From positions 1,969 through 65,968 of the forward strand of contig JBCBSN010000001.1 in assembly GCA_039819225.1 (NCBI GenBank): a DNA stretch of 64,000 nucleotides. The letters run 5' to 3'. The DNA is from Bacteroidota bacterium. GTDB taxonomy: Bacteria > Bacteroidota > Bacteroidia > Flavobacteriales > Flavobacteriaceae. Position numbers and translations under genes: made by a program. Under the pieces are notes generated by a model, which ran no database searches, was not told where the DNA came from, and saw only the letters and a list, made by a program, of their open reading frames with translations. Positions 1 to 64,000 of the stretch are shown here, one piece after another. The number at the start of each line of letters is the position of its first letter. Within the stretch, counting starts at the first letter, position 1.

Positions 1-188
1 TTTGGGTCTAAAGAGGAAAGGATTACCCTAACAGATTTAAAAAGGCACCGTAAGAATGGCCCCAGATGATCCAACGGTAATGTTGATACAGACCATCCTT
101 TCCGGATTTTGCGAGGAGGTGATTTGGGGATGAATGGAAATCATGTTAATTTGGCTTTTCCTGATGTGGCCTATTATGTGCATTGCCA

Positions 189-1289
189 ATGAGAAAAGAT
201 CGCCTTTATTTTTATACTTTTTTGGCCATTATGGCCATATTTCTGGCCATAGCCGGTATTGCCTCGCACTATCTCCTTAAAGCAAGTGCGCAGATTTTGC
301 TTGAGGCCCAGTTGGAGTCTGGCAAACGTGAGGCGAAGACATTGGCCCACGTATTGGAACGCCAATTGGCGAACGGACAACCCCAGGCAACCGTTGTTGA
401 GCAGGTGCAGGAGGGCATTACGGGAACGGAAAGGGAAAATGGATATCTATCGCTTTTCGACTGGTCCGGGAAAGTGATCTGTCATCCGGATATTACCCAG
501 GTAGGGCAACCCGTAAGCCCTGACAAGTCTTTGGCGACCTCGGTCAATAATGTAATCCCCATAGCGGTTTTTCTGGACTTGTTAAAGGGTCACAACAAGC
601 AAGAGAATTCGGGTGGCACCTCGGAGATTATCTGCCTTTTTCCTATCAAGGATTCGGACTGGATTATTGCCGCCCATGCCAATATGGACAAATTGGACTC
701 CGAACTACAACACCTCCGTACATCGTTTTATACCATATTGGGATTCATGGGATTCTTTGTGGTCCTGGCCTCGGTAATCACGGTGCGTTTGATCGGGAGT
801 ACTTACGAAAAACGGTTGGAATCAAAAAACCGACAATTGGAGAGCGAGGTCATCAATTTGGCCAAACTGAACCTGGACCTGGACCGTTACCAGCAAAAAG
901 TCATTGAGGACAAACCCAAGGGGGAAGCCAAGGGTAACGGGGCAGAAAAAGGCAAAAAACGCATTCTTACCTATGTGCGCAATGAACTACTGTCTGTTCC
1001 CACAAAGGATATCGCCTATGTTTTCACGGAGACCAATATTACCTATGTCATCGATTTTGAGGGTAGGCGTTCCACGGCCAACGCCAGCTTGGACGAACTG
1101 CTCTCCGGTCTGGACGAGAGTTGTTTCTACCGGGCCAACCGTCAGTTTATCGTTGCCATCTCGGCTATTAAAAAGATTATCCGATACGGCAATAACCAGT
1201 TAAAGATAGTAGTGCGTCCCGATTCGGAAATGGACATTATTATCAGTAAGAACAAGGCCGCGGAGTTCAAGCAATGGCTTAATCTTTAA
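189..1289 (+). CDS. Membrane-anchored LytTR-family regulator (TM - Cache-like sensor - TM - coiled coil - LytTR DNA-binding domain)
   Basis: ORF track 183..1289 starts at TTG; the ATG at 189 is preferred. Two hydrophobic segments flank a GYLSLFDWSGKVICHPD Cache-type motif. The C-terminus has LytTR motifs (SLDEL, FYRANRQFIV, IIISKNKAAEFKQWL). No receiver or kinase domain. Confidence 0.85.
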   Translation: MRKDRLYFYTFLAIMAIFLAIAGIASHYLLKASAQILLEAQLESGKREAKTLAHVLERQLANGQPQATVVEQVQEGITGTERENGYLSLFDWSGKVICHPDITQVGQPVSPDKSLATSVNNVIPIAVFLDLLKGHNKQENSGGTSEIICLFPIKDSDWIIAAHANMDKLDSELQHLRTSFYTILGFMGFFVVLASVITVRLIGSTYEKRLESKNRQLESEVINLAKLNLDLDRYQQKVIEDKPKGEAKGNGAEKGKKRILTYVRNELLSVPTKDIAYVFTETNITYVIDFEGRRSTANASLDELLSGLDESCFYRANRQFIVAISAIKKIIRYGNNQLKIVVRPDSEMDIIISKNKAAEFKQWLNL

Positions 1290-1323
1290 AAAATCGCTAT
1301 AGCAATATTGCGTAACAAGAGTT

Positions 1324-2988
1324 CTAATTCTTGGGATTTTCGGCAAAAGACTCTAAAACGGGTATTTTCTCCGTAGCTTCCTTTGATTTTTGAAACCTTT
1401 CCAAATAGGTGTCCGAAGAAGTCCTGGATGTTTCTTTTTGCTTAAGATAGGTGCAGATTAGCAATCCAGAAACCCCTATAAAAATCCAAGTAACATCTAC
1501 CCCAAACACATAATACTGTCCGTCGGCCAAGGTTTTCCAGATCCAATCCCCCGTTACCGTTCCATTGACAATGGGGATAAGTAGCCCCAATACACTGCCT
1601 ATTACAATATAATTCCTGTTCAATTGGCGGTAATTGTTCCAAAATAGTCCCATTATCGTCAAGACTAACCAGCCCAAGAAAAATATGGTGTTTACATAGG
1701 ATACCCGGTCCGGCATATCCATGGGCACCAATTTGTTCCCTATAAAAATCAATGCCAACGCTGGGAACATGGATAAACAAATGGCCAAATACACTTTGGT
1801 GACCCGGTGGTGGAACCTTCGTTGCTTGTCCGTATATTTTGGGTTATCCCGTGCAGTTCTCCATATCATTACCCCGCTCAAGATAATGTAACAAGTAATC
1901 ATGGCCAGAATAAAATAAATGATTTTAAGGAATATCCCCCCAAAGGTGGCGTAATGTAGTTTTATAAGCACTCCCAGCGTTCCTTCGGAGTAGGATTTGG
2001 TTTCCGGTTCAATGGCGTTCAAAAGGCTTCCGTCTTTATGGCGGTATACGATGATGCCGTCTCCGCCTATCCCCAGAGCATCATCCAAGCGGGCACCAAT
2101 AGTACCGTCTTCCTTGCCAAAATGGGTACTATACAAATAGGTAACCTTGCTACTAGGGTATGTTTTCCGAAGTTTTGCATAGGTTTGGTTAAATCCCAGG
2201 CCGTTATTTACGGGTTTGGCCTCTTCGTCGTATGTATAAGCGGCATCGGGCCGTATGGTTTTGATGACTTCCGTAGTATCCCCATCGAACAATAAAAAAG
2301 CACTTGGGGCCAATAAGAGTATGGAGAGCCCTAAAAGTGCCCCGGTCACCGCATAGATAATTTGAAAGGGAAGCGTAATGACGCCCAAGGAAATATGGCC
2401 ATTGGTCCAAATCTGCTTCCATTTGCCTTTTGTGGTAAAGGCGTAGAATTTGTTGACAATGTTTTTCCAATGGGTCAATACCCCGGTGAATATGGCAAAT
2501 AAGAAGAAGAAAGCAGCCAAGCCGGAAAGATAGATACCTACTACCGGTATTTGGTGAAAATAGTGTAGCTCATAAATGGTACGGGCCATGTGGGTCTTGG
2601 GTTCCTTTCCGGAATCGATGGCATAGGTGATGGGGTTGATCATCGCTACAAAACGCTCCGTTTCCCCATCCTCCGTTTTTGTACTGCCATAAAATTGGAT
2701 CAAAGGCTTTTTGGCGGTAGGTGGCCGCATACCAAACTGTACCGAAGTGTCAAAATTAGGGAGATGCTCTTGCACCACTTTTACCAAACGATCATAATCC
2801 ACCTGGGCGGCATCTGCGGTTTCAATCCTGGCATCGGGGTTTTCCCATTGGTACAATTCGTTCATGAACAGGGCAACGGCCCCGGCATAAAAACAAATAA
2901 AAAGTGCAAAGCTGATTACGATTCCCGATACCGTATGGGTATGGAACATAATGTTGTGCAACCTTGGTTTTAGGGCCTTTAATTTCAT
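1324..2988 (-). CDS. PepSY-associated TM helix domain protein (iron-regulated membrane protein, FoxB/PiuB-like)
   Basis: Conserved His motifs FHTHTVSG, YELHY, GHISLG and KLHYATFGG; many TM helices with periplasmic PepSY-like loops. Confidence 0.9.
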   Translation of the reverse strand: MKLKALKPRLHNIMFHTHTVSGIVISFALFICFYAGAVALFMNELYQWENPDARIETADAAQVDYDRLVKVVQEHLPNFDTSVQFGMRPPTAKKPLIQFYGSTKTEDGETERFVAMINPITYAIDSGKEPKTHMARTIYELHYFHQIPVVGIYLSGLAAFFFLFAIFTGVLTHWKNIVNKFYAFTTKGKWKQIWTNGHISLGVITLPFQIIYAVTGALLGLSILLLAPSAFLLFDGDTTEVIKTIRPDAAYTYDEEAKPVNNGLGFNQTYAKLRKTYPSSKVTYLYSTHFGKEDGTIGARLDDALGIGGDGIIVYRHKDGSLLNAIEPETKSYSEGTLGVLIKLHYATFGGIFLKIIYFILAMITCYIILSGVMIWRTARDNPKYTDKQRRFHHRVTKVYLAICLSMFPALALIFIGNKLVPMDMPDRVSYVNTIFFLGWLVLTIMGLFWNNYRQLNRNYIVIGSVLGLLIPIVNGTVTGDWIWKTLADGQYYVFGVDVTWIFIGVSGLLICTYLKQKETSRTSSDTYLERFQKSKEATEKIPVLESFAENPKN

Positions 2989-2998
2989 AGTATCTCCC

Positions 2999-3280
2999 TT
3001 ATTTATTAAGAAAAATTACAACCCCAAAGACGACGATAACCAGCAAGTATGCGCCCCATACTTTCCATCCGTTCTTGGCCAGGAAAGCAATTACCATCAA
3101 TGCGCCCCATAGTAAAAAAGACGTATAGGCCGAAGTACTCAGTAGTGCTCCCTTTTCCTCAAGCAAGCTTCCCAAAGCATTGTGAAATAGAATGGTGAGG
3201 GCAAAACCGCCCAGGATACCGGCCGTAATCTTTAAAAGGCGTTGTCCGGGACTTGACAGGTATTTTGGGTTTGCAGGCAT
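2999..3280 (-). CDS. Small 3-TM membrane protein (DUF3649-like partner of PepSY-TM)
   Basis: 93 aa with three hydrophobic helices, 10 nt upstream of the PepSY gene. The family label is inferred from context. Confidence 0.65.
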   Translation of the reverse strand: MPANPKYLSSPGQRLLKITAGILGGFALTILFHNALGSLLEEKGALLSTSAYTSFLLWGALMVIAFLAKNGWKVWGAYLLVIVVFGVVIFLNK

Positions 3281-3282
3281 TT

Positions 3283-3645
3283 TTATAGTATTTGATCAAT
3301 AATGATAAGGCAAACACATATGGCCGTCATGGCATAGACATAATTCTTGTGAAGGGGTAGGACAATCAGTAACAAGCAATAACCCAGGCTAAGGGTAGTA
3401 AAGAATATGATAAACCCTGTTGCCCAACCAAATTGCCATCCGAACATTAGTAATGAGGCGGTCAAAAGAAAATACCCCAATAAATTGGCCATTTTTCTAT
3501 TGTCTTTTATACGTTTTCCTACCGAAGCAAGGTGTTCTGGAAAATATTTTGATTTCCCATAGAGCACAAAACAACCCAAGAAAAGCAGTACAATGGCCAT
3601 GATAATCAATTTAGGAACAGTACTCACCGTTGGAGGCAAAATCAT
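3283..3645 (-). CDS. Small membrane protein (DUF3325-like)
   Basis: The ORF track starts at TTG 3687, which overlaps a -7 promoter element, so ATG 3645 (or a later ATG) is preferred. About 4 TM segments, ending 2 nt before the next gene. Confidence 0.6.
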   Translation of the reverse strand: MILPPTVSTVPKLIIMAIVLLFLGCFVLYGKSKYFPEHLASVGKRIKDNRKMANLLGYFLLTASLLMFGWQFGWATGFIIFFTTLSLGYCLLLIVLPLHKNYVYAMTAICVCLIIIDQIL

Positions 3646-3684
3646 CCTTTTTTGCTTCAATCGGAATGGGAACGAGCCTTTGGA

Positions 3685-3719
3685 CAAATATAGTTTTAAT
3701 TTTTATTAATTCTAAATAA
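3685..3719 (-). promoter_or_regulatory. Bacteroidota -7 element (TATATTTG, 3685-3692) with adjacent Fur-like palindrome (3697-3719)
   Basis: The reverse complement of caaatata matches TAnnTTTG. taatttttattaattctaaataa matches TTATTTAGAATnATTCTAAATAA at 18/22 positions. Confidence 0.65.
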
Positions 3720-3745
3720 GAATTGAATATTTGGAAAAGACCTAT

Positions 3746-3770
3746 TGCCGCAATCCTGTACCGTGCGGCA
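3746..3770 (-). terminator. Possible terminator hairpin downstream of the Cys-rich ORF
   Basis: tgccgca / tgcggca 7-bp stem; weak U-tract on the minus strand. Confidence 0.35.
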
Positions 3771-3918
3771 GGGGTGTGTCCATGGATCATTGATAGAACT
3801 CAAGACGGGTTCATAATCAAACGGCCATTCGTTGTTTTTGACGTAGGGGAAAACAATTGAATTGGCCCAATTCCCAAAGCTACGTCAGCGGATTTGTGAA
3901 TTCAATAGGAATGTTGCT

Positions 3919-4275
3919 TCATTGCCTATGGGAACTTGGCTTAAGGCAATGTTCTTTTAGGGTGGTGTCCATGTTTAGAAGAAAGAGTGTTCCATTGATT
4001 AGGTCTTCCATCAAAAAAAGGATATGTTCGTCTACTTTTAGGCAAATATCCATAAGCGGGTTGGAGCACCATATTTTGTTGCATTGGTTGCCCCCGCATT
4101 CGGCACAGGTGCAGGGTTCATGGGATTTTAGGACTACATCCTTTAGTGACTCCAGATCGGCCTTTGACATAAACAGGCCTACAGAATCAATGACCAATTG
4201 TAGTTCACATACCGGGTTGGGACTGTTGCGGAGCCTGTAGGTAGCTCCGTAATCTTTTTCATAAATCAGTTCCAT
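3919..4275 (-). CDS. Cys-rich hypothetical cytoplasmic protein (possible distant DUF6686-like paralog)
   Basis: 118 aa with 8 Cys including CTCAECGGNQCNKIWC; no signal peptide; ATG start. Confidence 0.7.
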   Translation of the reverse strand: MELIYEKDYGATYRLRNSPNPVCELQLVIDSVGLFMSKADLESLKDVVLKSHEPCTCAECGGNQCNKIWCSNPLMDICLKVDEHILFLMEDLINGTLFLLNMDTTLKEHCLKPSSHRQ

Positions 4276-4315
4276 ACTTCACTAAATTTGGTTTGCGGAT
4301 TTAGGTATTTAAAAA

Positions 4316-4349
4316 GGGCCGGGCACCCTCGGATACGGATTCCCGGCCC
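4316..4349 (-). terminator. Rho-independent terminator of the TBDR-hmuY-doxX operon
   Basis: gggccggg (4316-4323) / cccggccc (4342-4349) stem followed by TTTTT on the minus strand. Confidence 0.75.
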
Positions 4350-4364
4350 CAAACTAACTCAAAC

Positions 4365-4811
4365 TCAAATCGGTTTTATCCAAAGCAAATGTTTCCACTT
4401 ATCCCGCTCTTTGAGTACCAAAGCTATATTAATGGCGAAAAAAGCTCCGGTCTGCAGTAGTTCTGCAGGTTCATCCCCTTCCAGAAAAAGATGGAACAAG
4501 AAGATGTGCAAGGTTATGGGTAGCAGGAAGACAGCCCCTACAAAGCCCGTATACTGTATCACCAATAATAACCCGAACAGCAATTCACAAATGCCCAGGA
4601 CCTGCCAAAAATAGCCGGTCTGTTTAGCACCGCTGATGTACAATATTTTTTGTAGGGTACTTTCTTTTGCGGGATCTGTGAACTTTTTCGCCTTTTCCAC
4701 TACTTCCGAAGGGGTGGGAACCGGTTGGCTAAACTTTTGAATGCCACCGTAGATCATAAACCCCCCAAGGATCAAACGTAGCACTACAAAAAGAATGTTT
4801 ACTGCTTTCAT
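4365..4811 (-). CDS. DoxX family membrane protein
   Basis: LRLILGGFMIYGGIQKF and GICELLFGLLL DoxX-type motifs; 4 TM helices. Confidence 0.8.
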   Translation of the reverse strand: MKAVNILFVVLRLILGGFMIYGGIQKFSQPVPTPSEVVEKAKKFTDPAKESTLQKILYISGAKQTGYFWQVLGICELLFGLLLVIQYTGFVGAVFLLPITLHIFLFHLFLEGDEPAELLQTGAFFAINIALVLKERDKWKHLLWIKPI

Positions 4812-4831
4812 TGCTGCAACTTTATGGTGTG

Positions 4832-6385
4832 TTATAGGCGCTCATACGTAAATTGCGGAAAGCCTCTTTCACCTTCGGAATTGGTAAAAGCGGTGAACAG
4901 TAGCTTGTAGTAGTTGCCATCCATGTCCTTCAAAACAAAGTATCTGTCATCCCTAACGGCGGCTACCCCGAATACACTTCGCCATCCACTGCCGATCACG
5001 GCCCTGTCGTTGTAAATAAAAGCGGATTCCTCCACATCGTCCCTGTTAAAATCGGTATAGCTTGGTACATCAAAGTTGGTGATATTGCCATCGCCATCCC
5101 TTTCATACGTGGTAACTTGGTACAATCCGGTACCACCTAAAGTGTTGTGAAGCACATAATCCGAAAAAGTCAATCCGGCTATAGTCGGGGGGCCTCCGAA
5201 ATTCCCAACACCGTAAAAGGAGAAGACCCCCGTAAAATTAAGGTCCCAGGAACCCTTTTCAGGTTCAACGTTTACACTTTGGCCTTCGGTTAAACTGAAA
5301 GCACTAAGATTAAAGCTGTCATTCTTTTCAATGGTGGCCTCGGAAAAGTTTTCGGTCTCGTTTAGGTCGGCATATTGAACGGTATAACTGTTTCCATCCG
5401 TAAGCACCCTAACTTTTAGGAAGCCCCGCTGATCACCGGTCGTGGAAATTGACCCAAGCTCAGCGGACTCAGTAGGGATTTCGTTCCCTAGGCTAACAAT
5501 ATACACGTTGTTTTGATCGGCGGTGGTAGAGACCGCTGCAAAAGCAGTGCCTTCCAACGTTCCCTCCCTGTTGTCCGTAAATACGAGATTTGTGGCTACG
5601 TTGCCGTACTGCGGATACGCTACGGGTAAACCTGCGACCAACTCACCAACGGTGGTAACAGTTACCGTTGCGGGTTGAAAAGCTTGATCAAAGGTGTTCA
5701 TTTTCAGGGCATTGGCAAGGTCGCTGTCTTCCGTGATGGAAAGTATATCCGTAATCCCCTCCAACTCCGCTGCAGCCACCAACAATGAGGGGTTTAAAAA
5801 TACCCTGTTTTCGGCCCCATTGTAAAAAGCGATTTCCCAGGTGTCTCTGCGAACCGCCGTTTGGGTGTTTGAGCTTAAATCTACATAGACTTGGTTAGGT
5901 TGATTGGAACCACCTTGTTCGGCATCAATGACACCACTAATTGCGGCAATGGGGGTAAAACTTACGGTAGACGACGAGGTAATACCATTGGACCAGTCGG
6001 TTTGATCATACCCGTTTAAGGCCAGCGAAACCGTTTTTGTGGTGCCTTCTATGGGGTCTTGCAATTTGGTAAAGGTAATGGTGGCACCAAGGTCGCCCAC
6101 CGCTACAGGTACGGCAATAGTGCCATTACCTCCCGTAGGAAGGGTAGAAAAGTCGGTGCCGTATTCTGCATTATTCCCGGTATATGCTACGGTTATGGTG
6201 CCGGACTCGGTGGCCGCCCTTGAGAAGGTCAAGCTAATTTCTTTATCGGTATCGGCCTCGGACAAACTTACGGTTTCACTACTGAACGATACGGTAAAAT
6301 CTATGAGATCTTCCCCATCATCATCGCCACAGGAAACCATGACGGAGAGAGACATAATCGCACTTAAAAAAAGGTACTTTTTCAT
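4832..6385 (-). CDS. hmuY: HmuY-family lipoprotein with N-terminal Ig/Calx-beta-like domain
   Basis: Lipobox VMVSC. HmuY-type motifs QVYVDLS..WEIAF, SWDLNF and YYKLLFTAF..GERGFPQFTYE. ATG at 6385 is preferred over TTG 6394. Confidence 0.8.
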   Translation of the reverse strand: MKKYLFLSAIMSLSVMVSCGDDDGEDLIDFTVSFSSETVSLSEADTDKEISLTFSRAATESGTITVAYTGNNAEYGTDFSTLPTGGNGTIAVPVAVGDLGATITFTKLQDPIEGTTKTVSLALNGYDQTDWSNGITSSSTVSFTPIAAISGVIDAEQGGSNQPNQVYVDLSSNTQTAVRRDTWEIAFYNGAENRVFLNPSLLVAAAELEGITDILSITEDSDLANALKMNTFDQAFQPATVTVTTVGELVAGLPVAYPQYGNVATNLVFTDNREGTLEGTAFAAVSTTADQNNVYIVSLGNEIPTESAELGSISTTGDQRGFLKVRVLTDGNSYTVQYADLNETENFSEATIEKNDSFNLSAFSLTEGQSVNVEPEKGSWDLNFTGVFSFYGVGNFGGPPTIAGLTFSDYVLHNTLGGTGLYQVTTYERDGDGNITNFDVPSYTDFNRDDVEESAFIYNDRAVIGSGWRSVFGVAAVRDDRYFVLKDMDGNYYKLLFTAFTNSEGERGFPQFTYERL

Positions 6386-6390
6386 AATGT

Positions 6391-8538
6391 TCAATTAAAA
6401 TTTAAGGTGTATAAGAGTTTTAGAAAATAGGATCTACCATTACCAAATAAACGGGCATCACCACCGGAGGCACCATGTGCACCTGCGGGGATGTCCGTTG
6501 CGTTTACGGTAACAATATCCAAGAGATTCCTGGCGCCCAGGGTAACATCAAAGTTTTTAAAGAAAGTTGTACGGATTGAGGCATCCAACCAAGTAAAGGC
6601 ATCTGTCTCGCCAATTTCGCGGCCATTGTTGCCCTCGAAAACATTGAGTGTCCTTCCCCTATGGTTCAACAAAGCGGACAGGGAGGTGTTTATTCTTGGA
6701 AAGCTATACAAAAGGGTAGACTGCAAATTGAAACTCCATAAATAACCGGAGTCGGCACCGTCTTCCAAGGCCGTATTGGTACTGATAAGGCTTGTGCCGA
6801 TGCCCGCCTGCCAATTATTGAAGTCAATTTTGTTGTTAAGGGTAAAGCCTAGTTTTTCTTCGAAATCAACGTTGTCAAAGGTGAACAGGATGCCATCGTC
6901 ATCTTCACTAACTATGCCCGTAATCTTGTTGTCTATATCGAAGTAGAACGAGCTCAAAGTTGATTTCAAGGGCCACTTGTCCCCAATCTTGAAGATATGG
7001 TCGTAGTTCAGAAAGATGGTTATTCCGTCTTCCGGTTGAAGGTTACGATTGCCCTTTACATTGTGATTGGCATCGACAAATTCTTGGAACAATTGGGAAA
7101 AATTTGGGGCTTTGAACGCAGAGGCCAGCGTAATTTTTAATTTGGAATCCTCCAAAAAATTATAAGTAGAAGAGAGTGACCAGAATAAGGCCTGTCCAAA
7201 CTGGGAATTGTTCACCGAACGAAGCCCTGGGAACAGGGACCATTGGTCGTTAAGGTTTAGATCGGCAGTGGCGAAGAAATCATAGTTTTCCAATGTTTCT
7301 TCCACGACATTGGTAGACTGGGCACCCGCCGCAATAGCATCAAATCCCTTTTGCCGGGTAAGCTCATACCCTAAAAGAAGGCCAAAAAACTCGGACTTGG
7401 GCATAATATTGGACACAAAGCCCCGGGAATACAAAATATCACTGGATTGGTCTATCCTGTCAATATTGAACGATTCGATGCCTTGTTGTAAAATGTTGTA
7501 GGTAAACGTTTGATAATTGCGTTCTTGGGTTTGGTAAGATAGCGATACGTTATACCGCGTTAATCCGCGTATGGGCCCCGAAATGTTAAAATTGTTCACC
7601 AATCGGTTAGTGTTGAACCTTGCGTCAGTCGCAGTAGGATTGGGCGTACCATCGGGATTGAGCCTACCATTTATGATACGATCATAGATGGTAAGTGTTT
7701 CATCAAAGTGTTGCAGTTTATAGAAAAGGCTGTGTTTTCCCATTTTGGCATGGACATTTCCAAAAAAGGTCAATTGTTCCTTGGGGTTCCATTCCGTGCC
7801 CCTTAAGGAATCGTTTATGACGATATTGTCTTGTAAATTGACATAATCCCGGCCCTGAAATTCATTATAAAAACCAGCGAAATCGTTTCTGGAAACACCG
7901 AGGGTATAGGATATGGCCGGACTTACTTGGTTGCTAACGTTAAAATTTTGGATATGCCTTCCCTGGTCGGAAAAAGAGAATTCACTGCCAACGGTCTCCT
8001 CTTGTAAAGCACTTTGTATCTTCCATTTGTAATCGCCCTCGATCCCCCTTTTTGTAATGATGTTGATCACCCCCGCCACTGCATTTTCACCATAAAGGAC
8101 TCCGGCCGCACCTTCTATGATCTCGATCCGCTCCGCATCCTCCAAGTTGATTTGCGTAATGTCAATATTATTGCCTATACCGTTATCACTGGCCACCGGA
8201 ATACCGTCGATCAGCACTTTAACATATTCCCCATCAAATCCGAACATACTTATGGTAGATCGTCCCGTTGCAGCGTCGGGCAGTATGGTAATGTTGAGGT
8301 TTTGGGTAAGTATATCCGCAAGGGTATTACCTGCCAATCGCTTAATTCCCTCCTGGTCGATCACATCTACATTGAACAGTTTTTTACTCAATGACATAAC
8401 CTGGCTTTCGCCTATAAGTATTACCTCCTGTAGTCTTTCCATAGGAATGGAATCATTTTCCATGGGAGTTTCCTGGCTAAGAATACTAGCCCCCAGAAAT
8501 CCGGTAAAAATGATGCCCAAAACCCTATTTAGATTCAT
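6391..8538 (-). CDS. TonB-dependent receptor, heme/iron type (HmuR-like)
   Basis: Plug motifs VLIDGIPV and ERIEIIEGAAGVLYGENAVAGVINIITK; C-terminal GRSYFLKLLYTLNFN; directly upstream of the HmuY-family gene. Confidence 0.9.
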   Translation of the reverse strand: MNLNRVLGIIFTGFLGASILSQETPMENDSIPMERLQEVILIGESQVMSLSKKLFNVDVIDQEGIKRLAGNTLADILTQNLNITILPDAATGRSTISMFGFDGEYVKVLIDGIPVASDNGIGNNIDITQINLEDAERIEIIEGAAGVLYGENAVAGVINIITKRGIEGDYKWKIQSALQEETVGSEFSFSDQGRHIQNFNVSNQVSPAISYTLGVSRNDFAGFYNEFQGRDYVNLQDNIVINDSLRGTEWNPKEQLTFFGNVHAKMGKHSLFYKLQHFDETLTIYDRIINGRLNPDGTPNPTATDARFNTNRLVNNFNISGPIRGLTRYNVSLSYQTQERNYQTFTYNILQQGIESFNIDRIDQSSDILYSRGFVSNIMPKSEFFGLLLGYELTRQKGFDAIAAGAQSTNVVEETLENYDFFATADLNLNDQWSLFPGLRSVNNSQFGQALFWSLSSTYNFLEDSKLKITLASAFKAPNFSQLFQEFVDANHNVKGNRNLQPEDGITIFLNYDHIFKIGDKWPLKSTLSSFYFDIDNKITGIVSEDDDGILFTFDNVDFEEKLGFTLNNKIDFNNWQAGIGTSLISTNTALEDGADSGYLWSFNLQSTLLYSFPRINTSLSALLNHRGRTLNVFEGNNGREIGETDAFTWLDASIRTTFFKNFDVTLGARNLLDIVTVNATDIPAGAHGASGGDARLFGNGRSYFLKLLYTLNFN

Positions 8539-8605
8539 TCTTTATAATTGTTCGGACAAATATATATTTTATTTTTAATGAATCTAAATAAAAATATTAT
8601 TTTTG
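8525..8605. promoter_or_regulatory. Divergent promoter region with two Fur-like palindromes (8525-8547, 8569-8591) and two -7 elements (8557-8564 minus, 8598-8605 plus)
   Basis: ctatttagattcattctttataa (18/22) and ttatttttaatgaatctaaataa (19/22) against TTATTTAGAATnATTCTAAATAA; TATATTTG and TATTTTTG match TAnnTTTG. Confidence 0.7.
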
Positions 8606-8639
8606 GCGAAACAATAGATATCAATTAAAACCCACGATT

Positions 8640-9563
8640 ATGAAAAATGTAATCCCTTTAGTACTCTTCTTCATATTTGCCTTTTCGGTCATGGCCCAGG
8701 AAGGTAAAAAGCAACAGGACATTGCTGCCATAAAGGCAATGTGCGGCTGTTACGAGGTAAAGTTCAAGTACACGGAAACCTTTGCCCCGGAAATCGATTA
8801 TGAAAAGCACCATGACTATACGGCCGCCGCTTTGGAATGGGCCCAACTTGTAGAGGACAAAAACAACAAACTGTCCATACAGCATATTCTGGTGGTCAAT
8901 GATACCATGGTGGTGAAGCATTGGCGACAGGATTGGGAATATGAGAATCAAAACGTTTTTCATTATGATAAGGACAATGCCTGGAACTTTAAAAAACTCC
9001 CGGCGCAAGACGTAAAGGGACAATGGACCCAAAAAGTTTTTCAGGTAGACGATAGCCCGCGCTATTCTGGATCGGCCACGTGGATACATGCAGATGGCAA
9101 GCATTATTGGGAGAATAGGACGAATGCTCCTTTGCCCAGGAGGGAGTACACCAAAAGAAAGGACTACAATGTTATGCTGCGCGGCAACCGCCAGGAAATC
9201 ACCGATTATGGTTGGGTGCACGAACAGGACAACGATAAGATACTTAGGCAAGATGGTGAAGAAGATGTTTTATTGGCCCAGGAAAAAGGCTATAACATCT
9301 ACACGAAGGTGGCCGACCAGAAATGTAAGCTAGCCCAGGATTGGTGGGTAGCCAATCATAAGTTCTGGGGCAAAGTCCGTGACTCTTGGAGCAAAGTCTA
9401 CAGCAGGGAAGGAAAACTTATGCTGAACAAAGTGGTTGATGGCCAACCTTTGTTCATGCATTTTTATCCGTTGGAAAAGGAAAAGGCCAAAACAAAGGAG
9501 ATTGCCCGGATTATTCAAAAATTTGTTGTAGACACACCGGAAAAGGATGCGCAGGGCAAGTAA
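8640..9563 (+). CDS. Secreted/periplasmic protein, DUF6607-like
   Basis: Signal peptide (AFSVMA-Q); DIAAIKAMCGCYEV, HWRQDWEYE and PLPRRE motifs that I recognise from a family of iron-locus proteins. Confidence 0.7.
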   Translation: MKNVIPLVLFFIFAFSVMAQEGKKQQDIAAIKAMCGCYEVKFKYTETFAPEIDYEKHHDYTAAALEWAQLVEDKNNKLSIQHILVVNDTMVVKHWRQDWEYENQNVFHYDKDNAWNFKKLPAQDVKGQWTQKVFQVDDSPRYSGSATWIHADGKHYWENRTNAPLPRREYTKRKDYNVMLRGNRQEITDYGWVHEQDNDKILRQDGEEDVLLAQEKGYNIYTKVADQKCKLAQDWWVANHKFWGKVRDSWSKVYSREGKLMLNKVVDGQPLFMHFYPLEKEKAKTKEIARIIQKFVVDTPEKDAQGK

Positions 9564-10077
9564 GTGTTTTTGTTCCGGGGTATTGTTTTTAACGACCTTT
9601 CATTTTTTGGGGGCACAGATTTCACCTAGGCTCCAAAAGAAGATAAATACCGCCATTACCACAACATACGGGGTGGCGGCCTTTGAGCTAAGGGAAGTGT
9701 CCACAGAGTTGGAAGAACTATCCTTGGACGGGGATTCCCTTTTTGAAATAGTACAGGATACCGAACAATTAGGATACCTATATCTAGGCGAGGCACCTAG
9801 TATGAAACAAGTTTTCGATTACATAGTCATGTTCGATCCCGATATAACGATTAAAAAATCCAAAGTATTGATTTACCGGGAAGATTACGGCCAACAGATC
9901 GGAAGCCAGCGATGGTTAAAGCAGTTTATTGGGCTTTCCGTTACGGATGTACCGATGTACTCGGAGAACATAGATGCCATAGCCGGAGCCACCATTTCCG
10001 CTAAAAACATGACGGATGCGGTGGGCAACGTTCTAAAAAAAATGGGTGTTTTAAAGGAAAAACAAGTACTGCCCTAG
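9547..10077 (+). CDS. FMN-binding domain protein (extracytoplasmic flavinylation target)
   Basis: Signal peptide; YREDYGQQIGSQRWLKQFIG and IDAIAGATIS resemble the FMN_bind [S/T]GA[S/T] motif; overlaps the upstream gene by 17 nt. Confidence 0.8.
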   Translation: MRRASKCFCSGVLFLTTFHFLGAQISPRLQKKINTAITTTYGVAAFELREVSTELEELSLDGDSLFEIVQDTEQLGYLYLGEAPSMKQVFDYIVMFDPDITIKKSKVLIYREDYGQQIGSQRWLKQFIGLSVTDVPMYSENIDAIAGATISAKNMTDAVGNVLKKMGVLKEKQVLP

Positions 10078-10235
10078 TGTAAAGAATGGTAATTTAATGA
10101 ACTAAAATTTTTGATGATATTTTTCTTTTTTTAAGGCGAGTTTTAAAGGCATAGCAGTAGCTACGGCGAAAAAATTCAACGTAAAAAAAAGGAAAATAGG
10201 CCGAAAATTAATTTGGGAAATTATCATTCTTTACA
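10078..10235. repeat. Inverted-repeat-bounded element with a Flavo-1-like structured core
   Basis: 18-bp IR tgtaaagaatggtaattt (10078-10095) / aaattatcattctttaca (10218-10235), 1 mismatch. The core aaggcgagttttaaaggcatagcagtagctacggcgaaaaaattcaacg folds as a long hairpin (about 10118-10198). The Flavo-1 identity is recalled, not searched. Confidence 0.55.
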
Positions 10236-10298
10236 ATAGGCCATATGAGCGATGCCCTTCCTGGTGCATACGCGGTAATTTTTAAACTTTTGAAGACC

Positions 10299-10335
10299 AG
10301 GATCTTTGCCCGGCCTGGCCGTCTGGGCAGATCCT
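10299..10335. repeat. REP-like GC-rich hairpin
   Basis: aggatct..tgcccgg..ctgggca..agatcct imperfect palindrome in intergenic DNA. Confidence 0.45.
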
Positions 10336-10373
10336 ATATCCAATTTTAGGACATGGGTGAAACCAGATAACAA

Positions 10374-10883
10374 ATGCAGCTATACCGTTCCATACAACAT
10401 TTTCCAAAGGAGATAAAGATTCTTATCGGTACTTTTTTGGTAGTGCTGAGCATAGGTTTCTTCTCGGCACTGCAGTTTGTATCCGTTACCACGGAAATGA
10501 CCTCTACGGGAATTCAGGAAAACTATTTGGGCAATGAAGAAGATGAGGAAGCTGAGGAAATGAAATTCAAGAAGGATGAAAAGCGGATGCTGAACATCCT
10601 CCATAGCCATTTAATGTCGCTGAGTCTCATTTTTTTTGTTTTGGCCCTGTTGGTCGCGACCACCCCTGTATCGGGCTTTTTGCGAAAACTTCTTTTGTTT
10701 GAACCCTTGCTTTCCGTACTCGTTACCTTCGGCGGAATATACCTTTTATGGAGCGGAGCGCTATGGATGAAATATGTAGTCCTGGTTTCCGGTATCTTAA
10801 TGACCTTTGCATTTATCCTTTCAGTTTTGGTTATTTTCTATTGGCTCTTTAAAAATGGAAGTACGGCCATAGAAAAAGATTAG
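10374..10883 (+). CDS. 4-TM membrane protein with an intramembrane HSH motif
   Basis: 169 aa, four hydrophobic helices, acidic loop NEEDEEAEE, LNILHSHLMS in TM2. Confidence 0.75.
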   Translation: MQLYRSIQHFPKEIKILIGTFLVVLSIGFFSALQFVSVTTEMTSTGIQENYLGNEEDEEAEEMKFKKDEKRMLNILHSHLMSLSLIFFVLALLVATTPVSGFLRKLLLFEPLLSVLVTFGGIYLLWSGALWMKYVVLVSGILMTFAFILSVLVIFYWLFKNGSTAIEKD

Positions 10884-10885
10884 CT

Positions 10886-10931
10886 TTATTTAGAACGAAT
10901 TAAAATAATTATCTAAATTTGTTCTAAATAA
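10886..10931 (+). promoter_or_regulatory. Two abutting Fur-like palindromes (10886-10908, 10909-10931) containing a -7 element TAAATTTG (10914-10921)
   Basis: ttatttagaacgaattaaaataa and ttatctaaatttgttctaaataa each match the 23-bp consensus at 18/22; 7 nt upstream of ATG 10939. Confidence 0.75.
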
Positions 10932-10938
10932 AAATAGG

Positions 10939-11292
10939 ATGTGTCCGAACATAAGATTGTTAAATGCTACGCCTAACGGAGCCATCTATTGGTTTAAGCA
11001 TAGCGATATGGCCCAGGTCATCTTTAAAAATCTTTGCTTCGATTTTTATCGCTTGGAGTACAATGCCTTTTTAAAGTACATATGCGGTTTGGACGCACTG
11101 CAGATTGAAAAGAAGAATAGGATGTCCCTGCACCACAAAAAGATTTCTATCCCCACGGGAAATGCGAATCTTACTTTGTTATTGGATAGGGAAGAGTTGA
11201 TGGAGTTTCAAAACTTGTTCAAAAAAAGGCCAAAGGACACCGTTCTGGAAAATCCCCTAGAAGAAATCGATTATCCCATGATTTTGAATTAG
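10939..11292 (+). CDS. Small cytoplasmic protein, DUF6686-like
   Basis: 117 aa; KKISIPT..NLTLLLD..EL and C-terminal IDYPMILN resemble a Flavobacteriaceae family found ahead of iron TBDRs (recalled). Confidence 0.65.
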   Translation: MCPNIRLLNATPNGAIYWFKHSDMAQVIFKNLCFDFYRLEYNAFLKYICGLDALQIEKKNRMSLHHKKISIPTGNANLTLLLDREELMEFQNLFKKRPKDTVLENPLEEIDYPMILN

Positions 11293-11343
11293 AGGAATCC
11301 CAAACGCTTACGGACCAATAGCCAACAACCGACCCGACCCCTA

Positions 11344-13734
11344 ATGAAATACGTTCCACTCTTTCTTGCTTTATGTCCCTTTCTTGTAGGGGCACAGTCC
11401 GGCTTCACGATTTCGGGTCTCATTACGGACGCGGACAACAATCCGCTGCCCTATGTAAATATCCGCTTGGACCGGAACAACAAATATGCTGTTTCCGATG
11501 AAAACGGGGTCTATGTCATCAAAAGGATACGGCGGGGAGAATACACCATAACCGTAAGTTCCCTTGGTTTTGTGACCCAGACCCGGAACATCTCTGTAAA
11601 TGGAAATGAAAAGCTCAATTTTTCTCTTAATGAGAATGTTGAGAATCTGGAGGATGTAACGGTTTATGGAAAAAATGAAGCTACCAAAATTAGTCAGAAG
11701 GCCATTACCATTAGTTCATTGGATGTACAACAAGTGGCCAGCCTATCCCTTGGGGCAGAAGAGGTGCTTAAAACGGCTACGGGAGTGGTGGTACGGCAAA
11801 GCGGAGGATTGGGCAGTGACCTGAACATTAACTTAAACGGTCTTTCCGGAAATGCTGTGCGGACGTATTACGATGGGATTCCGTTACAGGTCTATGGCAG
11901 TGGCATTCAGTTGAACAATATTCCCGTGGATGCCTTGGAACGTATAGACGCCTATAAGGGCGTTATGCCCGTAGATATTGGTACGGATGCTTTGGGGGGA
12001 GGCATTAACCTTGTTCCGGTAGAACAATACGGCGATGCACTTAGGGCGTCCTATTCGGTAGGTTCCTTTAATACACATCGTATTACGTTGAACGGCAATA
12101 GAAATTTCAACGACAAAACATCGTTGTCCGTCGTTTCTTTTTTTAACTATTCCGACAATGATTACGAGATGCGAAATATCCCCAACGTTGTGGAAAACAT
12201 TCAGGACGATGGTACAGTTTTGGGTGTTTCGGAGGAGATTATAGACGCCCGGCGTTTTCACAACCGTCACAGATCGGGCTTTGTTGAGGGCACGTTAACA
12301 TTGAAGGACAGGGCGTGGGCGGATAAGTTTAGCTTTTCCGCTTCGTATGCGAACCGATATGATCAGGCACAGCAGGGGCAGTTTATTATAAGCACGGCCA
12401 TAGGGGAGGCCGATCAGACCATAACGGGCTTTAACCAAAGGTTGGACTATCGAAAAAAGCTGTTCAACGACAAATTGAGTTTGCGCTATTTTGGTATTCT
12501 GTCCAATACCACTACAAAAACCAATGACAGTACAACGGCCATATACGATTGGAGGGGTAATAGATTGGTCACGGAAAACAGTTCGGGATCGGAGATCTTT
12601 GCGATTCCCACACTAAGGGAGGGACGAAACCTGGGAACGGCCCATCGTATTATCGCCAATCTAGGACTTGCCCAAAATCTAAATCTTAAGGTATCTAATT
12701 TTTACCGCTATTCCCGGGAAAAGGGAGAGGATCCCGTTGGTGTTCGGATAACCATAAACGGTGAGGCCATAGATCCCAATACCATACCTTCAAAATTGAC
12801 ACGGAACATCTTTGGTGTGCAATTGGAACAAAAATGGTTCAATGGAAAGTTGACCGCCCTGGCCTTTTATAAAAATTACCGCTACAATGCGGAATCCATT
12901 GATATTTTGAGTTCTTCGGCAACCCAATTGCCCGTGCGGGAGGTGAATGCCACTGAGGATGGTTATGGTGTTGCGTTAAAATATCAAGTGTTGGAGTCCC
13001 TTTTTGTGAGAGGAAGTTTTGAACGCGCCATACGCATTCCCACGGAAGGTGAAGTATTCGGGAATTTTGCGGCCATCCTGCCCAATTACGAGTTAAGACC
13101 GGAAAGTAGCAACAACGTCAATGCAGGCGTAACCTTTGACCAACGCTTGGGTAAAGAAGGATTTGTTACCATTTCGTTGGACGGCTTTATCCGGGACCAA
13201 GAAAACTTGATACGTTTGGAACCATTCGGTCCCGAAAACGCCATTTTCCGAAACCAGGCCAAGGTAGATGGTCAGGGGTTTGAGTTTTCCGCCAAGGTTA
13301 CCCCCGTGCGTAATGTAAACCTTTCTGCCAACCTAACCTATCAAAGCAATCAATTTGCGGAGAACAACAATGCCTCATCACAATCTATCATAGGCATTGA
13401 AATACCCAATATTCCCCAATTTTTCTACAATGTGGGGGGCAACTATAAAATAGAGAGGATTTTTCGTTCCCCCAATAGCCTTAGCCTATTTTACACCTAC
13501 TTTTTTCTGGACAGGTTCAGTATCAACTTGGTCTCGGATTTAGATACGGCCAACCCTGATTTTGTAATTCCGGAGCAGCATGTGCACAACACCGGGATTA
13601 CCTATGCTTTGGAAGAAACCGGATGGAGCTTTTCGTTGAATGTACAAAACATGTTCAATGCGGAACTGTTCGATAATTTTAGGATACCCAGGCCCGGGTT
13701 CAATTATGCTTTTAAAATCAATTATTCACTTTAA
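11344..13734 (+). CDS. TonB-dependent receptor with N-terminal carboxypeptidase-regulatory-like domain (siderophore/iron type)
   Basis: N-terminal ISGLITDADNNPLPYVNI; plug ERIDAYKGVMPVDIGTDALGGGINLV; C-terminal RPGFNYAFKINYSL. Confidence 0.9.
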   Translation: MKYVPLFLALCPFLVGAQSGFTISGLITDADNNPLPYVNIRLDRNNKYAVSDENGVYVIKRIRRGEYTITVSSLGFVTQTRNISVNGNEKLNFSLNENVENLEDVTVYGKNEATKISQKAITISSLDVQQVASLSLGAEEVLKTATGVVVRQSGGLGSDLNINLNGLSGNAVRTYYDGIPLQVYGSGIQLNNIPVDALERIDAYKGVMPVDIGTDALGGGINLVPVEQYGDALRASYSVGSFNTHRITLNGNRNFNDKTSLSVVSFFNYSDNDYEMRNIPNVVENIQDDGTVLGVSEEIIDARRFHNRHRSGFVEGTLTLKDRAWADKFSFSASYANRYDQAQQGQFIISTAIGEADQTITGFNQRLDYRKKLFNDKLSLRYFGILSNTTTKTNDSTTAIYDWRGNRLVTENSSGSEIFAIPTLREGRNLGTAHRIIANLGLAQNLNLKVSNFYRYSREKGEDPVGVRITINGEAIDPNTIPSKLTRNIFGVQLEQKWFNGKLTALAFYKNYRYNAESIDILSSSATQLPVREVNATEDGYGVALKYQVLESLFVRGSFERAIRIPTEGEVFGNFAAILPNYELRPESSNNVNAGVTFDQRLGKEGFVTISLDGFIRDQENLIRLEPFGPENAIFRNQAKVDGQGFEFSAKVTPVRNVNLSANLTYQSNQFAENNNASSQSIIGIEIPNIPQFFYNVGGNYKIERIFRSPNSLSLFYTYFFLDRFSINLVSDLDTANPDFVIPEQHVHNTGITYALEETGWSFSLNVQNMFNAELFDNFRIPRPGFNYAFKINYSL

Positions 13735-13739
13735 ATTTT

Positions 13740-15080
13740 ATGGAAATGAAAATTAATAATGTATTTGCATCACCATGGAAGTTAATGGCAATGGTGCTTT
13801 TTACCCTTTGCCTTGCTGCTTGTTCCAGTAGCGATGACACTCCCGATGACCCCACGGATGATATGGGTACCGAGGATCCTATGGATGACCCTGTGGACGA
13901 CCCCGTGGAGGCTCAAAACAAAAGCGAGGGCTTCGTGATAATTGGAACGACCAATAATAACGAATCCACTCTGGTAAAGTACGTGGAAGAGCTCCCTACA
14001 GGATCTATAGACCTTTCCGATGGCACTGATTTTCCGGCTTTTGGCCCCACCTCGATCCATGATCATGCCATGTTCCTGCCACGTCCGGATGGCTCCGCCG
14101 GTTTTTCCAAGTATGTGGTCAATGCCGATGGCGAACTGGAAGAAGAGGCCATATTGCCCACTATTAGTGCAGGTTCTTTCCGGATGGCCGTCCTGGATTC
14201 AGAAAGAGGAGTATTCCATGATCGGGCCACCCCCAATGCCATTTCCATTTTTGACCCTAGGACAATGGAGGTTATCGCCAACATAGACATGAGTAGTGCC
14301 CCGGTACCCGGTGATATAGACCAGCGTTACCAACGCTTTTTCTTTCGGGGGGATGATGTCTTTGCGCCAATTCGGGGCGAGGCCGGGGAATCGTTCACTT
14401 CCTTGATCGTACATCAGGCCAACGTATCCAGCGGAAGCTATGTAGGTTCTACCGAGCGCGTGGGAGACGGGGAAGGTGATCTTCTCTATCTTAATTCGGG
14501 AGGACCCTCCGCAGATGGGCAGGGCAACCTGTATATTTTTGACCAAGGTGTCTTTAGTGTTGGAACAACCGTGCTTCCCCGGATAAACAAAATACCGGCG
14601 GGAAGCGGCGAATTCGATTCCTCTTATGTATTTGAGCCAGGTCCTATCCTAAATCCCATGAATTTGGCCCATACTATCAGTGGTTTCGAAATAATAGAGA
14701 ATAACCAAGCTTTGGCCGTAATTAATGCGGATATTCCTCAGGCAGTGATTGATCTCATTACCGAAATAGGTGGGCTCCAAAATGCCTCTCCAGATCAGAT
14801 CCAACAACTATTGGGGCTTGTGTTTTCATCGCCCTCCGCGCGTTGGTGCATACTGGATATGGAGGCATTGACCGTAACCCCCATAGAGGGGATACCATCT
14901 GTAGGTGTTTTTAATGGTGGCAGTACCTTCAAATACAATGGCAATGTTTATATTCCTGTTAGTACACCAGATGAAAGCGCTTATTATGTATGGGATCCCA
15001 GTACCACGAGCGCTACAAAAGCTTTTGACTTCTTAGGGGCCGATATTGCGGGGGTCTTTAATCTGGCAAACAACCGCTAA
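13740..15080 (+). CDS. Surface lipoprotein partner of the TBDR (DUF4374-like beta-propeller)
   Basis: Lipobox CLAAC; Asp/Pro-rich linker (DDP repeats); beta-strand-rich body; 5 nt after the TBDR. Confidence 0.7.
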   Translation: MEMKINNVFASPWKLMAMVLFTLCLAACSSSDDTPDDPTDDMGTEDPMDDPVDDPVEAQNKSEGFVIIGTTNNNESTLVKYVEELPTGSIDLSDGTDFPAFGPTSIHDHAMFLPRPDGSAGFSKYVVNADGELEEEAILPTISAGSFRMAVLDSERGVFHDRATPNAISIFDPRTMEVIANIDMSSAPVPGDIDQRYQRFFFRGDDVFAPIRGEAGESFTSLIVHQANVSSGSYVGSTERVGDGEGDLLYLNSGGPSADGQGNLYIFDQGVFSVGTTVLPRINKIPAGSGEFDSSYVFEPGPILNPMNLAHTISGFEIIENNQALAVINADIPQAVIDLITEIGGLQNASPDQIQQLLGLVFSSPSARWCILDMEALTVTPIEGIPSVGVFNGGSTFKYNGNVYIPVSTPDESAYYVWDPSTTSATKAFDFLGADIAGVFNLANNR

Positions 15081-15115
15081 AACCTGTTTTCCGAGTACCT
15101 TCAAGGAAAAATTGC

Positions 15116-15150
15116 AAAAGCCCTATGCTTTATTAGAGCATAGGGCTTTT
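15116..15150 (+). terminator. Rho-independent (bidirectional-type) terminator
   Basis: Perfect 14-bp stem aaaagccctatgct / agcatagggctttt with a 7-nt loop. Confidence 0.85.
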
Positions 15151-15386
15151 TATTTGTCCAAGGTATTGCAAGTGGGGATTCTTACGGAAGAGTTGGGTTT
15201 TGGTTGATGTGTTCCAGGTTAAGAATGCATTTCTGGTTTAAGTTTAATTGGGCACTACTGCATAAAGACGTTCCAAATCCCTTTAAAATCCATGTCATTT
15301 TATAAAATGAAGCGAAAAACACTATAAAGTAAACTTCATTTACGACTCCTAACCAATTAAAGGGAACTCAACTTAAACAAGATCCT

Positions 15387-18350
15387 ATGGGGCCAATGAA
15401 ATGGGTGTTGGGCGCAATATGTCTATGTGTGCCAATGTTTGTAATGGCACAGAACACAATAACCGGTGTGGTAAAGGACAAGGCCTTTGACGAGCCCTTG
15501 CCCGGGGCCAGTGTAGTCATCAAGGGAACTGCCACCGGTACCACTACCGATTTTGACGGCAACTATGAGATTCAGGCCGCTCTGGGGGATATTCTTTTGT
15601 TTTCCTATGTGGGCTTTAAGAGCATAGAAATAGAAGTGGACGGCACTGCCATTGATGTGGCCTTGGAAGAGGATACCGCCCAATTGGACGAGGTAGTCCT
15701 TATAGGGTATGGCTCCACCACCAAAAAGGATGCCACTGGCGCCGTAATCGGTGTTACGGAGGAGGAATTGAACAAGGGCTTTATCGCCTCGCCCCAAGAC
15801 CTTTTAATAGGAAAGGCTGCAGGAGTAAACATTACCACCTCTGGGGGTGCCCCGGGAAGTGGGAGCGAGATCCGCATACGTGGAGGTGCCTCCCTGGACG
15901 CGAGCAATGCTCCTCTGATCATTATAGACGATGTTCCCCTGGATAACTCCAACAATCCCGGATCTAGGAATGTTTTTGATTTTATCAATCCTGCGGACAT
16001 CTCCTCGTTTACCGTACTTAAAGATGCTTCCGCTACCGCTATTTATGGTTCCAGGGCCTCCAATGGGGTTATCATCATTACTACAAAAAAGGGGGTCTCG
16101 GGCGATTTAAAGTTCAATTTTGGCACTTCGGCATCGGTAAGTTCGGTAAAGGAGGATTTGGACGTGCTGAGCGCGGGACAGTTTAGGGACATTATCCAAC
16201 AGCGGTATCCCAATAGGGTATCCGAGCTGGGTAATGCCAGTACGGATTGGCAGGACGAAATCTTTAAAAGTGCGGTGGGTACGGATACGAATTTTAGCGT
16301 AAGGGGCGGTATTTGGGGAATACCCTTTAGGGCCTCCGTGGGCCATACGGAACAAGATGGTATTTTACGCACGGAAGCACTGCAACGGACCACTGCCTCG
16401 GTAAACCTTTCCCCCAAATTGTTCGATGACAAACTGCGGATCCAGATCAATGCCAGGGGTTCGTATAGCGAAAACAATTTTGCGGATACCAATGCCATCT
16501 TCAATGCCATACAGTTTGATCCCACAAGGCCCGTTTTTGATGCGGCCCTTCCAGGTGGTTTCTTTGATTATTACGAACCCAACGGAACTCCTACTGCCAA
16601 TACCGTGGCCAACCCCTTGGCCCTTTTGTTGCTCCGGGAGAACAGGTCCAACGTAAGGCGATTGGTGGCCAATGCCAAATTTGATTATCAATTTCATTTT
16701 TTCCCGGACATTACGGCCACCCTGAACCTTGGGATTGATAAGTCCAATGCGGACGGGGTGGACAATCAACCGGAAACCTTGTCCACGCAGCGGATTACCC
16801 AGGGCCTGTTCAGCAATTATGGACAGGACGAGGAGAACAAGCTTTTGGACTTCTACCTAAAATATACCAAGGAACTGGAAAAGTGGAATACACGTTTTGA
16901 CCTAACGGCGGGCTATTCTTACCAGAATTTTTTTGACAATCAGTTCACCAGCTCCGTTAGGGGAGATGGTATAGGAGGTACCACCATAGACGATATTATC
17001 CTTGAGAGCAATCTGCAGTCCTATTTTGGCCGGGCCAATTTGATCTTGGCGGATAAGTACCTCTTCACTTTTACGTATAGGAGGGACGGGTCTTCGCGTT
17101 TCGGAGGGGACAACAGATGGGGCAATTTCCCGGCCGCCGCCTTTGCTTGGAACGTGAGCGACGAGAACTTTCTAAAGGATTCCAAAAGCATATCCAACCT
17201 AAAATTGCGCCTGGGTTGGGGAGTAACCGGGCAACAGGATGTGATACAGGGGAACGATACCCAACCCTATCTGCCCCAATTTGCGCCCAGTCTTAACGGG
17301 GCCTCCGTACAGTTTGGACAGGATGCCAATGGAAATCCCATTTTTGTAAGTTCGTTAAGGGCACAGCCTTTTGATGCCAATATTAAGTGGGAAGAGACCA
17401 CTACCTATAACATAGGACTGGATTTTGGACTTTTTGACAATGTGCTCAGTGGAGCGGTGGAATTGTATTACCGAGAAACCGAAGATCTTTTAAGTACCGT
17501 AAATATCCCTATTGGCAGCAACCTTTCCAACCGTTTGCCTACCAATATCGGGAGTCTTACCAATCAAGGGGTAGAGGTTACCCTGAATGCAAAGATTCTA
17601 GATCGGGAAGATCTCACTTGGGACCTGGGATTCAACTATGCCTATAATGAAAATACGGTAGATCAACTGTTCCTTACCGACAATGCAGGGGGCGCGGGCA
17701 TTCCGGTGGCCGGAACGTTGCTTGTGGGTTTTGGCGGGGATGACGGTGCCCAGTACCATATTATAGACGAACCCACTAGAAGTTACCTGGTCTATGTGCA
17801 GGCCTACAATTCGGACGGGCTTCCTATACCGGGAACGGTAGTGGACCTTAATGGGGACGGGTTTATCAACAGCTTGGATAGGCGACCCTTCCAACAGGCG
17901 GCCCCCCTGGTAAATTTAGGACTTAACAGCAGGGTGAATTGGAAAAACTGGGACATGAGCTTTTCAATGAGGGCCAGTCTGGGCAATTATAATTACAATG
18001 GGATAGAAGTTCAGAACGGGACTTTTGCCAATGTAGATATAGGTCAAGATCTTAGGAATGTTACCAGTGCCACGGTGATAAATGGTTTTGATGATTACAT
18101 AGACGAGGTAACCTTCTCCGATTTTTTCGTACAGGATGCCTCCTTTCTCCGTTTGGACAATATTAATTTGGGATACACTTTTGGAAATGTCTTTAATGAC
18201 AGCTCTCGGTTACGGGTATTTTCCACCTTGCAAAATGTCCTGGTGGTCACCGACTATGAGGGACTAGATCCCGAGGTGCCCAATGGCATTGACAGAAATA
18301 TCTTTCCAAGGCCTTTTATTACCCAACTGGGATTGTCACTTGATTTTTAA
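15387..18350 (+). CDS. susC: SusC/RagA TonB-dependent glycan transporter (alpha-glucan type)
   Basis: NPADISSFTVLKDASATAIYGSRASNGVIIITTKKG; YRRDGSSRFG; KWEETTTYNIGLDFG; C-terminal YEGLDPE..FPRPF..GLSLDF. Confidence 0.95.
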   Translation: MGPMKWVLGAICLCVPMFVMAQNTITGVVKDKAFDEPLPGASVVIKGTATGTTTDFDGNYEIQAALGDILLFSYVGFKSIEIEVDGTAIDVALEEDTAQLDEVVLIGYGSTTKKDATGAVIGVTEEELNKGFIASPQDLLIGKAAGVNITTSGGAPGSGSEIRIRGGASLDASNAPLIIIDDVPLDNSNNPGSRNVFDFINPADISSFTVLKDASATAIYGSRASNGVIIITTKKGVSGDLKFNFGTSASVSSVKEDLDVLSAGQFRDIIQQRYPNRVSELGNASTDWQDEIFKSAVGTDTNFSVRGGIWGIPFRASVGHTEQDGILRTEALQRTTASVNLSPKLFDDKLRIQINARGSYSENNFADTNAIFNAIQFDPTRPVFDAALPGGFFDYYEPNGTPTANTVANPLALLLLRENRSNVRRLVANAKFDYQFHFFPDITATLNLGIDKSNADGVDNQPETLSTQRITQGLFSNYGQDEENKLLDFYLKYTKELEKWNTRFDLTAGYSYQNFFDNQFTSSVRGDGIGGTTIDDIILESNLQSYFGRANLILADKYLFTFTYRRDGSSRFGGDNRWGNFPAAAFAWNVSDENFLKDSKSISNLKLRLGWGVTGQQDVIQGNDTQPYLPQFAPSLNGASVQFGQDANGNPIFVSSLRAQPFDANIKWEETTTYNIGLDFGLFDNVLSGAVELYYRETEDLLSTVNIPIGSNLSNRLPTNIGSLTNQGVEVTLNAKILDREDLTWDLGFNYAYNENTVDQLFLTDNAGGAGIPVAGTLLVGFGGDDGAQYHIIDEPTRSYLVYVQAYNSDGLPIPGTVVDLNGDGFINSLDRRPFQQAAPLVNLGLNSRVNWKNWDMSFSMRASLGNYNYNGIEVQNGTFANVDIGQDLRNVTSATVINGFDDYIDEVTFSDFFVQDASFLRLDNINLGYTFGNVFNDSSRLRVFSTLQNVLVVTDYEGLDPEVPNGIDRNIFPRPFITQLGLSLDF

Positions 18351-18366
18351 CAATTAGCACTAGCGC

Positions 18367-19986
18367 ATGAGGAGCAAACACCACTTTATGATCATACTGG
18401 CATTTTTGTCGATACTGGTATTTTACGGTTGTACGGACGATCTGGACGCTATTGATACCAATAACCTTAACTCGGAAAATGTTTTTGAGGATGAAGAGAG
18501 CTATATTCAATTTCTAGCAAAGTTATACGCCGGGTTGGACCAGACCGGGCAGCAGGCCCCGATAGGCCAACCGGATTTGATCGGATTTACCGAGGGAAGT
18601 TCCAGTTATATACGCCTGTGGTGGGCCTTGAACGAATTTCCCGCCGATGAACTGAAATGGCGTTTTAACGACCCCGGACTGCGGGCCATCGTTTTTCAGT
18701 CATGGACTTCGGGGAACGACTTTTTTAGTGTTATCTACAGTCGCATATTCTTTCAGATTTCCCAGACCAATGAGTTTCTGAGGCAAACGGCACCTGAGGT
18801 TTTGGACGGTAGGGGCGTATCCGAAAACTTGCGATCGCAAATAGACATCTATAGGGCGGAGGCACGGTTTCTAAGGGCCATGGCCTACTATCATACGTTG
18901 GAACTCTTTGGAGGTAACGTTCCCTTTGTCACCGAGGAGGACAGTCCCGGGGCCTTTTTTCCGGAACAGACCACCGGCGCCCAACTCTTTGCCTATGTGG
19001 AATCCGAACTTTTGGAAATTGAGGGCCAACTTGTAGCGGTAGGACAACATGAGTATGGCAGGGTGGACAAAGGTGCCGCGTGGACCCTTTTGGCAAAGCT
19101 TTACCTAAACGCGGAGGTGTTTATTGGGGAAGGCAGATATGGGGACTGCATTACATATTGCAATGAGGTCCTTAACGCCGGGTATGTCCTGGAACCGCAA
19201 TATGCCGATCTCTTTAAGGCGGACAACAACCGCTCCAACGAAATTATTTTTCCGGTAACCTTTGATGGCGTCAACTCAAGATCTTTTGGGGTAATGTATT
19301 CTTTGATAAATGGAACATTGGATAGCAATATCATACAAAGCGATCCGGAGGCCTTTGGGACAAATACGGGAGGTTTTGCCGCCCTTACCGCTAAGGAAAC
19401 CTTTGTAGATCTTTTTGAGTTTATGGGCGACGATCCGTTCAATGATAGTCCGGATGTCAGGGCATCCTTCTTTTTTAAGGACGGGCACTCCGTGGATATC
19501 CCTTCGGAACCCATTGGCAGTTCCTTTCAGGAGGGCTTTGGCTATACCAAATTTAGGAATATAAAACGGGACGGCACCCCTGGACAAAGTAGTGATTTCC
19601 CGGATGTGGATTTTCCCTTGTTCAGGTTGGCGGATGTGCATTTGATGTACGCGGAGGCCTTTTTACGGGGAGGTGGGGGATCCGAGTCCGAAGCCCTGGA
19701 CTTGATAAATGACCTTAGGGAAAGGGCCTATGGCGACACTTCCGGAAATGTGGCTACCTTGGATTTGGATTTTATTATTGACGAACGTGGCAGGGAGCTG
19801 GGTTGGGAAGGACACCGGAGGATGGATTTGGTAAGGTTTGGCCGCTTTACCGGGGGCGATTATCTATGGGATTGGAAAGGCGGTGCCCAGAACGGCACTT
19901 CGATTAGCGGGCATTTGCGAATCTTTCCCCTGCCTTCTTCCGATATTTCCGTAAACCCTAACTTGACCCAAAACCCAGGATATTAA
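18367..19986 (+). CDS. susD: SusD/RagB lipoprotein, starch-SusD-like
   Basis: Lipobox FYGC; EARFLRAMAYY; FRLADVHLMYAE; ERGRELGWEGHRRMDLVRFG; WDWKGG..NPNLTQNPGY, typical of alpha-glucan SusDs. Confidence 0.92.
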   Translation: MRSKHHFMIILAFLSILVFYGCTDDLDAIDTNNLNSENVFEDEESYIQFLAKLYAGLDQTGQQAPIGQPDLIGFTEGSSSYIRLWWALNEFPADELKWRFNDPGLRAIVFQSWTSGNDFFSVIYSRIFFQISQTNEFLRQTAPEVLDGRGVSENLRSQIDIYRAEARFLRAMAYYHTLELFGGNVPFVTEEDSPGAFFPEQTTGAQLFAYVESELLEIEGQLVAVGQHEYGRVDKGAAWTLLAKLYLNAEVFIGEGRYGDCITYCNEVLNAGYVLEPQYADLFKADNNRSNEIIFPVTFDGVNSRSFGVMYSLINGTLDSNIIQSDPEAFGTNTGGFAALTAKETFVDLFEFMGDDPFNDSPDVRASFFFKDGHSVDIPSEPIGSSFQEGFGYTKFRNIKRDGTPGQSSDFPDVDFPLFRLADVHLMYAEAFLRGGGGSESEALDLINDLRERAYGDTSGNVATLDLDFIIDERGRELGWEGHRRMDLVRFGRFTGGDYLWDWKGGAQNGTSISGHLRIFPLPSSDISVNPNLTQNPGY

Positions 19987-20012
19987 AACACGAATTACAT
20001 AGAATTATCATA

Positions 20013-20192
20013 GAACTCATTTAGACTTTTTGGAACAATGCGAAAATTAAGGATTTTGTGCCCTCTAGAAGGCTTTTTTGAGTTGCATTACCTGTCCCGC
20101 TCTGCGGGAGCAGGGCTACGGAAGGAAAAAAAGATAAAAAGCGGGTGCAAAAGAATCATTTTTTAGCTGTTCAAAAAAGTCTAAATGAGTTC
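20013..20192. repeat. MITE-like element: 25-bp inverted repeats around a Flavo-1-like core carrying a REP insertion
   Basis: gaactcatttagactttttggaaca (20013-20037) / tgttcaaaaaagtctaaatgagttc (20168-20192), 1 mismatch. Core aaggc...gcat[tacctgtcccgctctgcgggagcagg]gctacgg...aaaaaaag. Confidence 0.65.
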
Positions 20193-20276
20193 ATAAAACA
20201 AATACAGATGAAACGAGCATTAATAAACCCGCCTGAACCGAACGGGCCGGTTTTAGACATTTTTTCTCAAACTTGT

Positions 20277-20324
20277 GCCGAGCGTAGTCGAGGTAAGGTA
20301 ATGTTTATCCCGAATTCTCGGGAT
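20277..20324. repeat. Two Flavobacterial REP-type motifs
   Basis: gccgagcgtagtcgagg (20277-20293) and the palindrome atcccga-attc-tcgggat (20307-20324). Confidence 0.55.
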
Positions 20325-20404
20325 TAATGCGAGAGCGTAGCGGTTGCATAGGCTCTAAATTTTATAATTAACTTAAAATCAAATAATTATAAAGATTTAA
20401 ACGT

Positions 20405-21511
20405 ATGAAAAGGATATATATGAAAGCATTGGTGCTACTTACTGGATTACTGGCCGTTTCCTGTGACCAAGATGATGGAATAAACATTGTCTTGCAGCCC
20501 GATCCGGAAGGTATTGAGTTTACAAGTTCCTTGTCCTCCAACTACCTTTTGTCCTCCCTGGCCTCATCGAATATAGCGGAACGGTTGGTCTGGAACCCTA
20601 TAGATTTTGGAGCCCCTATAGAGGCTACTTTTAGGCTGGAGGCTTCAACGGACCAAGAATCCTTTTCGGAAATGGGCACAAGTTCCGAGAACAATATCGC
20701 CATTATAGCGGAGGATTTGTTGGAACTTGCCGCTGAGTTGGGCCTGGACGAGGACGCAGGCACAACGGACGGGGAAGGTAATCCCAATAACAAGGGAACG
20801 GTTTATCTCAGGGTAGTGGGCATTTCCGGTAGTAACAATGCCGCCAATGCGGAGCAAGTAGTTTCCGAAGTACTGGCCATGAATATAGAGCTTATTGAGT
20901 CCGGGGACGGTCCTCTGGATCCCATTGTTCTGGCCACTTTCGGCGTGGTTGGGGAACAGGTGAACAATTGGGGCGAAACCGCGGATTTGCCGCTGTACAG
21001 CAGGGATAGCGGAGTGCTTTTTGCAAGTGTGGACGTGCCGCCCAACAGTCCTTTTAATATTAGGGAAAACAACGATTGGGTTACTAGCTACGCTCCGGAC
21101 GGGGATACCGCGTTGCAATTAAATGCGTTCGGGGTCTCCTTTAGTGTTCCGGAAGATGGCCCGCATTTGGTACGGTTCGACTTGAATGACCTCACTTATG
21201 AAATCGAAAAAAGGGACTCCTGGGGCCTGGTGGGCGAAAACATCAACAACTGGGGCGAGGGCTTTGATATTAGATTGACAGAAGACCCCGATCAACCCGG
21301 ACTTTGGATAGCCTTAGGTGTGGAAGTGCCTGCGGGCCCGGCCAATTTTAGATTGAACAATGAATGGACCACCACTTTGGCACCCGTTGAGGGTTCGGAT
21401 TTTCTAGAGTTTAACGTGTTCGGGGCCTATGAACTGGAGGCCGGAATATATAATATTACCTTGGATATAAGGGATGAGGATGCGATAACCGGGGAATTGG
21501 AACTTCAATAA
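20405..21511 (+). CDS. SusE/SusF-like surface lipoprotein with tandem carbohydrate-binding domains
   Basis: Lipobox LAVSC; SusE-type N-domain; two repeats FGVVGEQVNNWG / WGLVGENINNWG, each followed by F.IR.NN.W. Confidence 0.85.
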   Translation: MKRIYMKALVLLTGLLAVSCDQDDGINIVLQPDPEGIEFTSSLSSNYLLSSLASSNIAERLVWNPIDFGAPIEATFRLEASTDQESFSEMGTSSENNIAIIAEDLLELAAELGLDEDAGTTDGEGNPNNKGTVYLRVVGISGSNNAANAEQVVSEVLAMNIELIESGDGPLDPIVLATFGVVGEQVNNWGETADLPLYSRDSGVLFASVDVPPNSPFNIRENNDWVTSYAPDGDTALQLNAFGVSFSVPEDGPHLVRFDLNDLTYEIEKRDSWGLVGENINNWGEGFDIRLTEDPDQPGLWIALGVEVPAGPANFRLNNEWTTTLAPVEGSDFLEFNVFGAYELEAGIYNITLDIRDEDAITGELELQ

Positions 21512-21574
21512 GTAGCCTATTTAGGACAAACAAATGATAGTAACGTTTTGAGTTAGTTAAATAGTTCTTGACCG

Positions 21575-21601
21575 ACCTGGCCTTAAAAAAAATGGCCAGG
21601 T
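21575..21601 (+). terminator. Rho-independent terminator after susCDE
   Basis: acctggcc / ggccaggt stem followed by a long T-tract. Confidence 0.75.
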
Positions 21602-21797
21602 TTTCTTTTTTTCTTTAAATTGAGAGGCCTCTATTATAAGGGCCTGTTTTGGAATGTATGATTTGCCCCCGAAACACCAGGCCATTTTATAGGCTATTTT
21701 CCCTGTTTGCCGGACAGGCGGGAAAAACGGTTCACATATTTAAAAACAGGTGCTAGGTAGGCGACCTGTTTCCAAAGATTTTCGACTAAAACCGTAG

Positions 21798-23663
21798 ATG
21801 CGTACAAGGAGTAATAAACCATTTAAGATAGCTCTAGGACTCCTGGGTGCTCTGGTGATCCTTGTGGGGTGCGCCACGGACCGCCCGGTAACCCTGGTTA
21901 TTGATGAATTACCGAAGTCTACCCCTGTTAATGCCCATCTCTATTGTAGTTCCAGCTTGAATTTCTGGGATCCGGATTCCGAAAAGTTCAAGTTTAAGAA
22001 AGGCGAGAATGGCCACTATTACTTGTCCTTAAAGGATTTTAATCTGGACGTGGTCTCCTATTTGATTACCAGGGGTAACTGGTCAACCGTGGAAAGTACG
22101 GGCAATGGAGCACCCATACACGTGCGCAAATTAACGGCATCCTATAGCAGGGGGGATACGTTATATGTGCAGGTAAGGGGTTGGAGCGACTTGGACTTGG
22201 ATCACACGGAGTTGAAGCATATGACCTTAAAGGTTTTGGAGCTTCCGGAAAATAGCCCACCGGGTTCTTCGCTTTTTGTTTCCGGGGATTTCAACGGATG
22301 GGTTCCCGGGGATGATCGTTACAAACTACGGGAAAAGTTGGATGGTACTTTTGAGGTTAAGATTCCGGTTAGGGGCGATGAGGTCCAGTATAAGTTTACG
22401 CGAGGCAACTGGCTTACATCGGAAAGTATGGCCTTTGGAAGGCCAAGCCCAAATAGAAAATTGGCCTATTCCCGCTTCTCCTCGTATAAAGGGGACAAAA
22501 TTGAGTACTGGTCCGATCAGTCCTTTGGCCTCTTCAATCCGTACGGGCTGTTTCTATTGCTAACGGCATTTTTGGGCATCTTTCTCATTTTGATCATCAT
22601 GTCCTTAAAGAATACTAACAGGAGGGCAAACATTTACCTAAGTGTACTAATAGTACTGATCTCCATTTCATTGGGCGCCAGGATTTTGGTCTATGACCGG
22701 GATATTTTCTATTACTTCCCTAGATTGGAGATTCTTCCGGACATTGTGTACTTCCTCTACGCCCCCATTTTTTTTATTTACATTGGTAAATTGCTGTATA
22801 AGGATTCCCGAACTTATTCCCTTAAAAGGAATTGGTGGTTTTTTGTACCTTTTTTTTTGCAACTAGTACTGTACCTGAAATTTTTTCTGGAGCCCACACA
22901 TACTTTTATAGACCGGGCGGTAATCCAAGTGGTACACCCTACCATTTATGTGGTGGTCGCCGCTTTTGCATTGCTCTTCAACAGTTATTTCTGGGTAAGG
23001 TGCAAGGATATGATAGGCAAATATCTTTTGGCCATAGAGGATTCTTTTTCAGAGGATCAGAACTTGGTCTATCTCAAAAAAGTGATGGCCATAAAGCTTT
23101 TGTGCCTTATATTCTGGGCCCTTGCCTTTTTGGTCGGGGGCATGGGATATTTCTTTGGTTGGGATACCAACCGGATGACGCATACCATAATTGATGTATC
23201 CTGGGCCATATTCTCCTTAAATGTCTTTGTACTGGGTTATTTTTCCATTAGCCAACCGGAAATCTTTAAGGTGGCCGATCGGGAAGAGCCGCCAGAGCCG
23301 TCCAGTTCAAGCATGGACTCCCAGGAGCTTAAGGAGATTTGCGGTACTTTGGAAAAATGCATGAAGGAAGATCGGCTGTATTTGGATCCCCAGTTGAGTC
23401 TTCCCGATCTGTCCGGAAAACTGGGTTTTGGCGTACATGTAATTTCCCGGGCCATCAATGAGGGGTTTCAAAAAAACTTTAGGGACTTTGTAAACTCCTA
23501 TCGGATTGAGGAGTTTATTGTCCGGGCCAAGGACGAAAACTACAAAAACCAAACTTTTTTGGGCATTGCGCTGGATGTAGGCTTCAATTCCAAGTCGTCG
23601 TTTAACCGCTCTTTCCGCAAATATACGGGACAGACCCCTAGGGAGTATTTTAAGAACGACTAA
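21798..23663 (+). CDS. Transmembrane AraC-family regulator with two N-terminal CBM20/CBM48-like domains
   Basis: Two repeats (ELP..P....L..S...N.W.P...Y....RGNW...E); about 6-7 TM helices; C-terminal AraC HTH (LYLDPQLSL, FRDFVNSYRIEE, IALDVGFNSKSSFNRSFRKYTGQTP). Confidence 0.85.
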   Translation: MRTRSNKPFKIALGLLGALVILVGCATDRPVTLVIDELPKSTPVNAHLYCSSSLNFWDPDSEKFKFKKGENGHYYLSLKDFNLDVVSYLITRGNWSTVESTGNGAPIHVRKLTASYSRGDTLYVQVRGWSDLDLDHTELKHMTLKVLELPENSPPGSSLFVSGDFNGWVPGDDRYKLREKLDGTFEVKIPVRGDEVQYKFTRGNWLTSESMAFGRPSPNRKLAYSRFSSYKGDKIEYWSDQSFGLFNPYGLFLLLTAFLGIFLILIIMSLKNTNRRANIYLSVLIVLISISLGARILVYDRDIFYYFPRLEILPDIVYFLYAPIFFIYIGKLLYKDSRTYSLKRNWWFFVPFFLQLVLYLKFFLEPTHTFIDRAVIQVVHPTIYVVVAAFALLFNSYFWVRCKDMIGKYLLAIEDSFSEDQNLVYLKKVMAIKLLCLIFWALAFLVGGMGYFFGWDTNRMTHTIIDVSWAIFSLNVFVLGYFSISQPEIFKVADREEPPEPSSSSMDSQELKEICGTLEKCMKEDRLYLDPQLSLPDLSGKLGFGVHVISRAINEGFQKNFRDFVNSYRIEEFIVRAKDENYKNQTFLGIALDVGFNSKSSFNRSFRKYTGQTPREYFKND

Positions 23664-23835
23664 AAGAAGGTTGCTATCCGGAGCACAAAATGCTCCTTTC
23701 CCTGCAAGGGGAAGGAACAGGTGCCAACGGCATTTGATGTAAAAACTTTGTAAGGCAAAAAAAGGTCATATTATAATCTGAACCGATTGCTCCGGAATAC
23801 TTTGATAGCTTTAGCCATGGATTTTTTAAGCAAAA

Positions 23836-25797
23836 ATGGATTTTGAAATGCCGTATTGCAAAGTAAGACCCGGAAGCACATCTGTAGCATTGCTTCTTGG
23901 GGCCATGTTTTTGGCAATTATGGCATGCAGACCAGAGATTCCAAAGGAAACGCCAATGGATGACTCCGCCAGGTTGGGGCAAGTGCCCCAATGGAGCAAG
24001 GAGACCATTTGGTATCAAATCTATGTGGAACGTTTTCGCAACGGGGACCCGACCAACGATCCAAGACCGGAGGACATCGTGGAGGGATATCCCGGTTTTG
24101 TGCCCAAAAGTTGGGCCATTACCCCTTGGGGGCACGATTGGTATAAGGAGGATCCCTATTTTGAGGAAGCCCGGGGCAAGCTGGACTTGGCCGGGGACAA
24201 GATGGGGCACTTCAATCAAATGTCCCGCTTACGAAGATATGGTGGCGATTTACAGGGAGTGCTGGACAAGGTGGATTATCTGGACTCCCTGGGCATCAAT
24301 GCCGTTTATTTTAATCCCTTGAACGATGCCCCTACGGATCATAAATTCGATGCCCGCAACTGGCGGCACATAGACCGTAACTTTGGGCCGGACCCGGAAG
24401 GGGATATTCGCCTTATGGCAAAGGAAACACCGGATGATCCAACCACTTGGGTTATGACCGGCGCGGACTCCCTGTTCCTAAAAGTGGTGGATAAGTTGCA
24501 TAAAAAGGGCATCAGGGTAATCATGGACTACTCATGGAACCATACCGGCGTAAGTTTCTGGGCCTGGAAGGATCTGGTAAGGAACCAGCAGGAATCCAAA
24601 TACAAGGATTGGTATTGGGTAGAACAGTTTGATGACCCAAATACTACTGAGAACGAGTTTGAATACCACGGATGGTTCGGGGTAAAGGACCTGGTACAGA
24701 TCAAGGAAACGGAATATGTGGAACATAAAGGGGGATCCTACATTTTTGACGGGAATCTGGCCAGCGGAACGGTAAAGCAACACATGTTCAATGTAGCCAA
24801 GAAATGGCTGGATCCCAATGGGGACGGGAACCCTTCGGATGGGATAGATGGGTTTCGGTTGGACGTATGTGCGGAACTGCCCTTGGGCTTTTGGAGGGAG
24901 TTTAGAAAGGCGGTCCGCGGAGTAAACCCTGAGGCCTATCTGGTAGGGGAGACCTGGTTTGAGGTATATCCCAACAGCATGATGGATCCCGAGCCCATGC
25001 TCCGGGGCGATGTTTTTGATGCGGTCATGAACTACCGTTGGTTCAAGGCGGCAAGGGAACTGGTCACCGGGCAGATTGGATCCCGGGCCTTCGCGGATTC
25101 CATAGCGCGTATTACGGATAATTTGGCATTGGATCACAATTTTGCCATGATGAACGTGGCGGCCAGCCATGATACGCCCAGGCTCACGACCTCGTTGTAC
25201 AATAGGGATGCCAGGTACAAATATCAGGTGTCCCCCACGGAGGAAGTAGACTATAAGATAGACAGCCCCGATGCTGAGGCCTTGCAAAGCACAAAATTGT
25301 TTTTGGCCCACCAGTTTACCTATGTGGGCGCACCCCAGATTTGGGCCGGGGACGAAATGGGCATGTGGGGTGCCGATATGGGGGATACGCGCAAACCCCT
25401 CATTTGGCCGGACTATGATTTTGAACCGGAGTCGGTTCATCCCGTTGGGCGAAAAAGAGAACCGGACCCAGTGGTCTTTAACCAAGAGCTGTTCCAATAT
25501 TATCGCAAACTTATCGCTTTGCGAAAAGCGCATCCCGTTTTAAATACCGGAAGAATACAGTTCTTGGAGCTGGATGGGATGCCGGATGTAGTGGCTTACA
25601 AAAGGTTTTTGGACGATGAGGCCATACTGGTTATCCTGAACCTCGCCACGGAACCTAGGAGCGTTCCCATGGAATCCCAATTTAGGGGAAAGGATTATTT
25701 GGGCAACGCCAAGATGGTTAAAAAGGAGGACAGGAAGATAGCCCAACTACCTGCGAGATCTGCGGCCCTGTTCTCAAATCAATATTTAGATAAATGA
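23836..25797 (+). CDS. GH13 alpha-amylase/cyclomaltodextrinase-neopullulanase-type lipoprotein
   Basis: WYQIYVERFRNGD, YGGDLQGV, DYSWNH; catalytic triad DGFRLDV, LVGETW, ASHD; lipobox AIMAC. Confidence 0.92.
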   Translation: MDFEMPYCKVRPGSTSVALLLGAMFLAIMACRPEIPKETPMDDSARLGQVPQWSKETIWYQIYVERFRNGDPTNDPRPEDIVEGYPGFVPKSWAITPWGHDWYKEDPYFEEARGKLDLAGDKMGHFNQMSRLRRYGGDLQGVLDKVDYLDSLGINAVYFNPLNDAPTDHKFDARNWRHIDRNFGPDPEGDIRLMAKETPDDPTTWVMTGADSLFLKVVDKLHKKGIRVIMDYSWNHTGVSFWAWKDLVRNQQESKYKDWYWVEQFDDPNTTENEFEYHGWFGVKDLVQIKETEYVEHKGGSYIFDGNLASGTVKQHMFNVAKKWLDPNGDGNPSDGIDGFRLDVCAELPLGFWREFRKAVRGVNPEAYLVGETWFEVYPNSMMDPEPMLRGDVFDAVMNYRWFKAARELVTGQIGSRAFADSIARITDNLALDHNFAMMNVAASHDTPRLTTSLYNRDARYKYQVSPTEEVDYKIDSPDAEALQSTKLFLAHQFTYVGAPQIWAGDEMGMWGADMGDTRKPLIWPDYDFEPESVHPVGRKREPDPVVFNQELFQYYRKLIALRKAHPVLNTGRIQFLELDGMPDVVAYKRFLDDEAILVILNLATEPRSVPMESQFRGKDYLGNAKMVKKEDRKIAQLPARSAALFSNQYLDK

Positions 25798-26750
25798 TGT
25801 TAAGGAAAATTGCCCCTTTACTTGCCCTGGGCCTATGGTATGCTGGGGCACAAAGTCAGCAAGAGGCTTGGTCGCCAAAGGATCGCAATTGGTATATCGA
25901 GATGCTGTTCCCGGAAGGGAAGACCAAGGCCTTGGTACTCAGTTTTGACGATGGCCCTGTTGAGGATAGGAAAATGGTGGAATTATTGAACAAGTACGAC
26001 CTTAAGGGGACTTTTCATCTAAATTCGGGAAGATTGGGAAAGGAGAGCGTAATCGCCCCGGAAGAGGTAATGACCCTGTACAAAGGGCATGAGGTCTCCG
26101 TGCACAGTTACAATCACCTGGGAATGAACAACGTGCCCAATATTGATATGTTCTATGAAGTAGGGGAGGACCGTAGAACCCTGGAACAGTTATCCGGACA
26201 GTTGGTGCGGGGAATGGCCTATCCGTTCGGCACCCATGATCCAAGAACTTTCACCACCTTACGGGATTTAGGTATAGAATATGCCCGCACTGTTGAAGAT
26301 ACTTTTGGTTTTGGCATCCCCGATGATTTTATGTTGTGGCACCCAACCGTCCATTTGTTTGCAAAGGCGGGATATATGGGAAATCCTCCAGAAAAAGATG
26401 AAGAGGAATTCAAAAGATTTGATGCCCTCACTAAGGATTTTTTACAAAGGCAAGAGGTATCCCTGTATTATGTTTGGGGGCATAGTTGGGAGTACAAGGA
26501 TAAGTGGAGCAGGGTAGAGGCCTTTTTTAAAGAAGTGGCCCGTAAAAAGGATATCTTTTATACCACCCATATTACCTTGGTAGATTATATAAAGGCCTAT
26601 CGGCAGCTTAAAATCTCGGTGGATAAGACTCGCTTCCTGAACAAAAGTGCCACGGAAGTCTTTCTTAGGGCAACCAATTATTCGGATGTAGATCATCCTA
26701 TTGTGAAGAAGATACGGATTCCGGCGGGGGAAAGTGTAGCCTTGGATTGA
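25794..26750 (+). CDS. Polysaccharide deacetylase (CE4/NodB family)
   Basis: LSFDDG, HSYNH metal motif, AYPFG; signal peptide; ATGA overlap with the GH13 stop. Confidence 0.88.
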   Translation: MMLRKIAPLLALGLWYAGAQSQQEAWSPKDRNWYIEMLFPEGKTKALVLSFDDGPVEDRKMVELLNKYDLKGTFHLNSGRLGKESVIAPEEVMTLYKGHEVSVHSYNHLGMNNVPNIDMFYEVGEDRRTLEQLSGQLVRGMAYPFGTHDPRTFTTLRDLGIEYARTVEDTFGFGIPDDFMLWHPTVHLFAKAGYMGNPPEKDEEEFKRFDALTKDFLQRQEVSLYYVWGHSWEYKDKWSRVEAFFKEVARKKDIFYTTHITLVDYIKAYRQLKISVDKTRFLNKSATEVFLRATNYSDVDHPIVKKIRIPAGESVALD

Positions 26751-26843
26751 TGGATATGTCCAGGTTTACGGAGAGAGGATAAACAATAATCATAGTATTC
26801 CGATGGATTATATAGGGTATAATAAAAATTTACAAAGCATTAA

Positions 26844-28934
26844 ATGATAACCACGATAAGGACATGTATATCCGCTTTGGCCCTAATATTGGTCTTTTTG
26901 GCCTGCAAGAACCAGCGGGAAAGTTCACAGGGAAAGGACTTTACGTCCAAGGTGGATGCCAATACGGCGGCCAGACAATCTTTCCAATACGCTTTTTTTG
27001 ATAGGGAAAAGAGCCCCATACCCCATCGTTTTCAGATATTACCTGCGGGTGAAGTGGTTCCCAGGGGCTGGTTGCTAAATCTTATGGAGCAGGACCTAGA
27101 ATCCGGTTTTGTTGGGGAACTGGACAATTTGGCCCCGGACATTATGAAAGGGGACGATCTTTTTAATACCACCCGAAGAAAAGATCCCAAGGCTATTCCG
27201 GATGTGGGCGACCAGGTACTCACCGGTGCGGACTGGGAGATTTCCATGCAGTGGTGGTCCGGGGAGAGCTTGGGCGTATGGTGGGACGGTTATGTGCGTA
27301 CGGCCTATCTCACGGATAACGAAGCGGCCAAAAAAAAGAGCCGGGAAATCGTGGCATATTTAATGACTACCATGGACAGTGACGGCTACTTTGGCATCTA
27401 TGGCCCCAACCTGCGCTATCAACATAGCGGATCCAATGGGGAATTATGGACAAAGACCACAGTGCTTCGGATGCTGATCGGGTATTATGAACATACCAAA
27501 GACCAGAAGGTTCTGGATTTTGTGGAGAAAGTCATGGCCGAGACCATGGATAATTATAATAAGGGCGCAAAGAGTCCTTTTAACGTAAAGGTGGATTATG
27601 GTGGCGTAACGCATGGCCTCATGATGACGGACGTCTGTGAAATGTTATATCGAATAACGGGCCATAAGAAGTACGATGACTATGCCGTATTTCTGTATGA
27701 GGATTTTTCCGAGTACCCCATAAACCGGGCGTTCAATGATGCTTGTTATGGCTATCTTATGGAAAAGGACTCCCTTTTTGAGAGCCACTCTGCCCATACC
27801 TATGAGCATTTACGCTCGGTACTACAGACCTATTATGCCACAGGCTACCCAGAAATGAAGGAGGCCTATGAAAGTGCCATGAACAAACTATCCTATTGTA
27901 TACTGCCCAGTGGCGCTGGCTTTGGCAATGAATGGTTGGACAAACAAAAAGCTAAACCAAGTACCACGGGCGCCGAGGTTTGTGGTATGAACGAGTTGAA
28001 GGATTTTTTCTTGTCCGCCCTTCAAAAAACAGGGGATGCCTCTTTCGGCGATGCCGCCGAGAAAATCACTTTTAACGCCCTCCTGGGCGCAAGGAACAAG
28101 AACGGTTCGGGCATAACGTATTGTAAAACGGACAACTGCCATATCCTGGACCGAAAGGCGCCCCAATACAATTTTGAAGAGGATGACCCGCGTTACAAGT
28201 ACTCGCCCACCCATGCGGATGCCGCCGTTTGTTGCAACCCTAGCTATGCCAGGTATTTTCCGTACTACGTGGGTAGTATGTGGATGAAAACCCAGGACGG
28301 TCTAGCCGCGGTGCTGTATGGGCCGTCGGAAGTGAAGACCTCCATTGGGGAAACGGAGGTCGCCATCCAACAAATTACCGATTATCCCTTAAAGGATGAG
28401 ATCCAATTTAAAATATCCGTTTCCGGGGCAAGGGAGTTCCCGCTCTATTTTAGGAAGCCGCAATGGACCAAGTCCATTAGCTTTCAGGGAGGGGATGCCG
28501 TTTTTGAGGATGGGTACTATAAAATTTCCAGGATATGGGAGGACGGGGATGTTGTAAAGCTTACGTTCAATAACGATATCCAAATAAAGGAGTACCACAA
28601 TGGCGAAGTGTATGCCCAAAAGGGAGCTTTGGTCTATGGATATGATATTCCTCATAAAACGGAATCCGTAAAGGAGTATCCGGTAAATGGATTTCAGGAT
28701 TATTATGTCTTCCCTACTACGGAAAGCCATAAAAACCTGGGCATACCCGTATCCGAACATCGGGAGGCCAATTTTCAGTTCGTTCAAGGCAATGCCGGGT
28801 GGGTTTCCTGGTATGATAACAATATACATCTGGCAGGTGAGATCCAGGACGCCAAGACGGGCCAGAGGAAAAAGGTAAAATTGGTTCCCATGGGCAAGAC
28901 CGTCCTTCGGAGAATCACTTTTCCCGTCAATTAA
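26844..28934 (+). CDS. GH127/GH146-like (beta-L-arabinofuranosidase-domain) cysteine glycosidase #1
   Basis: Lipobox FLAC; Zn/nucleophile motifs GAEVCG and AVCCNPS; TDYPLKDEI and KGALVY C-terminal sandwich motifs. Confidence 0.82.
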   Translation: MITTIRTCISALALILVFLACKNQRESSQGKDFTSKVDANTAARQSFQYAFFDREKSPIPHRFQILPAGEVVPRGWLLNLMEQDLESGFVGELDNLAPDIMKGDDLFNTTRRKDPKAIPDVGDQVLTGADWEISMQWWSGESLGVWWDGYVRTAYLTDNEAAKKKSREIVAYLMTTMDSDGYFGIYGPNLRYQHSGSNGELWTKTTVLRMLIGYYEHTKDQKVLDFVEKVMAETMDNYNKGAKSPFNVKVDYGGVTHGLMMTDVCEMLYRITGHKKYDDYAVFLYEDFSEYPINRAFNDACYGYLMEKDSLFESHSAHTYEHLRSVLQTYYATGYPEMKEAYESAMNKLSYCILPSGAGFGNEWLDKQKAKPSTTGAEVCGMNELKDFFLSALQKTGDASFGDAAEKITFNALLGARNKNGSGITYCKTDNCHILDRKAPQYNFEEDDPRYKYSPTHADAAVCCNPSYARYFPYYVGSMWMKTQDGLAAVLYGPSEVKTSIGETEVAIQQITDYPLKDEIQFKISVSGAREFPLYFRKPQWTKSISFQGGDAVFEDGYYKISRIWEDGDVVKLTFNNDIQIKEYHNGEVYAQKGALVYGYDIPHKTESVKEYPVNGFQDYYVFPTTESHKNLGIPVSEHREANFQFVQGNAGWVSWYDNNIHLAGEIQDAKTGQRKKVKLVPMGKTVLRRITFPVN

Positions 28935-28943
28935 AAAGTAGAA

Positions 28944-30212
28944 ATGGAGCGGTATTTTTTTACAATAGCTTTTCTTTTGGTAGCAACCGGTACTTGGGCA
29001 CAAGCATATACCTGGCCAAAAGCGGCACCGGCAACGGTGGGTATGTCCGAGGCACGCCTATCACGGCTTGACCGAATGTTGGAAAATGCGGTGAAGGAAA
29101 ACCAAATCCCAGGTGCGGTGGCCCTGATCGCCAGAAAGGGAAAACTGGTTTATCTCAAATCCCTTGGGCACTCCAATGATTCAGGGGAACCCTTGAAGAC
29201 CTCGGACATCTTCAGGATGGCTTCACAGACCAAGGCCGTTACGGCTACCGCTGTAATGATGTTATGGGAAGAAGGACATTTTTCCCTCGACGATCCCATT
29301 TCGAAATGGATTCCGGAATTTCAGAATCCAGGGATACTGGACTCGCTTTATGTGGATGGATCCTACACTACCAGCCCCGCCAATAAGGAGATTACCATTA
29401 GGCATTTAATTACACATACTTCGGGAATGGGATACGGGGTTATCGATGCTGATGAACGTTTCGGAAGAATGTATCAGGGTGCCGGGGCAACCGAGCTTTT
29501 TACCACTGAGGATATCACTATAAAAGAGAGTGTTGAAAAAATGGCCTCCTTGCCGTTGCACCACCACCCCGGCGATAAGTTTACCTATAGCGTGGGTCTC
29601 GATGTCTTGGGCTACTTTATTGAAATCATTTCTGGGATGCCCCTTGATGATTTTTTTAGGACCAGAATCTTTGAGCCGTTGGGGATGGAGGATACGCATT
29701 TTTATCTGCCCGAGAATAAAACTTCCAGATTAGTTCAGGTGCAGACCAAGGAAAACGGGCAGTGGAAACCTTTGGATGGCGGGTTTTATGACGTGGATTA
29801 TCCCAAAAAGGGAGCTCAAACTTTCTTTTCAGGGGGTGCGGGCCTGTCGGGAACGGCCGAGGACTATGCGAAATTTCTACAGATGTACCTCAATATGGGC
29901 GAGTTTAATGGAAAAAGGATTTTAAGCCGGAAAACCGTGGAATTGATTATGGCCAACCAGTTCGAGCATTTATGGCCCAACGATGGTAAATTCTATGGAC
30001 TGGCCTTCAGTATTGTCAATGAAGAGGGAAAGTCGATTGGGGGTCTGGGTAGCGAGGGCACTTTTGATTGGGGCGGATATTTCAACACCAAATACTTCGC
30101 CGATCCCAGCGAAGGCCTTATCGGAATTTTGATGAAACAGACATACGATATTGGCCCGGATCCCACGACCGAAAAATTTATGAGACTGGTTTTTCAAGCC
30201 ATTGACGATTAA
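28944..30212 (+). CDS. Serine hydrolase, beta-lactamase/class C esterase fold
   Basis: FRMASQTK (SxxK), LITHTSG, FTYS, FDWGG; signal peptide. Confidence 0.9.
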   Translation: MERYFFTIAFLLVATGTWAQAYTWPKAAPATVGMSEARLSRLDRMLENAVKENQIPGAVALIARKGKLVYLKSLGHSNDSGEPLKTSDIFRMASQTKAVTATAVMMLWEEGHFSLDDPISKWIPEFQNPGILDSLYVDGSYTTSPANKEITIRHLITHTSGMGYGVIDADERFGRMYQGAGATELFTTEDITIKESVEKMASLPLHHHPGDKFTYSVGLDVLGYFIEIISGMPLDDFFRTRIFEPLGMEDTHFYLPENKTSRLVQVQTKENGQWKPLDGGFYDVDYPKKGAQTFFSGGAGLSGTAEDYAKFLQMYLNMGEFNGKRILSRKTVELIMANQFEHLWPNDGKFYGLAFSIVNEEGKSIGGLGSEGTFDWGGYFNTKYFADPSEGLIGILMKQTYDIGPDPTTEKFMRLVFQAIDD

Positions 30213-30225
30213 AACGACATTAATT

Positions 30226-32193
30226 ATGAAAGGAAGTCCAATAGTTTACACGCTTCTGCTGGCCTCAATGGGGGCCTTGGGGTTGCAATGCACCTCGGTA
30301 AAACAGGAGAACGGCATAAAAAATTATGGCAAGTTAGAAAAAGCCAAGATTACGGAGATTGACCCGGAGGGTTGGATAGCGGAATTCCTCACCAGGCAGA
30401 AAAGTGGCCTTAGCGGTAATATAGCCAACTCAGGATATCCCTACAACACCTGTCATTGGGCCTGCCCTAAGATGGAGGGGTCCACTAAAGCCTGGTGGCC
30501 CTATGAGCAAACCTCCTATTATTTGGACGGAATCAATCGATTGGGGCTTTTGCTCGGGGATAGTGAGCTTCTTGGGATTGTGGAAAAAAATACAGAATAC
30601 GTAGAAGCAAATGTAGATTCCACCGGGCGATTTGGAACAAATCTACAGGATAGGTGGTGGCGTTGGCCCTACGCAAGCTTCAACAGAATTTACATGACCA
30701 ACTATGAAACCTCGGGAGATACGGAAATAATCTCCCTTTTGGCCGACCATTACAAAACTTTTGGGCATGAGGACTTCTGTGATGATTTAGAGCTTGCAAA
30801 CGTTGAACAGCTCTGTTGGCTTTATGAAAAGACAGGGGACGAAACGTTTATAAAAATGGGCGAAGATGCCTATGCGCGTTTCAAGTCCGATGTTACATAC
30901 AGAAACAGATTGGACAGTGATATTCAGTTTGCGGCGGATCGGGTACCGGACCACCATGGGGTAGTGTATTTGGAACTGGTGAAAATTCCGGCACTGCTAT
31001 ATAAGTATACCGGGAATGAAAATTACTTGGAAGAGTCCCTAAACGGGATCAAAAAAATGGAGCTACATCATATGCTGGTTTCGGGACTACCAAGCACTAC
31101 CGAGCATTTTGACGGGATTTCCGAGGTGGCTGGCCATGAAACCTGCAATACGGCCGTTTTTCCCCATACCTATGGATACCTGATGCGAATATCCGGGGAA
31201 TCTTGGTTAGGAGATCGAATAGAAAGAGCGGTTTTCAATGCCGGTATGGGTGCTGTGACCAAGGATTTTAAGGCACATCAATATTTTTCGGCACCCAATC
31301 AGGTTTTGGCAACAACAGATTCCAATCCCTTTGGACATCATCCCACAAGAATGGCGTATGCTCCGGGGCATGATGTAGAATGTTGTACGGGCAATGTAAA
31401 CCGGTTTATGCCCTATTATGTGGAACAAATGTGGGCAAAATCCAAGGACAATGGGCTGGTGGCCGCGCTCTATGGACCTTCCGTAATTTCAACCAAAGTG
31501 GGAAAGGACAATAGGGAAGTGACCATTAAGGAGATTACCGGGTATCCATTTTCAGAGCGTATAACATTTGAAATTTCAATGGACCACGATGAGGCAAATT
31601 TTCCGTTTTCCATGAGGATTCCCCAGTGGGCACAGGTCGCTAAAGTAACGATCAATGGGGCAGAAATTGAAGGCGAAGTACCTGCCGGGACTTTTTTTAG
31701 ACTGGAAAGGAGTTTCAAGTCCGGTGACATCATTGAATTGGAGCTTCCCATGGAAATCAGAACCAGCACATGGCCAAATAACGGACTTGCGGTAGAAAGA
31801 GGTCCCCTGGTCTTTAGTCTTACCCTGTCCGCTAAAAAAGATACCATCGCCAACTATGAAAGATCCACAGAGAGCTTTCCGGCTTATACTATGGTACCTA
31901 CCACGGAATGGCGCTATGGGCTTAGGAATGGCAATTTGGATTTTGAATTGGTTCAAAATGAAAATAAAGGATACCCTTGGGATAGGTCCAATTCGCCCCT
32001 AAAGATCAAGGTCAAGGGATTTAAGGCCAAAGGTTGGGACCTTCATACCTATTTTGACGAGCGTGTTGACAAGGAGATCACCACAACGCCAAGCTTTCCG
32101 GATAAAATCGATTTAGAGGATACGCCCAATGAATTGGAATTGGTCCCCTATGGTGCAACCACTTTAAGGCTAACTGTTTTTCCAACAATGTAA
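30226..32193 (+). CDS. GH127-like cysteine glycosidase #2
   Basis: ATG 30226 is preferred over the track start 30202. Lipobox GLQC; WWPYEQT, TTEHF, HETCN, ECCTGN, ERGPLV, ELVPYG. Confidence 0.85.
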   Translation: MKGSPIVYTLLLASMGALGLQCTSVKQENGIKNYGKLEKAKITEIDPEGWIAEFLTRQKSGLSGNIANSGYPYNTCHWACPKMEGSTKAWWPYEQTSYYLDGINRLGLLLGDSELLGIVEKNTEYVEANVDSTGRFGTNLQDRWWRWPYASFNRIYMTNYETSGDTEIISLLADHYKTFGHEDFCDDLELANVEQLCWLYEKTGDETFIKMGEDAYARFKSDVTYRNRLDSDIQFAADRVPDHHGVVYLELVKIPALLYKYTGNENYLEESLNGIKKMELHHMLVSGLPSTTEHFDGISEVAGHETCNTAVFPHTYGYLMRISGESWLGDRIERAVFNAGMGAVTKDFKAHQYFSAPNQVLATTDSNPFGHHPTRMAYAPGHDVECCTGNVNRFMPYYVEQMWAKSKDNGLVAALYGPSVISTKVGKDNREVTIKEITGYPFSERITFEISMDHDEANFPFSMRIPQWAQVAKVTINGAEIEGEVPAGTFFRLERSFKSGDIIELELPMEIRTSTWPNNGLAVERGPLVFSLTLSAKKDTIANYERSTESFPAYTMVPTTEWRYGLRNGNLDFELVQNENKGYPWDRSNSPLKIKVKGFKAKGWDLHTYFDERVDKEITTTPSFPDKIDLEDTPNELELVPYGATTLRLTVFPTM

Positions 32194-32300
32194 TCTCATC
32201 TAAATGGTTTGCTGTCAAAAGGAAATTTTAATATGAATAATATCCACACATTAAAAGAAGGCTTTGAATAACCCAAATGGCAAAGGAGTTCGAGGCCAGA

Positions 32301-32608
32301 GACCGAGCGAAGCGACCGATGAATACCCGGAAAACAAAAAGATCATGAAAAAATTTTCAAGCGCAGTTAACTCAGGGTGTACGACAAATTTCCGGTTTTG
32401 GGCATAAACTCTCTTTTTTTGGACTTCTTTTCCATGAAAAGACCCCACCCAGCCTCCCCGCCTTTGGCGGGAGGAGTTTACCTCCTTCGGAGGGATTAAG
32501 GGAGGTCAAATATCAGGCTACGGAAATTTGTCGTACACCGGTTAACTTGCTGTTAATGAGCATTTAAAATCTCTAATAACGAAGACCGAGCAGAGCGACC
32601 GATGAACA
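32301..32608. repeat. Nested repeat cassette between GH127 paralogs: direct repeat - inverted repeat - REP doublet - inverted repeat - direct repeat
   Basis: DR gaccgagcgaagcgaccgatgaata (32301-32325) / gaccgagcagagcgaccgatgaaca (32584-32608). Perfect 19-bp IR ggtgtacgacaaatttccg (32376-32394) / cggaaatttgtcgtacacc (32521-32539). GC-rich hairpin doublet at 32441-32507. Confidence 0.75.
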
Positions 32609-32711
32609 CTTAAGCAATAAAATTGAGTGAATAAATCCAAAGCCATTTGGAGAAAATGTAGGAAAAATCGAAGTTATTCAAAGCCTTCTAAAATCAAGAA
32701 TTCAATTAGTT

Positions 32712-34760
32712 ATGGAACACAAAATAGGGATGACCGTTAGTGGTGTAATAAAAGGTATTGTGGTACTACTTTCTTTACTCTGTATGAGTTGTGGGGAAAC
32801 TACGGAAGTAGATGTGGTAAAGGCAAACGTAAAGTTCCACTTGGCGGAAAGAATATCCCAAACAAAACCAAAAGGTTGGATAGCGGAATTCTTGGCCATT
32901 CAGAAGCAAGGTTTAACGGGGAATATTGAGGAGGCCGGATATCCATTTGACACAAAAATGTGGATGGAAAGGATCGAATTGGATGAAACCACACAATTGG
33001 AAAGGGATAGGAGCCCGGGATTTAATGAATATGAAGAGGATCCAGGCGTGTTTTGGTGGCCTTATGAACAGACTGGATATTATCTGGATGGGGCTATAAA
33101 AGCGGGGTATTTGATACAGGATGATTTTTTGATTGACCGAGTGAAGGAGCAAATAGCACATTTGATGGCAAACCCCATGGAAAATGGTAGGCTTGCGCCA
33201 GCCAAATTGATCGGTAGATGGAATAAATGGCCTTACACCGGAATGTTCAGGGCATTTGTGACCGAGTATGAAGAATCCAAAGATCCAAGAATAATCGAGG
33301 CCATGCACAAGCATTACTTGAGTTACAGTGCGGAAGATTTTCAAGATGAACTGGACTTGGCGAACGTTGAGCATTTATGCTGGCTTTTTGAAAAAACAAA
33401 GGACAGCACCTTGTTGAACATGGCCGAATTGTCCTATAAACTATTTAAATCCGATATAAAAAATAGGAGAAGAACAGAAAATGATGATATCGTATTTGCA
33501 TCGGACAGAATTCCAGATCAGCATGGTGTAGTGTATTATGAGCTTGTGAAGATACCTGCCATATTGTACGTAGCAACCGGGAAAAAAGAATACCTACAAG
33601 AATCTGAACACGGTATAGAGAAGATACATGACAATTTTATGCTTCCGTCCGGACATCCGAGCACTACGGAACACTTTAAGCCGGTTTCTGAAAGAGCCGG
33701 TCATGAGACGTGTAACTATTCCACCCTACCGTACGCGTATGGGTATATGTTGAGAACTACCGGGGATCCCGTTTGGGCCGATAGAATTGAAAAATCCGCA
33801 TTCAATGCCGCTTTAGGGGCCATAACAAAAGATTTTAAGGCCCATCAGTATTTTTCATCTCCCAATCAAATGATCGCCACGCACGATTCTAGCCATTTTG
33901 GATATTATCCGGAATTTACGGCCTACGACCCGGGAAAACCGGTGGCATGTTGCACAGGGAACATAAACCGTTTTATGCCATACTACGCCATGCAATTGTG
34001 GATGAAAACAAATACGAACGGGGTAGCCCTTGCACTGTATGGGCCTTCGGAATTTGTGACCGCCGTTGGTAGCCAAAAGGTAAATGTCCACTTTAGTGAA
34101 AAAACGGATTATCCGTTTGATGAAAAGATTACAATCGAGGTAAATCCTGATCGGAGGGTTAGGTTTGGACTACGTTTAAGAATCCCCTCTTGGTGTTCCG
34201 ACCCTTCTATTGAAGTTAATGGGGAAGTAGTTGATGGTGTAGTGCCAGGTTCCTTTTTTGAGTTGAACAGAACCTTTGATAAAGGAGATGTGGTGCAACT
34301 TAATTTTCCCATGGAAATTGAAATTAAAAAATGGCCTTTTGGAGCTTTTTCAGTAGAGCGGGGTCCATTGGTCTACAGCTTGCCGATAGCGCATTCGGTT
34401 AAAATCGAAAAGGATTATGACAAAGGATCCGAAGCGTTCCCGGCAATGTCGCTTTCACCTGTTTCGGACTGGCAGTACTTGCCGGATGTTTCTAGATTAG
34501 ATGATATTCAAGTAGTCAAATCGGAGGTTCATGGATATCCTTGGACTTTACAAAATACCCCGATCAAATTGAAGCTTTGGGCGAACAAAATAGAAAACTG
34601 GAATCTGAAAGAAGTGATAACGGAAGACGGGGAAAAGACAGTTTTGCAAACCCCTGAATTTCCGGATAGTTTGATGTTGGCAGAAAAGAGAGAGTTGATC
34701 GAACTTGTACCTTATGGCACTACCCTTCTAAGGGTTACGGCATTCCCTGATAGTAAATAG
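32712..34760 (+). CDS. GH127-like cysteine glycosidase #3 (close paralog of #2)
   Basis: Lipobox CMSC; WWPYEQT, TTEHF, HETCN, ACCTGN, KDFKAHQYFS, ELVPYG shared with #2. Confidence 0.85.
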   Translation: MEHKIGMTVSGVIKGIVVLLSLLCMSCGETTEVDVVKANVKFHLAERISQTKPKGWIAEFLAIQKQGLTGNIEEAGYPFDTKMWMERIELDETTQLERDRSPGFNEYEEDPGVFWWPYEQTGYYLDGAIKAGYLIQDDFLIDRVKEQIAHLMANPMENGRLAPAKLIGRWNKWPYTGMFRAFVTEYEESKDPRIIEAMHKHYLSYSAEDFQDELDLANVEHLCWLFEKTKDSTLLNMAELSYKLFKSDIKNRRRTENDDIVFASDRIPDQHGVVYYELVKIPAILYVATGKKEYLQESEHGIEKIHDNFMLPSGHPSTTEHFKPVSERAGHETCNYSTLPYAYGYMLRTTGDPVWADRIEKSAFNAALGAITKDFKAHQYFSSPNQMIATHDSSHFGYYPEFTAYDPGKPVACCTGNINRFMPYYAMQLWMKTNTNGVALALYGPSEFVTAVGSQKVNVHFSEKTDYPFDEKITIEVNPDRRVRFGLRLRIPSWCSDPSIEVNGEVVDGVVPGSFFELNRTFDKGDVVQLNFPMEIEIKKWPFGAFSVERGPLVYSLPIAHSVKIEKDYDKGSEAFPAMSLSPVSDWQYLPDVSRLDDIQVVKSEVHGYPWTLQNTPIKLKLWANKIENWNLKEVITEDGEKTVLQTPEFPDSLMLAEKRELIELVPYGTTLLRVTAFPDSK

Positions 34761-34853
34761 GGTGTTATGGGCAAATTGGAAAGAACCCGTTCTATGGTCC
34801 CCGCACGTTAAGACTGCCCATTTTTTCGAAGATTTCAAAGAAGTAATCCATTT

Positions 34854-36287
34854 ATGAAAAAGCAAACAGAAAACGGTAAGAAAAATAATTTCACCCTGAT
34901 CTTCGTAAGTGCCATTGCCGCCTTGGGCGGTTTTCTATTTGGTTATGATACAGGTGTTATCAATGGCACCCAATTCTTTTTCAGCAAGTTTTTTGAATTG
35001 AGTCCAGCCACAAAAGGTTGGGTGGTGGGCAGTGCCCTGCTAGGCTGTTTTGCCGGGGCTCTGGTTTCCGGACCTTTGAGCAGGATGTACGGCAGAAAAG
35101 TATCGCTGATCTTGTCCGCGTTACTTTTTACCATTTCCGCGTGGGGCTCGGGGCTTCCCTCATTTTTACCACAGGCGGTGCCAATGCTGGTGGTATTCCG
35201 GATAATCGGTGGCCTTGGGATAGGGATAGCCTCTATGAACGCTCCCATGTACATCGCCGAGCTTTCTCCGGCCAATATCCGTGGTAAAATGGTCACCTTG
35301 TACCAAATGGCCGTTGTTCTCGGATTTTTTATCGTGTTCCTGGTTACCTACCAAATTGGTGCCGACAAAACCGAAGCCCATAATATAGCCCAAGGTTGGC
35401 GGATCATGTTCTGGTCGGAACTGGTGCCCTGCATCCTCTTTTTAATACTGCTTTTCTTTGTTCCTAAGAGCCCTCGATGGCTTTTGATGAAAAAAAAGGA
35501 AGAAGCCTCTATAAAGGTTTTGGCAAAAATACACGGTCTCCAAAATGCCAAGGTTACGGCTGCAGAAATCAAGGAATCCCTAAAGGAGAACAAGGCCCTA
35601 AAATTCCGCCATATTTGGGGCAAGAGTATTCTGCCCATTATTGGTATCGGCGTCGCTTTCTCTTTTTTACAGCAGTTTACGGGAATAAATGCGGTACTCT
35701 ACTATGGGTCGGATATTTTTGAAAAAGCCCTTGGGTTTGGCCAGGAAGATGTATTGGCACAGCAGATATTGTTGGCCGGTGTAAATGTATTGTTCACAGT
35801 TGTGGCCATGGCCACTGTGGATAAATGGGGAAGAAAACCATTAGTCATCTACGGGTCTTTCGGGATGCTTTTGGGATTTGCCCTCTTGGGCATTACCATT
35901 ATGACGGACACCGTAGGGCTTCTTTCATTGATCGGGATATTGTTGTTCGTTGGGGCCTTTGCCATGTCCATGGGGCCCGTGGTATGGGTGATTCTTTCGG
36001 AGATGTTCCCCAATAACATTCGGGCCATAGGCATGTCCATTGCCGTAGCTGCCCAATGGGCCGCCAATTATCTGGTTTCCCAGAGTTTTCCCATAATCGC
36101 GGAGAGCAAATTGAATACGGAGGGGATTTGGAACGGTGCCTTACCTTATTTCCTGTTTATGTTCTTTATTGTTTTGATAATTTGGTTTATGAAAAAGCGG
36201 ATGCCGGAGACCAAGGGAAAGACCTTGGAGGAAATAGAAAGTATTTGGATCGGTCGATATGGAAAATATGACGAGGAGAAAACGTAA
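34854..36287 (+). CDS. MFS sugar porter (XylE/GalP-like)
   Basis: GGFLFGYDTGVING, MYGRK, PMYIAE, PKSPRWL, QQFTGINAVLYY, DKWGRK, PETKGKTLEEIE. Confidence 0.93.
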   Translation: MKKQTENGKKNNFTLIFVSAIAALGGFLFGYDTGVINGTQFFFSKFFELSPATKGWVVGSALLGCFAGALVSGPLSRMYGRKVSLILSALLFTISAWGSGLPSFLPQAVPMLVVFRIIGGLGIGIASMNAPMYIAELSPANIRGKMVTLYQMAVVLGFFIVFLVTYQIGADKTEAHNIAQGWRIMFWSELVPCILFLILLFFVPKSPRWLLMKKKEEASIKVLAKIHGLQNAKVTAAEIKESLKENKALKFRHIWGKSILPIIGIGVAFSFLQQFTGINAVLYYGSDIFEKALGFGQEDVLAQQILLAGVNVLFTVVAMATVDKWGRKPLVIYGSFGMLLGFALLGITIMTDTVGLLSLIGILLFVGAFAMSMGPVVWVILSEMFPNNIRAIGMSIAVAAQWAANYLVSQSFPIIAESKLNTEGIWNGALPYFLFMFFIVLIIWFMKKRMPETKGKTLEEIESIWIGRYGKYDEEKT

Positions 36288-36308
36288 TTTAGCGGTAAAA
36301 TCAGCTCT

Positions 36309-37520
36309 ATGAAAATCGTAAATGCCGAAGTTATTATTTGTTCGCCCGGAAGAAATTTTGTCACCCTTAAAATAGAGACGGATCAGGGTATCTATGGTCT
36401 TGGTGATGCTACTTTGAACGGACGGGAACTTGCGGTGGCCACCTACTTAAAGGAGCATCTGATTCCCTGTATTCTAGATCGAGATCCCTTTGATACCGAG
36501 GATATCTGGCAATACCTCTACCGTGGGGTGTATTGGCGAAGAGGCGCCGTAAATATGACCGCGATTGGGGCAATCGATATGGCTTTGTGGGACATTAAGG
36601 GAAAGGCCCTAGGAGTGCCCGTCCACGCCCTGATCGGGGGCAAAAGCAGGCATAAATTATTGACCTATACCCACGCACAGGGCAAGGATAGAGCCGAGAC
36701 CTTGGAAAAAATATCGGAAACCATAAGCAAGGGATTCAAGGCCGTACGGGTACAGTCCGGCGTACCGGGAATTGAAAAGATGTATGGCATTGCCAAGGGT
36801 GTGGGGTCTTATGAACCGGCTTCCCAGGGAAAAAGGCCCGATGAGGAACAGTGGAGTACCGAAAAATACCTCAATTATCTGCCCGGGCTCTTTAATGAGG
36901 TTCGCAAGGAATTCGGTGAAGAGCTACATCTCCTGCACGATGCCCATCACCGGTTAACGCCCATTGAGGCCGCTAAGTTGGGGAAAAGCCTGGAACCGTA
37001 TCATTTGTTCTGGTTGGAGGATACCGTTCCTGCGGAACACCAACAGAATTTTGAATGGATACGGAAGCATACCACAACGCCATTGGCGGTGGGCGAGGTT
37101 TTTAACACCATTTATGATTGTCAGCATCTGATTACCCAACAGCTTATCGACTATATCCGTATGACGGTGGCCCATGGCGGCGGTCTAACCCCCATGTTAA
37201 AAATTGCCCATCTGGCGGAACTCTACGGTGTGCGTACGGGATGCCATGGCCCCTCGGATCTTTCGCCCGTAAATTTGGCGGCCTGTCTCCATTTTGGGAC
37301 GGCCATCAACAATTTCGGTATCCAGGAATATATGGGCTATGATCCGGTAACTATGGAAGTGTTCCAATTGGAACACCTATTTGAGGACGGATATTTCTAT
37401 CCGAGCGAAACCCCGGGGCTAGGCGTGGATATGGATTTGGAAAAGGCAGGGAAATATCCCTATAAACAGGCATTCCTCCCGGTAAACCGATTGGAGGACG
37501 GAACAATATATCATTGGTGA
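36309..37520 (+). CDS. manD: D-mannonate dehydratase subgroup enolase (ManD/RspA-like)
   Basis: ICSPGRNFVTLKI, GDATLNGRELAV, YWRRG, YEPA loop, HDAHHR, WLED, GCHGPSDLSP, PVNRLEDGT..W. Confidence 0.88.
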   Translation: MKIVNAEVIICSPGRNFVTLKIETDQGIYGLGDATLNGRELAVATYLKEHLIPCILDRDPFDTEDIWQYLYRGVYWRRGAVNMTAIGAIDMALWDIKGKALGVPVHALIGGKSRHKLLTYTHAQGKDRAETLEKISETISKGFKAVRVQSGVPGIEKMYGIAKGVGSYEPASQGKRPDEEQWSTEKYLNYLPGLFNEVRKEFGEELHLLHDAHHRLTPIEAAKLGKSLEPYHLFWLEDTVPAEHQQNFEWIRKHTTTPLAVGEVFNTIYDCQHLITQQLIDYIRMTVAHGGGLTPMLKIAHLAELYGVRTGCHGPSDLSPVNLAACLHFGTAINNFGIQEYMGYDPVTMEVFQLEHLFEDGYFYPSETPGLGVDMDLEKAGKYPYKQAFLPVNRLEDGTIYHW

Positions 37521-37604
37521 TATTTAAAGGTAAAAAGTAGCTACTAATAATTCTTGGTTCATATAGAATAGACGTAATGAATGTACGAAAGTTTGAATTT
37601 TGGG

Positions 37605-37757
37605 ATTGGCGGGGCGCAGAAATAACGAACAAAAGGCCGGAAGTGCGGTGCGCAGCACAACGCATGAAGGCCTGGGAGTGAGAGGTGCGCAGCAATTTCC
37701 TTGGCCCGCCTTGATTTTTTGTTTCGTTTTTCATCAAGGAAAAATGAAAAAGAAACC
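37605..37757. repeat. Structured intergenic repeat-like element
   Basis: ggcggg / cccgcc outer stem, gtgcggtgcgcagcacaacgcat inner hairpin, then a ccttgat..atcaagg hairpin with a ttttgtttcgtttt..aaaaatgaaaa tail. It resembles dispersed Bacteroidota intergenic repeats (recalled). Confidence 0.5.
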
Positions 37758-37910
37758 TCTAAAGAGCACAAATTTTGTCGAGCTATTTAGGGTTTTTCTG
37801 GGGTACATTTATGCCAATTATGAGAAATAAAAAAACTGATTTGGTTTTTCCAAGCCCCTCTAGTTGTTTTAAGGACCATATTATTAATTGTAATAATGAT
37901 TTTTAATTAA

Positions 37911-38693
37911 ATGAAAAGGTTTAAAGATAAATTTCTAGTAGTTACCGGAGCCTCCAAAACAGGAGGTGTTGGGGCCAGTGTGGCCAAACTTTTTGTGGAG
38001 GAAGGGGCAAGGGTCCTTATGTTGGATATGGATGCAGAAAGTGGAGCAGAACTGCAAGAGCAACTGGGGAACGGCACCCTTTTCCTAAAGTGCGATGTAA
38101 GCTCCGAGGAGTCCGTGGCTACCTGTGTGGAAAAAGGGATTCAAAAATTTGGAGGAGTGGACTATTTGGTCAATAATGCGGCTATTTTGGGGTATACCGC
38201 GGTACATGAAACTTCACTGGAAGAATGGAACCGGATTATGAACGTGAATGTCACCGGACAGTTTCTTTGTGCAAAACACGTTATCCCGAGTATGCTAAAA
38301 AGGGGCAAAGGGGCCATTGTGAACGTGGCCAGTGCCCAATCTTTTATGAGCCAAAAAAAAGTAGCGCCCTATGTTACCTCCAAAACCGCCATTTTAGGAT
38401 TGACCCGGAGTATGGCGGTAGATTATACGCCCAAAATTCGATGTAATGCCGTATGCCCCAGTACCATAGATACCCCCATGTTACACTGGGCCCTGGAACA
38501 ATCTCCTGATCCGGATGCGGTCATGCAAGAGTGTTTGGACATGCACCTCCTGAAGCGCATTGCCCGACCCGAGGAGATTGCCTCTTTGATCGCGTTCCTT
38601 TGTAGTGACGATGCCGCCAATATTACGGGACAATCGTTCAGAAGTGATGGGGGCATAGGACTATTGATCGAAGGAAGCAAACAGGACACCTAA
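37911..38693 (+). CDS. SDR family NAD-dependent oxidoreductase
   Basis: VVTGASKTGGVG glycine motif, acidic residue after beta-2 (LMLD), NNAA, YVTSK (YxxxK), IDTP. Confidence 0.9.
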   Translation: MKRFKDKFLVVTGASKTGGVGASVAKLFVEEGARVLMLDMDAESGAELQEQLGNGTLFLKCDVSSEESVATCVEKGIQKFGGVDYLVNNAAILGYTAVHETSLEEWNRIMNVNVTGQFLCAKHVIPSMLKRGKGAIVNVASAQSFMSQKKVAPYVTSKTAILGLTRSMAVDYTPKIRCNAVCPSTIDTPMLHWALEQSPDPDAVMQECLDMHLLKRIARPEEIASLIAFLCSDDAANITGQSFRSDGGIGLLIEGSKQDT

Positions 38694-38727
38694 TGTCAAT
38701 GGATTTGTACAGGGTAAAAATGAAAAC

Positions 38728-39636
38728 ATGCAAATAAGGGAGCATACGGTAAAAGGAATTGATCTTGTTGATGTCCTAGACGCCCAAGACCAACTGTTAT
38801 TACGAGTAGCACCGGGTTTTGGAGCCAAGGTTATGGAACTTAATCTGCCTGTAAAAGGAAATATAGAACCCATTCTTTGGAAGGTCAATTTTGAGGAGCT
38901 CCATACCAATGAATTCGGAAAAAATGATATCCTTTTTCCGTTTCCCAACCGCGTGGAGGATGGCCAGTATGAATATCAGGGAAATCGATATGATTTTCCC
39001 ATCAACGAAAAGGAATACAACAATAGCATTCATGGTTTTGTCCGGGAGAGGGAATTTCACCTAAAGCAGCAAGAAAGCGGGTCGAATGAGGTAAGAATTA
39101 CATTTGAATACCAGTATAAAGGCGAACTGTACTATCCTTTTCCCTTTCACCTTGAAGTAGGTTATACACTGCGGCCCGGGGTTTTTCAAATTTCATTTAC
39201 CATAACCAATATTGGGAATACCACTTTTCCTTACGGATTAGGATGGCACCCCTACTTTGTTCAGGAGGAAAGTGGGGATACCAAGGTACAGCTGCCGGAT
39301 TCTACGGAACATATGGCCGGGGAAAGGTATTTGCCCATTGGAAAAGTCAGTACTTGGAATAAGAGGATGTTTAGACCAGGGGATTCCTTGTATAATGTAA
39401 CCTTGGAATTGGAAGACAGCAGCCCAAGCTACGTATTTTGTTCTGGTCGCAGGGGAGTGAGAATTATCCCCTCCGCCGATTTTGGGTTTTTGCAGATTTA
39501 TACCCCGCCACAAAAAAACGTTATTGCCTTGGAGCCCATGACCTGTGGGATAAACGCCTTTAATACCGGTATTGGGCTAAGGGAGCTCGGAGCAGGGGAT
39601 AGCTTTGATGCGTATGTGGCCATTAACTTGGTTTAG
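38728..39636 (+). CDS. Aldose 1-epimerase (mutarotase) family protein
   Basis: LFPFPNRVEDG, SIHGFV, GLGWHPYF, LQIYTP, IALEPMT. Confidence 0.88.
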   Translation: MQIREHTVKGIDLVDVLDAQDQLLLRVAPGFGAKVMELNLPVKGNIEPILWKVNFEELHTNEFGKNDILFPFPNRVEDGQYEYQGNRYDFPINEKEYNNSIHGFVREREFHLKQQESGSNEVRITFEYQYKGELYYPFPFHLEVGYTLRPGVFQISFTITNIGNTTFPYGLGWHPYFVQEESGDTKVQLPDSTEHMAGERYLPIGKVSTWNKRMFRPGDSLYNVTLELEDSSPSYVFCSGRRGVRIIPSADFGFLQIYTPPQKNVIALEPMTCGINAFNTGIGLRELGAGDSFDAYVAINLV

Positions 39637-39695
39637 CAAGTTGTATGGTGTGGGGTGCCTTGTAGCGATTGATAAAAGTGTACTTTAAAGGGAAA

Positions 39696-39716
39696 ACCGT
39701 ACCGGATAGGTACGGT
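39696..39716. terminator. Hairpin between convergent genes (probable terminator)
   Basis: accgtacc / ggtacggt 8-bp stem with a 5-nt loop. Confidence 0.5.
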
Positions 39717-39788
39717 AACTTGTAGAACTCCTTTTTTGTTCCTACTATAAACAAGGGTCTTGCATCCTACAACTTTATTTTCTTGAAC

Positions 39789-40319
39789 TCAGGACAAGTT
39801 CTTTATCCTATTGGCGAAAAACAAAAAACCTAATCCGCCCAGAACAACAAGGATGCCAGCTACCAGCAAACCTTTGTAAGGATTCTTAAGAAGGGTCATA
39901 AATACGACAAAGGCACCTATGAAATTGATAAGGCCCACGACCAAGCGGGTCGCTAAAATGGATTTGTCGATTTTATATTTGGTGCGCAATACGGAAAAGG
40001 AAAACATGAGTTCAAAAAGGCCGTAGACCATCAGAAAAAAGGTGACAAACTTTAAAAAACCTTCCAGGCTATGGGCCATTGTACCTATGACTACGGCAAA
40101 CGCTATCATACCTAAACCTTGCAATAAATGGAAATTTTTCGCAATGTTATGATGTTTATTGGCCTGGGAAAAAAGGAGGGCGAATATACCTCCGACAAAA
40201 AAACTTAGGGGAACGGCTATTTTTGCGATATGGCCTCCGATGGTTTCTGAAAGGAGCATAATTACTCCTGCTAAGAACATGGATAGTCCGCTAAGGGATA
40301 AATAATTGGTCTTGTTCAT
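39789..40319 (-). CDS. Hypothetical multi-pass membrane protein (HdeD/DUF308-like)
   Basis: 176 aa, about 6 hydrophobic helices; family label tentative. Confidence 0.65.
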   Translation of the reverse strand: MNKTNYLSLSGLSMFLAGVIMLLSETIGGHIAKIAVPLSFFVGGIFALLFSQANKHHNIAKNFHLLQGLGMIAFAVVIGTMAHSLEGFLKFVTFFLMVYGLFELMFSFSVLRTKYKIDKSILATRLVVGLINFIGAFVVFMTLLKNPYKGLLVAGILVVLGGLGFLFFANRIKNLS

Positions 40320-40345
40320 AAGAATGTTTTAAAAGGATTAGTGTT

Positions 40346-41071
40346 TTAAATTTTTTCTCCGTCCACCCAACGCTGCATCATTACCCGTTGTGCGGGTGTT
40401 TGTTGTGTTCCTCCCGCTAGGATGTCCAAGAATTTGTCCCAAAGGGTTTTCTTTTGGGAAGCCTCTTTTTTGAGTTGTTCATAAGCGCGCATGTATTCCT
40501 CCGTGTACCGTTGTGCTTCCTGGTTTGTATAGACCAAAGGGATGTGCTTAAGGATACTATCATTAAGTTGATCCACTTCTTTCGGATCATGATTTTGTAT
40601 CATTTGCAACTGCATGCTACAGGCATACGCTTCGTTTTTAATAGCTTCATGTTTTTCGTCAATTCGCCGCCAAAGATCTTCCCAAGAGGCCGTTTCGTTT
40701 TCTGGCATGGCTTTTAGACCCAAGGATTTCATTTGTTCATATAACTCCTCGACATGCTCCACATATTTGGGATAATGGTTCCAGTCATCCGCAATGTTTC
40801 CGGCCTTTTTCTCCCTTATCTTGGATATGGCCTCGGCCATGATTTGTTTTAGCTTTTGAATAGTTTCAGAATAATCGTTCATTTTTTCCAACCATTCTTT
40901 TCGGGTATCTTCCGATGCGAAATTTGTTATTTGGGAAGTAGCCTTCTCTAAATCTGTGGATAGTTCGGATCCCAAGGTTTTCATGGAGCTCCAGTTTTCG
41001 GAAGTGGCCTTGGCCAAGTGCCGTATGGATACCACGGCCTGTATTACGGGATTGAATTCATGTTCGTTCAT
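40346..41071 (-). CDS. Hypothetical all-helical cytoplasmic protein
   Basis: 241 aa ATG ORF, charged amphipathic helices, no recognisable motif. Confidence 0.7.
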   Translation of the reverse strand: MNEHEFNPVIQAVVSIRHLAKATSENWSSMKTLGSELSTDLEKATSQITNFASEDTRKEWLEKMNDYSETIQKLKQIMAEAISKIREKKAGNIADDWNHYPKYVEHVEELYEQMKSLGLKAMPENETASWEDLWRRIDEKHEAIKNEAYACSMQLQMIQNHDPKEVDQLNDSILKHIPLVYTNQEAQRYTEEYMRAYEQLKKEASQKKTLWDKFLDILAGGTQQTPAQRVMMQRWVDGEKI

Positions 41072-41128
41072 CTAATTTGTGTTTTGGATTCTTAAAATAG
41101 AGCGATTGAAATAATTCTTTTGTAAGGA

Positions 41129-42430
41129 TTACCGGAATGCAAATTCCTCGTCATAGATATTTTCACGGGCAACACCTTCTTGACGGAGTTGTTTTGCGAT
41201 GCTATTTTTTAGGTTTTCCGGGCCGCAGATAAGAAAGGACTTTTGTTCTGGTTGCCGTATACCCATATCGTTAACAGAAAGGTGGCCACGTTCTTTGGAT
41301 TGCCACAGAATAAATTGAAATAATGGGTTCTTTTGGGCCAAGGATGCAAAATGGTTCCTGTAAGGTGCCCCGGAAGCATCTGATACGCACCAAAACAAAG
41401 TGACCTTCTGGGGGTAGTAATCGTGTATCAAAGAAAGGAAAGGGGTTATACCTATACCTCCGGCAATCCAGATCTGTTCCTTCTCCTTGGAATAGGCACT
41501 AGAGAACTTGCCGTACGGCCCTTCTACCTTAACGTTGTCTCCCGTTGAGAGTTTTTCGGAAAGGGAACGGGTATAATCGCCTAAACCTTTTACAGTTACC
41601 TTAAGATTCTCTTCCAACGGATGGCTGCTTATGGTAAAGGGATGTTGCTCCGTTTTGCTCACTGAAGGGAAGGTAAAAAAAGCAAACTGGCCGGCCTTGA
41701 AGGAAAGTTTTATATTTTTTGGGCTTAGCGTTAGTTCCGTTACCCCGTTGCCCAGATCCTTTATTTGGCCTACGGTATAGTCCAGCTTTTTACGGAACAA
41801 TGAAAACAAAAAGGCCCTATACACCCAAGCCGCTATACCTACAAAGGCCATCCCAAAAACATAGACACGGGTAATGGGAAGTTCCTTGATAAGGCTGTCC
41901 ACCAAAATACCATGTGCCACGCCCATCATATAGAAGACGCCCATAAGTTTGTGGAAGTTGATCCATTTGTGATAGGGAATCTTTCTTTTAAAAATGGGAG
42001 CTGCGGAAAGAATCACCCCAATAATGATCAAAATAAAGGCATAAAACCCAAGGGGTTTGCCCACATTGAACTCCACCAGGTCCCGGGGAACAATTAAAAA
42101 ATGGGCCAACAACAGGAACACGGCAATGACCCCTGATCGGCGATGGATAAGGTACATTTTGTCCAGCCCTCCAAAAAGGCTTTCCACCCATTTGGCGCGT
42201 GTGGCCATTAAGAAGTTAAAAGCAAAAACGGTTACCACCCAGGAGGAGAAAACCTCCCCCAGGATACGATGCGGGTTTTTCCAGGATACCTCCCTGAGTT
42301 CTCCAAATAGCAAAGTATCGGAAGAAACCTCTTTAAAACTACCTTCGTAGAAATAGAGGTCAATGATCCAAAAAATAAAATGGATTCCAACAATTATGGG
42401 AAAATATACTTCCTGTTTAAGATGCCTCAT
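41129..42430 (-). CDS. Ferric-reductase-like TM domain fused to an FAD/NAD(P)H ferredoxin-reductase domain
   Basis: TM His pairs HRRSG/AHFL and FHKLMG/AHG; HPFTISS, EGPYGKF, AGGIGITPF, CGP, EEFAFR. Confidence 0.88.
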   Translation of the reverse strand: MRHLKQEVYFPIIVGIHFIFWIIDLYFYEGSFKEVSSDTLLFGELREVSWKNPHRILGEVFSSWVVTVFAFNFLMATRAKWVESLFGGLDKMYLIHRRSGVIAVFLLLAHFLIVPRDLVEFNVGKPLGFYAFILIIIGVILSAAPIFKRKIPYHKWINFHKLMGVFYMMGVAHGILVDSLIKELPITRVYVFGMAFVGIAAWVYRAFLFSLFRKKLDYTVGQIKDLGNGVTELTLSPKNIKLSFKAGQFAFFTFPSVSKTEQHPFTISSHPLEENLKVTVKGLGDYTRSLSEKLSTGDNVKVEGPYGKFSSAYSKEKEQIWIAGGIGITPFLSLIHDYYPQKVTLFWCVSDASGAPYRNHFASLAQKNPLFQFILWQSKERGHLSVNDMGIRQPEQKSFLICGPENLKNSIAKQLRQEGVARENIYDEEFAFR

Positions 42431-42449
42431 GCCTAAGTTTTGGACAAAC

Positions 42450-43217
42450 CTAGAGCTTCTTAATATTCTTCAATTGTATAAATTGGTCATTTTGCCTTTT
42501 GTGCAATATGGAAGGGGTATGGCCTGTATGTTTTTTGACTTCGCGAATAAAATGGGCCTGGTCATAAAAGCCTTTTTCAGGAAAAAATTCCCCTTCCCTA
42601 ATGTGTAGATAGGCCCGGTAGCACTTTTGGACATTGAGGTATTTTTTCAAGGAAATACCCATATAGGTATTGAGGTACCGGTTTATTTCGCGCTGGGACC
42701 AATAAATTTGATCGGCTACTTCGGAGGCTTGAAGGTCTCCGTAGGTGCCATAGAGCAATTGGCTTAGTCGGAGTCTATTTGCCCTTATTTCGTTAGGAGG
42801 CGGCAATTGTTTCAAGAAAACGGCTTCCAGTTGTTTCGCCAATTCCATAAATGAATCAAAATGAAGTCCTTTAATGCCAAGATAGTCAACATCCAATTGT
42901 TCCACGGAATTAAGAATGGACCGGATTTCCCTTTTTAAGATATACTCCGGCGCGAGGATCCTGAATTTCACCCCATAGGTGATTACCCCTGGGGGGATTA
43001 CGATTTCAACTTCCTTCATCCATAGACCCGTTAAGAAGTAGGCCGAAATTTCCCCTTCCTTAAGCTGAATGATAAGTTTAAAATACCCATCCGGACAAAT
43101 GGTCATCGTATTCGGGGTATCTGAGGTGTTTTGTGAGGAAAAATAGAGGGAGATAAAATCTTCCAGTTCAGGGGAAGGATAAATCTCCGAATAGATATGG
43201 TTGGTTTTAGGGGGCAT
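42450..43217 (-). CDS. AraC-like transcriptional regulator (DUF6597-type N-domain)
   Basis: ICPDGYFKLII; R.INRYLNTYMGISLKKY; GFYDQAHFIREVKKHTGHTP. Confidence 0.85.
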   Translation of the reverse strand: MPPKTNHIYSEIYPSPELEDFISLYFSSQNTSDTPNTMTICPDGYFKLIIQLKEGEISAYFLTGLWMKEVEIVIPPGVITYGVKFRILAPEYILKREIRSILNSVEQLDVDYLGIKGLHFDSFMELAKQLEAVFLKQLPPPNEIRANRLRLSQLLYGTYGDLQASEVADQIYWSQREINRYLNTYMGISLKKYLNVQKCYRAYLHIREGEFFPEKGFYDQAHFIREVKKHTGHTPSILHKRQNDQFIQLKNIKKL

Positions 43218-43252
43218 TATCCAAGGTTGTCAGGCTAATAGTGGCATGGACG

Positions 43253-43481
43253 TCATAAGCTCCGTAAGATAATTATTCTACAACTAATGAACCACAAGGC
43301 CAAGGCATAAAACAAAAGGAAAGCAATGATTTGGGGGAGTGCAACCTTTGGTCTAAAAGAAACCAAAGGCCGCAAGGATCAGGCCTACCACCACAGCCAA
43401 AAGTATGCCTATTAGGACCAATACCATGACGCTAAGGAAGGCGTTCAGGACCTTGGTCCCGAAAGAAATGTGATGTTCCAT
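43253..43481 (-). pseudogene. Frameshifted small membrane-protein gene not in the ORF track
   Basis: Manual translation: ATG 43481 gives MEHHISFGTKVLNAFLSVMVLVLIGILLAVVVGLILAAFGFF* (TAG 43353-43355). The +1 frame continues RPKVALPQIIAFLLFYALALWFISCRIIILRSL* (TGA 43253-43255). Confidence 0.5.
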
Positions 43482-43683
43482 AGTGTGTTTATTTACTGTA
43501 ATATAGGGAATTAAGACCTAAAATCCTCGGATTTAGGTATTTATTTCGACTAAGTGCCCTGGATTTAGTATGTATGACCGGTATATGGTCAATCTTTTCG
43601 ATATACGGTCAAGCGTGGCAATAGGACATCAAAACAACCCAAGGCATACAATCGAAACAACCGGTTAAGGAGAAATTGCCCTA

Positions 43684-45036
43684 TTACCCCTTTTGGCCTC
43701 CACTCAGTTTTTTGCTCAATTCTTCCAGCGAAACCCCTTTGGTCTCCGGCATCATAAAGAGTACAAATAGTAACTGCAGTACCATCATGCCCGCAAAGAA
43801 GATAAATATAGGCCAAGGATTGTCCTTAAAGATGCCTTTTTCGGCATCCAGGAAAATAGGGGTGACCAAGGTAATAAGTGCGGCAAACACCCAATGGGTT
43901 CCTGTGCCCCACGACTGCCCGAAAGCACGGATTTTGTTAGGAAATATTTCCGAGATAAATACCCAGATGACCGCGCCCTGTCCTACGGCATGCGAGGCAA
44001 TAAAGACAAGCACAAAGGTGAGGAGTAGGGATGGCCCCGCCCCACTGTAAAAACACCAGCCTACCATGGCCAGACTAACAATATAGCCCACGGAGCCTAT
44101 TTTCATCAATTGTTTCCTTCCCAGCCGATCGATAAGCCAAACCCCCACAAAGGTGAAAATAAGGTTTACCAGGCCTATTGAAATGGAGCTAAACAGGGAT
44201 TCCTGAGAGGCAAGACCGGCCCTTTCCAGAATCTCCGGGGCGTAGTATAGCACAAAGTTAATACCCGAAAGCTGATTAAAAAACGCGATCAAAAATGCCA
44301 GTATCAAAGGTGTTTTATATCTGCCTGAAAAAAGATTTTCCTTGGGTTGGTCCCCTGGGTTGAATTTTTCGATTTCGGCAAGCTTTTCCTGGGCCTCATT
44401 TTCAGGAAAGAGCATCCGTAAGGTGCTCAGGGCCCCTTCCTTGTCGTTTTTGGTAATGGCCAGCCATCTGGGGCTTTTGGGTATTTGGAGCACCATAACC
44501 GTATATAGGATTGCGGGGATGGCCTCAACGCCCAACATCCAACGCCAGTCATTGGATCCCCCGAAACCTTGTAGCAAATAATTGGATATAAAGGCGATCA
44601 AGATGCCCAAGACCAGATTAAATTGATACAAGGCACCGAGCTTTCCCCGATTTTCTGGGGAAGAGATTTCCGAAATATAAATAGGGGCGGCCACGGAAGA
44701 GGCTCCAACACCGAGTCCCCCGATAAACCTGAAAAAGGAAAAGGTGTACGGGTCTCCTGCCAATGCAGAACCCAGTGCGGAGGCCGCATAGAGAATACCG
44801 ATCCAAAAAAGCGTTTTCTTTCTGCCCAGACGGTCACAGGGAATACCGCCAAAAAGAGATCCGATGACCGTTCCCCAGAGCGCCATGGACATGATAAAAA
44901 TACCATGAAATACCGGTGAGGTATTCCAAAGTTCCTTGATAGGGAGGTTGGCCCCACTGATAACTACGGTATCAAAGCCAAAAAGAAAGCCGGACAAGGC
45001 GGCGGTAAGGGAAATTCTAAAAAGTCTGGATTGCAT
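43684..45036 (-). CDS. MFS sugar porter
   Basis: SGFLFGFDTVVISGA, DRLGRK, PIYISE, PKSPRWL, NQLSGINFVLYY, PETKGVSLEE. Confidence 0.93.
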   Translation of the reverse strand: MQSRLFRISLTAALSGFLFGFDTVVISGANLPIKELWNTSPVFHGIFIMSMALWGTVIGSLFGGIPCDRLGRKKTLFWIGILYAASALGSALAGDPYTFSFFRFIGGLGVGASSVAAPIYISEISSPENRGKLGALYQFNLVLGILIAFISNYLLQGFGGSNDWRWMLGVEAIPAILYTVMVLQIPKSPRWLAITKNDKEGALSTLRMLFPENEAQEKLAEIEKFNPGDQPKENLFSGRYKTPLILAFLIAFFNQLSGINFVLYYAPEILERAGLASQESLFSSISIGLVNLIFTFVGVWLIDRLGRKQLMKIGSVGYIVSLAMVGWCFYSGAGPSLLLTFVLVFIASHAVGQGAVIWVFISEIFPNKIRAFGQSWGTGTHWVFAALITLVTPIFLDAEKGIFKDNPWPIFIFFAGMMVLQLLFVLFMMPETKGVSLEELSKKLSGGQKG

Positions 45037-45655
45037 TGGTTTTTGGATTTCGGTAAAACTAACGAAAAATTACAAAAAGATTCCAGGGAACACCACAACT
45101 TGGTGTACTGTCAATTTCACTTTTTTTGAAATTTTCCAACGTTATGATGGTACCTGAGTAGGCCTGGTTTCTTACTGAAAGGACGGGATACTATTTTTGA
45201 GGATCCGGGCGGTTCCTCTCTTCGGACAAGGTAAGGAACCGTTCCAAGTCCCGTTCAAATTTTGAGGTTGTCCGGACGGTTTTCCAAATGGTCCGTTCGT
45301 TCTATTTTATGGATTAGGGTGGTCGGTCGTGTGTTCCTTCTCTTGGCCAAGGGAAGGTGGGGCCACCTTTTGGCGGACTCGGAAGGGATTGAGGTCCAGA
45401 TCCATGATCTTATACCAATTCGATATACAAAACCGGTCAAAGAAAATGGGTTATTTTTTTGTAGGGCGAAAAAGAAAATCCAAGCATAGCAAGAGCTACG
45501 TTTGTATTTTATTTTGAAGCACAACGGAAAAAGAGACGTTTTATAGATCGATTTTGTATGTTGAATTAGTATTATAGGTGCGGTCTCCTCCTTTTCCCTA
45601 AGGATGTAAGCCTAAAGCCACTGTTGCTTACAAAAAAGAGGGACATGAGGTACTC

Positions 45656-45889
45656 TTATAGGAGTGCCATCTTGGGTTTTAAACTGTCCATGGGATGGCT
45701 CTTTCTCTTTTTCTGAAAAGTGCTGTCCGGTATTTGTAAAGGTTTGTTCCGTAAGGAATCATATTTTTTGGGGGAGCTTGGGGAGGGTTCCTGTGGATTG
45801 GATTTACGGCTTTCCCCTAAATTCTCACCACAAGAAAACGGCAAAACCCAGAAGCAGCTAATAAGGATAAGGGAAAGGGCAATTCTCAT
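45656..45889 (-). CDS. Small putative lipoprotein
   Basis: 77 aa; hydrophobic leader ending LPFSC, then a low-complexity polar tail; 24 nt downstream of waaA. Confidence 0.5.
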   Translation of the reverse strand: MRIALSLILISCFWVLPFSCGENLGESRKSNPQEPSPSSPKKYDSLRNKPLQIPDSTFQKKRKSHPMDSLKPKMALL

Positions 45890-45913
45890 AAATGGATGGA
45901 ACTTTGCGAACTC

Positions 45914-47149
45914 CTATAACAATGTACGGAGATACTGCATAATTTGGACGCTGGCCCCTAGCTTTTCGGCCACATAGGAACCATTGATTTGGCCTATTTC
46001 CTTGCGATAGTCCCTATGGCTAACCAAACGGTTCATCAGTTGAGCGTACGCCTTTTTGGTATCCACGACGAGTATACCGCCCCGTTGTACCAAATCTTCA
46101 ACCTCCTTGAACCCCTCATATTTGGGGCCAACGAGTACGGGAATCCCAAAAACGGCAGGCTCAAGGGTATTGTGAAGTCCGGTAGCAAAGCCTCCGCCCA
46201 CATAAGCCGTATGGGCATAGCGATATATTTTGGTCAATAACCCAATGGTATCTACAATAAGCACGTCATAATCGGAAAGCGAATTGTTTTCGATCTCGGA
46301 GTGGCGTATCGCCTTTTTTTGTATCGTACTTTTCAGCGTGAGGATGTGTTCCGGCTTTATGTTATGGGGTGCCAGCACATATTTTATTTTTAGATTGCTG
46401 GAATTGATGTGCGCCACCAGGATTTTTTCGTCCTCGGGCCAGGTACTGCCGGCCACTAGGCAAAAATGGTCTTTGGCAAAGGTTTCCATGAAATCTAAAA
46501 GATTTTGCTGCTCCAAGATTTGCGATACCCTATCAAACCGGGTATCCCCACTAATCCTAACATTTTGTATACCAATGGATTCCAGCAGTTTCATGGATAT
46601 TTGATCCTGGACGAAAATAGCCTCGAAATTCCGGAGTGCCCCTCTCATAAATCCACCATAAGGCTTAAAATAGATTTTCTTTCTATGGAAAATCGCAGAA
46701 ATCAGCAGTGTGGGTATTTGTCTTTCCGAAAGTTGCCGTAAATAGTTGGGCCACACCTCGTATTTCACGAATAGGGCCAATACCGGATTAACTATATTCA
46801 AAAATTGTACAGCGTTCTGGTGAGTATCCATGGGAAGATAGGCCACAATATCGGCTGAGGGCGTATTCTTTTTCACCTCAAATCCGGAAGGGGAGAAAAA
46901 AGTGACCAGGAGTTTATGAAAAGGGTAGGCCGCTCGCATTTTCTCCAATACGGGGAGTCCCTGTTCAAACTCTCCCAGGGAGGCTACGTGCATCCAAATG
47001 ATTTTGTCTTCAGGGGAAATGGCATTTTGCAAATCTTCAAAGACGGTGTCCCTACCCCTGACAAAACGTTTGATCTTCGGGTTAAAAATTGCAATAACCT
47101 TGAGCAGGCCCCAAGATATCGTAACTGCTATGGAATAGATAAGGTACAC
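45914..47149 (-). CDS. waaA: 3-deoxy-D-manno-octulosonic acid (Kdo) transferase
   Basis: IWMHVASLGEF, LLVTFFSPSG, FVKYEVWPN, GDTRFDRV, AGSTWPEDE, HNTLEPAVFG. Confidence 0.95.
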   Translation of the reverse strand: MYLIYSIAVTISWGLLKVIAIFNPKIKRFVRGRDTVFEDLQNAISPEDKIIWMHVASLGEFEQGLPVLEKMRAAYPFHKLLVTFFSPSGFEVKKNTPSADIVAYLPMDTHQNAVQFLNIVNPVLALFVKYEVWPNYLRQLSERQIPTLLISAIFHRKKIYFKPYGGFMRGALRNFEAIFVQDQISMKLLESIGIQNVRISGDTRFDRVSQILEQQNLLDFMETFAKDHFCLVAGSTWPEDEKILVAHINSSNLKIKYVLAPHNIKPEHILTLKSTIQKKAIRHSEIENNSLSDYDVLIVDTIGLLTKIYRYAHTAYVGGGFATGLHNTLEPAVFGIPVLVGPKYEGFKEVEDLVQRGGILVVDTKKAYAQLMNRLVSHRDYRKEIGQINGSYVAEKLGASVQIMQYLRTLL

Positions 47150-47166
47150 CCAAAAATCCTTTACGA

Positions 47167-47224
47167 CAAAATTACGGTTCTTTGGTCAAATGGATATTTA
47201 GGCTGGGCTTATTTTGTAACTTTG
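47167..47224. promoter_or_regulatory. Divergent -7 promoter elements for waaA (47167-47174, minus) and the DegT gene (47217-47224, plus)
   Basis: TAATTTTG and TAACTTTG both match TAnnTTTG, 17 and 19 nt from the respective start codons. Confidence 0.5.
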
Positions 47225-47243
47225 CGCCCTGAATACATGAGTT

Positions 47244-48398
47244 ATGAGAAAAATTCAAATGGTAGATCTAGGAGGGCAATACCAACCTATAAAAGAGCAG
47301 ATAAACCAGTCCATTTCGGCTATTTTGGAAAGTTCGGCCTTTATTAATGGGCCAGAGGTACATGCTTTTCAAAAGGACTTGGAAGACTATCTTGGGATAA
47401 AACATGTAATACCGTGTGGCAATGGTACAGATGCCCTACAGATCGCCATGATGGGACTCGGGCTTCGACCCGGCGATGAGGTCATTACGGCGGATTTTAC
47501 CTTTGCGGCCACAGTGGAGGTCATTGCCCTATTGCAATTGACCCCGGTGTTGGTAGATGTAGATCCGGTTACCTTTAATATTGATGTGGAGGCCATAAAG
47601 AGGGCCATTACGCCAAGGACCAAGGCCATAGTTCCGGTACATCTTTTTGGGCAATGTGCCCCTATGGATGCGATTATGGCCTTGGCAAAGGAGCACGGGT
47701 TATATGTTATAGAGGATAATGCCCAGGCCATTGGTGCGGACTATAGTTCTGCCGATGGTATCAAAAAGAAAGCCGGCACCATAGGACATTTGGGCTGTAC
47801 GTCTTTTTTCCCGTCTAAAAACTTAGGTGCCTATGGCGATGGTGGTGCCATTTTTACCAATGATGATGATTTGGCCCATACCATTAGGGGCATGGTAAAT
47901 CATGGGATGTACAAACGCTATCATCACGATGTTATTGGGGTGAATTCCCGTTTGGATTCCATCCAGGCTGCTGTTTTACGGGCCAAATTGCCCAAACTGG
48001 ACGCGTACTGCACCGCACGAAGGATCGCGGCCCAAAAATACGGTGAGGCCTTTAACAAGCAGGAACATATCCTAACACCGGTAATCGTGAACAATTGCCA
48101 GGGAAGCTGTGAGAACTGTACCTGCCATGTGTTCCATCAATACACCTTACGGATAACCAACGGGAAAAGGGATGGCCTGGCGAAGCATTTGGCCGATAAA
48201 GGCATTCCTTTTGGTATTTATTATCCCATTCCTTTACACAGACAAAAGGCCTACACCGATGAACGTTATAATGAGTTGGATTTCCCGGTGACCAATCAAC
48301 TCGTAGAGGAAGTAATCTCGCTGCCCATGCATACGGAATTGGATGATGAGCAAATCAATTTTATAACCGATACCGTTATCCAATTTGTAGAGGATTGA
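47244..48398 (+). CDS. DegT/DnrJ/EryC1/StrS family PLP aminotransferase
   Basis: NGTDALQIA, VPVHLFGQ, IEDNAQA, SFFPSKNLGAYGDGGA, NSRLDSIQAA. Confidence 0.93.
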   Translation: MRKIQMVDLGGQYQPIKEQINQSISAILESSAFINGPEVHAFQKDLEDYLGIKHVIPCGNGTDALQIAMMGLGLRPGDEVITADFTFAATVEVIALLQLTPVLVDVDPVTFNIDVEAIKRAITPRTKAIVPVHLFGQCAPMDAIMALAKEHGLYVIEDNAQAIGADYSSADGIKKKAGTIGHLGCTSFFPSKNLGAYGDGGAIFTNDDDLAHTIRGMVNHGMYKRYHHDVIGVNSRLDSIQAAVLRAKLPKLDAYCTARRIAAQKYGEAFNKQEHILTPVIVNNCQGSCENCTCHVFHQYTLRITNGKRDGLAKHLADKGIPFGIYYPIPLHRQKAYTDERYNELDFPVTNQLVEEVISLPMHTELDDEQINFITDTVIQFVED

Positions 48399-48544
48399 TT
48401 TCTTGTCTATTTGGAAATGTATCGATTTTGAAGAATTGAAAATGGATTCGTTAAAATTAGAACTCACAATTTCTTTTTGAGTTCATAAACAACAAACAAT
48501 AGGCTTGAATTTGATGTTTGAGCTTGTATTTGAATTTGAATAGC

Positions 48545-49561
48545 ATGAAAATACTCGTAACCGGAGGATTGGGATTTATAGGATCCCATACCGTCGTAGA
48601 ATTACAGAACGAAGGCTTTGAAGTGGTCATCATTGATGATTGCTCCAATGCAGATGAGTCCGTTTTGGAGGGCATTGCGGCCATTACGGGGCAGCTTCCC
48701 ATTTTTGAAAAATTGGATCTCCGCGAAAAAGCGGCTATTCGGGACTTCTTTAATCGTCATGAGGATATTGCAGGTGTCATCCATTTTGCCGCCTCCAAGG
48801 CAGTAGGCGAAAGTGTGCAAAAACCCTTGTTGTACTATGAGAACAATCTGGGGACTTTGGTTTATCTACTTCAAGAGTTATCCAAAAAGAGCAAGGCCAG
48901 TTTTATCTTTAGTTCTTCCTGCACGGTTTATGGACAGGCCGATAAGATGCCCATAACGGAGGATGCCCCGGTAAAGCCGGCAGAGTCCCCGTATGGCAAT
49001 ACCAAGCAGATCGGGGAGGAGATTATCCGGGATACCTGTAAGGTTACCCCAAGTCTGCAGGCCATATCCCTGCGTTATTTTAATCCAATGGGAGCCCATC
49101 CCAGTGCGGAGATAGGGGAGCTGCCTAGAGGCGTGCCTCAAAACTTGGTGCCCTTTATAACCCAGACCGGTATGGGCCTCAGGGAACAACTTTCCGTTTT
49201 TGGGGACGACTATCCCACGGAGGACGGTACCTGTATCCGGGACTATATTTACGTAGTGGATCTGGCCAAGGCCCACGTAGTGGCCCTCAAACGATTATTG
49301 GAAAGGAAAAACACACAGAATTACGAAGTCTTTAACGTTGGAACTGGAAAAGGAAGCTCGGTTTTGGAGGTAATCCAGAGCTTTGAAAGGGTCTCTGGAC
49401 AAAAATTGAACTACAAGATTGTAAATCGTAGACCTGGGGATATTACCGCCGCCTATGCGGATACGACAAAGGCCAATTCGGTGTTGGGATGGCAATCCGA
49501 ATACAGTCTTGATCAGGCCATGAAGACCGCTTGGGATTGGGAGCAAAAGATTCGGGGTTAA
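48545..49561 (+). CDS. galE: UDP-glucose 4-epimerase
   Basis: ATG 48545 (338 aa) preferred; ILVTGGLGFIGSH, HFAASKAVGES, SSSCTVYG, YGNTK, LRYFNP, GTCIRDYI. Confidence 0.95.
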   Translation: MKILVTGGLGFIGSHTVVELQNEGFEVVIIDDCSNADESVLEGIAAITGQLPIFEKLDLREKAAIRDFFNRHEDIAGVIHFAASKAVGESVQKPLLYYENNLGTLVYLLQELSKKSKASFIFSSSCTVYGQADKMPITEDAPVKPAESPYGNTKQIGEEIIRDTCKVTPSLQAISLRYFNPMGAHPSAEIGELPRGVPQNLVPFITQTGMGLREQLSVFGDDYPTEDGTCIRDYIYVVDLAKAHVVALKRLLERKNTQNYEVFNVGTGKGSSVLEVIQSFERVSGQKLNYKIVNRRPGDITAAYADTTKANSVLGWQSEYSLDQAMKTAWDWEQKIRG

Positions 49562-49699
49562 ATTCCCGATTGGACATTACCAAAATTCTTTTCTCTGCTA
49601 TTTGGAATTTGAAATTTATTGCCGGCCGGGCAACCGGTTTGGAATGTACTTTTTTAGGCCATAGGGCCAATAGGACCAAAAGGATTCTAGATTATTATC

Positions 49700-50074
49700 A
49701 TGGATTTTACGGACAGTGGGGCACTTTTAGACGAGGCCAAGCGTCTTGATCTTTACGATGCACTGGTAGTACAATTAGAAAAAGATTTTGGATTGGCCAA
49801 TATCCCTACGAGTTTCACCGTGGAGGGTGGGCGAGAATCTTTGTTGCCCAAAGCATTGCGAGCCGCTCTACATGAAAAGCTCTATGTATTGATCCTGGAA
49901 AAGTTTGATAGATACCTAAATCTTTTATATATCATAGATGTTCCGGAAAAAGCCTTTAAGGGAATTCAAATTACAGATGCGGTAGAGGTCGCCGAGCAAG
50001 TGTGTTTTCTGGTCTTAAAAAGGGAATTTCAAAAGGTATGGTACAGGGAAAATCCGTCTTCGGGGATAGCTTAG
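49700..50074 (+). CDS. Hypothetical protein
   Basis: 124 aa ATG ORF with LYIIDVPE..KREFQKVWYR, of the kind commonly seen after galE in Flavobacteriaceae (recalled). Confidence 0.7.
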   Translation: MDFTDSGALLDEAKRLDLYDALVVQLEKDFGLANIPTSFTVEGGRESLLPKALRAALHEKLYVLILEKFDRYLNLLYIIDVPEKAFKGIQITDAVEVAEQVCFLVLKREFQKVWYRENPSSGIA

Positions 50075-50311
50075 ACGGCCAGAAGTATTCTCCTTTTTTA
50101 TTATTCATACATGAAGAAAACCTAACTAGTTATAGGGCAATGCTTGGCAAAATGAATCCTAATAAGTAAAACGTGATGTACATAAATCGGGGAGCGTGCC
50201 CTTTGAGGGTGTTTTTTAAGAATGGATTTTAAGGACATCCGAAATTCTTAAACATAACTTAATCCCAAGGTAGCCAAAAAATAGTAGTATTGTTCTAAAT
50301 AGTTACGGACA

Positions 50312-50854
50312 ATGCCCGATTTGGGAAACACGGATTTTGCACTTCTGAAAAAGGACAACGCCTTGGCCTTTAGAAGAATCTATGAAGAATTCTGGGAAGG
50401 TCTTTTTAGGGTTTCGTTCGGTATTTTACAAGATGAAGCCTTGGCCAAGGATATTGTGCAAGAGGTTTTTGTAACTATCTGGACAAAGCGGAAGACCCTG
50501 GATATTTCTCATGGCAAAGCCTACCTCTACAGGGCCGTTAAACTTCGCTGTTTTGAATACCTCAGAAAGGGAAGGATACCCCGGATCGTTTTGGATAGGG
50601 CATCGCAAATTGCCCAGGAGCATACGTTTGAGGATAACTTGGACCTAATGGATACCCAACAACGATTAGAAAAAGGAATGGCCAATATACCTAAAAAGAG
50701 TTTGCAGGTATTTAAGATGAGTCGTTTCCAAAAACTGTCCAACCAAGAAATTGCTGAAGAATTACAGGTCTCCCCTAAAACGGTGGAATATCATATTACG
50801 AAATCCCTTCGGCATTTAAGACAAGTACTTACTAGTATATACTTCTTTTTTTAG
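50312..50854 (+). CDS. ECF RNA polymerase sigma-70 factor (FecI-like)
   Basis: AKDIVQEVFVTIW, YLYRAVKLRC, VFKMSRFQKLSNQEIAEELQVSPKTVEYHITKSL. Confidence 0.93.
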   Translation: MPDLGNTDFALLKKDNALAFRRIYEEFWEGLFRVSFGILQDEALAKDIVQEVFVTIWTKRKTLDISHGKAYLYRAVKLRCFEYLRKGRIPRIVLDRASQIAQEHTFEDNLDLMDTQQRLEKGMANIPKKSLQVFKMSRFQKLSNQEIAEELQVSPKTVEYHITKSLRHLRQVLTSIYFFF

Positions 50855-50995
50855 GGTAGGTTTCCCTGTGAAGGCCCTTTGTGTTCTATGGCTTTGACCC
50901 GGATTTGGCCATTTCTATGAAAAATCTCTTTTTTTCATCTTTTTGTTTAGGGTACCTCCCCTTTTTTGCATCTACAGGGTAAAGACCCTACGGTT

Positions 50996-52000
50996 ATGGA
51001 TGAAAATAGGTTAAAGGAACTGTTGGATAACTATCTAAGCGGCAAGGGTTCCCCAGAGGAACGGCGACTTCTTGATTCCCTTTTCGAAAGCTATAAGGGC
51101 TATGCCCCTAAAGGGGAAATCTCTCCTTTGGAGATGGAGACCATGGATAGGGAACTGCTCTTTAAGGAAATTAAAGAGAGGATTCACAAGGTGGAAAACG
51201 CAACACACGGAAAAACGATACGCCCCTATTTGAGGTGGTGGGCCGTGGCGGCATCCATTTTACTTTTGGTGGGCATGGGATGGGGACTTTTATCAAACGA
51301 GAAGGATTTGAATCCTTTAGACACCGTTGTCATGCAATCCAAAAGCACCGATTGGGGGCAAAAATCCAATATCGTTTTGGCTGATGGTACAAAGGTGCGC
51401 CTTAACTCGGGTAGTACATTGGATTTTCCCCAAGACTTTAAGGGAAAAACGGAGCGGAAGGTACGTTTGCAAGGAGAGGCCTTTTTTGAGGTAACCCCAA
51501 ATCCGGACAAACCTTTTTTGATTGAGACAGATCAACTGACTACCAAAGTCCTTGGGACTTCCTTTAACATAAGGGCCTATGCCGAAGAAGACCAAGCGCT
51601 GGTGACCGTGGCGACCGGAAAGGTACAGGTGTTCAAGGAGAAATCGATAAAAGAAACGGCTAGGGTAGACTTGACCCCAAATGAGCAGGCCCTATTCCGC
51701 AAAACCCAGGATACGCTTGAAAAAAAGACCGTAGCGATCGGGCCGCATATCGATTGGAAAAACGGCATTATCCATATTACCGACCATACCTTGGGCGAAG
51801 CAGCTATGATTTTAGAAAACTGGTACGGTATAGAGATTCACTTTTCAAATGAGGAAATAGCGGGCTGCCACCTTACCGCCGCCTATGATAACCAAAGCCT
51901 AGCGGTAGTTATGGAAAGTATTGCTCGGGTAAAAGGACTGGAATACCATATGGAAGATGGGGGCAAACGTGTGGTATTTAGCGGTAAATGCAAGGATTAA
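50996..52000 (+). CDS. FecR-family anti-sigma factor
   Basis: ATG 50996 preferred; single TM; LADGTKVRLNSGS, LQGEAFFEV, VLGTSFNI, DWKNG. Confidence 0.92.
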   Translation: MDENRLKELLDNYLSGKGSPEERRLLDSLFESYKGYAPKGEISPLEMETMDRELLFKEIKERIHKVENATHGKTIRPYLRWWAVAASILLLVGMGWGLLSNEKDLNPLDTVVMQSKSTDWGQKSNIVLADGTKVRLNSGSTLDFPQDFKGKTERKVRLQGEAFFEVTPNPDKPFLIETDQLTTKVLGTSFNIRAYAEEDQALVTVATGKVQVFKEKSIKETARVDLTPNEQALFRKTQDTLEKKTVAIGPHIDWKNGIIHITDHTLGEAAMILENWYGIEIHFSNEEIAGCHLTAAYDNQSLAVVMESIARVKGLEYHMEDGGKRVVFSGKCKD

Positions 52001-52076
52001 GAACTCAAGACGAATTCAAATTACATATAACTAAAAAACGAAGCCTATGGGATAATATGAAAATGAGAAAAAAGAA

Positions 52077-52115
52077 GGCAGCCTGTACAACTTTGGCGAG
52101 TGCGGACAGACTGCC
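52077..52115 (+). promoter_or_regulatory. Structured leader hairpin (CTTTGGCGAG apex) upstream of the transducer susC
   Basis: ggcagcctgt / acagactgcc stem (1 mismatch) with an inner ac-tttggcga-gt hairpin, preceded by an A-tract and 50 nt before the ATG. Confidence 0.55.
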
Positions 52116-52165
52116 GGTAGTTCAATAATTAAGGATATCATAACCATTAAACATTTTGTGAAAGT

Positions 52166-55100
52166 ATGAATTCACTAACAATTAAACAATTTATCAAGTT
52201 GGCATTCCATTCCTTCTGTTTGCTTCTGGTAGTGGCACTTTTGAATCCTGTATTTGGTTCGGAGGCAAGGGGGCAACGTTTGGAGAACATAACCGTGAAT
52301 CTCAATTCCAGAAATGCCTCGGTCATCGAGGTATTAGAGGATATAGAGAATCAGACAGCTTTCAGCTTTGTATATGACAGAAAGGTAAACCGCCTAAGGA
52401 ATACTTACGATTTGGACTACCGTAACGTTTCGTTGCGATCGGTTTTGGAGGTATTGGCGAAGGATGCAAAACTCATTTTTAGACGGCTGAACGAAACCAT
52501 TGCCATCGAAGTCACACCGACCGCACAAGATCGTGTAGTGGAATTGCAGGCTATTACCATTAGCGGATTGGTCCTGGACGCGGAGGGGAACCCCTTGCCC
52601 GGGGCAAGTGTAGTGGAGGCAGGCACTACTAATGGTACCACAACGGATTTTGATGGCATGTTTATGATAGAGGTACAAAGTGGTATTGCTTTCCTGGAGA
52701 TATCCTATGTAGGGTTTATTCCGCAGCAGATAAAGGTAGGTAACCAAGAGTATCTGGAAATAACCTTGATCGAGGACGATTTTCAATTAAGTGAAGTGGT
52801 TGTGGTGGGCTACGGTTCTATAAACAGGGCCAATGTCACCAGTGCTATATCCTCAATTGCGTCGAACGATTTTGAGGATCTTCCGGTGACCAGTATTGAG
52901 CAGGCCATTGCCGGCCAACTTGCAGGTGTAGAGATAACCCAAAACTCGGGGCAGCCCGGTGCCGCGAATGGGATAACCATACGAGGAGTAAGTACTATTA
53001 CTGCAGGGGCCCAACCCCTGGTCGTCGTAGATGGGTTGGCTTTGGCCGAAACCACATCTTTGAATACCATCAATCCAAATGATATCGAATCGGTGGAAGT
53101 GCTAAAGGATGCCGCTTCCGCAGCCATTTATGGTTCAAGGGGGGCCAATGGCGTTATCCTCATTACCACCAAGAAGGGTCGTAAAGGCAAACCCCAATTC
53201 AGCTTTAATTCCTTCGTAGGGTTCCAGGAGGTAGCCGAAAAATTGGATCTGCTCAACGCCTATCAACATGCGGAGTTCAGTAGGGATGCTAGGAACAATT
53301 ACTATTTGCAGTTTGATGATGGTACGTTTTCAACAAACGATGACACCGCTACCAGGGAGGCCAATGCGGCAGCACTGGGCTTTAATCCCAGGAAAGCGAT
53401 TATACCCAGTTTCATGCAACCCTACCTGGATGGGGTGCAAGGTCTTACGGATACGGATTGGCAAGACGAACTGTTCCGAACGGCCTTGATCCAAAATTAT
53501 CAGCTTGGGGTAACCGGTGGGAGCGAAAATTCTTCCTATTTCATTTCCGGGGATTATTTTGACCAAGAGGGTATTGTTGAGGGTACGGATTTTGAACGTT
53601 TTAGTTTCCGCGCCAATTTTGAGACCCGATTTTCCGATAAATTCAAATTTGGGATCAATTTGGCACCCTCGCTGCAACAGGAGAATGTAGTTGAGACCGG
53701 GTTTAGCAATGGCCCCATAAATACCTTATATACGGCACTTCCCTATTTCCCTGTCCGAAACGAAGATGGTTCCTTGGCCATAAGCGATCAGACCATAGCG
53801 GCCACGGAAGGGGATCAGGCGCGAACCGAAAATCCGGTAGCTTTGGCTACATTGAACAAAGATTTTCGAAGAACCTTCGTTTTCCAAGGGGGTACTTTTT
53901 TGGAATATGAGGTAATCCCCGGTCTTAAGGCCAAAACATATTGGGGGATAGATATAACCAGTAGGAGAAGGGACGTGTTCCGACCTTCTTCCGTGGGGAG
54001 AAGAAATAATCCCGCCCCAGTAGATGCATTCGGGCTAAATTCATCCTTGGACAGGATAAACTGGTTAATAGAGAATACGGTTGATTACACAAAGATTTTT
54101 GGGGAGAAGCATAATTTCAATGCCCTTTTCGGGCTTACGTATCAAGAACAGACCGAGGATTTCAATGAAACTCGGGCTATTGGTTTTCCAAATGATTTGG
54201 TCGAAACCCTAAATGCCGGTATTGTAGATAGAGAAGCCGCATTTAGTCGTAAAAACACCTTGGTTTCCTATTTGGCCAGGGTCCAATATGATTATGATGG
54301 AAAGTATTTGTTGGCCGCGGCGATACGTCGGGATGGTTCCTCACGCTTTGGGGCGAACAACAGATTTGGAACATTTCCGTCGCTCTCTGCGGGTTATAGA
54401 ATAAGCGATGAATCCTTTTTCCCCAAGTCGGATTTTTTGAGCAACCTAAAAATTAGGGCCAGTTGGGGTTTGGCCGGGAACAATCAAATAGGGGATTTCG
54501 CCGCCCAAGCCCTGCTGGAAGAATCCAACGCCATTATCAATGGCGGTATTGCCAATGGACTTTCTACATCCACTGCGCCAAATGCAAATTTGGGCTGGGA
54601 ACAGACCAGTACCTTGGATTTTGGTTTGGATTTTGGATTTTTCAAAAATCGGTTGTCCGCCAGTTTCGATTATTATGTAGCCACCACGGATGACCTTTTA
54701 TTGGAAGTACCGGTTCCCGCCCATAGCGGATTTACCACTTCATTGCAAAATATTGGGAAGGTCGAAAATCGGGGTTTTGAAGCTACCATCAGGGCCAATT
54801 ATGAGCTGGGGCAATTAAGGGCGGTCACAAACCTAAATTTTTCCACCAACCAAAACGAAGTATTGGAATTGGGGCCGGGCCAAGAGGAAATAATCGTAGG
54901 GGGACGTTCAATTACCAGGCTAGGAGGGGAACTAGGAGCCAATTACGGATATGCGACAGATGGGATTTTTACCTCCCAGCAGGAAATTGATAGTAGGCCA
55001 AGCCTGCCCAATGCCCAAGTTGGGGAATACATATATGTAGATGCCAATGGGGATGGTGAAATAAATGCGGACGATAGGGTAGAACAAGGGTCGGTTTTTC

Positions 55101-55609
55101 CGGATTACTCCATCGGATTGAACCAAAGCTTCAGGTATAAAAATTTTGACCTCGGAATAGTAGTCCAAAGCGTGCAAGGAGTCACTATCCATAACCGATC
55201 CTCCAGCGTTCAGTTGTTTAATCCGGAAGGATGGAGCAACCAATCCCTGGAATACTTTAACAACTATTACACCCCGGAACGAGGGGAAAACGCCATCTAT
55301 GCGCGACCCAATTCCATTCCTAGGGACAATGGTTTTTATAGGGAGACGGATTTGTTGAAGGATGATGGGTCTTTTACACGGATCAGGAACATCACCCTGG
55401 GCTATACCTTGCCCAATTCCGTTGCCAAAGCATTGGATATTGTATCACTTCGGGTATATCTAAGTTCCAAGAACCCCTTCACATTTACGGATTTTAGGGG
55501 ATTCAACCCAGAGCAAAGATCGGGGGGAGCCTTAAGCCCGGTGGTCAATGATTGGGCCAACTATCCCCTGGAGCGGTCATTTGTGCTTGGTTTTAATTTG
55601 ACATTTTAA
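52166..55609 (+). CDS. susC: SusC-like TonB-dependent transducer with N-terminal STN signalling domain
   Basis: IENQTAFSFVY STN-type region; NPNDIESVEVLKDAASAAIYGSRGANGVILITTKKG; IRRDGSSRFG; YPLERSFVLGFNLTF. Confidence 0.95.
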   Translation: MNSLTIKQFIKLAFHSFCLLLVVALLNPVFGSEARGQRLENITVNLNSRNASVIEVLEDIENQTAFSFVYDRKVNRLRNTYDLDYRNVSLRSVLEVLAKDAKLIFRRLNETIAIEVTPTAQDRVVELQAITISGLVLDAEGNPLPGASVVEAGTTNGTTTDFDGMFMIEVQSGIAFLEISYVGFIPQQIKVGNQEYLEITLIEDDFQLSEVVVVGYGSINRANVTSAISSIASNDFEDLPVTSIEQAIAGQLAGVEITQNSGQPGAANGITIRGVSTITAGAQPLVVVDGLALAETTSLNTINPNDIESVEVLKDAASAAIYGSRGANGVILITTKKGRKGKPQFSFNSFVGFQEVAEKLDLLNAYQHAEFSRDARNNYYLQFDDGTFSTNDDTATREANAAALGFNPRKAIIPSFMQPYLDGVQGLTDTDWQDELFRTALIQNYQLGVTGGSENSSYFISGDYFDQEGIVEGTDFERFSFRANFETRFSDKFKFGINLAPSLQQENVVETGFSNGPINTLYTALPYFPVRNEDGSLAISDQTIAATEGDQARTENPVALATLNKDFRRTFVFQGGTFLEYEVIPGLKAKTYWGIDITSRRRDVFRPSSVGRRNNPAPVDAFGLNSSLDRINWLIENTVDYTKIFGEKHNFNALFGLTYQEQTEDFNETRAIGFPNDLVETLNAGIVDREAAFSRKNTLVSYLARVQYDYDGKYLLAAAIRRDGSSRFGANNRFGTFPSLSAGYRISDESFFPKSDFLSNLKIRASWGLAGNNQIGDFAAQALLEESNAIINGGIANGLSTSTAPNANLGWEQTSTLDFGLDFGFFKNRLSASFDYYVATTDDLLLEVPVPAHSGFTTSLQNIGKVENRGFEATIRANYELGQLRAVTNLNFSTNQNEVLELGPGQEEIIVGGRSITRLGGELGANYGYATDGIFTSQQEIDSRPSLPNAQVGEYIYVDANGDGEINADDRVEQGSVFPDYSIGLNQSFRYKNFDLGIVVQSVQGVTIHNRSSSVQLFNPEGWSNQSLEYFNNYYTPERGENAIYARPNSIPRDNGFYRETDLLKDDGSFTRIRNITLGYTLPNSVAKALDIVSLRVYLSSKNPFTFTDFRGFNPEQRSGGALSPVVNDWANYPLERSFVLGFNLTF

Positions 55610-55637
55610 TATTGACGATTCAAAGATTTTTAAAGAA

Positions 55638-57059
55638 ATGAAAAAGCTTTTACATACATATATTTCAATGCTGATGCTGACCGCGATCTTCGTAGGTTGC
55701 GAAGATCGGTTGGAGGTAAATCCAATTTCGGAAGCCAGTGCGGCCGGTTTTTTTGAGACCGAGGCCGATATTGAGCAAGGCGTGGTTTCTGCCTATGACG
55801 CCTTGCAGGAACAAGGCCAATACGGTTTTAACTTCATGTTCCTTATGGAGATAAGGGCAGATGACGCTTTTGTTGAGAGCCCTACAAACAGCAACGGGGC
55901 CCAAGGGGATATGGACTTGTTCCAAGTTTCCCCGGATAACTTTCGGATTCGGGATTCCTGGAACGGTTGTTATAATGGGATTCAAAGGTGCAATGTGGTT
56001 CTGAATAGGATCGATGCGGTTGAGATGGAAGCTACCTTAAAAAATACCCGGATAAGCGAAGTCAAGTTTGTTAGGGCATTAACCTATTTCAATTTGGTTC
56101 GCTTGTGGGGTAACGTGCCCTTAGTTTTGGATGAGACTGAAGATCCCTTTGATGCGTTTACCATTGGAAGGGCACCGGTGGCGGAAGTATATGGTCAGAT
56201 TATTGCGGATCTAAACGATGCCGTTTCCAATCTGCCCCAAGCCAACGATATTGGAAGGGCCAACAGAGGTGCAGCACAAACGCTATTGGGCAAGGTACAT
56301 CTTACCCTCGGTAATTGGGAGGAGGTCAGTACTGTTTTACAACAGGTTTCCGGATTCAGTTTACAGCCCAACTTTGCGGACAATTTTGGGATAGCCAATG
56401 AAAATGGAATTGAATCCATTTTTGAAGTTCAGTTCAGGGCAGGAAATGGTGAGGGGAGTTTATACCCCAACCAAGTAGCTCCCGTCGGTTCTGGGGAAGA
56501 GCTTTTGAACGGTATCGGTAATCAGAGAGGGGAGAATATTCCTTCCAATGCGTTATTCGATTCTTTTGAGCCAGGGGATTTAAGACGTGATGTGTCCATA
56601 GGGGTGTTATCGGATGGTACTACGAAATATGCAAATAAGTTGATCGATATACCTATACTTGACAATGACTCCGACCTTAATATCATTGTATTTAGATATG
56701 CGGATGTATTGCTCATGTTGGCCGAAGCTCTTAATGAACAGGCCTATACTCCGGACGGGGAAGCGTTCAATTTGCTGAACCAGATACGAAATAGGGCGGG
56801 GCTGCCCTCCTTGACTTCCGCCAATTTGCCCGATCAAGCTTCGTTTAGGGATGCTGTGTTGGAAGAAAGGCGACATGAGTTTGTATCCGAAAACCAGCGT
56901 TGGTTTGATCTGGTAAGAACAGGAAGGGCTATTGAGGTGATGAATTCCAGTACGGATATATTTACGGTAAGCGAGTTCCAGTTGATCTATCCCATTCCCC
57001 TGGAAGCCATTGATGCCATCAATAATCCGGACATTTTTCCACAGAATCCCGGATATTAA
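55638..57059 (+). CDS. susD: SusD/RagB lipoprotein
   Basis: Lipobox FVGC; EVKFVRALTYFNLVRLWG; RYADVLLMLAEA; ERRHEFVSENQRWFDLVR; QNPGY. Confidence 0.93.
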   Translation: MKKLLHTYISMLMLTAIFVGCEDRLEVNPISEASAAGFFETEADIEQGVVSAYDALQEQGQYGFNFMFLMEIRADDAFVESPTNSNGAQGDMDLFQVSPDNFRIRDSWNGCYNGIQRCNVVLNRIDAVEMEATLKNTRISEVKFVRALTYFNLVRLWGNVPLVLDETEDPFDAFTIGRAPVAEVYGQIIADLNDAVSNLPQANDIGRANRGAAQTLLGKVHLTLGNWEEVSTVLQQVSGFSLQPNFADNFGIANENGIESIFEVQFRAGNGEGSLYPNQVAPVGSGEELLNGIGNQRGENIPSNALFDSFEPGDLRRDVSIGVLSDGTTKYANKLIDIPILDNDSDLNIIVFRYADVLLMLAEALNEQAYTPDGEAFNLLNQIRNRAGLPSLTSANLPDQASFRDAVLEERRHEFVSENQRWFDLVRTGRAIEVMNSSTDIFTVSEFQLIYPIPLEAIDAINNPDIFPQNPGY

Positions 57060-57177
57060 GATGAGAAGAATATATAGTTTTTGAAAACCCCGGAACCCGG
57101 GTTCAACTTGGGAAATTTAATTGAAGAATCTTGTTTTCATAATTGGAAGTTTGTTTGAGTTAGTTGAGTAGGCAATG

Positions 57178-57201
57178 GGGCCTGTTTATGCAAATAGGCC
57201 C
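57178..57201 (+). terminator. Rho-independent terminator after susCD
   Basis: gggcctgttt / aaataggccc stem followed by ttttgtttt. Confidence 0.75.
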
Positions 57202-57238
57202 TTTTGTTTTAAATAAGAAAAGCTAAAAATGTAAAAAA

Positions 57239-58210
57239 ATGAAGAATATAGGTAGCGTAAGTGCAATGATTATTTTACCAACACTTTTTTTGTTGGCATC
57301 CTGTGCGGACAAAAGAGAAGAGATAAAAAAACCCATGCAGCAATCGACCGACTCGGTTAAAATGGTAAGAACTGCTTCGGGCATTCTCGAGGGATTAAAA
57401 AAGAATGACCAAAAAACTATCCAAGTAGTATCCCATAGGGCAGATTGGCGATATGCCCCTGAAAACTCCATTATGGCCATCCAACGATGTATCGATCTGG
57501 GTGTGGATGTCATAGAACTGGATTTTCGCCTTACCAAGGATGGCCATTTGATCGCGATGCATGACGAGACCGTGGACAGAACTACAAACGGATCGGGCCG
57601 CATAGGTGAAATGTCCTTGACCGAAATTAAGGCATTGCGGTTAAAAAATGGATGTGGGGCGCCCCATACCAGACAGCAGGTTCCTACTTTGGAGGAGATT
57701 ATGCAGCTCGTAAAAGGAAAAATCATGGTCAATCTGGACAAAACAGAAAGTAAATGGGTCAGGGAGGCTTATGAGGTGCTAAAAAAAACCAATACCGTGG
57801 ATCATGCCATTTTTAAGGGAAACGATGACCTGGAAACCATGCGAAAAAAATACGGTAGCCTAATGGACAGTATAATTTACATGCCCAAACTTTGGTACAA
57901 GTATGAAAATGCACGGGAATTTAGAAGGGCCTTTGAAAATGATATAGACCCCTTTATGTATGAAACCCTCTTTGATACCGAAGAGGCGGAAACCTTTACC
58001 ATGATACCCCAAATGAAACGCGAAGGGGATTCCTTTTTGGCCATTGCCCTTTGGGATGAACTTTGCGCAGGTCGTACGGATGAAGTCGCTCTATTGGATG
58101 GCCCCGAAGAATCCTGGGGGTGGCTCATTGCAAATGGTGCCGACGCCATAATGACCGATAGACCGGAAGAGTTGTTGGCCTATTTAAGAAAAAAGGGCTT
58201 GCATGATTAA
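57239..58210 (+). CDS. Glycerophosphodiester phosphodiesterase (GDPD) family lipoprotein
   Basis: Lipobox LASC; VSHRADW..PENS, DVIELD, LIAMHDETVDRTTNG, IMTDRP. Confidence 0.9.
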   Translation: MKNIGSVSAMIILPTLFLLASCADKREEIKKPMQQSTDSVKMVRTASGILEGLKKNDQKTIQVVSHRADWRYAPENSIMAIQRCIDLGVDVIELDFRLTKDGHLIAMHDETVDRTTNGSGRIGEMSLTEIKALRLKNGCGAPHTRQQVPTLEEIMQLVKGKIMVNLDKTESKWVREAYEVLKKTNTVDHAIFKGNDDLETMRKKYGSLMDSIIYMPKLWYKYENAREFRRAFENDIDPFMYETLFDTEEAETFTMIPQMKREGDSFLAIALWDELCAGRTDEVALLDGPEESWGWLIANGADAIMTDRPEELLAYLRKKGLHD

Positions 58211-58227
58211 TGAACCCAACCTTTGAT

Positions 58228-58683
58228 CTAAGCCCCTTTAAGGGACAATACCGTTATGGACCAGATGATCAAGGAAGATAAAAACAAACCTATGGTATTG
58301 GCCACAAAGGCATTGGAACGGTCTATGCCAAAAAGGTAGGTGGCTATACTACCTGCATAAACCCCTGTGCCCGGTAATGGGATCATCACAAAAAAGATGA
58401 GACCCCAGAAGCCATATTTATGGATTTTTTTGGCTGAAGCCAATTTCGCCCTTCGGGCCACAAAAATGGCCGCTTTTTTATAGGAATACCATCTCAGCAT
58501 ATATCCATTGATACGCTCAAGAAAAAAGAGCATTAGGGGAAACACTAGCGCATTGGCCAAAAAGCAGGTGATAAAAACCACATATTTGTCGATCCCGTTA
58601 AGGATCCCGTAGGGAATACCCACTTTGGCCTCCCCAAGTGGTGATAGGCTCCATAAAATGGTGATGATGAGATCCGCTAGCAA
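58228..58683 (-). CDS. COG2426 / small multi-drug export family membrane protein
   Basis: SPLGEAKVGIPYG and FVMIPLPGTGVYAG motifs. Confidence 0.8.
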   Translation of the reverse strand: MLADLIITILWSLSPLGEAKVGIPYGILNGIDKYVVFITCFLANALVFPLMLFFLERINGYMLRWYSYKKAAIFVARRAKLASAKKIHKYGFWGLIFFVMIPLPGTGVYAGSIATYLFGIDRSNAFVANTIGLFLSSLIIWSITVLSLKGA

Positions 58684-58844
58684 GAAGGTTCTTTTTTTTG
58701 GCGAAGCTACGTTTCAAACGCAAGGTATGCATCATAGAAAATCATAAAAAAAGCCAAAATTCGACACCCCGTGCAAAATATCGGGTAAGATTAAACTTAC
58801 TTTTTCAAAGTACCAAAAACAAAGGCGGTATTTTGGCGATGAAA

Positions 58845-59375
58845 TTAAAAGAAAACCCGCACAAAAGGCATCCAGGCATCGGCATAAATACTGTCCTCTT
58901 CGTCAAAAAGAACATCGTACCGTATGCCCACGGTTACATTCCTCTGGGTGTATCCTATTCCGAGGAAAAGGGCAGGTGACCAATAATTGTCTTCCAACTG
59001 TATCAAGCCGTTATCAAATTCCCGATTAATGCGCAATTGCTCAAATTCTGCGGAAAGTTGAATGGCAGGGATGGGGTTATAAAGTGAGATCAAGCTGCCC
59101 CCATAGGCCAATAATTTATCGTCATTAAACTTAGCGTAGTTAAAGATAAGGCTAGTGCCCAGGGCAAATTCGCGGTTAAACTGATAGATGGCCGAGGGGG
59201 ATAGGGATCCATTGAATCCACCATTGGTAAATCCGAGCCCTATACCGCCGCCAAACCGGACATTCTCCCAAAATGCCGATTTAGGTTTGCCCACGGGGTT
59301 TTGGGAAAAAACTAGGGAACAGATAAAAAAACAAAAAAGCAGCACAACTAACTTTAGGGGCATTCTGGGTTTCAT
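58845..59375 (-). CDS. Small outer-membrane beta-barrel-like protein
   Basis: ATG 59375 preferred over the track start 59471; signal peptide, alternating aromatic/Gly strands, C-terminal PFVRVFF. Confidence 0.7.
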   Translation of the reverse strand: MKPRMPLKLVVLLFCFFICSLVFSQNPVGKPKSAFWENVRFGGGIGLGFTNGGFNGSLSPSAIYQFNREFALGTSLIFNYAKFNDDKLLAYGGSLISLYNPIPAIQLSAEFEQLRINREFDNGLIQLEDNYWSPALFLGIGYTQRNVTVGIRYDVLFDEEDSIYADAWMPFVRVFF

Positions 59376-59504
59376 TGTTTGAAATTTTTCGGAATACGCC
59401 GCCAAGATACATCGAGATAGGGTAAATGTTGTATTTTTGGATAATCTTTTAACAATATGCCCTTTGGCCAAATCCTCTGATTCTTAAACGATCTGGTTTA
59501 TTTT

Positions 59505-62309
59505 ATGGATAAGTATTCCTTCTTGAACACCGCCCACACTTCTTTTTTTTCCGAGCTTTATGACAAGTACCTACAGCATCCGGATAGTGTGGAACCCAGT
59601 TGGCGGGCTTTCTTCCAAGGTTTCGATTTTGGAATGGAGAGTGCATTGGATGAACTGGACATTGATGTTTCCAACGGTTCCGTTGCCTCGAGCAACGGCC
59701 AGCATGTACAAGTCCCGGAGTCCATGCAGAAGGAGTTTCAGGTGGTAAAGCTGATCAATGGTTACCGGAGTCGCGGGCATTTATTTACAAGGACCAACCC
59801 CGTGAGGGAACGTCGAAAATATGAGCCTACCCTGGATATAGAGAATTTTGGACTTTCCCAAGCGGATATGGATATTGAGTTCAATGCCGGGGAGATCATA
59901 GGTATTGGTAGAAGAACGCTACGGGAAATCCTGGAACACCTGCAACGGATCTATTGTGATGCCATTGGGGTGGAATATATGTATATCCGAAAACCGGATC
60001 GTGTAGAATGGATACAGAATTGGATCAATGTAAACGCCAACCACCCCCAATTTTCGTCGGACCAAAAGAAACACATTCTAAAGAAATTGAATCAGGCGGT
60101 AGCCTTTGAATCCTTTTTGCATACCAAATACGTAGGCCAAAAGCGTTTTTCGCTAGAGGGCAACGAAACGCTTATTCCCGCCCTGGATGCCATTGTGGAG
60201 CGTGCTGCAGGTCTTGGCGTGGAGCAATTTGTAATGGGGATGGCCCACAGGGGTCGTCTCAATGTGCTGACCAATATTTTTGGAAAATCGGCAAAGGATA
60301 TTTTTAGTGAGTTCGATGGTAAGGATTACGAACAGGAAATCTTTGACGGCGATGTAAAGTACCATCTGGGGTGGACCTCTGAGCGCAAGACGGACAACGG
60401 CAACCGCATAAAGATGAACATAGCTCCCAACCCCTCCCATTTGGAGACCGTAGGTTCCGTGGTACAGGGAATCACTCGTGCCAAACAGGACAGTGACCAT
60501 CCGGATGATTTCTCCAAAGTATTGTCCATCATTGTCCATGGCGATGCCGCTATAGCGGGCCAGGGAATCGCCTATGAGGTGGTACAAATGGCACAACTGG
60601 ACGGCTATAAGACCCATGGGACCATTCATATTGTGGTGAACAATCAAATTGGGTTTACCACGAACTATCTGGACGGTAGATCATCCACCTACTGTACAGA
60701 TGTGGGAAAGGTTACTTTGAGTCCTATACTCCACGTTAATGCGGATGATGCGGAAGCCGTGGTACATGCGGCCCTGTTCGCCCTGGAATATCGCAACCAT
60801 TTTAAACGCGATGTTTTTCTGGATCTATTGGGCTATCGAAAATACGGGCATAATGAGGGGGATGAACCACGATTTACCCAGCCCAAATTGTACAAAATTA
60901 TCGCGAAGCATAAAAACCCAAGGGATATCTATGCGGAACGCTTAAGGGACGAGGGTGTTATCGGCGAAGGTCATGTAAAACAATTGGAAGCGGAGTATAA
61001 ATCTTCCCTGGAAGAGGAACTGGAAGATTCCCGAAAAGAGAACAAGACGGTGATTACTCCCTTTATGGCCGATAGATGGAAAGGCTTTGCCAACGTTAGG
61101 GAATGGGAGATGATGGATCCGGTGGATACTACTTTTGACCTTAAAAAACTGGATCAAGTGGCCAAGGTCATTACGGAATTACCGGAGGGCAAGAAATTTT
61201 TGCGCAAGGTGGAGCGTCTGGTCGGAGATCATAAGAAAATGTTCTTTGAGACCAATAAACTGGATTGGGCCATGGGGGAACTTTTGGCCTATGGGACCTT
61301 GCTGCAGGAAGGTTTTGACGTTCGGATGTCCGGCCAAGACGTGGAAAGAGGTACCTTTTCCCATCGCCACGCCGTGATGAAGGTAGAGGAGAGCGAGGAA
61401 GAAGTATTGTTGCTGAACCATATCTCCAAAGACCAGGGCAGGTTTCAAATCTACAATTCGCTCTTATCCGAATACGGGGTAGTGGGTTTTGATTACGGTT
61501 ATGCCATGGCCAGTCCCAATACTTTGACCATTTGGGAGGCGCAGTTCGGCGATTTCAGCAATGGGGCGCAGATTATGATCGATCAATACATTTCCGCTGC
61601 GGAGGACAAATGGAAATTACAGAACGGCCTGGTCATGTTGTTGCCGCACGGATACGAAGGACAGGGTGCGGAACATTCTTCCGCGCGTATGGAGCGATAT
61701 CTACAGCTTTGTGCACGGGACAATATGTATGTGGCGGACGTGACCACCCCGGCCCAAATGTTCCACATACTACGGCGACAGTTGAAGTCCGGATTTAGAA
61801 AGCCATTGATCATCTTCACCCCTAAAAGCCTTTTACGTCATCCCAAGGCCGTATCCACGAAGGAAGAGTTGGCCCAAGGTGGTTTCAAGGAAGTTTTGGA
61901 TGATGGGACCGCCGACGTCACAAAGGTAAAAAGCCTGGTATTCTGTACGGGAAAGTTCTATTACGATCTTTTGGCCGAAAAGGAAGATAAAAAAAGGGAT
62001 GATGTGGCCCTGGTGCGTTTGGAACAATTGTTTCCTTTACCAGTGGAACAAATGAAGGAGGTGATGAAGAAGTATAAAAATGCGGACGATGTGGTCTGGG
62101 CGCAGGAAGAACCCAGGAATATGGGGGCCTGGAGCCATATGATGATGCATTTCCCCTTGGCCAAGGAGCTACGGGTAGCGTCCAGGCGTTTTTATGCCTC
62201 CCCTGCCGCGGGGAGTGCCGTGCGTTCCAAGATGCGCCACCAACAGGTTATAGACTTTGTTTTTGACCAGGCCCGGGATAATATGACCCGCCCAAAAAGT
62301 AAGGCCTAG
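59505..62309 (+). CDS. sucA: 2-oxoglutarate dehydrogenase E1 component
   Basis: YRSRGHL, KRFSLEG, GMAHRGRLNVL, NPSHLE, HGDAA, GHNEGDEP, WEAQFGDF, LLPHGYEGQGAEHSSAR. Confidence 0.98.
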   Translation: MDKYSFLNTAHTSFFSELYDKYLQHPDSVEPSWRAFFQGFDFGMESALDELDIDVSNGSVASSNGQHVQVPESMQKEFQVVKLINGYRSRGHLFTRTNPVRERRKYEPTLDIENFGLSQADMDIEFNAGEIIGIGRRTLREILEHLQRIYCDAIGVEYMYIRKPDRVEWIQNWINVNANHPQFSSDQKKHILKKLNQAVAFESFLHTKYVGQKRFSLEGNETLIPALDAIVERAAGLGVEQFVMGMAHRGRLNVLTNIFGKSAKDIFSEFDGKDYEQEIFDGDVKYHLGWTSERKTDNGNRIKMNIAPNPSHLETVGSVVQGITRAKQDSDHPDDFSKVLSIIVHGDAAIAGQGIAYEVVQMAQLDGYKTHGTIHIVVNNQIGFTTNYLDGRSSTYCTDVGKVTLSPILHVNADDAEAVVHAALFALEYRNHFKRDVFLDLLGYRKYGHNEGDEPRFTQPKLYKIIAKHKNPRDIYAERLRDEGVIGEGHVKQLEAEYKSSLEEELEDSRKENKTVITPFMADRWKGFANVREWEMMDPVDTTFDLKKLDQVAKVITELPEGKKFLRKVERLVGDHKKMFFETNKLDWAMGELLAYGTLLQEGFDVRMSGQDVERGTFSHRHAVMKVEESEEEVLLLNHISKDQGRFQIYNSLLSEYGVVGFDYGYAMASPNTLTIWEAQFGDFSNGAQIMIDQYISAAEDKWKLQNGLVMLLPHGYEGQGAEHSSARMERYLQLCARDNMYVADVTTPAQMFHILRRQLKSGFRKPLIIFTPKSLLRHPKAVSTKEELAQGGFKEVLDDGTADVTKVKSLVFCTGKFYYDLLAEKEDKKRDDVALVRLEQLFPLPVEQMKEVMKKYKNADDVVWAQEEPRNMGAWSHMMMHFPLAKELRVASRRFYASPAAGSAVRSKMRHQQVIDFVFDQARDNMTRPKSKA

Positions 62310-62377
62310 TCGAAAGGTTTCGGACCATTTTTCAAAACATTTTTTAAGTTAATTTAGTATATCAAAAACCAAGGATA

Positions 62378-63613
62378 ATGATTCTAGAAATGAAAGTTCC
62401 CTCCCCTGGGGAGTCCATCACCGAAGTGGAAATTGCGGAATGGCTTGTATCGGACGGCGACTATGTGGAAAAAGACCAAGCTATTGCGGAAGTTGATTCG
62501 GACAAGGCCACTTTGGAGCTGCCCGCGGAGGAAAGTGGCACCATCACCTTAAAGGCCGAGGAAGGAGATGCCGTTGCTGTTGGAGAAGTGGTCTGCCTTA
62601 TAGATACGGATGCCCCAAAGCCGGAAGGAGGCACGGAAACACCTGCTGTTTCCGACAGGGAAGAAGGGCCCAAAAAGGTAGAATCCGCCCCAAAAGAATC
62701 TACCACCGCAAAGGAATCGGGGGATATCAAGACCTATGCCTCCGGTACGCCCAGCCCGGCGGCGAAGAAGATCTTGGACGAAAAGGGAATTGCGCCCTCG
62801 GCCGTAAAAGGAACGGGAAGGGACGGTCGTATTACCAAGGATGATGCTGCAAACGCGGTACCTTCCATGGGGACGCCTACCGGGGGAAACCGGGGCGAGA
62901 GCCGTTCCAAACTTTCCATGTTGCGGCGAAAGGTTGCGGAGCGGCTGGTATCCGCAAAGAACGAAACGGCCATGCTTACCACCTTTAACGAAGTGGACAT
63001 GACCGCTATTTTTGAATTGCGTAAAACGTACAAAGAGAAGTTTAAGGAGAAACACGGGGTGAGCCTTGGGTTTATGTCCTTTTTTACCAAGGCCTGTGTC
63101 AGGGCCTTGGAAATGTTCCCTGCGGTGAACTCCATGATCGATGGCAAGGAAATGATCTCCTATGATTTCTGTGATATCAGCATCGCCGTTTCCGGACCAA
63201 AGGGTCTTATGGTCCCCGTAATACGCAATGCGGAGAATCTTACCTTTAGAGGCATTGAGTCCGAGGTGAAACGGTTGGCCATTCGGGCCCGGGAAGGGGA
63301 GATAACGGTAGACGAGATGACGGGCGGTACCTTTACCATAACCAATGGAGGTGTATTCGGATCCATGTTGTCCACACCAATTATTAATCCGCCCCAGAGT
63401 GCTATTCTTGGCATGCACAATATTGTGGAGCGGCCCATTGCCAGGGATGGGGCCATTGCCATTGCACCCATTATGTACGTAGCACTCTCCTATGACCATC
63501 GTATTATAGACGGCAAGGAGTCTGTAAGTTTTTTAGTCGCCGTTAAGGAAGCCTTGGAAAGCCCCGAGGAATTTTTAATGGGCAATGATGTTCAGCGTGC
63601 ATTGGAAATGTAG
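62378..63613 (+). CDS. sucB: Dihydrolipoamide succinyltransferase (E2)
   Basis: Lipoyl motif EVDSDKAT; SPAAKK and GTGRDGRITKDD binding domain; TTFNEVDM; HRIIDGKE. Confidence 0.97.
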   Translation: MILEMKVPSPGESITEVEIAEWLVSDGDYVEKDQAIAEVDSDKATLELPAEESGTITLKAEEGDAVAVGEVVCLIDTDAPKPEGGTETPAVSDREEGPKKVESAPKESTTAKESGDIKTYASGTPSPAAKKILDEKGIAPSAVKGTGRDGRITKDDAANAVPSMGTPTGGNRGESRSKLSMLRRKVAERLVSAKNETAMLTTFNEVDMTAIFELRKTYKEKFKEKHGVSLGFMSFFTKACVRALEMFPAVNSMIDGKEMISYDFCDISIAVSGPKGLMVPVIRNAENLTFRGIESEVKRLAIRAREGEITVDEMTGGTFTITNGGVFGSMLSTPIINPPQSAILGMHNIVERPIARDGAIAIAPIMYVALSYDHRIIDGKESVSFLVAVKEALESPEEFLMGNDVQRALEM

Positions 63614-63705
63614 GACTATTTATACCGCCAAACACCATCAAACGATAGCTTCAGTATGTGGATCAAGGGCAAATCGTCGTTGAATTCGTGTACCCGGATC
63701 GTGAA

Positions 63706-64000
63706 TCAGTCGCAACCAAGCTCTTGTTTGGACAGGTAATCCGCTACAGGAAAGCAATTTCCGGAAGGAAGGCTTTCCGGAACAAAACGTTGCAGGTCGT
63801 TGTCGTAAAGGCTGTTGGCAACAAAGAGGGTGAGTTGATGTATCTCTTGATCGTCCAGTCCAAGTGGCCTAAACAAAGAGGACAGTTTGTTCCGGGGGAC
63901 ATCCGGGTTTTCAGGAATAGCGATGTTCTTATACCTTATAATTTCTTCGACGGTGCTGAAACTGCCGCCATGGCCTAAAAAGGAAACATCCCTAAGATTG
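63706..64000 (-). CDS. C-terminal fragment of a di-heme cytochrome c peroxidase/MauG-family protein (truncated by the window edge)
   Basis: Manual translation from 63999: NLRDVSFLGHGGSFSTVEEIIRYKN...LYDNDLQRFVPESLPSGNCFP...LGCD* (TGA 63706-63708). The L..(F/Y).H.G motif and SGNCFP tail are recalled from Flavobacterial CcP. Absent from the ORF track. Confidence 0.7.
   Translation of the reverse strand, partial: NLRDVSFLGHGGSFSTVEEIIRYKNIAIPENPDVPRNKLSSLFRPLGLDDQEIHQLTLFVANSLYDNDLQRFVPESLPSGNCFPVADYLSKQELGCD

What the first reader, a model, noticed from the sequence alone, without database searches (positions are those of the whole stretch)
4352..57165. Identical 12-mer TTTGAGTTAGTT in the 3' UTR just before the terminator of three TonB-receptor/lipoprotein operons
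Seen: exact copies at 4352-4363 (minus strand, after TBDR-hmuY-doxX, 2 nt before the hairpin), 21547-21558 (after susCDE, 16 nt before the hairpin) and 57154-57165 (after susCD, 12 nt before the hairpin). Each copy is in the sense orientation, between the last stop codon and an intrinsic terminator, and two extend into further GAGT/TAGTT units. A given 12-mer is expected roughly 0.01 times in 128 kb of both strands under a uniform model. I picked the motif after the fact, but the shared position is the stronger evidence. The terminator at 15116 lacks it. Inference: a sequence-specific 3'-end element, such as an RNA-binding-protein site (Bacteroidota lack Hfq/ProQ and use RRM proteins such as RbpB), a termination or processing signal, or the seed of 3'-UTR-derived sRNAs.
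Basis: partly seen in the sequence, partly recalled or inferred. Interest (0 to 1): 0.72.

Follow-up and report, generated by a model that had tools for sequence, protein, structure and literature searches.

The report
AGTT-repeat motif before SusCD terminators
A short, cytosine-free sequence made of (T/G)AGTT repeats sits just upstream of the transcription terminator of nutrient-uptake (TonB-receptor/SusCD) operons in marine Flavobacteriaceae; it is conserved where the surrounding untranslated sequence is not, I found no earlier description of it, and what recognises it is still unknown.

Summary
TTTGAGTTAGTT occurs three times, each in sense orientation between the last stop codon of a TonB-receptor operon and a strong hairpin plus T-run.

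Inside the window the count alone is only modestly significant: 4-6% of simulations give some 12-mer shared by three intergenic regions. Comparative data settle it.

- **Relatives:** 80 loci were fetched by SusC protein only. The 12-mer occurs 13 times there, always on the susC strand, and 12 of the 13 copies precede a hairpin with a T-run.
- **Orthologues:** eight orthologous 3' UTRs keep AGTTAGTTTGAGTT(A/G)GTTT invariant, while the rest of the UTR cannot be aligned.
- **Metagenomes:** contigs picked by a 16-mer alone put the motif-plus-terminator after SusD in 11 of 18 cases tested.
- **Lineage:** it is present in Flavobacteriaceae and essentially absent from other Bacteroidota loci.
- **Form:** the element is 2-5 (T/G)AGTT units at 4-6 nt spacing, 0-19 nt from the hairpin.
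- **RNA:** metatranscriptome contigs cover one instance and end at its hairpin.

No Rfam family and no paper in the library matches it.

My best reading is a single-stranded RNA recognition element, probably a protein site, that acts together with the terminator. A seed of 3'-UTR-derived sRNAs is the main rival. The mechanism is unproven.

The parts
4351..4369 (-). Site 1 motif cluster TTTGAGTTTGAGTTAGTTT. The stop codon TGA of the DoxX gene (4367-4365) lies inside the first unit. The exact 12-mer is at 4352-4363.
4310..4350 (-). Site 1 intrinsic terminator: hairpin GGGGCCGGG...CCCGGCCCC (4350-4315) followed by TTTTT (4314-4310).
   Evidence: hairpin alone about -25.7 kcal/mol
4365..8538 (-). 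Operon ended by site 1: TonB-dependent receptor (6391-8538), HmuY-family protein (4832-6394), DoxX (4365-4811).
   Evidence: Orthologous operons in L202 and L203 carry the motif.
21545..21566 (+). Site 2 motif cluster GTTTTGAGTTAGTTAAATAGTT. The exact 12-mer is at 21547-21558.
21574..21610 (+). Site 2 intrinsic terminator: hairpin GACCTGGCC-loop-GGCCAGGTT (21574-21602) followed by TTCTTTTT.
15387..21511 (+). Operon ended by site 2: SusC-like TBDR (15387-18350), SusD-like (18367-19986), SusE-like (20405-21511).
57148..57171 (+). Site 3 motif cluster AGTTTGTTTGAGTTAGTTGAGTAG. The exact 12-mer is at 57154-57165.
57170..57210 (+). Site 3 intrinsic terminator: hairpin core GGGGCCTGTTTATGCAAATAGGCCCT (57177-57202), an extended stem from 57170, and the T-run TTTTGTTTT.
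52166..57059 (+). Operon punctuated by site 3: SusC-like TBDR (52166-55609) and SusD-like (55638-57059). A same-strand GDPD gene starts at 57239, about 30 nt after the terminator.
   Evidence: The orthologue in Flagellimonas onchidii (L003) keeps the motif.

Best explanation
**Shown**
- The 12-mer is the core of a longer element with consensus (A)TAGTTAGTTTGAGTTAGTTT.
- It consists of 2-5 (T/G)AGTT units at 4-6 nt spacing and contains essentially no C.
- It lies 0-19 nt upstream of a canonical intrinsic terminator.
- That terminator ends, or punctuates, transcripts of TonB-dependent transporter operons in marine Flavobacteriaceae. Most are susC-susD operons, with or without a further lipoprotein gene. 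TBDR-HmuY(-DoxX) operons also carry it.
- It is always on the sense strand, it is transcribed, and it is under purifying selection.

**Inferred**
- It works as RNA, as a single-stranded docking site presented next to the terminator hairpin.
- The most likely partner is a multivalent or multimeric single-strand RNA-binding protein. An RRM-1 protein of the RbpB type is the obvious candidate in a phylum without Hfq or ProQ.
- Such a partner would set the fate of the 3' end: stability of the abundant susCD message, efficiency of termination versus read-through into the next gene, or processing.

**Why I infer this**
The distance to the hairpin is constrained, the distance to the stop codon is not, and 19 of 23 such terminators are followed by a same-strand gene. 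This points to a module of motif plus hairpin acting at an intercistronic or terminal 3' end.
For: **Strand and position**
- 13 of 13 exact copies in 1.55 Mb of protein-selected relatives lie on the susC strand. 12 of the 13 precede a hairpin with a T-run; L063 does not.
- Degenerate copies are in the same place.

**Purifying selection**
- In 8 orthologous UTRs, 18 of the 19 motif columns (AGTTAGTTTGAGTT(A/G)GTTT) are invariant. The region from stop codon to motif is full of indels and substitutions, and the hairpin loop varies.
- Orthologues of site 3 and of site 1 in Flagellimonas and Arenibacter also keep it.

**Operon specificity**
- Two or more AGTT within 40 nt 5' of the hairpin: 13 of 23 SusD terminators and 10 of 68 others in Flavobacteriaceae sources. 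Most of those 10 are the gene right after susD, or window sites 1 and 2.
- Fisher tests give p=1e-4 over all terminators and p=0.003 over protein clusters.
- Only 1 of 132 terminators in non-Flavobacteriaceae loci qualifies.

**Unbiased selection**
- Metagenome contigs chosen by the 16-mer only were examined for the gene upstream of motif-plus-hairpin instances, including a few with weaker hairpins. It is SusD in 11 of 18, plus one TBDR and one ASPIC/FG-GAP protein.
- Negative control: 45 viral contigs with the same 16-mer give only one unique case with a terminator.

**Geometry**
- Stop codon to motif is 2-181 nt; motif to hairpin is 0-19 nt.
- 19 of 23 are followed by a same-strand gene.

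**Anatomy**
- The repeated (T/G)AGTT unit varies in copy number and spacing between operons.
- The motif has no conserved pairing partner in folds.

**RNA**
- L134 carries SusD, motif and hairpin. Metatranscriptome contigs run through the motif and end at 529/530 in X9, X12 and X15, at 518 plus adapter sequence in X21 and at 580 in X13. The hairpin spans 491-532.
- DNA contigs run straight through.

**Literature**
- B. thetaiotaomicron RbpB binds single-stranded RNA, and the motif found for it in vitro is made of G, U and A only (GUAGGAUA) (bioRxiv 10.1101/2021.04.27.441718).
- RbpB regulates PULs (PMC11697453).
Against: - No protein partner is identified, and nothing here tests binding.
- The RbpB in-vitro motif is only compositionally similar.
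- The RNA evidence comes from one homologous instance and from assembled contigs, not reads, so it cannot show 5' ends, processing or small RNAs.
- No RNA run holds the window itself.
- The core 19-mer is strictly conserved in one genus group, which is more than a degenerate protein site would seem to need. That fits base-pairing equally well.
- Motif-bearing terminators are, if anything, stronger than others, so the motif is not compensating for weak hairpins.
Confidence: 0.5

Rival explanations
1. The motif is the seed of a family of 3'-UTR-embedded or 3'-UTR-derived small RNAs. Motif plus terminator hairpin would be released by processing, or would act while still on the mRNA. The G/U-rich motif would pair with the A/C-rich, G-poor leaders of susC-type mRNAs, in trans on other PULs or in cis. 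This would repress translation, as FopS sRNAs do in Bacteroides.
For: - The architecture is a single-stranded conserved stretch followed by a terminator, as described for FopS (PMC11697453).
- TBDR leaders in Flavobacteriaceae pair better with the motif than other leaders do (-10.1 vs -7.4 kcal/mol, Mann-Whitney p=5e-9). Shuffled motifs show no such difference.
- Words complementary to the motif occur in 55% of non-redundant TBDR leaders against 18% of other leaders (p=4e-4).
- The leader of the Flagellimonas group, GATTAACCACAATTAAC, is 13/16 complementary to the motif of the same operon (read by hand).
- The best leader match in the window is the site-2 susC.
- Two metagenome copies have no nearby upstream ORF (L090, L188).
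- The exact reverse complement serves as a leader abutting ATG in a recurrent phage gene.
Against: - After removing redundant leaders and controlling for leader composition, the signal is weak (mean z=-0.6, p=0.04).
- It is about as strong in lineages that lack the motif. ACTAAC-like leaders are therefore a general SusC feature, not a co-evolved partner.
- The variable number and spacing of units between operons is unusual for a seed.
- No short transcript has been observed.
- The site-1 and site-3 leaders in the window pair poorly.
Confidence: 0.25
2. The motif is a processing signal: a cluster of endoribonuclease sites of the RNase E/G type. AG|UUU fits the enterobacterial R-N|W-U-U rule, which I recall from memory. 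Cleavage would cut off the protective hairpin or separate susCD from downstream cistrons.
For: - The motif is single-stranded, U-rich and repeated, next to a hairpin.
- It is mostly intercistronic.
Against: - The strong sequence conservation and operon specificity exceed what a degenerate cleavage rule needs.
- RNA contigs of L134 run uninterrupted from susD through the motif to the hairpin in several runs.
- The specificity of Bacteroidota RNases is unknown to me.
Confidence: 0.1
3. The motif is a three-frame stop-codon trap. TAG, TAG, TGA and TAG in TAGTTAGTTTGAGTTAG cover all three frames. Ribosomes that read through or shift frame on these heavily translated messages would be released before they melt the terminator hairpin.
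For: - The consensus, site 2 and site 3 have stops in all three frames (read directly).
- Stop codons contain no C, which would explain the C-free composition.
- Unit spacings of 4 and 5 nt change frame.
Against: - TAG is enriched 4.5-fold and AGTT 14-fold, whereas TAA, the cheaper stop in AT-rich DNA, is not enriched (0.8-fold).
- The GTT after AG is conserved, and site 1 covers only two frames.
- Long UTRs already contain many stops before the motif.
- The idea does not explain the lineage or operon specificity.
Confidence: 0.05
4. The motif is a DNA-level element: a regulator binding site (direct repeat AGTTAGTTT with a 10-bp period) or a promoter-like box for the downstream gene. TAGTTTGA resembles the TAnnTTGY box reported for F. 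psychrophilum.
For: - The consensus has a 10-bp periodicity.
- The next same-strand gene often starts 30-60 nt after the hairpin.
- The SM5 box is described in PMC9723704.
Against: - The position is fixed relative to the hairpin, not to the next gene (22-255 nt).
- It occurs at convergent gene ends (L015, L044, L058, L203).
- There is no conserved -33 element.
- With only 30-40 nt between hairpin and next start codon there is no room for a promoter.
- RNA depth falls after the hairpin rather than rising.
Confidence: 0.05
5. The motif is chance, or a neutral relic inherited with duplicated operons.
For: Within the window alone, 4-6% of simulations give some 12-mer shared by three intergenic regions.
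Against: - The SusC proteins of motif-bearing operons are only about 40% identical to each other, yet the motif is identical while adjacent UTR sequence is not alignable.
- 13 of 13 copies are on one strand.
- Motif-selected contigs show SusD enrichment.
Confidence: 0.02

Closest known systems
FopS/GibS sRNA family with RbpB in Bacteroides thetaiotaomicron (PMC11697453)
   Same: - It is in the same phylum and occurs in many copies.
- It is a conserved single-stranded stretch immediately followed by an intrinsic terminator hairpin.
- It is functionally tied to SusC/PUL expression.
- One FopS member is derived from a 3' UTR.
- An RRM-1 protein binds the single-stranded part.
   Different: - FopS are mostly independent genes with their own promoters. 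They share a 41-nt motif and are reported as conserved within Bacteroidaceae.
- The present element is a (T/G)AGTT repeat of about 19 nt embedded after susD or the last operon gene, in Flavobacteriaceae.
- No Bacteroides sRNA model in Rfam 15 comes near its threshold on any of the three sites.
Hfq-binding module and 3'-UTR-derived sRNAs of enterobacteria (U-rich stretch, terminator hairpin, U tail; e.g. CpxQ, SroC). From my own knowledge, not tested here.
   Same: A single-stranded U-rich element lies directly 5' of the mRNA's own terminator, and the module is shared with the parent mRNA.
   Different: - Hfq is not known in Bacteroidota, according to the papers read.
- The motif here is sequence-specific (AGUU units), not merely U-rich.
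- It is restricted to one class of operons.
NAG-repeat protein sites next to terminators: TRAP (GAG/UAG triplets with 2-3 nt spacers) and HutP (UAG with 4 nt spacers) of Bacillus. From my own knowledge.
   Same: Repeated (U/G)AG triplets in single-stranded RNA adjacent to an intrinsic terminator would suit a multimeric protein that modulates termination.
   Different: - Those sites lie in 5' leaders and overlap alternative structures.
- Here the spacers are 1-3 nt (period 4-6), the UU after AG is conserved, no alternative structure is conserved, and the site is at the 3' end.
- TRAP and HutP homologues were not looked for.
Intercistronic stabiliser hairpins (e.g. REP between malE and malF). 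From my own knowledge.
   Same: A structure after the gene for the abundant binding or transport protein, ahead of less expressed downstream cistrons, could explain differential expression within PULs.
   Different: REP units are repeated as whole palindromes. Here only the single-stranded motif is shared, and each hairpin has its own sequence.

Membership tests
Intrinsic (Rho-independent) terminator | Stable G+C-rich hairpin immediately followed by a U-run | tested here: met
   All three sites have one. The hairpins scored alone give -16 to -26 kcal/mol.
Intrinsic (Rho-independent) terminator | RNA 3' ends map at the hairpin or U-run | tested here: inconclusive
   No RNA run holds the window. 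For the homologous instance L134, RNA contigs end at 518-530 in four of ten runs (X9, X12, X15, X21) and at 580 in a fifth (X13), while DNA contigs run through. These are contigs, not reads.
FopS/GibS sRNA family (Bacteroides) | Sequence and structure match to the family model | tested here: not met
   Rfam 15 gives 0 hits at gathering score in the window. E<=10 scans of the three sites give no recurrent family. The only Bacteroides sRNA models listed (BTnc231, BTnc060) score 11-17 bits against cut-offs of 80-229. I could not confirm under which name FopS is held in this Rfam release.
FopS/GibS sRNA family (Bacteroides) | Single-stranded conserved stretch followed by a terminator hairpin | tested here: met
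FopS/GibS sRNA family (Bacteroides) | Base-pairs with translation initiation regions of susC mRNAs | tested here: inconclusive
   The raw enrichment is strong. It is weak after redundancy and composition control, and it is not specific to lineages that carry the motif.
FopS/GibS sRNA family (Bacteroides) | Bound by the RRM-1 protein RbpB | not testable with these tools
   The only link is compositional: the RbpB in-vitro motif GUAGGAUA is also made of G, U and A only.
3'-UTR-derived sRNA | A stable short transcript sharing the mRNA terminator, with its own 5' end from processing or an internal promoter | not testable with these tools
   The RNA runs found are held as assembled contigs of standard metatranscriptome libraries. 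No reads or 5' ends are available.
TRAP/HutP-type NAG-repeat protein site | Three or more (U/G)AG triplets at a regular spacing of 2-3 nt (TRAP) or 4 nt (HutP) | tested here: not met
   The triplets are present, but the period is 4-6 nt (spacers 1-3) and there are 2-5 units.
TRAP/HutP-type NAG-repeat protein site | The site overlaps an antiterminator or terminator alternative structure | tested here: not met
   The motif is 0-19 nt outside the stem, and its predicted pairings differ at every site.
REP/MITE-like repeated element | The whole unit, including the palindrome, is repeated | tested here: not met
   The hairpins of the three sites and of the orthologues are unrelated in sequence.
Bacteroidota sigma-A promoter | -7 box TAnnTTTG with a -33 TTTG at fixed spacing, and transcripts starting downstream | tested here: not met
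   TAGTTTGA is one base out of register. The upstream columns are not conserved. The motif occurs at convergent gene ends. RNA depth drops after the hairpin.

The most novel reading that the evidence does not exclude
Marine Flavobacteriaceae would embed a shared regulatory RNA module, (U/G)AGUU repeats plus terminator, in the 3' end of each SusCD/TonB-transporter transcript. Expression of one uptake system would then release or display an 'anti-leader' that, with an RRM-type chaperone, tunes translation of other susC mRNAs. That would be a built-in network for setting priorities among polysaccharide utilisation loci. It would parallel the FopS-RbpB circuit of gut Bacteroides but be wired into the operons themselves.
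Probability: 0.2. Interest if true: 0.85.

Novelty: new variant of a known kind. Interest (0 to 1): 0.68.

Why it matters
SusC/SusD-type uptake systems are how marine Flavobacteriaceae consume algal polysaccharides and other polymers, and their transcripts and proteins are among the most abundant in bloom-associated communities. Post-transcriptional control of these loci is known only for gut Bacteroides (FopS, GibS, RbpB). Nothing comparable is described for the marine family.

A short, easily searchable element that marks the 3' end of these operons gives three things:
- a concrete bait for finding the RNA-binding protein or partner RNA;
- an annotation aid for operon ends and PUL boundaries;
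- a testable handle on how susCD is expressed at different levels from downstream genes.

If it turns out to be only a stabiliser site, it is still a new conserved RNA motif of defined distribution.

Tried and rejected
- **Collection scan with the 12-mer.** I used a SusC protein scan of genome contigs instead and a 16-mer scan of metagenome contigs. No whole-genome scan of the source organism or a close relative was possible. The window's own species was not found among the genome representatives; the best match was 72% SusC identity.
- **Rfam.** No match at gathering score, and no recurrent weak match at the three sites.
- **Literature.** Searches by topic and by literal sequence found no description of the motif.
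- **RNA evidence for the window.** No RNA run holds it. L146 is absent from the RNA runs tried. L152 is present only as scattered fragments.
- **Terminator scan.** The built-in scan does not exceed its shuffles, so I wrote a stricter hairpin plus T-run finder.
- **Complementarity to susC leaders.** It looked striking at first but mostly dissolves under redundancy and composition controls, and it is not lineage-specific.
- **Helper for weak terminators.** Rejected: motif-bearing hairpins are shorter, richer in G+C and more stable than the rest.
- **Conserved secondary structure involving the motif.** None found. A small stem with the spacer exists only in the Flagellimonas group.
- **Three-frame stop trap, promoter and REP-like element.** Considered and ranked low; see the rival explanations.

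Full report
**1. The observation**

TTTGAGTTAGTT occurs exactly three times in the window, at 4352-4363 (-), 21547-21558 (+) and 57154-57165 (+).

- TBDR-HmuY-DoxX before site 1.
- SusC-SusD-SusE-like before site 2.
- SusC-SusD before site 3. I did not run the upstream ORFs (50312-50854, 50996-52000) through Pfam, so the sigma/anti-sigma label for them is unverified.

Each copy is in sense orientation, downstream of the last stop codon and upstream of a stable hairpin followed by a T-run. The gaps to the hairpin are 1, 15 and 4-11 nt. At site 1 the stop codon is part of an additional TTTGAG unit. The strong bidirectional terminator at 15116 lacks the motif.

**2. How unlikely is it within the window?**

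For a pre-specified 12-mer the expectation is about 0.01, but the motif was chosen after reading.
- 21 distinct 12-mers occur three or more times in the window, and Markov simulations give 5-10.
- Restricted to the 6.3 kb of intergenic DNA, this is the only 12-mer found in three different intergenic regions. 4.4-6.1% of simulations produce such a 12-mer, nearly all A/T-rich.

The count alone is therefore weak. The common orientation and terminator proximity add weight, but the decisive evidence is comparative.

**3. Relatives chosen without reference to the motif**

A scan of one genome per species with the site-3 SusC protein returned 80 loci totalling 1.55 Mb. The closest was Flagellimonas onchidii at 72% identity.
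- The exact 12-mer occurs 13 times in them, all on the susC strand. Nearly all lie about 1.5 kb past the end of susC, that is, after susD. 12 of the 13 are followed by a hairpin and T-run; L063 is not.
- The instances extend the consensus to (A)TAGTTAGTTTGAGTTAGTTT, without C.
- A profile search adds degenerate copies in the same position (L022, L015, L058, L031).
- In eight orthologous 3' UTRs from Flagellimonas, Allomuricauda and Spongiimicrobium, AGTTAGTTTGAGTT(A/G)GTTT is invariant. The stretch from stop codon to motif is full of indels and substitutions, and the hairpin loop varies (alignment A1).
- The orthologues of window site 3 keep recognisable versions.
- For site 1, orthologous TBDR-HmuY(-DoxX) operons were fetched through HmuY homologues. 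Arenibacter palladensis has the exact 12-mer plus hairpin right after HmuY. Flagellimonas sp. CMM7 has a degenerate version after DoxX. Euzebyella and Winogradskyella have none.

**4. Contigs chosen by the motif alone**

- Many hits are unrelated, including eukaryote-like repeats and coding regions.
- About a quarter show the full architecture: motif, 0-20 nt, strong hairpin, T-run.
- I tested 18 upstream ORFs: 14 from instances with a strong terminator and 4 with weaker or no predicted hairpins. SusD is upstream in 11 of the 18. One further case has a TonB-dependent receptor and one an ASPIC/FG-GAP protein.
- As a control, the same 16-mer in viral contigs (45 hits) is followed by a terminator in only one unique sequence.

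**5. Specificity**

I called genes in the 80 loci plus the window. I classified SusD and TBDR with HMMs built from the window's own proteins, and I searched every downstream region for a hairpin plus T-run.

| Source and gene class | Terminators with 2 or more AGTT within 40 nt 5' of the hairpin |
|---|---|
| Flavobacteriaceae, SusD | 13 of 23 |
| Flavobacteriaceae, other genes | 10 of 68 (mostly the gene directly after susD, or window sites 1 and 2) |
| Non-Flavobacteriaceae loci (Bacteroides, Capnocytophaga, Saprospiraceae, Cytophagales and others) | 1 of 132 |

- Association with TBDR/SusD operons: Fisher p=1e-4, or p=0.003 when orthologous terminators are collapsed into protein clusters. 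The classifier under-counts PUL membership, so these are conservative.
- Stop codon to motif is 2-181 nt (median 43). Motif to hairpin is 0-19 nt (median 10).
- 19 of 23 are followed by a same-strand gene, often 30-60 nt after the hairpin.
- Motif-bearing hairpins are shorter, richer in G+C and more stable than the others.

**6. Anatomy**

The element is a cluster of 2-5 (T/G)AGTT units at 4-6 nt spacing. AGTT is enriched 14-fold and TAG 4.5-fold over other terminator-upstream regions, whereas TAA is not enriched. Folding gives robust terminator hairpins but no consistent partner for the motif.

**7. Transcription**

No RNA run holds the window. One metagenome instance, L134, has the SusD 3' end, the motif at 462-477 and the hairpin at 491-532. 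It is held in ten metatranscriptome runs.
- RNA contigs run from susD through the motif. They end at 529/530 in X9, X12 and X15, at 518 followed by adapter sequence in X21, and at 580 in X13, with lower depth beyond.
- DNA contigs pass straight through.

So the motif is part of the susD transcript, and the hairpin is a real, leaky or complete, 3' end. Contigs cannot show small RNAs or 5' ends.

**8. Known families**

Rfam 15 gives nothing at gathering score and no recurrent weak hit. Literature searches by topic and by literal sequence found no description.

The closest system is FopS/GibS with RbpB in B. thetaiotaomicron. These are multicopy sRNAs with a single-stranded conserved 5' part and a terminator. 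They repress susC translation at the leader and are bound by an RRM-1 protein (PMC11697453). RbpB's in-vitro motif contains only G, U and A.

**9. Mechanism**

- **RNA level.** Strand exclusivity, the fixed relation to the hairpin, indifference to the distance from the stop codon or the next gene, and occurrence at convergent gene ends all argue for an RNA-level function.
- **Protein site versus seed.** The repeat-unit build with variable copy number favours a multivalent RNA-binding protein over a fixed base-pairing seed. That is my best explanation (0.5).
- **The seed reading is the main rival (0.25).** TBDR leaders pair better with the motif than other leaders do, and one leader type is 13/16 complementary. 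With redundancy and composition controlled, however, the effect is small (z=-0.6, p=0.04), and it is equally present where the motif is absent.
- **Lower-ranked readings.** RNase-site, three-frame-stop, DNA-site and chance readings rank lower, for the reasons given in the rival explanations.

**10. Verdict**

This is a genuine, conserved, lineage- and operon-specific 3' element that I could not find described anywhere. Its mechanism is open and directly testable.

Noticed in passing
window 20073-20085, 34253-34265, 40465-40477 (+): The 13-mer CTTTTTTGAGTTG occurs three times and shares TTTGAGTT with the motif. The first copy lies just after a weak hairpin in the 418-nt gap between susD and the SusE-like gene. 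The other two are inside ORFs or on the strand opposite the genes.
   Followed up: no
window 4297-4308, 26264-26275, 43529-43540 (all -): ATACCTAAATCC occurs three times. The first copy is directly downstream of the site-1 terminator and upstream of the next gene.
   Followed up: no
window 57089-57104: A second small hairpin, CCCCGGAACCCGGG, lies between the susD stop codon and the site-3 motif. Several metagenome instances (L088, L094, L143) likewise have a hairpin before the motif and another after it.
   Followed up: partly
L003, L006, L014, L017, L022, L029, L030, L035, L036, L070, about 9880-10000; window equivalent about 52060-52165: A conserved hairpin and leader lie immediately upstream of susC...AAAAAAATCGGAAAATGC...CTTCCGATTGG...GATTAACCACAATTAACACTATAAAAGT-ATG. 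They are shared even between paralogous PULs whose SusC proteins are about 40% identical. The leader segment is 13/16 complementary to the 3' motif.
   Followed up: partly
all SusC/TBDR genes in L002-L081 and the window, -60..-1: SusC leaders across Bacteroidota are poor in G. ACTAAC/CAAAC-type words occur in 44-55% of them against about 20% of other genes.
   Followed up: yes
L158 929-1014: A metagenome contig carries at least six tandem copies of the 14-nt unit AGTTTGAGTTAGTT followed by a hairpin, downstream of a formyltransferase gene.
   Followed up: no
L090 803-860; L188 3465-3520 (motif strand): Here motif plus terminator has no ORF for 200-400 nt upstream and is preceded by a small conserved hairpin (GCCCTAATAAAGGG). 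This may be a stand-alone small RNA gene.
   Followed up: no
L207, L212, L214, L220, L223, L229, L237, L247 (viral contigs); L115, L189, L192, L197: In a recurrent phage gene, the exact reverse complement of the 16-mer is the leader abutting the start codon (AACTAACTCAAACTAAA-ATG ACT GTT GAT TTC...). The anti-motif is therefore used as a translation leader elsewhere.
   Followed up: no
L218 and L239 (viral contigs, identical sequence): This is the only viral instance with the full architecture of motif, hairpin and T-run. GC is 0.31, so it may be a phage of a flavobacterial host.
   Followed up: no
L026, downstream of the SusD gene at 13149-14534: A non-Flavobacteriaceae 'Bacteroidia bacterium' has a different, C-poor, UAGU-rich stretch (GTAGTAGTTTGGATAGATAAACGTAGTAAGTAGTTTT) before its susD terminator. 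Other lineages may carry analogous elements.
   Followed up: no

What the first reader, a model, noticed from the sequence alone, without database searches (positions are those of the whole stretch)
8640..10883. Candidate extracytoplasmic flavin-based iron-reduction module: DUF6607-like + FMN-binding protein + 4-TM HSH protein
Seen: three co-oriented genes diverging from the heme TBDR and sharing its Fur-like boxes. The middle protein has a signal peptide and DAIAGATIS (Ala instead of S/T at the first motif position). The last has four TMs with a His-Ser-His in TM2 and an acidic external loop. The first has a CGC motif right after the signal peptide. Established: ApbE attaches FMN to the final Thr of [S/T]GA[S/T] motifs, and such proteins receive electrons from membrane partners, often for iron assimilation. 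No apbE lies in this window. Inference: the HSH protein is a heme-b- or quinone-linked donor, the FMN protein a carrier and the DUF6607-like protein an acceptor or metal-handling partner.
Basis: partly seen in the sequence, partly recalled or inferred. Interest (0 to 1): 0.65.

Follow-up and report, generated by a model that had tools for sequence, protein, structure and literature searches.

The report
Haem-binding protein plus flavin reductase pair
A known type of haem-capturing protein (RhuH) is joined here to an undescribed, iron-regulated pair of a flavin-carrying periplasmic protein and a small membrane protein, which elsewhere in the phylum sits beside a porin, the flavin-attaching enzyme ApbE and the ferrous-iron transporter FeoAB, so it is probably a new kind of periplasmic iron or haem reductase.

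Summary
In detail: there are three co-oriented genes, divergent from a haem TonB receptor, behind a Fur-type box.

- **Gene 1 (DUF6607)** is no longer unknown. It is a close homologue of RhuH, the Riemerella anatipestifer haemophore (PDB 8xjc, 48% identity, TM-score 0.82/0.90). The haem ligand and all five propionate contacts are conserved.
- **Genes 2 and 3** are an FMN_bind protein and a four-helix membrane protein with an invariant HxH (PF27139). They form an obligate pair: both occur in exactly the same 103 of 251 Flavobacteriaceae genera and are almost always adjacent.
- **The usual partner of the pair is a porin, not RhuH.** A Porin_O_P-like gene precedes it in 20/20 and 22/30 sampled loci. 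ApbE often follows it. In distant families feoAB lies just upstream. In all 20 family loci checked, two Fur boxes precede the porin gene.
- **This window is a derived variant.** All RhuH-adjacent FMN proteins form one paralogue clade (support 100/99), and this genome has no porin homologue.

The most likely function is a flavin-based periplasmic reductase serving haem or iron uptake. Neither a cofactor in the membrane protein nor electron transfer to RhuH has been shown.

I rate this a new variant of a known kind, interest about 0.6.

The parts
4832..6394 (-). HmuY-family gene, in the position of rhuA, second gene of the divergent haem-receptor operon
   Evidence: Pfam HmuY E=7e-19. A homologue is present upstream in 13 of 18 RhuH-FMN loci that have enough flank.
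6391..8538 (-). TonB-dependent receptor, in the position of rhuR (haem receptor), divergent from gene 1
   Evidence: Pfam Plug plus TonB_dep_Rec_b-barrel. A homologous divergent receptor lies within 600 bp upstream of RhuH in 16 of 18 RhuH-FMN loci. R. anatipestifer has the same layout (PMC11967795).
8571..8591 (.). Fur-type box in the 101-bp bidirectional promoter (8539-8639)
   Evidence: TCTAAATAA at 8583-8591. The 19-mer 8571-8589 matches the R. anatipestifer Fur box ATTTAGAATTATCCTAAAT at 14/19 positions by my own hand count, with one perfect half-site (box sequence from PMC10986502).
8640..9563 (+). RhuH-type haem-binding protein (DUF6607), with a Sec signal peptide
   Evidence: Pfam PF20311 E=2.8e-109. 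phmmer against 8xjc E=1.4e-87. Foldseek E=2.4e-32, TM 0.82/0.90. H94, R141, Y142, R168, R181 and Q196 correspond to RhuH H96, R143, Y144, R170, R183 and Q198.
9547..10077 (+). Periplasmic FMN_bind protein of the RhuH-linked paralogue clade. Predicted flavinylation site Thr149 (codon 9991-9993), motif DAIAGATIS at 9973-9999.
   Evidence: Pfam FMN_bind 30.7 bits. GATIS is invariant in orthologues. The clade of 24 RhuH-adjacent proteins has 100/99 support.
10078..10373 (.). Non-coding spacer. Its first ~160 nt form a long imperfect hairpin.
   Evidence: RNA fold -88.2 kcal/mol, z=-5.25. Unique in the genome. No real Rfam match. Not alignable with the gaps of L009, L010 and L012, of which L010's was read and encodes a small Cys-rich ORF.
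10374..10883 (+). Four-helix inner-membrane protein of family PF27139 (Aq_1264_TM), with invariant H77 and H79 (codons 10602-10610)
   Evidence: Precomputed Pfam label. H77 and H79 are the only invariant residues in 66 diverse homologues. G53, G28 and E110 are conserved in 88-97%. AF2 pLDDT 94.8. No PDB fold or sequence match.
10884..10938 (.). Two further Fur-type boxes that mark the start of the next operon (DUF6686, TonB receptor, DUF4374)
   Evidence: TCTAAATAA at 10886 (minus strand) and 10923 (plus strand).

Best explanation
The three genes are a Fur-box-controlled operon attached to a rhuR-rhuA-type haem-uptake locus.

Gene 1 is a RhuH-family haem-binding protein. Haem iron is held by His94 and the propionates by R141, Y142, R168, R181 and Q196.

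Genes 2 and 3 are an obligate pair. One is an exported FMN_bind protein, expected to carry FMN bound covalently to Thr149 by one of the genome's two ApbE enzymes. The other is a four-helix inner-membrane protein whose only invariant residues are an HxH at the periplasmic end of helix 2.

Across Bacteroidota this pair normally follows a Porin_O_P-like outer-membrane gene. It is often followed by apbE and sometimes preceded by feoAB, under the same Fur boxes. That makes it a periplasmic reductive iron-uptake module.

In this window the porin is absent. The FMN protein belongs to a paralogue clade found only next to RhuH.

Most likely mechanism (inferred, not shown): the membrane protein feeds electrons, or anchors the electron entry point, to the covalently bound FMN. 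The FMN then reduces ferric haem held by RhuH in the periplasm, or iron derived from it. This would ease haem hand-over or iron release, with Fe(II) then taken up by FeoAB.
For: - RhuH identity: and PMC11967795.
- Pair co-occurrence: the 4TM protein is in 103/251 genera and the FMN orthologue in exactly the same 103. They lie adjacent on the same strand in nearly all.
- Porin context: porin-FMN-4TM in 20/20 family loci and 22/30 phylum loci. The porin matches Pfam Porin_O_P.
- ApbE directly after the 4TM gene in 7/30 loci and in 5 of 10 distant loci (cluster c6). This supports flavinylation.
- feoB lies upstream of the porin in 7 of 10 distant loci, and ferritin lies downstream in 5 of 20 family loci. 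This supports an iron role.
- Two boxes matching the R. anatipestifer Fur box precede the porin gene in all 20 family loci. The same core occurs 4 times in this island and nowhere else in the 64 kb.
- All 24 RhuH-adjacent FMN proteins form one clade (100/99) nested within the porin-type proteins.
- Every genome with the RhuH-linked paralogue also has the 4TM gene: 15 of 15, against a background of 41%.
- Eight genomes keep both paralogues, one beside RhuH and one beside the 4TM gene. This points to a separate job for the RhuH-linked copy.
- This genome has no porin homologue.
- RhuH has only a Sec signal peptide, with no type IX sorting domain and no lipobox. It would therefore pass through, or stay in, the periplasm. 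The published protein was found in outer-membrane vesicles.
Against: - No cofactor is demonstrated or predicted for the membrane protein. Two His residues on one helix, two residues apart, cannot by themselves give a transmembrane electron path.
- RhuH and the pair are statistically independent at the genome level (31 genomes with both, 33 expected). Fifty of 81 RhuH-bearing genera have no pair at all, including by inference R. anatipestifer, where the neighbouring gene B739_1414 is not in that study's table of iron-limitation-upregulated genes. RhuH therefore works without the pair.
- The published role of RhuH is extracellular, as a haemophore.
- The motif has Ala where S/T is usual.
- A 296-nt gap with a strong hairpin separates genes 2 and 3 here, so co-transcription is unproven.
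- There are no expression data.
Confidence: 0.5

Rival explanations
1. The FMN protein and the 4TM protein are a general periplasmic ferric reductase. They share an operon and a Fur box with rhuH only for co-regulation. No electrons pass to RhuH-bound haem. The substrate is ferric iron or ferric chelates, as in the porin-type operons.
For: - The canonical context is a porin, feoAB and ferritin, not haem genes.
- RhuH and the pair are independent at the genome level.
- RhuH functions alone in R. anatipestifer (PMC11967795).
Against: - The RhuH-adjacent FMN proteins are a distinct, long-lived paralogue clade (100/99). In all sampled loci it lies directly after rhuH.
- Eight genomes keep this copy in addition to the porin-type copy. 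Co-regulation alone does not explain that.
Confidence: 0.22
2. The 4TM HxH protein is not an electron donor. It is a small oligomeric Fe(II) or other metal permease, or a metal-receiving site. The FMN protein reduces Fe(III) next to it, and the electrons come from a donor encoded elsewhere.
For: - Conserved polar residues line the whole membrane span. H77 and H79 lie at the periplasmic mouth next to an acidic loop. S139, T118 and S114 lie mid-membrane. E110-P111 lie near the cytoplasmic side, and positions 110, 114 and 118 fall on one helix face.
- There is no set of His, Cys or Met residues suitable for haem or Fe-S.
- There is a precedent: FMN_bind genes occur in P19/FTR1 iron-transporter clusters that lack a membrane donor (PMC8238504).
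- In one genome the 4TM gene follows a PepSY_TM gene instead of an FMN gene.
Against: - feoAB lies directly upstream in distant families, so an Fe(II) importer is already provided there.
- The model has no fold match to any transporter.
- It would leave the FMN protein with no electron source in a very widely conserved operon.
Confidence: 0.18
3. The gene-2 protein is not flavinylated because of the Ala at the first motif position. The pair would then have a non-redox role, such as a scaffold or chaperone for RhuH export.
For: - The canonical motif is [S/T]GA[S/T], and here the first position is Ala.
- The Pfam score is modest at 30.7 bits.
Against: - The acceptor Thr and the GATIS core are invariant.
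- Ala, Ser, Thr and Val interchange among close orthologues.
- ApbE is encoded inside many orthologous operons.
- The genome has two ApbE genes, at least one with a signal peptide.
Confidence: 0.05

Closest known systems
RhuH haemophore of Riemerella anatipestifer (PDB 8xjc; Wang et al., Adv Sci 2025, PMC11967795)
   Same: - 48% identity and the same fold (TM 0.82/0.90).
- The His ligand and all five propionate-binding residues are conserved.
- Sec signal peptide only.
- The gene diverges from a TonB haem receptor plus an HmuY-like gene across a short promoter with a Fur box.
   Different: - Here rhuH is followed by an FMN_bind gene and a 4TM gene, which the RhuH paper does not mention.
- In R. 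anatipestifer the neighbouring gene B739_1414 is not in the published table of iron-limitation-upregulated genes.
- This protein has CGC where R. anatipestifer has AGC. CGC is the family norm.
ApbE-flavinylated FMN_bind electron carriers (NqrC, RnfG, PplA) and the flavinylation-associated iron-assimilation clusters of Meheust et al. 2021 (PMC8238504)
   Same: - An extracytosolic FMN_bind domain with the GAT acceptor motif.
- ApbE is encoded in orthologous operons.
- The link to iron transport genes and Fur matches the logic of the PepSY-like, MsrQ-like and P19/FTR1 clusters.
   Different: - The membrane partner belongs to none of the five described classes (NapH-like, MsrQ-like, PepSY-like, DsbD, NQR/RNF-like). 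It has no match in the local Pfam copy and no fold match in the PDB.
- The association with a porin and with FeoAB is not described in that paper.
EetA/EetB-PplA-FmnB extracellular electron transfer of Listeria (recalled from my own knowledge, not tested here)
   Same: Small membrane proteins with no recognised cofactor are thought to pass electrons from the quinone pool to an ApbE-flavinylated FMN_bind protein that reduces ferric iron.
   Different: That system is Gram-positive. No sequence relation was detected. There the FMN protein is a lipoprotein with two FMN_bind domains.
PepSY_TM ferric reductases (FoxB, VciB)
   Same: They are inner-membrane, iron-regulated and perform periplasmic iron reduction. 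A PepSY_TM gene lies in the same island (1324-2988). In one genome a PepSY_TM gene precedes the 4TM gene.
   Different: There is no homology. PepSY_TM proteins are larger and carry haem on several His residues.

Membership tests
RhuH / DUF6607 (PF20311) | Profile match above the curated cut-off | tested here: met
   365 bits against a cut-off of 27.
RhuH / DUF6607 (PF20311) | Same fold as the solved structure 8xjc | tested here: met
   AF2 model pLDDT 86.5. Foldseek E=2.4e-32, TM 0.82/0.90, rmsd 2.4.
RhuH / DUF6607 (PF20311) | Haem-iron ligand His96 and propionate contacts R143, Y144, R170, R183 and Q198 | tested here: met
   All six align to identical residues: H94, R141, Y142, R168, R181 and Q196. 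All six are invariant in 42 homologues.
RhuH / DUF6607 (PF20311) | High-affinity haem binding and haem extraction from haemoglobin | not testable with these tools
   Needs purified protein.
ApbE-flavinylated FMN_bind proteins | FMN_bind domain above the Pfam cut-off | tested here: met
   30.7 bits against a cut-off of 22. There are weak RnfG matches in NCBIfam, below their cut-offs.
ApbE-flavinylated FMN_bind proteins | [S/T]GA[S/T] motif with the acceptor Ser or Thr | tested here: inconclusive
   The acceptor Thr149 and the GATIS core are present and invariant. The first position is Ala here. Across 59 orthologues it is S/T in 52, Ala in 6 and Val in 1.
ApbE-flavinylated FMN_bind proteins | Extracytosolic location and an ApbE available | tested here: met
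   There is an N-terminal hydrophobic leader. The genome has two ApbE genes, one of them with a signal peptide. ApbE lies inside orthologous operons.
ApbE-flavinylated FMN_bind proteins | Covalently bound FMN | not testable with these tools
   Needs co-expression and in-gel fluorescence.
PF27139 Aq_1264_TM | Profile match | tested here: met
   The precomputed label sits on the window's own protein and on all 120 listed homologues. The model is absent from the local Pfam copy, so I could not rescore it.
Di-haem membrane cytochromes b (MsrQ-like, cytochrome b561, PepSY_TM) | Four conserved His on two or more helices, or a profile match | tested here: not met
   Only H77 and H79 are invariant, both on helix 2. 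There is no Pfam or NCBIfam match and no PDB fold match.
The five flavinylation-associated membrane classes of Meheust 2021 (NapH-like, MsrQ-like, PepSY-like, DsbD, NQR/RNF-like) | Membrane partner matches PF12801, PF01794, PF03929/PF16357, PF02683 or PF03116 | tested here: not met
   The Pfam scan of gene 3 returns nothing at E<=0.01. The class definitions come from PMC8238504.

The most novel reading that the evidence does not exclude
The FMN_bind protein and the HxH 4TM protein would be a sixth, undescribed class of flavinylation-linked membrane redox module. It would be widespread in Bacteroidota as a Fur-regulated porin, flavoreductase, ApbE and FeoAB pathway for reductive iron uptake.

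In the lineage of this window, a dedicated paralogue would have been recruited to reduce haem held by RhuH. That would mean the published 'haemophore' also works inside the periplasm as a redox partner. Reduction could drive haem release, or even iron removal or haem breakdown. This genome has no canonical haem oxygenase.
Probability: 0.3. Interest if true: 0.78.

Novelty: new variant of a known kind. Interest (0 to 1): 0.6.

Why it matters
**A possible new membrane partner class.** Flavinylated periplasmic electron carriers are a recognised but poorly charted way for bacteria to reduce iron outside the cytoplasm. The membrane partner here fits none of the described classes and has no structural relative. 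Yet it is present in about 40% of Flavobacteriaceae genera and in many other Bacteroidota families, always with the FMN protein. Where I checked the promoters, in 20 Flavobacteriaceae loci and in this window, it is under Fur-type boxes.

**A possible route to Fe(II).** If confirmed, it would show how abundant marine and host-associated Bacteroidota turn ferric iron into the Fe(II) that FeoB imports.

**A new question about RhuH.** The RhuH-linked variant asks whether haem held at 10^-11 M affinity needs reduction to be released or used. It also makes it testable whether RhuH acts in the periplasm as well as outside the cell.

Tried and rejected
- **Literature.** Searches for DUF6607, aq_1264, and the combinations FMN-binding + Flavobacteri + iron-limited + porin and FMN-binding + FeoB + ApbE found no paper.
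- **PDB sequence search.** Profiles of the FMN protein and of the 4TM protein found nothing.
- **PDB fold search.** The confident 4TM model gave only chance-level hits, best E=1.2.
- **CGC motif of gene 1.** I tested it as a marker of the FMN link. It is family-wide (73 of 75 readable sequences) and unrelated to FMN adjacency, so I dropped it.
- **The 296-nt gap.** It is unique in the genome. Rfam gives only a spurious miRNA hit far below its threshold. It is not homologous to the gaps of three relatives. I read one of these, L010 (Flagellimonas sp. 389), and it encodes a small Cys-rich ORF.
- **Distant 4TM homologues.** Looking up contigs for two of them gave only fragments under 1 kb. I replaced this with genome searches.
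- **His-plus-Met haem ligation (H77 with M143).** Rejected. M143 is only 71% conserved, and by my reading of the model's helix positions it lies much deeper in the membrane.
- **A failed script.** One tree script was lost to a machine error. I repeated it with FastTree.
Full report
**Observation**

The window comes from a Flavobacteriaceae genome; its closest named relatives are Ulvibacterium. Three co-oriented ORFs lie at 8640-9563, 9547-10077 and 10374-10883.

- Gene 1 matches Pfam DUF6607 at E=2.8e-109.
- Gene 2 matches FMN_bind at 30.7 bits, above the cut-off of 22.
- Gene 3 has no match in the local Pfam or NCBIfam copies. It carries the precomputed label PF27139 'Aq_1264_TM'.

These are DAIAGATIS in gene 2, H77-S-H79 plus an acidic loop in gene 3, and C35-G-C37 in gene 1.

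The genes diverge from a TonB-dependent receptor (6391-8538) and an HmuY-like gene (4832-6394) across 101 bp. A 296-nt gap separates genes 2 and 3. Its first 160 nt fold into a long hairpin (z=-5.25). The gap sequence is unique in the genome.

**Gene 1 is a RhuH-type haemophore**

An AlphaFold2 model (pLDDT 86.5) matches PDB 8xjc, 'a novel haemophore of Riemerella anatipestifer'. Foldseek gives E=2.4e-32 and TM 0.82/0.90. By sequence the match is E=1.4e-87 at 48% identity.

The paper behind that structure is PMC11967795. It shows several things about RhuH:

- It binds haem with Kd 3.4e-11 M through His96, with R143, Y144, R170, R183 and Q198 on the propionates.
- It has only a Sec signal peptide.
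- It is found in outer-membrane vesicles.
- It is transcribed divergently from rhuR-rhuA from a 122-bp promoter with a Fur box.

All six residues align to identical residues here (H94, R141, Y142, R168, R181, Q196). All six are invariant in 42 homologues. The layout of receptor, HmuY-like gene and Fur box is the same. So this part of the finding is already known biology. The paper says nothing about FMN or membrane genes next to rhuH. In R. anatipestifer the neighbouring gene B739_1414 is not in the published table of iron-limitation-upregulated genes.

**Genes 2 and 3 are an obligate pair**

I searched 251 Flavobacteriaceae genomes, one per genus.

- The 4TM profile hits 103 genomes.
- The FMN-protein profile at E<=1e-25 hits exactly the same 103.
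- In almost all of them the two genes are adjacent on one strand, a few bases apart.
- RhuH is present in 81 genomes.
- Thirty-one genomes have both RhuH and the pair, against 33 expected by chance.

So RhuH and the pair are not associated at the genome level. Of 80 RhuH loci fetched from named genomes, 12 carry all three genes, 11 carry RhuH plus the FMN gene, and 57 carry RhuH alone.

**The normal context of the pair**

In 20 of 20 family loci where no rhuH gene is adjacent, the order is porin-like gene, FMN gene, 4TM gene. The porin-like gene is about 390 aa and matches Pfam Porin_O_P. Ferritin follows in 5 of these loci.

Across the phylum the same order holds in 22 of 30 loci. A Tat-signal ApbE directly follows the 4TM gene in 7 of them.

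Ten loci with more divergent 4TM homologues (E about 1e-20), from other families of the phylum, were also read.

- Seven have feoB upstream of porin, FMN gene and 4TM gene.
- ApbE follows the 4TM gene in five of them.
- An Fe-S assembly gene often comes next.
- One of them also has a TonB receptor plus HmuY.

Upstream of the porin gene, all 20 family loci carry two copies of a box of the form TTATTTAAAATTAATCTAAATAA. The boxes flank the -33 and -7 promoter elements. The box matches the R. anatipestifer Fur box reported in the literature, ATTTAGAATTATCCTAAAT (PMC10986502). The window has the same core four times, only in the promoters of this iron island.

Together these points support flavinylation of the FMN protein and a role in iron-regulated reductive iron uptake. 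The eLife survey of flavinylation clusters (PMC8238504) describes five membrane partner classes and links to VIT1 and to P19/FTR1. It mentions neither a porin nor this membrane family, and Feo appears only in its reference list.

**This window is a derived variant**

A maximum-likelihood tree of 60 FMN proteins puts all 24 RhuH-adjacent copies in a single clade (100/99). That clade is nested inside the porin-type proteins of Flavobacteriaceae. This implies one duplication.

- Eight genomes keep both paralogues, one beside rhuH and one beside the 4TM gene.
- Five genomes, including this one, have only the RhuH-linked copy, with the 4TM gene directly after it.
- In one more genome the RhuH-linked copy is the only FMN gene found, and the 4TM gene lies elsewhere behind a PepSY_TM gene.
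- No genome has the RhuH-linked paralogue without a 4TM gene (15 of 15, against a background of 41%).
- This genome has no porin homologue.
- In a RhuH tree, the FMN-linked RhuH proteins fall mostly in one clade: 23 of its 30 members are FMN-linked, and the label needs four changes on the tree.

This pattern argues that the paralogue still needs the 4TM protein and has acquired a function specific to RhuH.

**The flavinylation motif**

In 59 orthologues the GAT core is invariant. The position three residues before the Thr is S or T in 52, Ala in 6 and Val in 1, and it varies among close relatives. The genome has two ApbE genes. One follows the NQR operon on C45. The other, on C112, has a signal peptide and sits next to thioredoxin-like and Rieske-like genes. 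An RNF operon lies on C2.

**The membrane protein**

The family is small, with 195 clusters at 50% identity.

- Among 66 diverse members, only H77 and H79 are invariant.
- G53, G28, E110, P111, F87, F119, S139 and T118 are conserved in more than 80%.
- The model is confident (pLDDT 94.8) but has no structural relative in the PDB.
- The positive-inside rule places the HxH at the periplasmic end of helix 2, next to the acidic loop.
- E110, S114 and T118 line one face of helix 3 across the bilayer.

This excludes a classical four-His di-haem cytochrome b. Two readings remain open:

- an electron-input subunit, with haem at a dimer interface or with quinol handed directly to the flavin;
- a metal-binding or permease role.

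The feoAB linkage makes a second Fe(II) importer less necessary. I therefore favour the donor role, but only weakly.

**Mechanism and confidence**

*Shown by sequence or comparative data*
- RhuH identity.
- The obligate FMN-4TM pair.
- The Fur-type boxes.
- The ApbE, porin and feoAB neighbourhoods.
- The single origin of the RhuH-linked paralogue.

*Inferred*
- Covalent FMN on Thr149.
- Electron flow from membrane to FMN to ferric haem on RhuH, or to ferric iron.
- Periplasmic action of RhuH.

The genome also has feoAB (C168) and a CobN/HmuS-like gene (C209), and it has no canonical haem oxygenase. I put 0.5 on the combined best explanation. The main rivals are co-regulation without electron transfer to RhuH (0.22) and a permease role for the 4TM protein (0.18).

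**Earlier notes of this scan**

An unchecked note on another genome (e1-5256476) describes the same operon of porin, FMN protein and HxH protein, with paired palindromes. I had already found this independently, so it agrees but adds no independent evidence. Notes on this genome about the palindrome regulon and the paralogous small Cys-rich proteins agree. The note that no hmuS-type gene lies in the window also holds, and adds that a CobN/HmuS-like gene lies elsewhere in the genome.

**Verdict**

- The DUF6607 gene is a known haemophore family.
- The FMN-4TM module appears undescribed. It is a new variant of the known kind 'flavinylated extracytosolic electron transfer for iron assimilation'.
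- This window shows a rare RhuH-linked form of that module.

Noticed in passing
window 10078-10238: A roughly 160-nt imperfect palindrome lies in the gap between the FMN gene and the 4TM gene. As RNA it folds at -88 kcal/mol over the whole 296-nt gap, z=-5.25. It is unique in the genome and has no Rfam family. In Mesonia and Robiginitalea the two genes abut, so it looks like an insertion.
   Followed up: partly
window 3919-4275 (minus strand); L010 7478-7822: The 118-aa Cys-rich protein of the island is homologous (E=6e-10) to a 114-aa ORF that sits between the RhuH-linked FMN gene and the 4TM gene in Flagellimonas sp. 389. It may also be distantly related to the DUF6686 gene at 10939-11292: the L010 ORF matches that gene only weakly (E=0.002). 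Small cytoplasmic proteins of this kind travel with these iron operons.
   Followed up: partly
L140 (G226:C4:241000-255000): In one genome, whose contig length equals that of Euzebyella marina CY01, the 4TM gene sits at its usual place between the HMGL-like gene and IMP dehydrogenase. There it follows a PepSY_TM gene and small ORFs instead of the porin and FMN genes. The only FMN gene found in that genome lies beside rhuH at another locus.
   Followed up: partly
L135-L139: In one family of the phylum (f21), a PCuAC-like copper-chaperone domain protein follows the 4TM gene. The upstream barrel gene has diverged beyond Porin_O_P recognition.
   Followed up: no
L146-L154: In distant Bacteroidota families feoA-feoB lies directly upstream of porin, FMN gene, 4TM gene and ApbE. 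An FeS_assembly_P gene lies downstream.
   Followed up: partly
genome contig C112:746-2641: A second ApbE with a signal peptide lies in an apparent operon with a thioredoxin-like protein (CTPC motif) and a small Rieske-like lipoprotein. This may be another flavinylation-linked periplasmic redox system.
   Followed up: no
window 10884-15080: The next operon holds DUF6686, a myxochelin-receptor-like TonB receptor and a DUF4374 lipoprotein. From my own knowledge this resembles the Bacteroides XusAB pair. It starts with two inverted Fur-type boxes at 10886 and 10923. A PepSY_TM gene (1324-2988) with DUF3325-like small membrane genes lies at the other end of the island.
   Followed up: partly
genome contigs C209 and C168: A 1323-aa CobN/HmuS-like gene and feoAB lie outside the window. 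No Pfam Heme_oxygenase match exists in the genome.
   Followed up: partly

What the first reader, a model, noticed from the sequence alone, without database searches (positions are those of the whole stretch)
15387..39636. Hybrid PUL: a starch-type import module coupled to three GH127-like cysteine glycosidases, two de-acylases and a non-phosphorylative sugar-acid pathway
Seen: one co-oriented run of susC, susD, susE-like, CBM-AraC, GH13, CE4 (ATGA-coupled to GH13), GH127 #1, serine hydrolase (9-nt gap), GH127 #2 (13-nt gap), GH127 #3, sugar porter, ManD-like dehydratase, SDR and mutarotase. All three GH127s keep the E-x-C and CC motifs and are lipoproteins. Established: ordinary alpha-glucan PULs need GH13/GH31/GH65/GH97-type enzymes, not GH127s, deacetylases or acid-sugar dehydratases. 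Characterised GH127s release beta-L-Araf, aceric acid or 3,6-anhydro-D-galactose. The carrageenan PUL of Zobellia also has three GH127s, but with sulfatases, which are absent here. Inference: this locus strips an acylated alpha-glucan or alpha-glucan-like glycan decorated with an unusual sugar (e.g. alpha-D-Galf, the homomorph of beta-L-Araf). It would then oxidise that sugar via mutarotase, SDR and dehydratase to a 2-keto-3-deoxy acid. That would be an undescribed substrate and pathway. This is my top candidate system in the window.
Basis: partly seen in the sequence, partly recalled or inferred. Interest (0 to 1): 0.78.

Follow-up and report, generated by a model that had tools for sequence, protein, structure and literature searches.

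The report
Starch-type PUL with cysteine glycosidases
A marine flavobacterium has joined a copy of its starch-uptake genes to three unusual cysteine glycosidases, two de-acylating enzymes and a sugar-oxidising pathway, and this conserved but uncharacterised gene set probably digests an esterified starch-like glycan carrying a mannose-type sugar.

Summary
Fourteen co-oriented genes (15387-39636) encode SusC, SusD, SusE-like, an AraC hybrid regulator, GH13, CE4, three GH127-like enzymes, a family-VIII esterase, a sugar porter, ManD, an SDR and a mutarotase.

The two halves are not neighbours by chance. The GH127 type-A gene lies next to a GH13 gene in 30 of 43 species-level loci, spanning Bacteroidota families and Verrucomicrobia. 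The import and sensor module is a paralog of the canonical flavobacterial starch PUL. Type-B GH127s (GH127_2 and GH127_3) are often adjacent or fused to an esterase. They travel with one of two non-homologous hexose modules:
- the oxidative module here, with an AldT-like dehydrogenase and ManD; relatives add a lactonase, KDG kinase and KDPG aldolase;
- a ROK kinase, a Man-6-P-isomerase-like protein and two cupins.

Both modules point to D-mannose, less likely D-glucose, as the released sugar.

The substrate itself remains unknown. I found no paper describing this system. I class it as a new variant of a known kind, of moderately high interest.

The parts
15116..15150 (.). Strong palindromic hairpin (16 pairs) between the preceding TonB-receptor/DUF4374 pair and susC; likely the upstream boundary of the locus
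15387..18350 (+). SusC-like TonB-dependent transporter, 987 aa
   Evidence: Pfam CarbopepD_reg_2, Plug and barrel. 42% identical to the SusC of canonical alpha-glucan PULs L158 and L159. 77-89% identical to orthologs in L008 and L004.
18367..19986 (+). SusD-like lipoprotein of the starch-binding clade, 539 aa
   Evidence: 281 bits to B. thetaiotaomicron SusD 3ck7 and 359 bits to 3jys. 40% identical to the SusD of canonical alpha-glucan PULs.
20405..21511 (+). SusE-like outer-membrane lipoprotein, 368 aa
   Evidence: Pfam SusE 32.4 bits, cut-off 25.2. 31-36% identical over its C-terminal half to SusE of canonical PULs.
21798..23663 (+). Hybrid regulator, 621 aa: N-terminal exported sensor region with a C-terminal AraC HTH
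   Evidence: HTH_18 and HTH_AraC. Homologs at 45-47% identity sit inside canonical SusC-SusD-SusE-GH13-AraC-GH13 starch PULs and carry hits to starch-binding modules.
23836..25797 (+). GH13 lipoprotein, 653 aa, neopullulanase/maltogenic-amylase-like, with a complete catalytic triad (D343, E372, D446)
   Evidence: Orthologs at 50-79% identity lie beside GH127 type A in 22 loci.
25794..26750 (+). CE4 de-acetylase, 318 aa, with a signal peptide; translationally coupled to GH13 by an ATGA overlap
   Evidence: Pfam Polysacc_deac_1, 75 bits. Motifs SFDD and HSYNH. Overlap shown. The same GH13-CE4 pair occurs in L004 and L007; in L009 a sulfatase gene lies between GH13 and CE4.
26844..28934 (+). GH127-like cysteine glycosidase, type A (GH127_1), 696 aa, lipoprotein-type leader
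   Evidence: Pfam GH127 catalytic and middle domains. E378-x-C380 and C463-C464 are invariant in the family. GH127/GH146 fold, TM 0.64-0.72, 12-16% identity. It belongs to the clade that is always paired with type B.
28944..30212 (+). Family-VIII (beta-lactamase-fold) carboxylesterase, 422 aa, signal peptide, S94-x-x-K97
   Evidence: Pfam Beta-lactamase, 224 bits. Best PDB matches are esterases and carboxylesterases 7pp3, 4ivi and 1ci8. Motif. The same position between type A and type B is kept in L004, L007 and L008.
30226..32193 (+). GH127-like cysteine glycosidase, type B (GH127_2), 655 aa from ATG 30226
   Evidence: Model pLDDT 82.5 with a GH127 fold. Many homologs are fused to a PF00756 esterase and linked to hexose catabolic modules.
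32712..34760 (+). GH127-like cysteine glycosidase, type B second sublineage (GH127_3), 682 aa; preceded by a 518-nt non-coding gap
   Evidence: 44.6% identical to GH127_2 and 27% to GH127_1. ETC and CC align with HypBA1 E338/C340 and C417/C418. A 57% ortholog is in the Marinilabilia rubra locus L009. Absent from the closest ortholog locus L004.
34854..36287 (+). MFS sugar porter (XylE/GalP-like monosaccharide:H+ symporter), 477 aa
   Evidence: Pfam Sugar_tr, 399 bits. NCBIfam sugar porter subfamily. Conserved after type B in L004, L005, L008, L086 and L090.
36309..37520 (+). D-mannonate dehydratase ManD (enolase superfamily), 403 aa, cytoplasmic
   Evidence: NCBIfam ManD equivalog, 674.9 bits against cut-off 550; galactonate dehydratase model 251.7 bits against cut-off 311. 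584 bits to PDB 3v3w.
37521..37910 (.). 390-nt non-coding gap between ManD and the SDR; orthologs have 1-8 nt here
   Evidence: no ORF and no Rfam match
37911..38693 (+). SDR aldohexose 1-dehydrogenase, AldT-like, 260 aa
   Evidence: Best PDB matches are 3vtz (213 bits) and 2dtd/2dte/2dtx (181 bits), from Thermoplasma. AldT oxidises D-mannose to mannonolactone (PMC6901390).
38728..39636 (+). Aldose 1-epimerase (mutarotase), 302 aa; last gene of the array
   Evidence: Pfam Aldose_epim, 128 bits. A hairpin at 39696-39716 separates it from convergent genes.

Best explanation
This is one functional polysaccharide-utilisation locus. It was built from a paralog of the flavobacterial starch PUL front end: SusC, a starch-type SusD, SusE and an AraC regulator with starch-binding-type sensor modules. 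The surface SusG-type amylase of the canonical PUL is missing. In its place are a different GH13, two esterases (CE4 and family VIII) and two old subfamilies of GH127-like zinc-cysteine glycosidases: type A, and type B in two copies. The proposed mechanism has four steps. (1) An esterified alpha-glucoside-containing glycan or oligosaccharide is bound and imported in the starch manner. (2) In the periplasm the esterases strip the acyl groups. (3) GH13 cuts the alpha-glucosidic bonds, and the GH127-like enzymes remove a hexose that GH13 cannot. (4) That hexose, most likely D-mannose, enters through the MFS porter. It is anomerised by the mutarotase and oxidised by the AldT-like SDR to the lactone. 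The lactone opens spontaneously or through a lactonase encoded elsewhere. ManD then dehydrates the acid to 2-keto-3-deoxygluconate (KDG), which feeds the KDG kinase and KDPG aldolase route. Shown by sequence and synteny: the gene content, intact catalytic motifs, and the conserved linkage of GH13, GH127 A, GH127 B, esterases and a hexose module. Inferred: the order of the steps, the identity of the sugar (about 0.5 for D-mannose, about 0.25 for D-glucose) and the nature of the polymer (unknown).
For: Linkage. Among 43 species-representative loci with more than 5 kb on both sides of a type-A gene, 30 carry a GH13 within 10 kb. The GH13 genes are of three kinds. The organisms include Flavobacteriaceae, Cyclobacteriaceae, Saprospiraceae, Marinilabilia, Bacteroidales and two Verrucomicrobia, L038 and L053. 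All 8 loci that also hold type B form one clade of type A. Seven of those 8 have both a GH13 and a hexose module. Near-identical gene order occurs in L004, L007 and L008. Alpha-glucan character. The SusD scores 281 bits to the starch-binding SusD 3ck7. Regulator homologs lie inside canonical SusCDE-GH13-AraC-GH13 PULs. L160 has a T9SS-secreted amylase, a T9SS-secreted esterase and a SusE/F-like CBM protein beside the GH13-A-B operon. L005 has a secreted CBM53 protein. Esters. CE4, family VIII, PF00756, GDSL and SASA esterases recur in these loci. Many type-B proteins are fused to a PF00756 esterase. Sugar. ManD matches its equivalog. The SDR is AldT-like. Orthologs add an SGL-family lactonase. 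L008 continues with KDG kinase and KDPG aldolase. Of 56 loci with a type-B protein at 45% identity or more, 29 carry the alternative module cupin-ROK-PMI-like-cupin, usually with an MFS porter; the figure is 11 of the 15 with more than 4 kb on both sides. The 580-aa protein of that module matches Man-6-P isomerase 1qwr at E 3e-8. All GHs and esterases have export signals, and the catabolic enzymes have none.
Against: There is no expression or biochemical data. Only one DNA run and no RNA run holds this sequence, so co-transcription is not shown. Non-coding gaps of 418, 518 and 390 nt lie inside the array, and neither the sigma-70-type scan nor a search for the Bacteroidetes -7 motif singled out a promoter. 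No known natural glycan combines an alpha-glucan, acyl esters and a 1,2-cis mannose-type residue. No GH127 member is known to release mannose. The oxidative module could equally run on D-glucose, because some ManD-subgroup enzymes dehydrate D-gluconate (from memory). 3vtz is deposited as 'glucose 1-dehydrogenase', and the ROK protein scores best as a glucokinase-family member. The window lacks the lactonase, KDG kinase and aldolase. The second cupin and the large N-terminal part of the PMI-like protein have no role in a plain mannose route, so the sugar may be more unusual.
Confidence: 0.55

Rival explanations
1. A PUL for a decorated alpha-glucan containing only glucose. The GH127-like enzymes would be specialised 1,2-cis (alpha-) glucosidases for residues that GH13 cannot process, because they were esterified, branched or oddly linked. 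The released sugar would be D-glucose, and the downstream module would be a semi-phosphorylative Entner-Doudoroff branch: glucose dehydrogenase, gluconolactonase, gluconate dehydratase, KDG kinase and aldolase.
For: Every import and sensor part is of the starch type. 3vtz, the best PDB match of the SDR, is named glucose 1-dehydrogenase. The ortholog lactonase belongs to the SGL/gluconolactonase family. The ROK protein scores best with the glucokinase subfamily, and cupin A with the cupin-type glucose-6-P isomerase family. All known GH127 substrates are 1,2-cis glycosides (from memory), and so are alpha-glucosides.
Against: The dehydratase passes the ManD equivalog cut-off and is closest to PDB entries named D-mannonate dehydratase. 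The second and third PDB matches of the SDR, 2dtd and 2zk7, are T. acidophilum AldT (assignment from memory), which is assayed on D-mannose. The alternative module holds a Man-6-P-isomerase-like protein. A dedicated glucose pathway is not needed beside central glycolysis, and it tracks type-B GH127 also where no GH13 is near (L075, L077, L106-L124).
Confidence: 0.22
2. The GH127s remove alpha-D-galactofuranose, the homomorph of beta-L-Araf, from an acylated alpha-glucan. The galactose is then oxidised to 2-keto-3-deoxygalactonate.
For: The GH127 fold and the Zn-Cys motifs are conserved. Stereochemical analogy with beta-L-Araf (inference). An oxidative aldose route is present.
Against: The dehydratase is ManD (675 bits), and the galactonate dehydratase model scores below its cut-off at 252 against 311. 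The SDR is AldT-like. L008 ends in a kinase that best matches the kinase half of an NCBIfam KHG/KDPG aldolase-sugar kinase fusion model (495 bits), followed by a KDPG aldolase. The alternative module has ROK and PMI-like proteins and no GalK, GalT or GalE.
Confidence: 0.05
3. Ordinary beta-L-arabinofuranosidases acting on plant- or alga-type hydroxyproline-rich glycoproteins or arabinans. On this reading they merely sit beside an alpha-glucan PUL and a mannose pathway, so two or three unrelated units lie side by side.
For: Database names call these proteins 'beta-L-arabinofuranosidase domain-containing'. The best PDB matches are beta-L-arabinofuranosidases and the aceric acid hydrolase. Non-coding gaps of 390-518 nt could separate transcription units.
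Against: The linkage with GH13, esterases and hexose modules is conserved across phyla and in compact GntR-controlled operons without SusCD. No L-arabinose catabolic genes lie in the window or in the related loci examined. Identity to characterised enzymes is only 12-16%.
Confidence: 0.07
4. A carrageenan-like system. The GH127s would be 3,6-anhydro-D-galactosidases as in Zobellia, or enzymes for a related anhydro sugar. The enolase-superfamily enzyme would open an anhydro-aldonate ring, as DauB does.
For: There are three GH127 genes, as in the Zobellia carrageenan locus (PMC5698469, listed). Type-A relatives are flanked by S1 sulfatases and AraC regulators. Beta-elimination of a C3 ether by an enolase-superfamily enzyme would also give a 2-keto-3-deoxy acid (inference).
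Against: The window has no sulfatase, no GH16/GH82/GH150/GH167-type enzyme and no aldehyde dehydrogenase. A mutarotase and a lactonase imply a normal cyclic aldose. The dehydratase scores as a ManD equivalog. All binding modules are of the starch type.
Confidence: 0.03

Closest known systems
Canonical Flavobacteriaceae / Bacteroides starch utilisation system (Sus-like alpha-glucan PUL: SusC-SusD-SusE/F-SusG plus a periplasmic GH13)
   Same: Same front end: a SusC/SusD pair with a starch-clade SusD, a SusE-like protein, and an AraC regulator that is a 45-47% paralog of the one inside canonical PULs of Maribacter spongiicola and Flagellimonas. A GH13 gene directly follows the regulator.
   Different: There is no SusG-like surface amylase. 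The GH13 is only about 23% identical to the canonical cyclomaltodextrinase-type enzyme. CE4, a family-VIII esterase, three GH127-like enzymes and a hexose-oxidation module are added.
GH127/GH146 beta-L-arabinofuranosidases (HypBA1, BT3674, BT0349) and the GH127 aceric acid hydrolase BT1003
   Same: Same fold, an (alpha/alpha)6 barrel with beta-sandwich domains. The same Glu-x-Cys and Cys-Cys zinc and nucleophile motifs. Exported exo-type enzymes.
   Different: Identity is 12-16% to any solved member. There are two separate subfamilies, only 23-27% identical to each other. The genomic context is alpha-glucan machinery, esterases and a mannose-type pathway, with no arabinose or pectin genes.
Zobellia galactanivorans carrageenan regulon (three GH127 3,6-anhydro-D-galactosidases, sulfatases and DauA-D; PMC5698469)
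   Same: Several GH127 paralogs stand in one marine flavobacterial locus. An enolase-superfamily enzyme makes a 2-keto-3-deoxy acid, followed by a kinase and an aldolase. Relatives have an AraC regulator and sulfatases.
   Different: The window has no sulfatases or carrageenases. The dehydratase is ManD, and the oxidation runs through an SDR and a lactone, not through an aldehyde dehydrogenase and a cycloisomerase. The binding proteins are of the starch type.
Oxidative D-mannose route proposed for Thermoplasma acidophilum (AldT, a mannonate dehydratase, KDG aldolase; PMC6901390)
   Same: The same chemistry is inferred: D-mannose to mannonolactone to D-mannonate to KDG. The SDR is most similar to the Thermoplasma aldohexose dehydrogenases.
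   Different: The dehydratase here belongs to the enolase superfamily; the Thermoplasma enzyme is of a different fold (from memory). The bacterial version adds a mutarotase and a porter, and relatives add a lactonase, KDG kinase and KDPG aldolase, which makes it semi-phosphorylative. It is embedded in a PUL.

Membership tests
Polysaccharide utilisation locus (Bacteroidota) | Adjacent SusC-like TonB-dependent transporter and SusD-like lipoprotein genes | tested here: met
   15387-18350 and 18367-19986, 16 nt apart, with Pfam matches above threshold.
Polysaccharide utilisation locus (Bacteroidota) | Co-oriented CAZyme and regulator genes conserved with the SusC/D pair in other genomes | tested here: met
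   The same order occurs in L004 and L008, and nearly the same in L007.
Polysaccharide utilisation locus (Bacteroidota) | Co-induction of all genes by one glycan | not testable with these tools
   No RNA run holds this sequence.
Sus-like alpha-glucan (starch) PUL | SusD of the starch-binding clade, with a SusE/F-like protein | tested here: met
   281 bits to SusD 3ck7. SusE Pfam hit above threshold. 40% identity to the SusD and 31-36% identity to the SusE of canonical PULs.
Sus-like alpha-glucan (starch) PUL | Surface endo-amylase (SusG-like GH13 with an inserted or appended CBM) | tested here: not met
   Present between SusE and AraC in L158 and L159. Absent from the window, where only a 286-nt gap lies there.
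Sus-like alpha-glucan (starch) PUL | Enzyme set limited to alpha-glucan-active families (GH13, GH31, GH65, GH97) | tested here: not met
   CE4, a family-VIII esterase and three GH127-like genes are present.
GH127 (CAZy; DUF1680) | Catalytic and middle domains of the family | tested here: met
   PF07944 and PF20736 score above their gathering scores in all three proteins. The GH127/GH146 fold is the top match for the type-A and type-B models.
GH127 (CAZy; DUF1680) | Zinc-ligand and nucleophile motifs Glu-x-Cys and Cys-Cys (HypBA1 E338, C340, C417, C418) | tested here: met
   Present in all three. Aligned with HypBA1 for GH127_3. Invariant in both family alignments. An invariant Glu lies 12-15 residues upstream and is a candidate acid/base by inference.
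GH127 (CAZy; DUF1680) | Beta-L-arabinofuranosidase (or another known GH127) activity | not testable with these tools
   Needs an enzyme assay. The genomic context argues for a different sugar.
D-mannonate dehydratase ManD (enolase superfamily) | Full-length match to the curated equivalog model above its cut-off | tested here: met
   NF043051 scores 674.9 bits against 550. 550-584 bits to solved ManD-subgroup proteins.
D-mannonate dehydratase ManD (enolase superfamily) | High-efficiency, D-mannonate-specific activity as opposed to low-efficiency mannonate/gluconate activity | not testable with these tools
   Needs kinetic measurements.
AldT-type aldohexose (D-mannose) 1-dehydrogenase (SDR) | Closest similarity to the Thermoplasma AldT proteins | tested here: met
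   3vtz at 213 bits and 2dtd/2dtx at 181 bits are the best PDB matches. The NCBIfam aldose dehydrogenase model scores 273 bits, below its cut-off of 341.
AldT-type aldohexose (D-mannose) 1-dehydrogenase (SDR) | Preference for D-mannose | not tested
   Specificity residues were not compared; an assay is needed.
CE4 carbohydrate esterase | Asp-His-His metal site and catalytic motifs (TFDD-like, H-S/T-x-x-H) | tested here: met
   SFDD at 50-53 and HSYNH at 104-108. Pfam 75 bits.
Family VIII carboxylesterase (beta-lactamase fold) | S-x-x-K nucleophile motif and esterases as closest relatives | tested here: met
   S94-Q-T-K97. Best PDB matches are 7pp3, 4ivi and 1ci8, all esterases.
Zobellia-type carrageenan system | S1 sulfatases, carrageenases and the DauA-D pathway beside the GH127 genes | tested here: not met
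   None are in the window.

The most novel reading that the evidence does not exclude
Two uncharacterised GH127-like subfamilies would be cysteine glycosidases with a new specificity. They would release D-mannose, plausibly from 1,2-cis (beta-) mannosidic linkages, out of an esterified glycan that is bound like an alpha-glucan and has not been described chemically. The attached module would be the first bacterial oxidative D-mannose pathway (AldT-like dehydrogenase, lactonase, ManD, KDG kinase, KDPG aldolase). That would give ManD a physiological role outside uronate catabolism. The same glycosidase pair is widespread in marine, freshwater and soil Bacteroidota, so the unknown glycan would be a common one.
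Probability: 0.35. Interest if true: 0.8.

Novelty: new variant of a known kind. Interest (0 to 1): 0.66.

Why it matters
If the reading holds, three things follow.
- The substrate range of the unusual zinc-cysteine glycosidases (GH127) would extend beyond beta-L-arabinofuranose, aceric acid and 3,6-anhydro-D-galactose.
- A common esterified alpha-glucan-like glycan, not yet described chemically, would be implied. Marine and soil Bacteroidota would be recognising it with duplicated starch-uptake machinery, which matters for carbon-cycle bookkeeping of 'alpha-glucan PULs'.
- A sugar-oxidising route through D-mannonate would be placed in a clear physiological context.

The conserved operon (GH13, GH127 A, GH127 B with esterase, hexose module) also offers a compact, testable set of enzymes. 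At least two cultured carriers are available for experiments.

Tried and rejected
1. Co-transcription from public reads. Only one DNA run of a marine metagenome holds the sequence, and no RNA run does.
2. Promoter and terminator scans. Sigma-70-type hits are not enriched. The Bacteroidetes -7 motif TAnnTTTG is absent from all intergenic gaps of the locus. The only strong hairpin precedes susC. So the scans give no operon map.
3. Rfam scan of 15000-40500. No match, so the long gaps hold no known RNA.
4. Repeat search in the locus. Only one 31-nt match, caused by the paralogy of GH127_2 and GH127_3.
5. Literature searches for GH127 with GH13/CE4, with sulfatase/alpha-glucan, for new GH127 specificities and for mannose-related terms. 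No description of this system was found. The MMP hydrolase of mycobacteria is not GH127-like.
6. A tblastn against plasmids, meant to reach carrageenan-plasmid GH127s. The best hits were only 24-36% identical and in unrelated organisms, so it was uninformative.
7. The sulfatase/PhyH context as a clue to the substrate. This was set aside because the window's type-A protein belongs to a separate clade that is paired with type B.
8. Candidate substrates considered without positive evidence: 1,5-anhydrofructose, methylglucose lipopolysaccharide, trehalose lipids, teichoic acid, xanthan and sulfated xylomannan.

Full report
**Observation.**
The region 15387-39636 holds 14 co-oriented genes on the + strand.

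| Gene | Coordinates | Basis |
|---|---|---|
| SusC-like transporter | 15387-18350 | Pfam |
| SusD-like protein | 18367-19986 | Pfam |
| SusE-like protein | 20405-21511 | Pfam |
| Regulator, 621 aa, C-terminal AraC HTH | 21798-23663 | Pfam |
| GH13 | 23836-25797 | Pfam |
| CE4 | 25794-26750 | Pfam |
| GH127-like, GH127_1 | 26844-28934 | Pfam |
| Beta-lactamase-fold hydrolase | 28944-30212 | Pfam |
| GH127-like, GH127_2 | 30226-32193 | Pfam |
| GH127-like, GH127_3 | 32712-34760 | Pfam |
| Sugar porter | 34854-36287 | Pfam |
| ManD | 36309-37520 | NCBIfam equivalog, 674.9 bits, cut-off 550 |
| SDR | 37911-38693 | Pfam |
| Aldose 1-epimerase | 38728-39636 | Pfam |

Catalytic motifs are intact:
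- GH13: D343, E372 and D446.
- CE4: SFDD and HSYNH.
- Esterase: S94-x-x-K97.
- All three GH127s: Glu-x-Cys and Cys-Cys. In GH127_3 these align with E338/C340 and C417/C418 of HypBA1.

The glycosidases and esterases have export leaders. ManD, the SDR and the mutarotase have none. A strong hairpin precedes susC, and a hairpin follows the mutarotase gene.

**The three GH127s are two old subfamilies.**
GH127_2 and GH127_3 are 44.6% identical to each other. GH127_1 is only 23-27% identical to either. I call them type A (GH127_1) and type B (GH127_2 and GH127_3). Marinilabilia rubra (L009) carries orthologs of all three in one locus, so the trio is old and not a recent duplication. The closest ortholog locus, L001/L004, lacks the GH127_3 copy.

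Both types are far from every characterised enzyme. Sequence matches to PDB chains are weak. AlphaFold models (pLDDT 82.5 and 77.9) superpose on GH127 and GH146 structures with TM 0.6-0.7 at 12-16% identity.

**Are the alpha-glucan genes and the GH127 genes one system?**
A scan of one genome per species returned 71 loci with a type-A gene. I compared them by tblastn and by clustering their ORFs.
- Among 43 loci with more than 5 kb on both sides, 30 have a GH13 within 10 kb.
- The GH13 genes are of three kinds: the window's kind (50-79% identical, 22 loci), a 551-aa kind, and an 870-aa kind with a Glucodextran_C module.
- The organisms span Flavobacteriaceae, Cyclobacteriaceae, Saprospiraceae, Flammeovirgaceae, Marinilabilia, Bacteroidales, and the Verrucomicrobia Pelagicoccus mobilis and an Opitutales MAG.
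- The whole gene order of the window recurs in an uncultured Flavobacteriaceae genome (L004), in Flagellimonas amphidinii (L008) and, nearly, in a Flammeovirgaceae MAG (L007).
- Compact operons without SusCD also occur: GntR-GH13-typeA-typeB(-esterase)-cupin-ROK-580aa-cupin(-MFS).

**Starch-type front end.**
The SusD scores 281 bits against the starch-binding SusD of B. thetaiotaomicron. Homologs of the regulator at 45-47% identity lie inside canonical small alpha-glucan PULs of Maribacter spongiicola and Flagellimonas. Those PULs read SusC-SusD-SusE-GH13(SusG-like)-AraC-GH13(cyclomaltodextrinase).

The window's proteins compare with them as follows:
- SusC 42%, SusD 40%, SusE 31-36%.
- GH13 only about 23%.
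- The SusG-like amylase is missing.

So the front end is a diverged paralog of the starch system. Other relatives point the same way. L160 has a T9SS-secreted amylase, a T9SS-secreted esterase and a SusE/F-like protein with starch CBMs beside the operon. L005 has a secreted CBM53 protein.

**Esters.**
CE4 and the family-VIII esterase keep their positions in L004 and L007; the esterase also does in L008, and L009 keeps a CE4. The esterase's best PDB matches include the carboxylesterases 7pp3, 4ivi and 1ci8. Relatives add GDSL, SASA and PF00756 esterases. Many type-B proteins are fused to a PF00756 esterase, giving proteins of about 940 aa. Of 56 loci with a type-B protein at 45% identity or more, 20 have that esterase adjacent or fused. 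De-acylation is therefore an integral part of the system.

**Which sugar?**
- The dehydratase passes the ManD equivalog cut-off. The galactonate dehydratase model scores 252 bits, below its cut-off of 311. The closest solved proteins are ManD-subgroup members.
- The SDR's best PDB matches are the Thermoplasma aldohexose dehydrogenases 3vtz and 2dtd/2dtx. That these entries are AldT is my recollection. AldT oxidises D-mannose to mannonolactone (PMC6901390).
- Orthologs carry an SGL-family lactonase between the SDR and the mutarotase.
- In F. amphidinii the array continues with KDG kinase and KDPG aldolase. The product is therefore KDG, and the substrate is a hexose with manno or gluco configuration.
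- A second, non-homologous module replaces this one in other lineages. It consists of a cupin (PF06560), a ROK kinase, a 580-aa protein and a second cupin, usually with an MFS porter. The 580-aa protein's only PDB matches are mannose-6-phosphate isomerases (1qwr, E 3e-8).
- In a metagenome scan, 29 of the 56 type-B loci carry genes of this module. Among the 15 with more than 4 kb on both sides, 11 do. These include soil and freshwater contigs with no GH13 nearby.
- All the type-B proteins at 45% identity or more whose N-termini I read have signal peptides, with one unclear upstream-extended reading.

The catabolic modules thus track type-B GH127, which must release the monosaccharide in the periplasm. 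Two independent modules point to D-mannose. D-glucose, its C2 epimer, is the main alternative.

**Type-A clades.**
A neighbour-joining tree of type-A proteins puts all those that co-occur with type B, the window's included, in one clade. The other clades stand in a different context:
- an AraC regulator;
- a cytoplasmic PhyH-like dioxygenase;
- a TIM-barrel protein;
- GH13 genes;
- S1 sulfatases;
- sometimes GH92 or GH43.

I therefore did not carry that context over to the window. The window has no sulfatase.

**What is missing or odd here.**
The window lacks the lactonase, KDG kinase and aldolase. Mannonolactone opens spontaneously at neutral pH (PMC6901390), and the other enzymes may be encoded elsewhere. 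A 390-nt gap separates ManD and the SDR, where orthologs have 1-8 nt. A 518-nt gap precedes GH127_3. Neither gap holds an ORF or an Rfam match. No RNA data exist for this genome, so transcription units are unknown.

**Mechanism proposed.**
The steps below are inferred except where a result is cited.
1. A starch-like, esterified heteroglycan or oligosaccharide is bound by SusD and SusE and imported by SusC.
2. CE4 and the family-VIII esterase remove acyl groups.
3. GH13 hydrolyses the alpha-glucosidic bonds.
4. Type-A and type-B GH127-like enzymes remove the other hexose through a zinc-activated cysteine.
5. The hexose enters through the MFS porter.
6. Mutarotase, the AldT-like SDR, lactone opening and ManD convert it to KDG.

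Known GH127 substrates are all 1,2-cis glycosides (from memory), so a beta-mannosidic linkage is a reasonable guess. I could not match any described glycan to this enzyme set.

**Comparison and novelty.**
The locus works like a Sus-type PUL but fails two features of the starch system: it has no SusG, and it carries families that do not act on alpha-glucans. The glycosidases are members of GH127 by domain, motif and fold, yet they are unlikely to have any of the three known activities. The locus differs from the Zobellia carrageenan system in lacking sulfatases, carrageenases and the Dau pathway.

Five literature searches found no description of it. I class it as a new variant of a known kind. 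The probability is about 0.35 that it hides a new GH127 specificity together with a bacterial oxidative mannose pathway.

Noticed in passing
window 50312-58210: A second, separate PUL: ECF sigma factor (50312-50854), FecR anti-sigma (50966-52000), a 1147-aa SusC-like transporter (52166-55609), SusD-like (55638-57059), and a glycerophosphodiester phosphodiesterase with DUF4996 (57239-58210). It may target a phosphodiester-linked glycan or glycerophospho compound such as teichoic-acid-like material.
   Followed up: partly
window 1324-15080: A cluster that looks like metal or haem uptake: PepSY_TM protein (1324-2988, -), HmuY-like protein (4832-6394, -), TonB-dependent receptor (6391-8538, -), DUF6607 protein (8640-9563, +), and a second TonB-dependent receptor with a DUF4374 lipoprotein (11344-15080, +).
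   Followed up: no
window 39789-45036, minus strand: Convergent to the locus lie two proteins without family matches (176 and 241 aa), a ferric-reductase-like flavocytochrome (41129-42430), a DUF6597-AraC regulator (42450-43217), and a second Sugar_tr porter (43684-45036) that clusters with the locus's own porter.
   Followed up: no
window 37521-37910 and 32194-32711: Unusually long non-coding gaps inside the array (390 and 518 nt). Orthologous loci have 1-8 nt between ManD and the SDR, carry a lactonase gene that is missing here, and (L004) lack GH127_3. This suggests local rearrangement.
   Followed up: partly
L009 15616-17388; L022 16684-18435; L089 14343-16094 (related loci): A conserved cytoplasmic protein of 580-590 aa with no Pfam family. 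Its central part matches Man-6-P isomerases only weakly (1qwr, E 3e-8), and its N-terminal 230 residues match nothing. It always stands between a ROK kinase and a 260-aa cupin that has a faint JmjC-like hit. This module is an uncharacterised sugar pathway in its own right.
   Followed up: partly
L018, L019, L074 and about 30 other related loci: Type-A GH127 relatives outside the window's clade sit in a recurrent cluster: AraC (divergent), a cytoplasmic PhyH-like Fe/2OG dioxygenase, a 275-aa TIM-barrel protein, GH127 type A, a 551-aa GH13, and two S1 sulfatases, sometimes with GH92. This suggests a sulfated alpha-glucoside-containing substrate and an oxygenase step on the released sugar.
   Followed up: partly
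window 45914-49561 and 59505-63613: Housekeeping genes flank the PULs: Kdo transferase, a DegT-type aminotransferase, an NAD-dependent sugar epimerase/dehydratase, and 2-oxoglutarate dehydrogenase E1 and E2.
   Followed up: no
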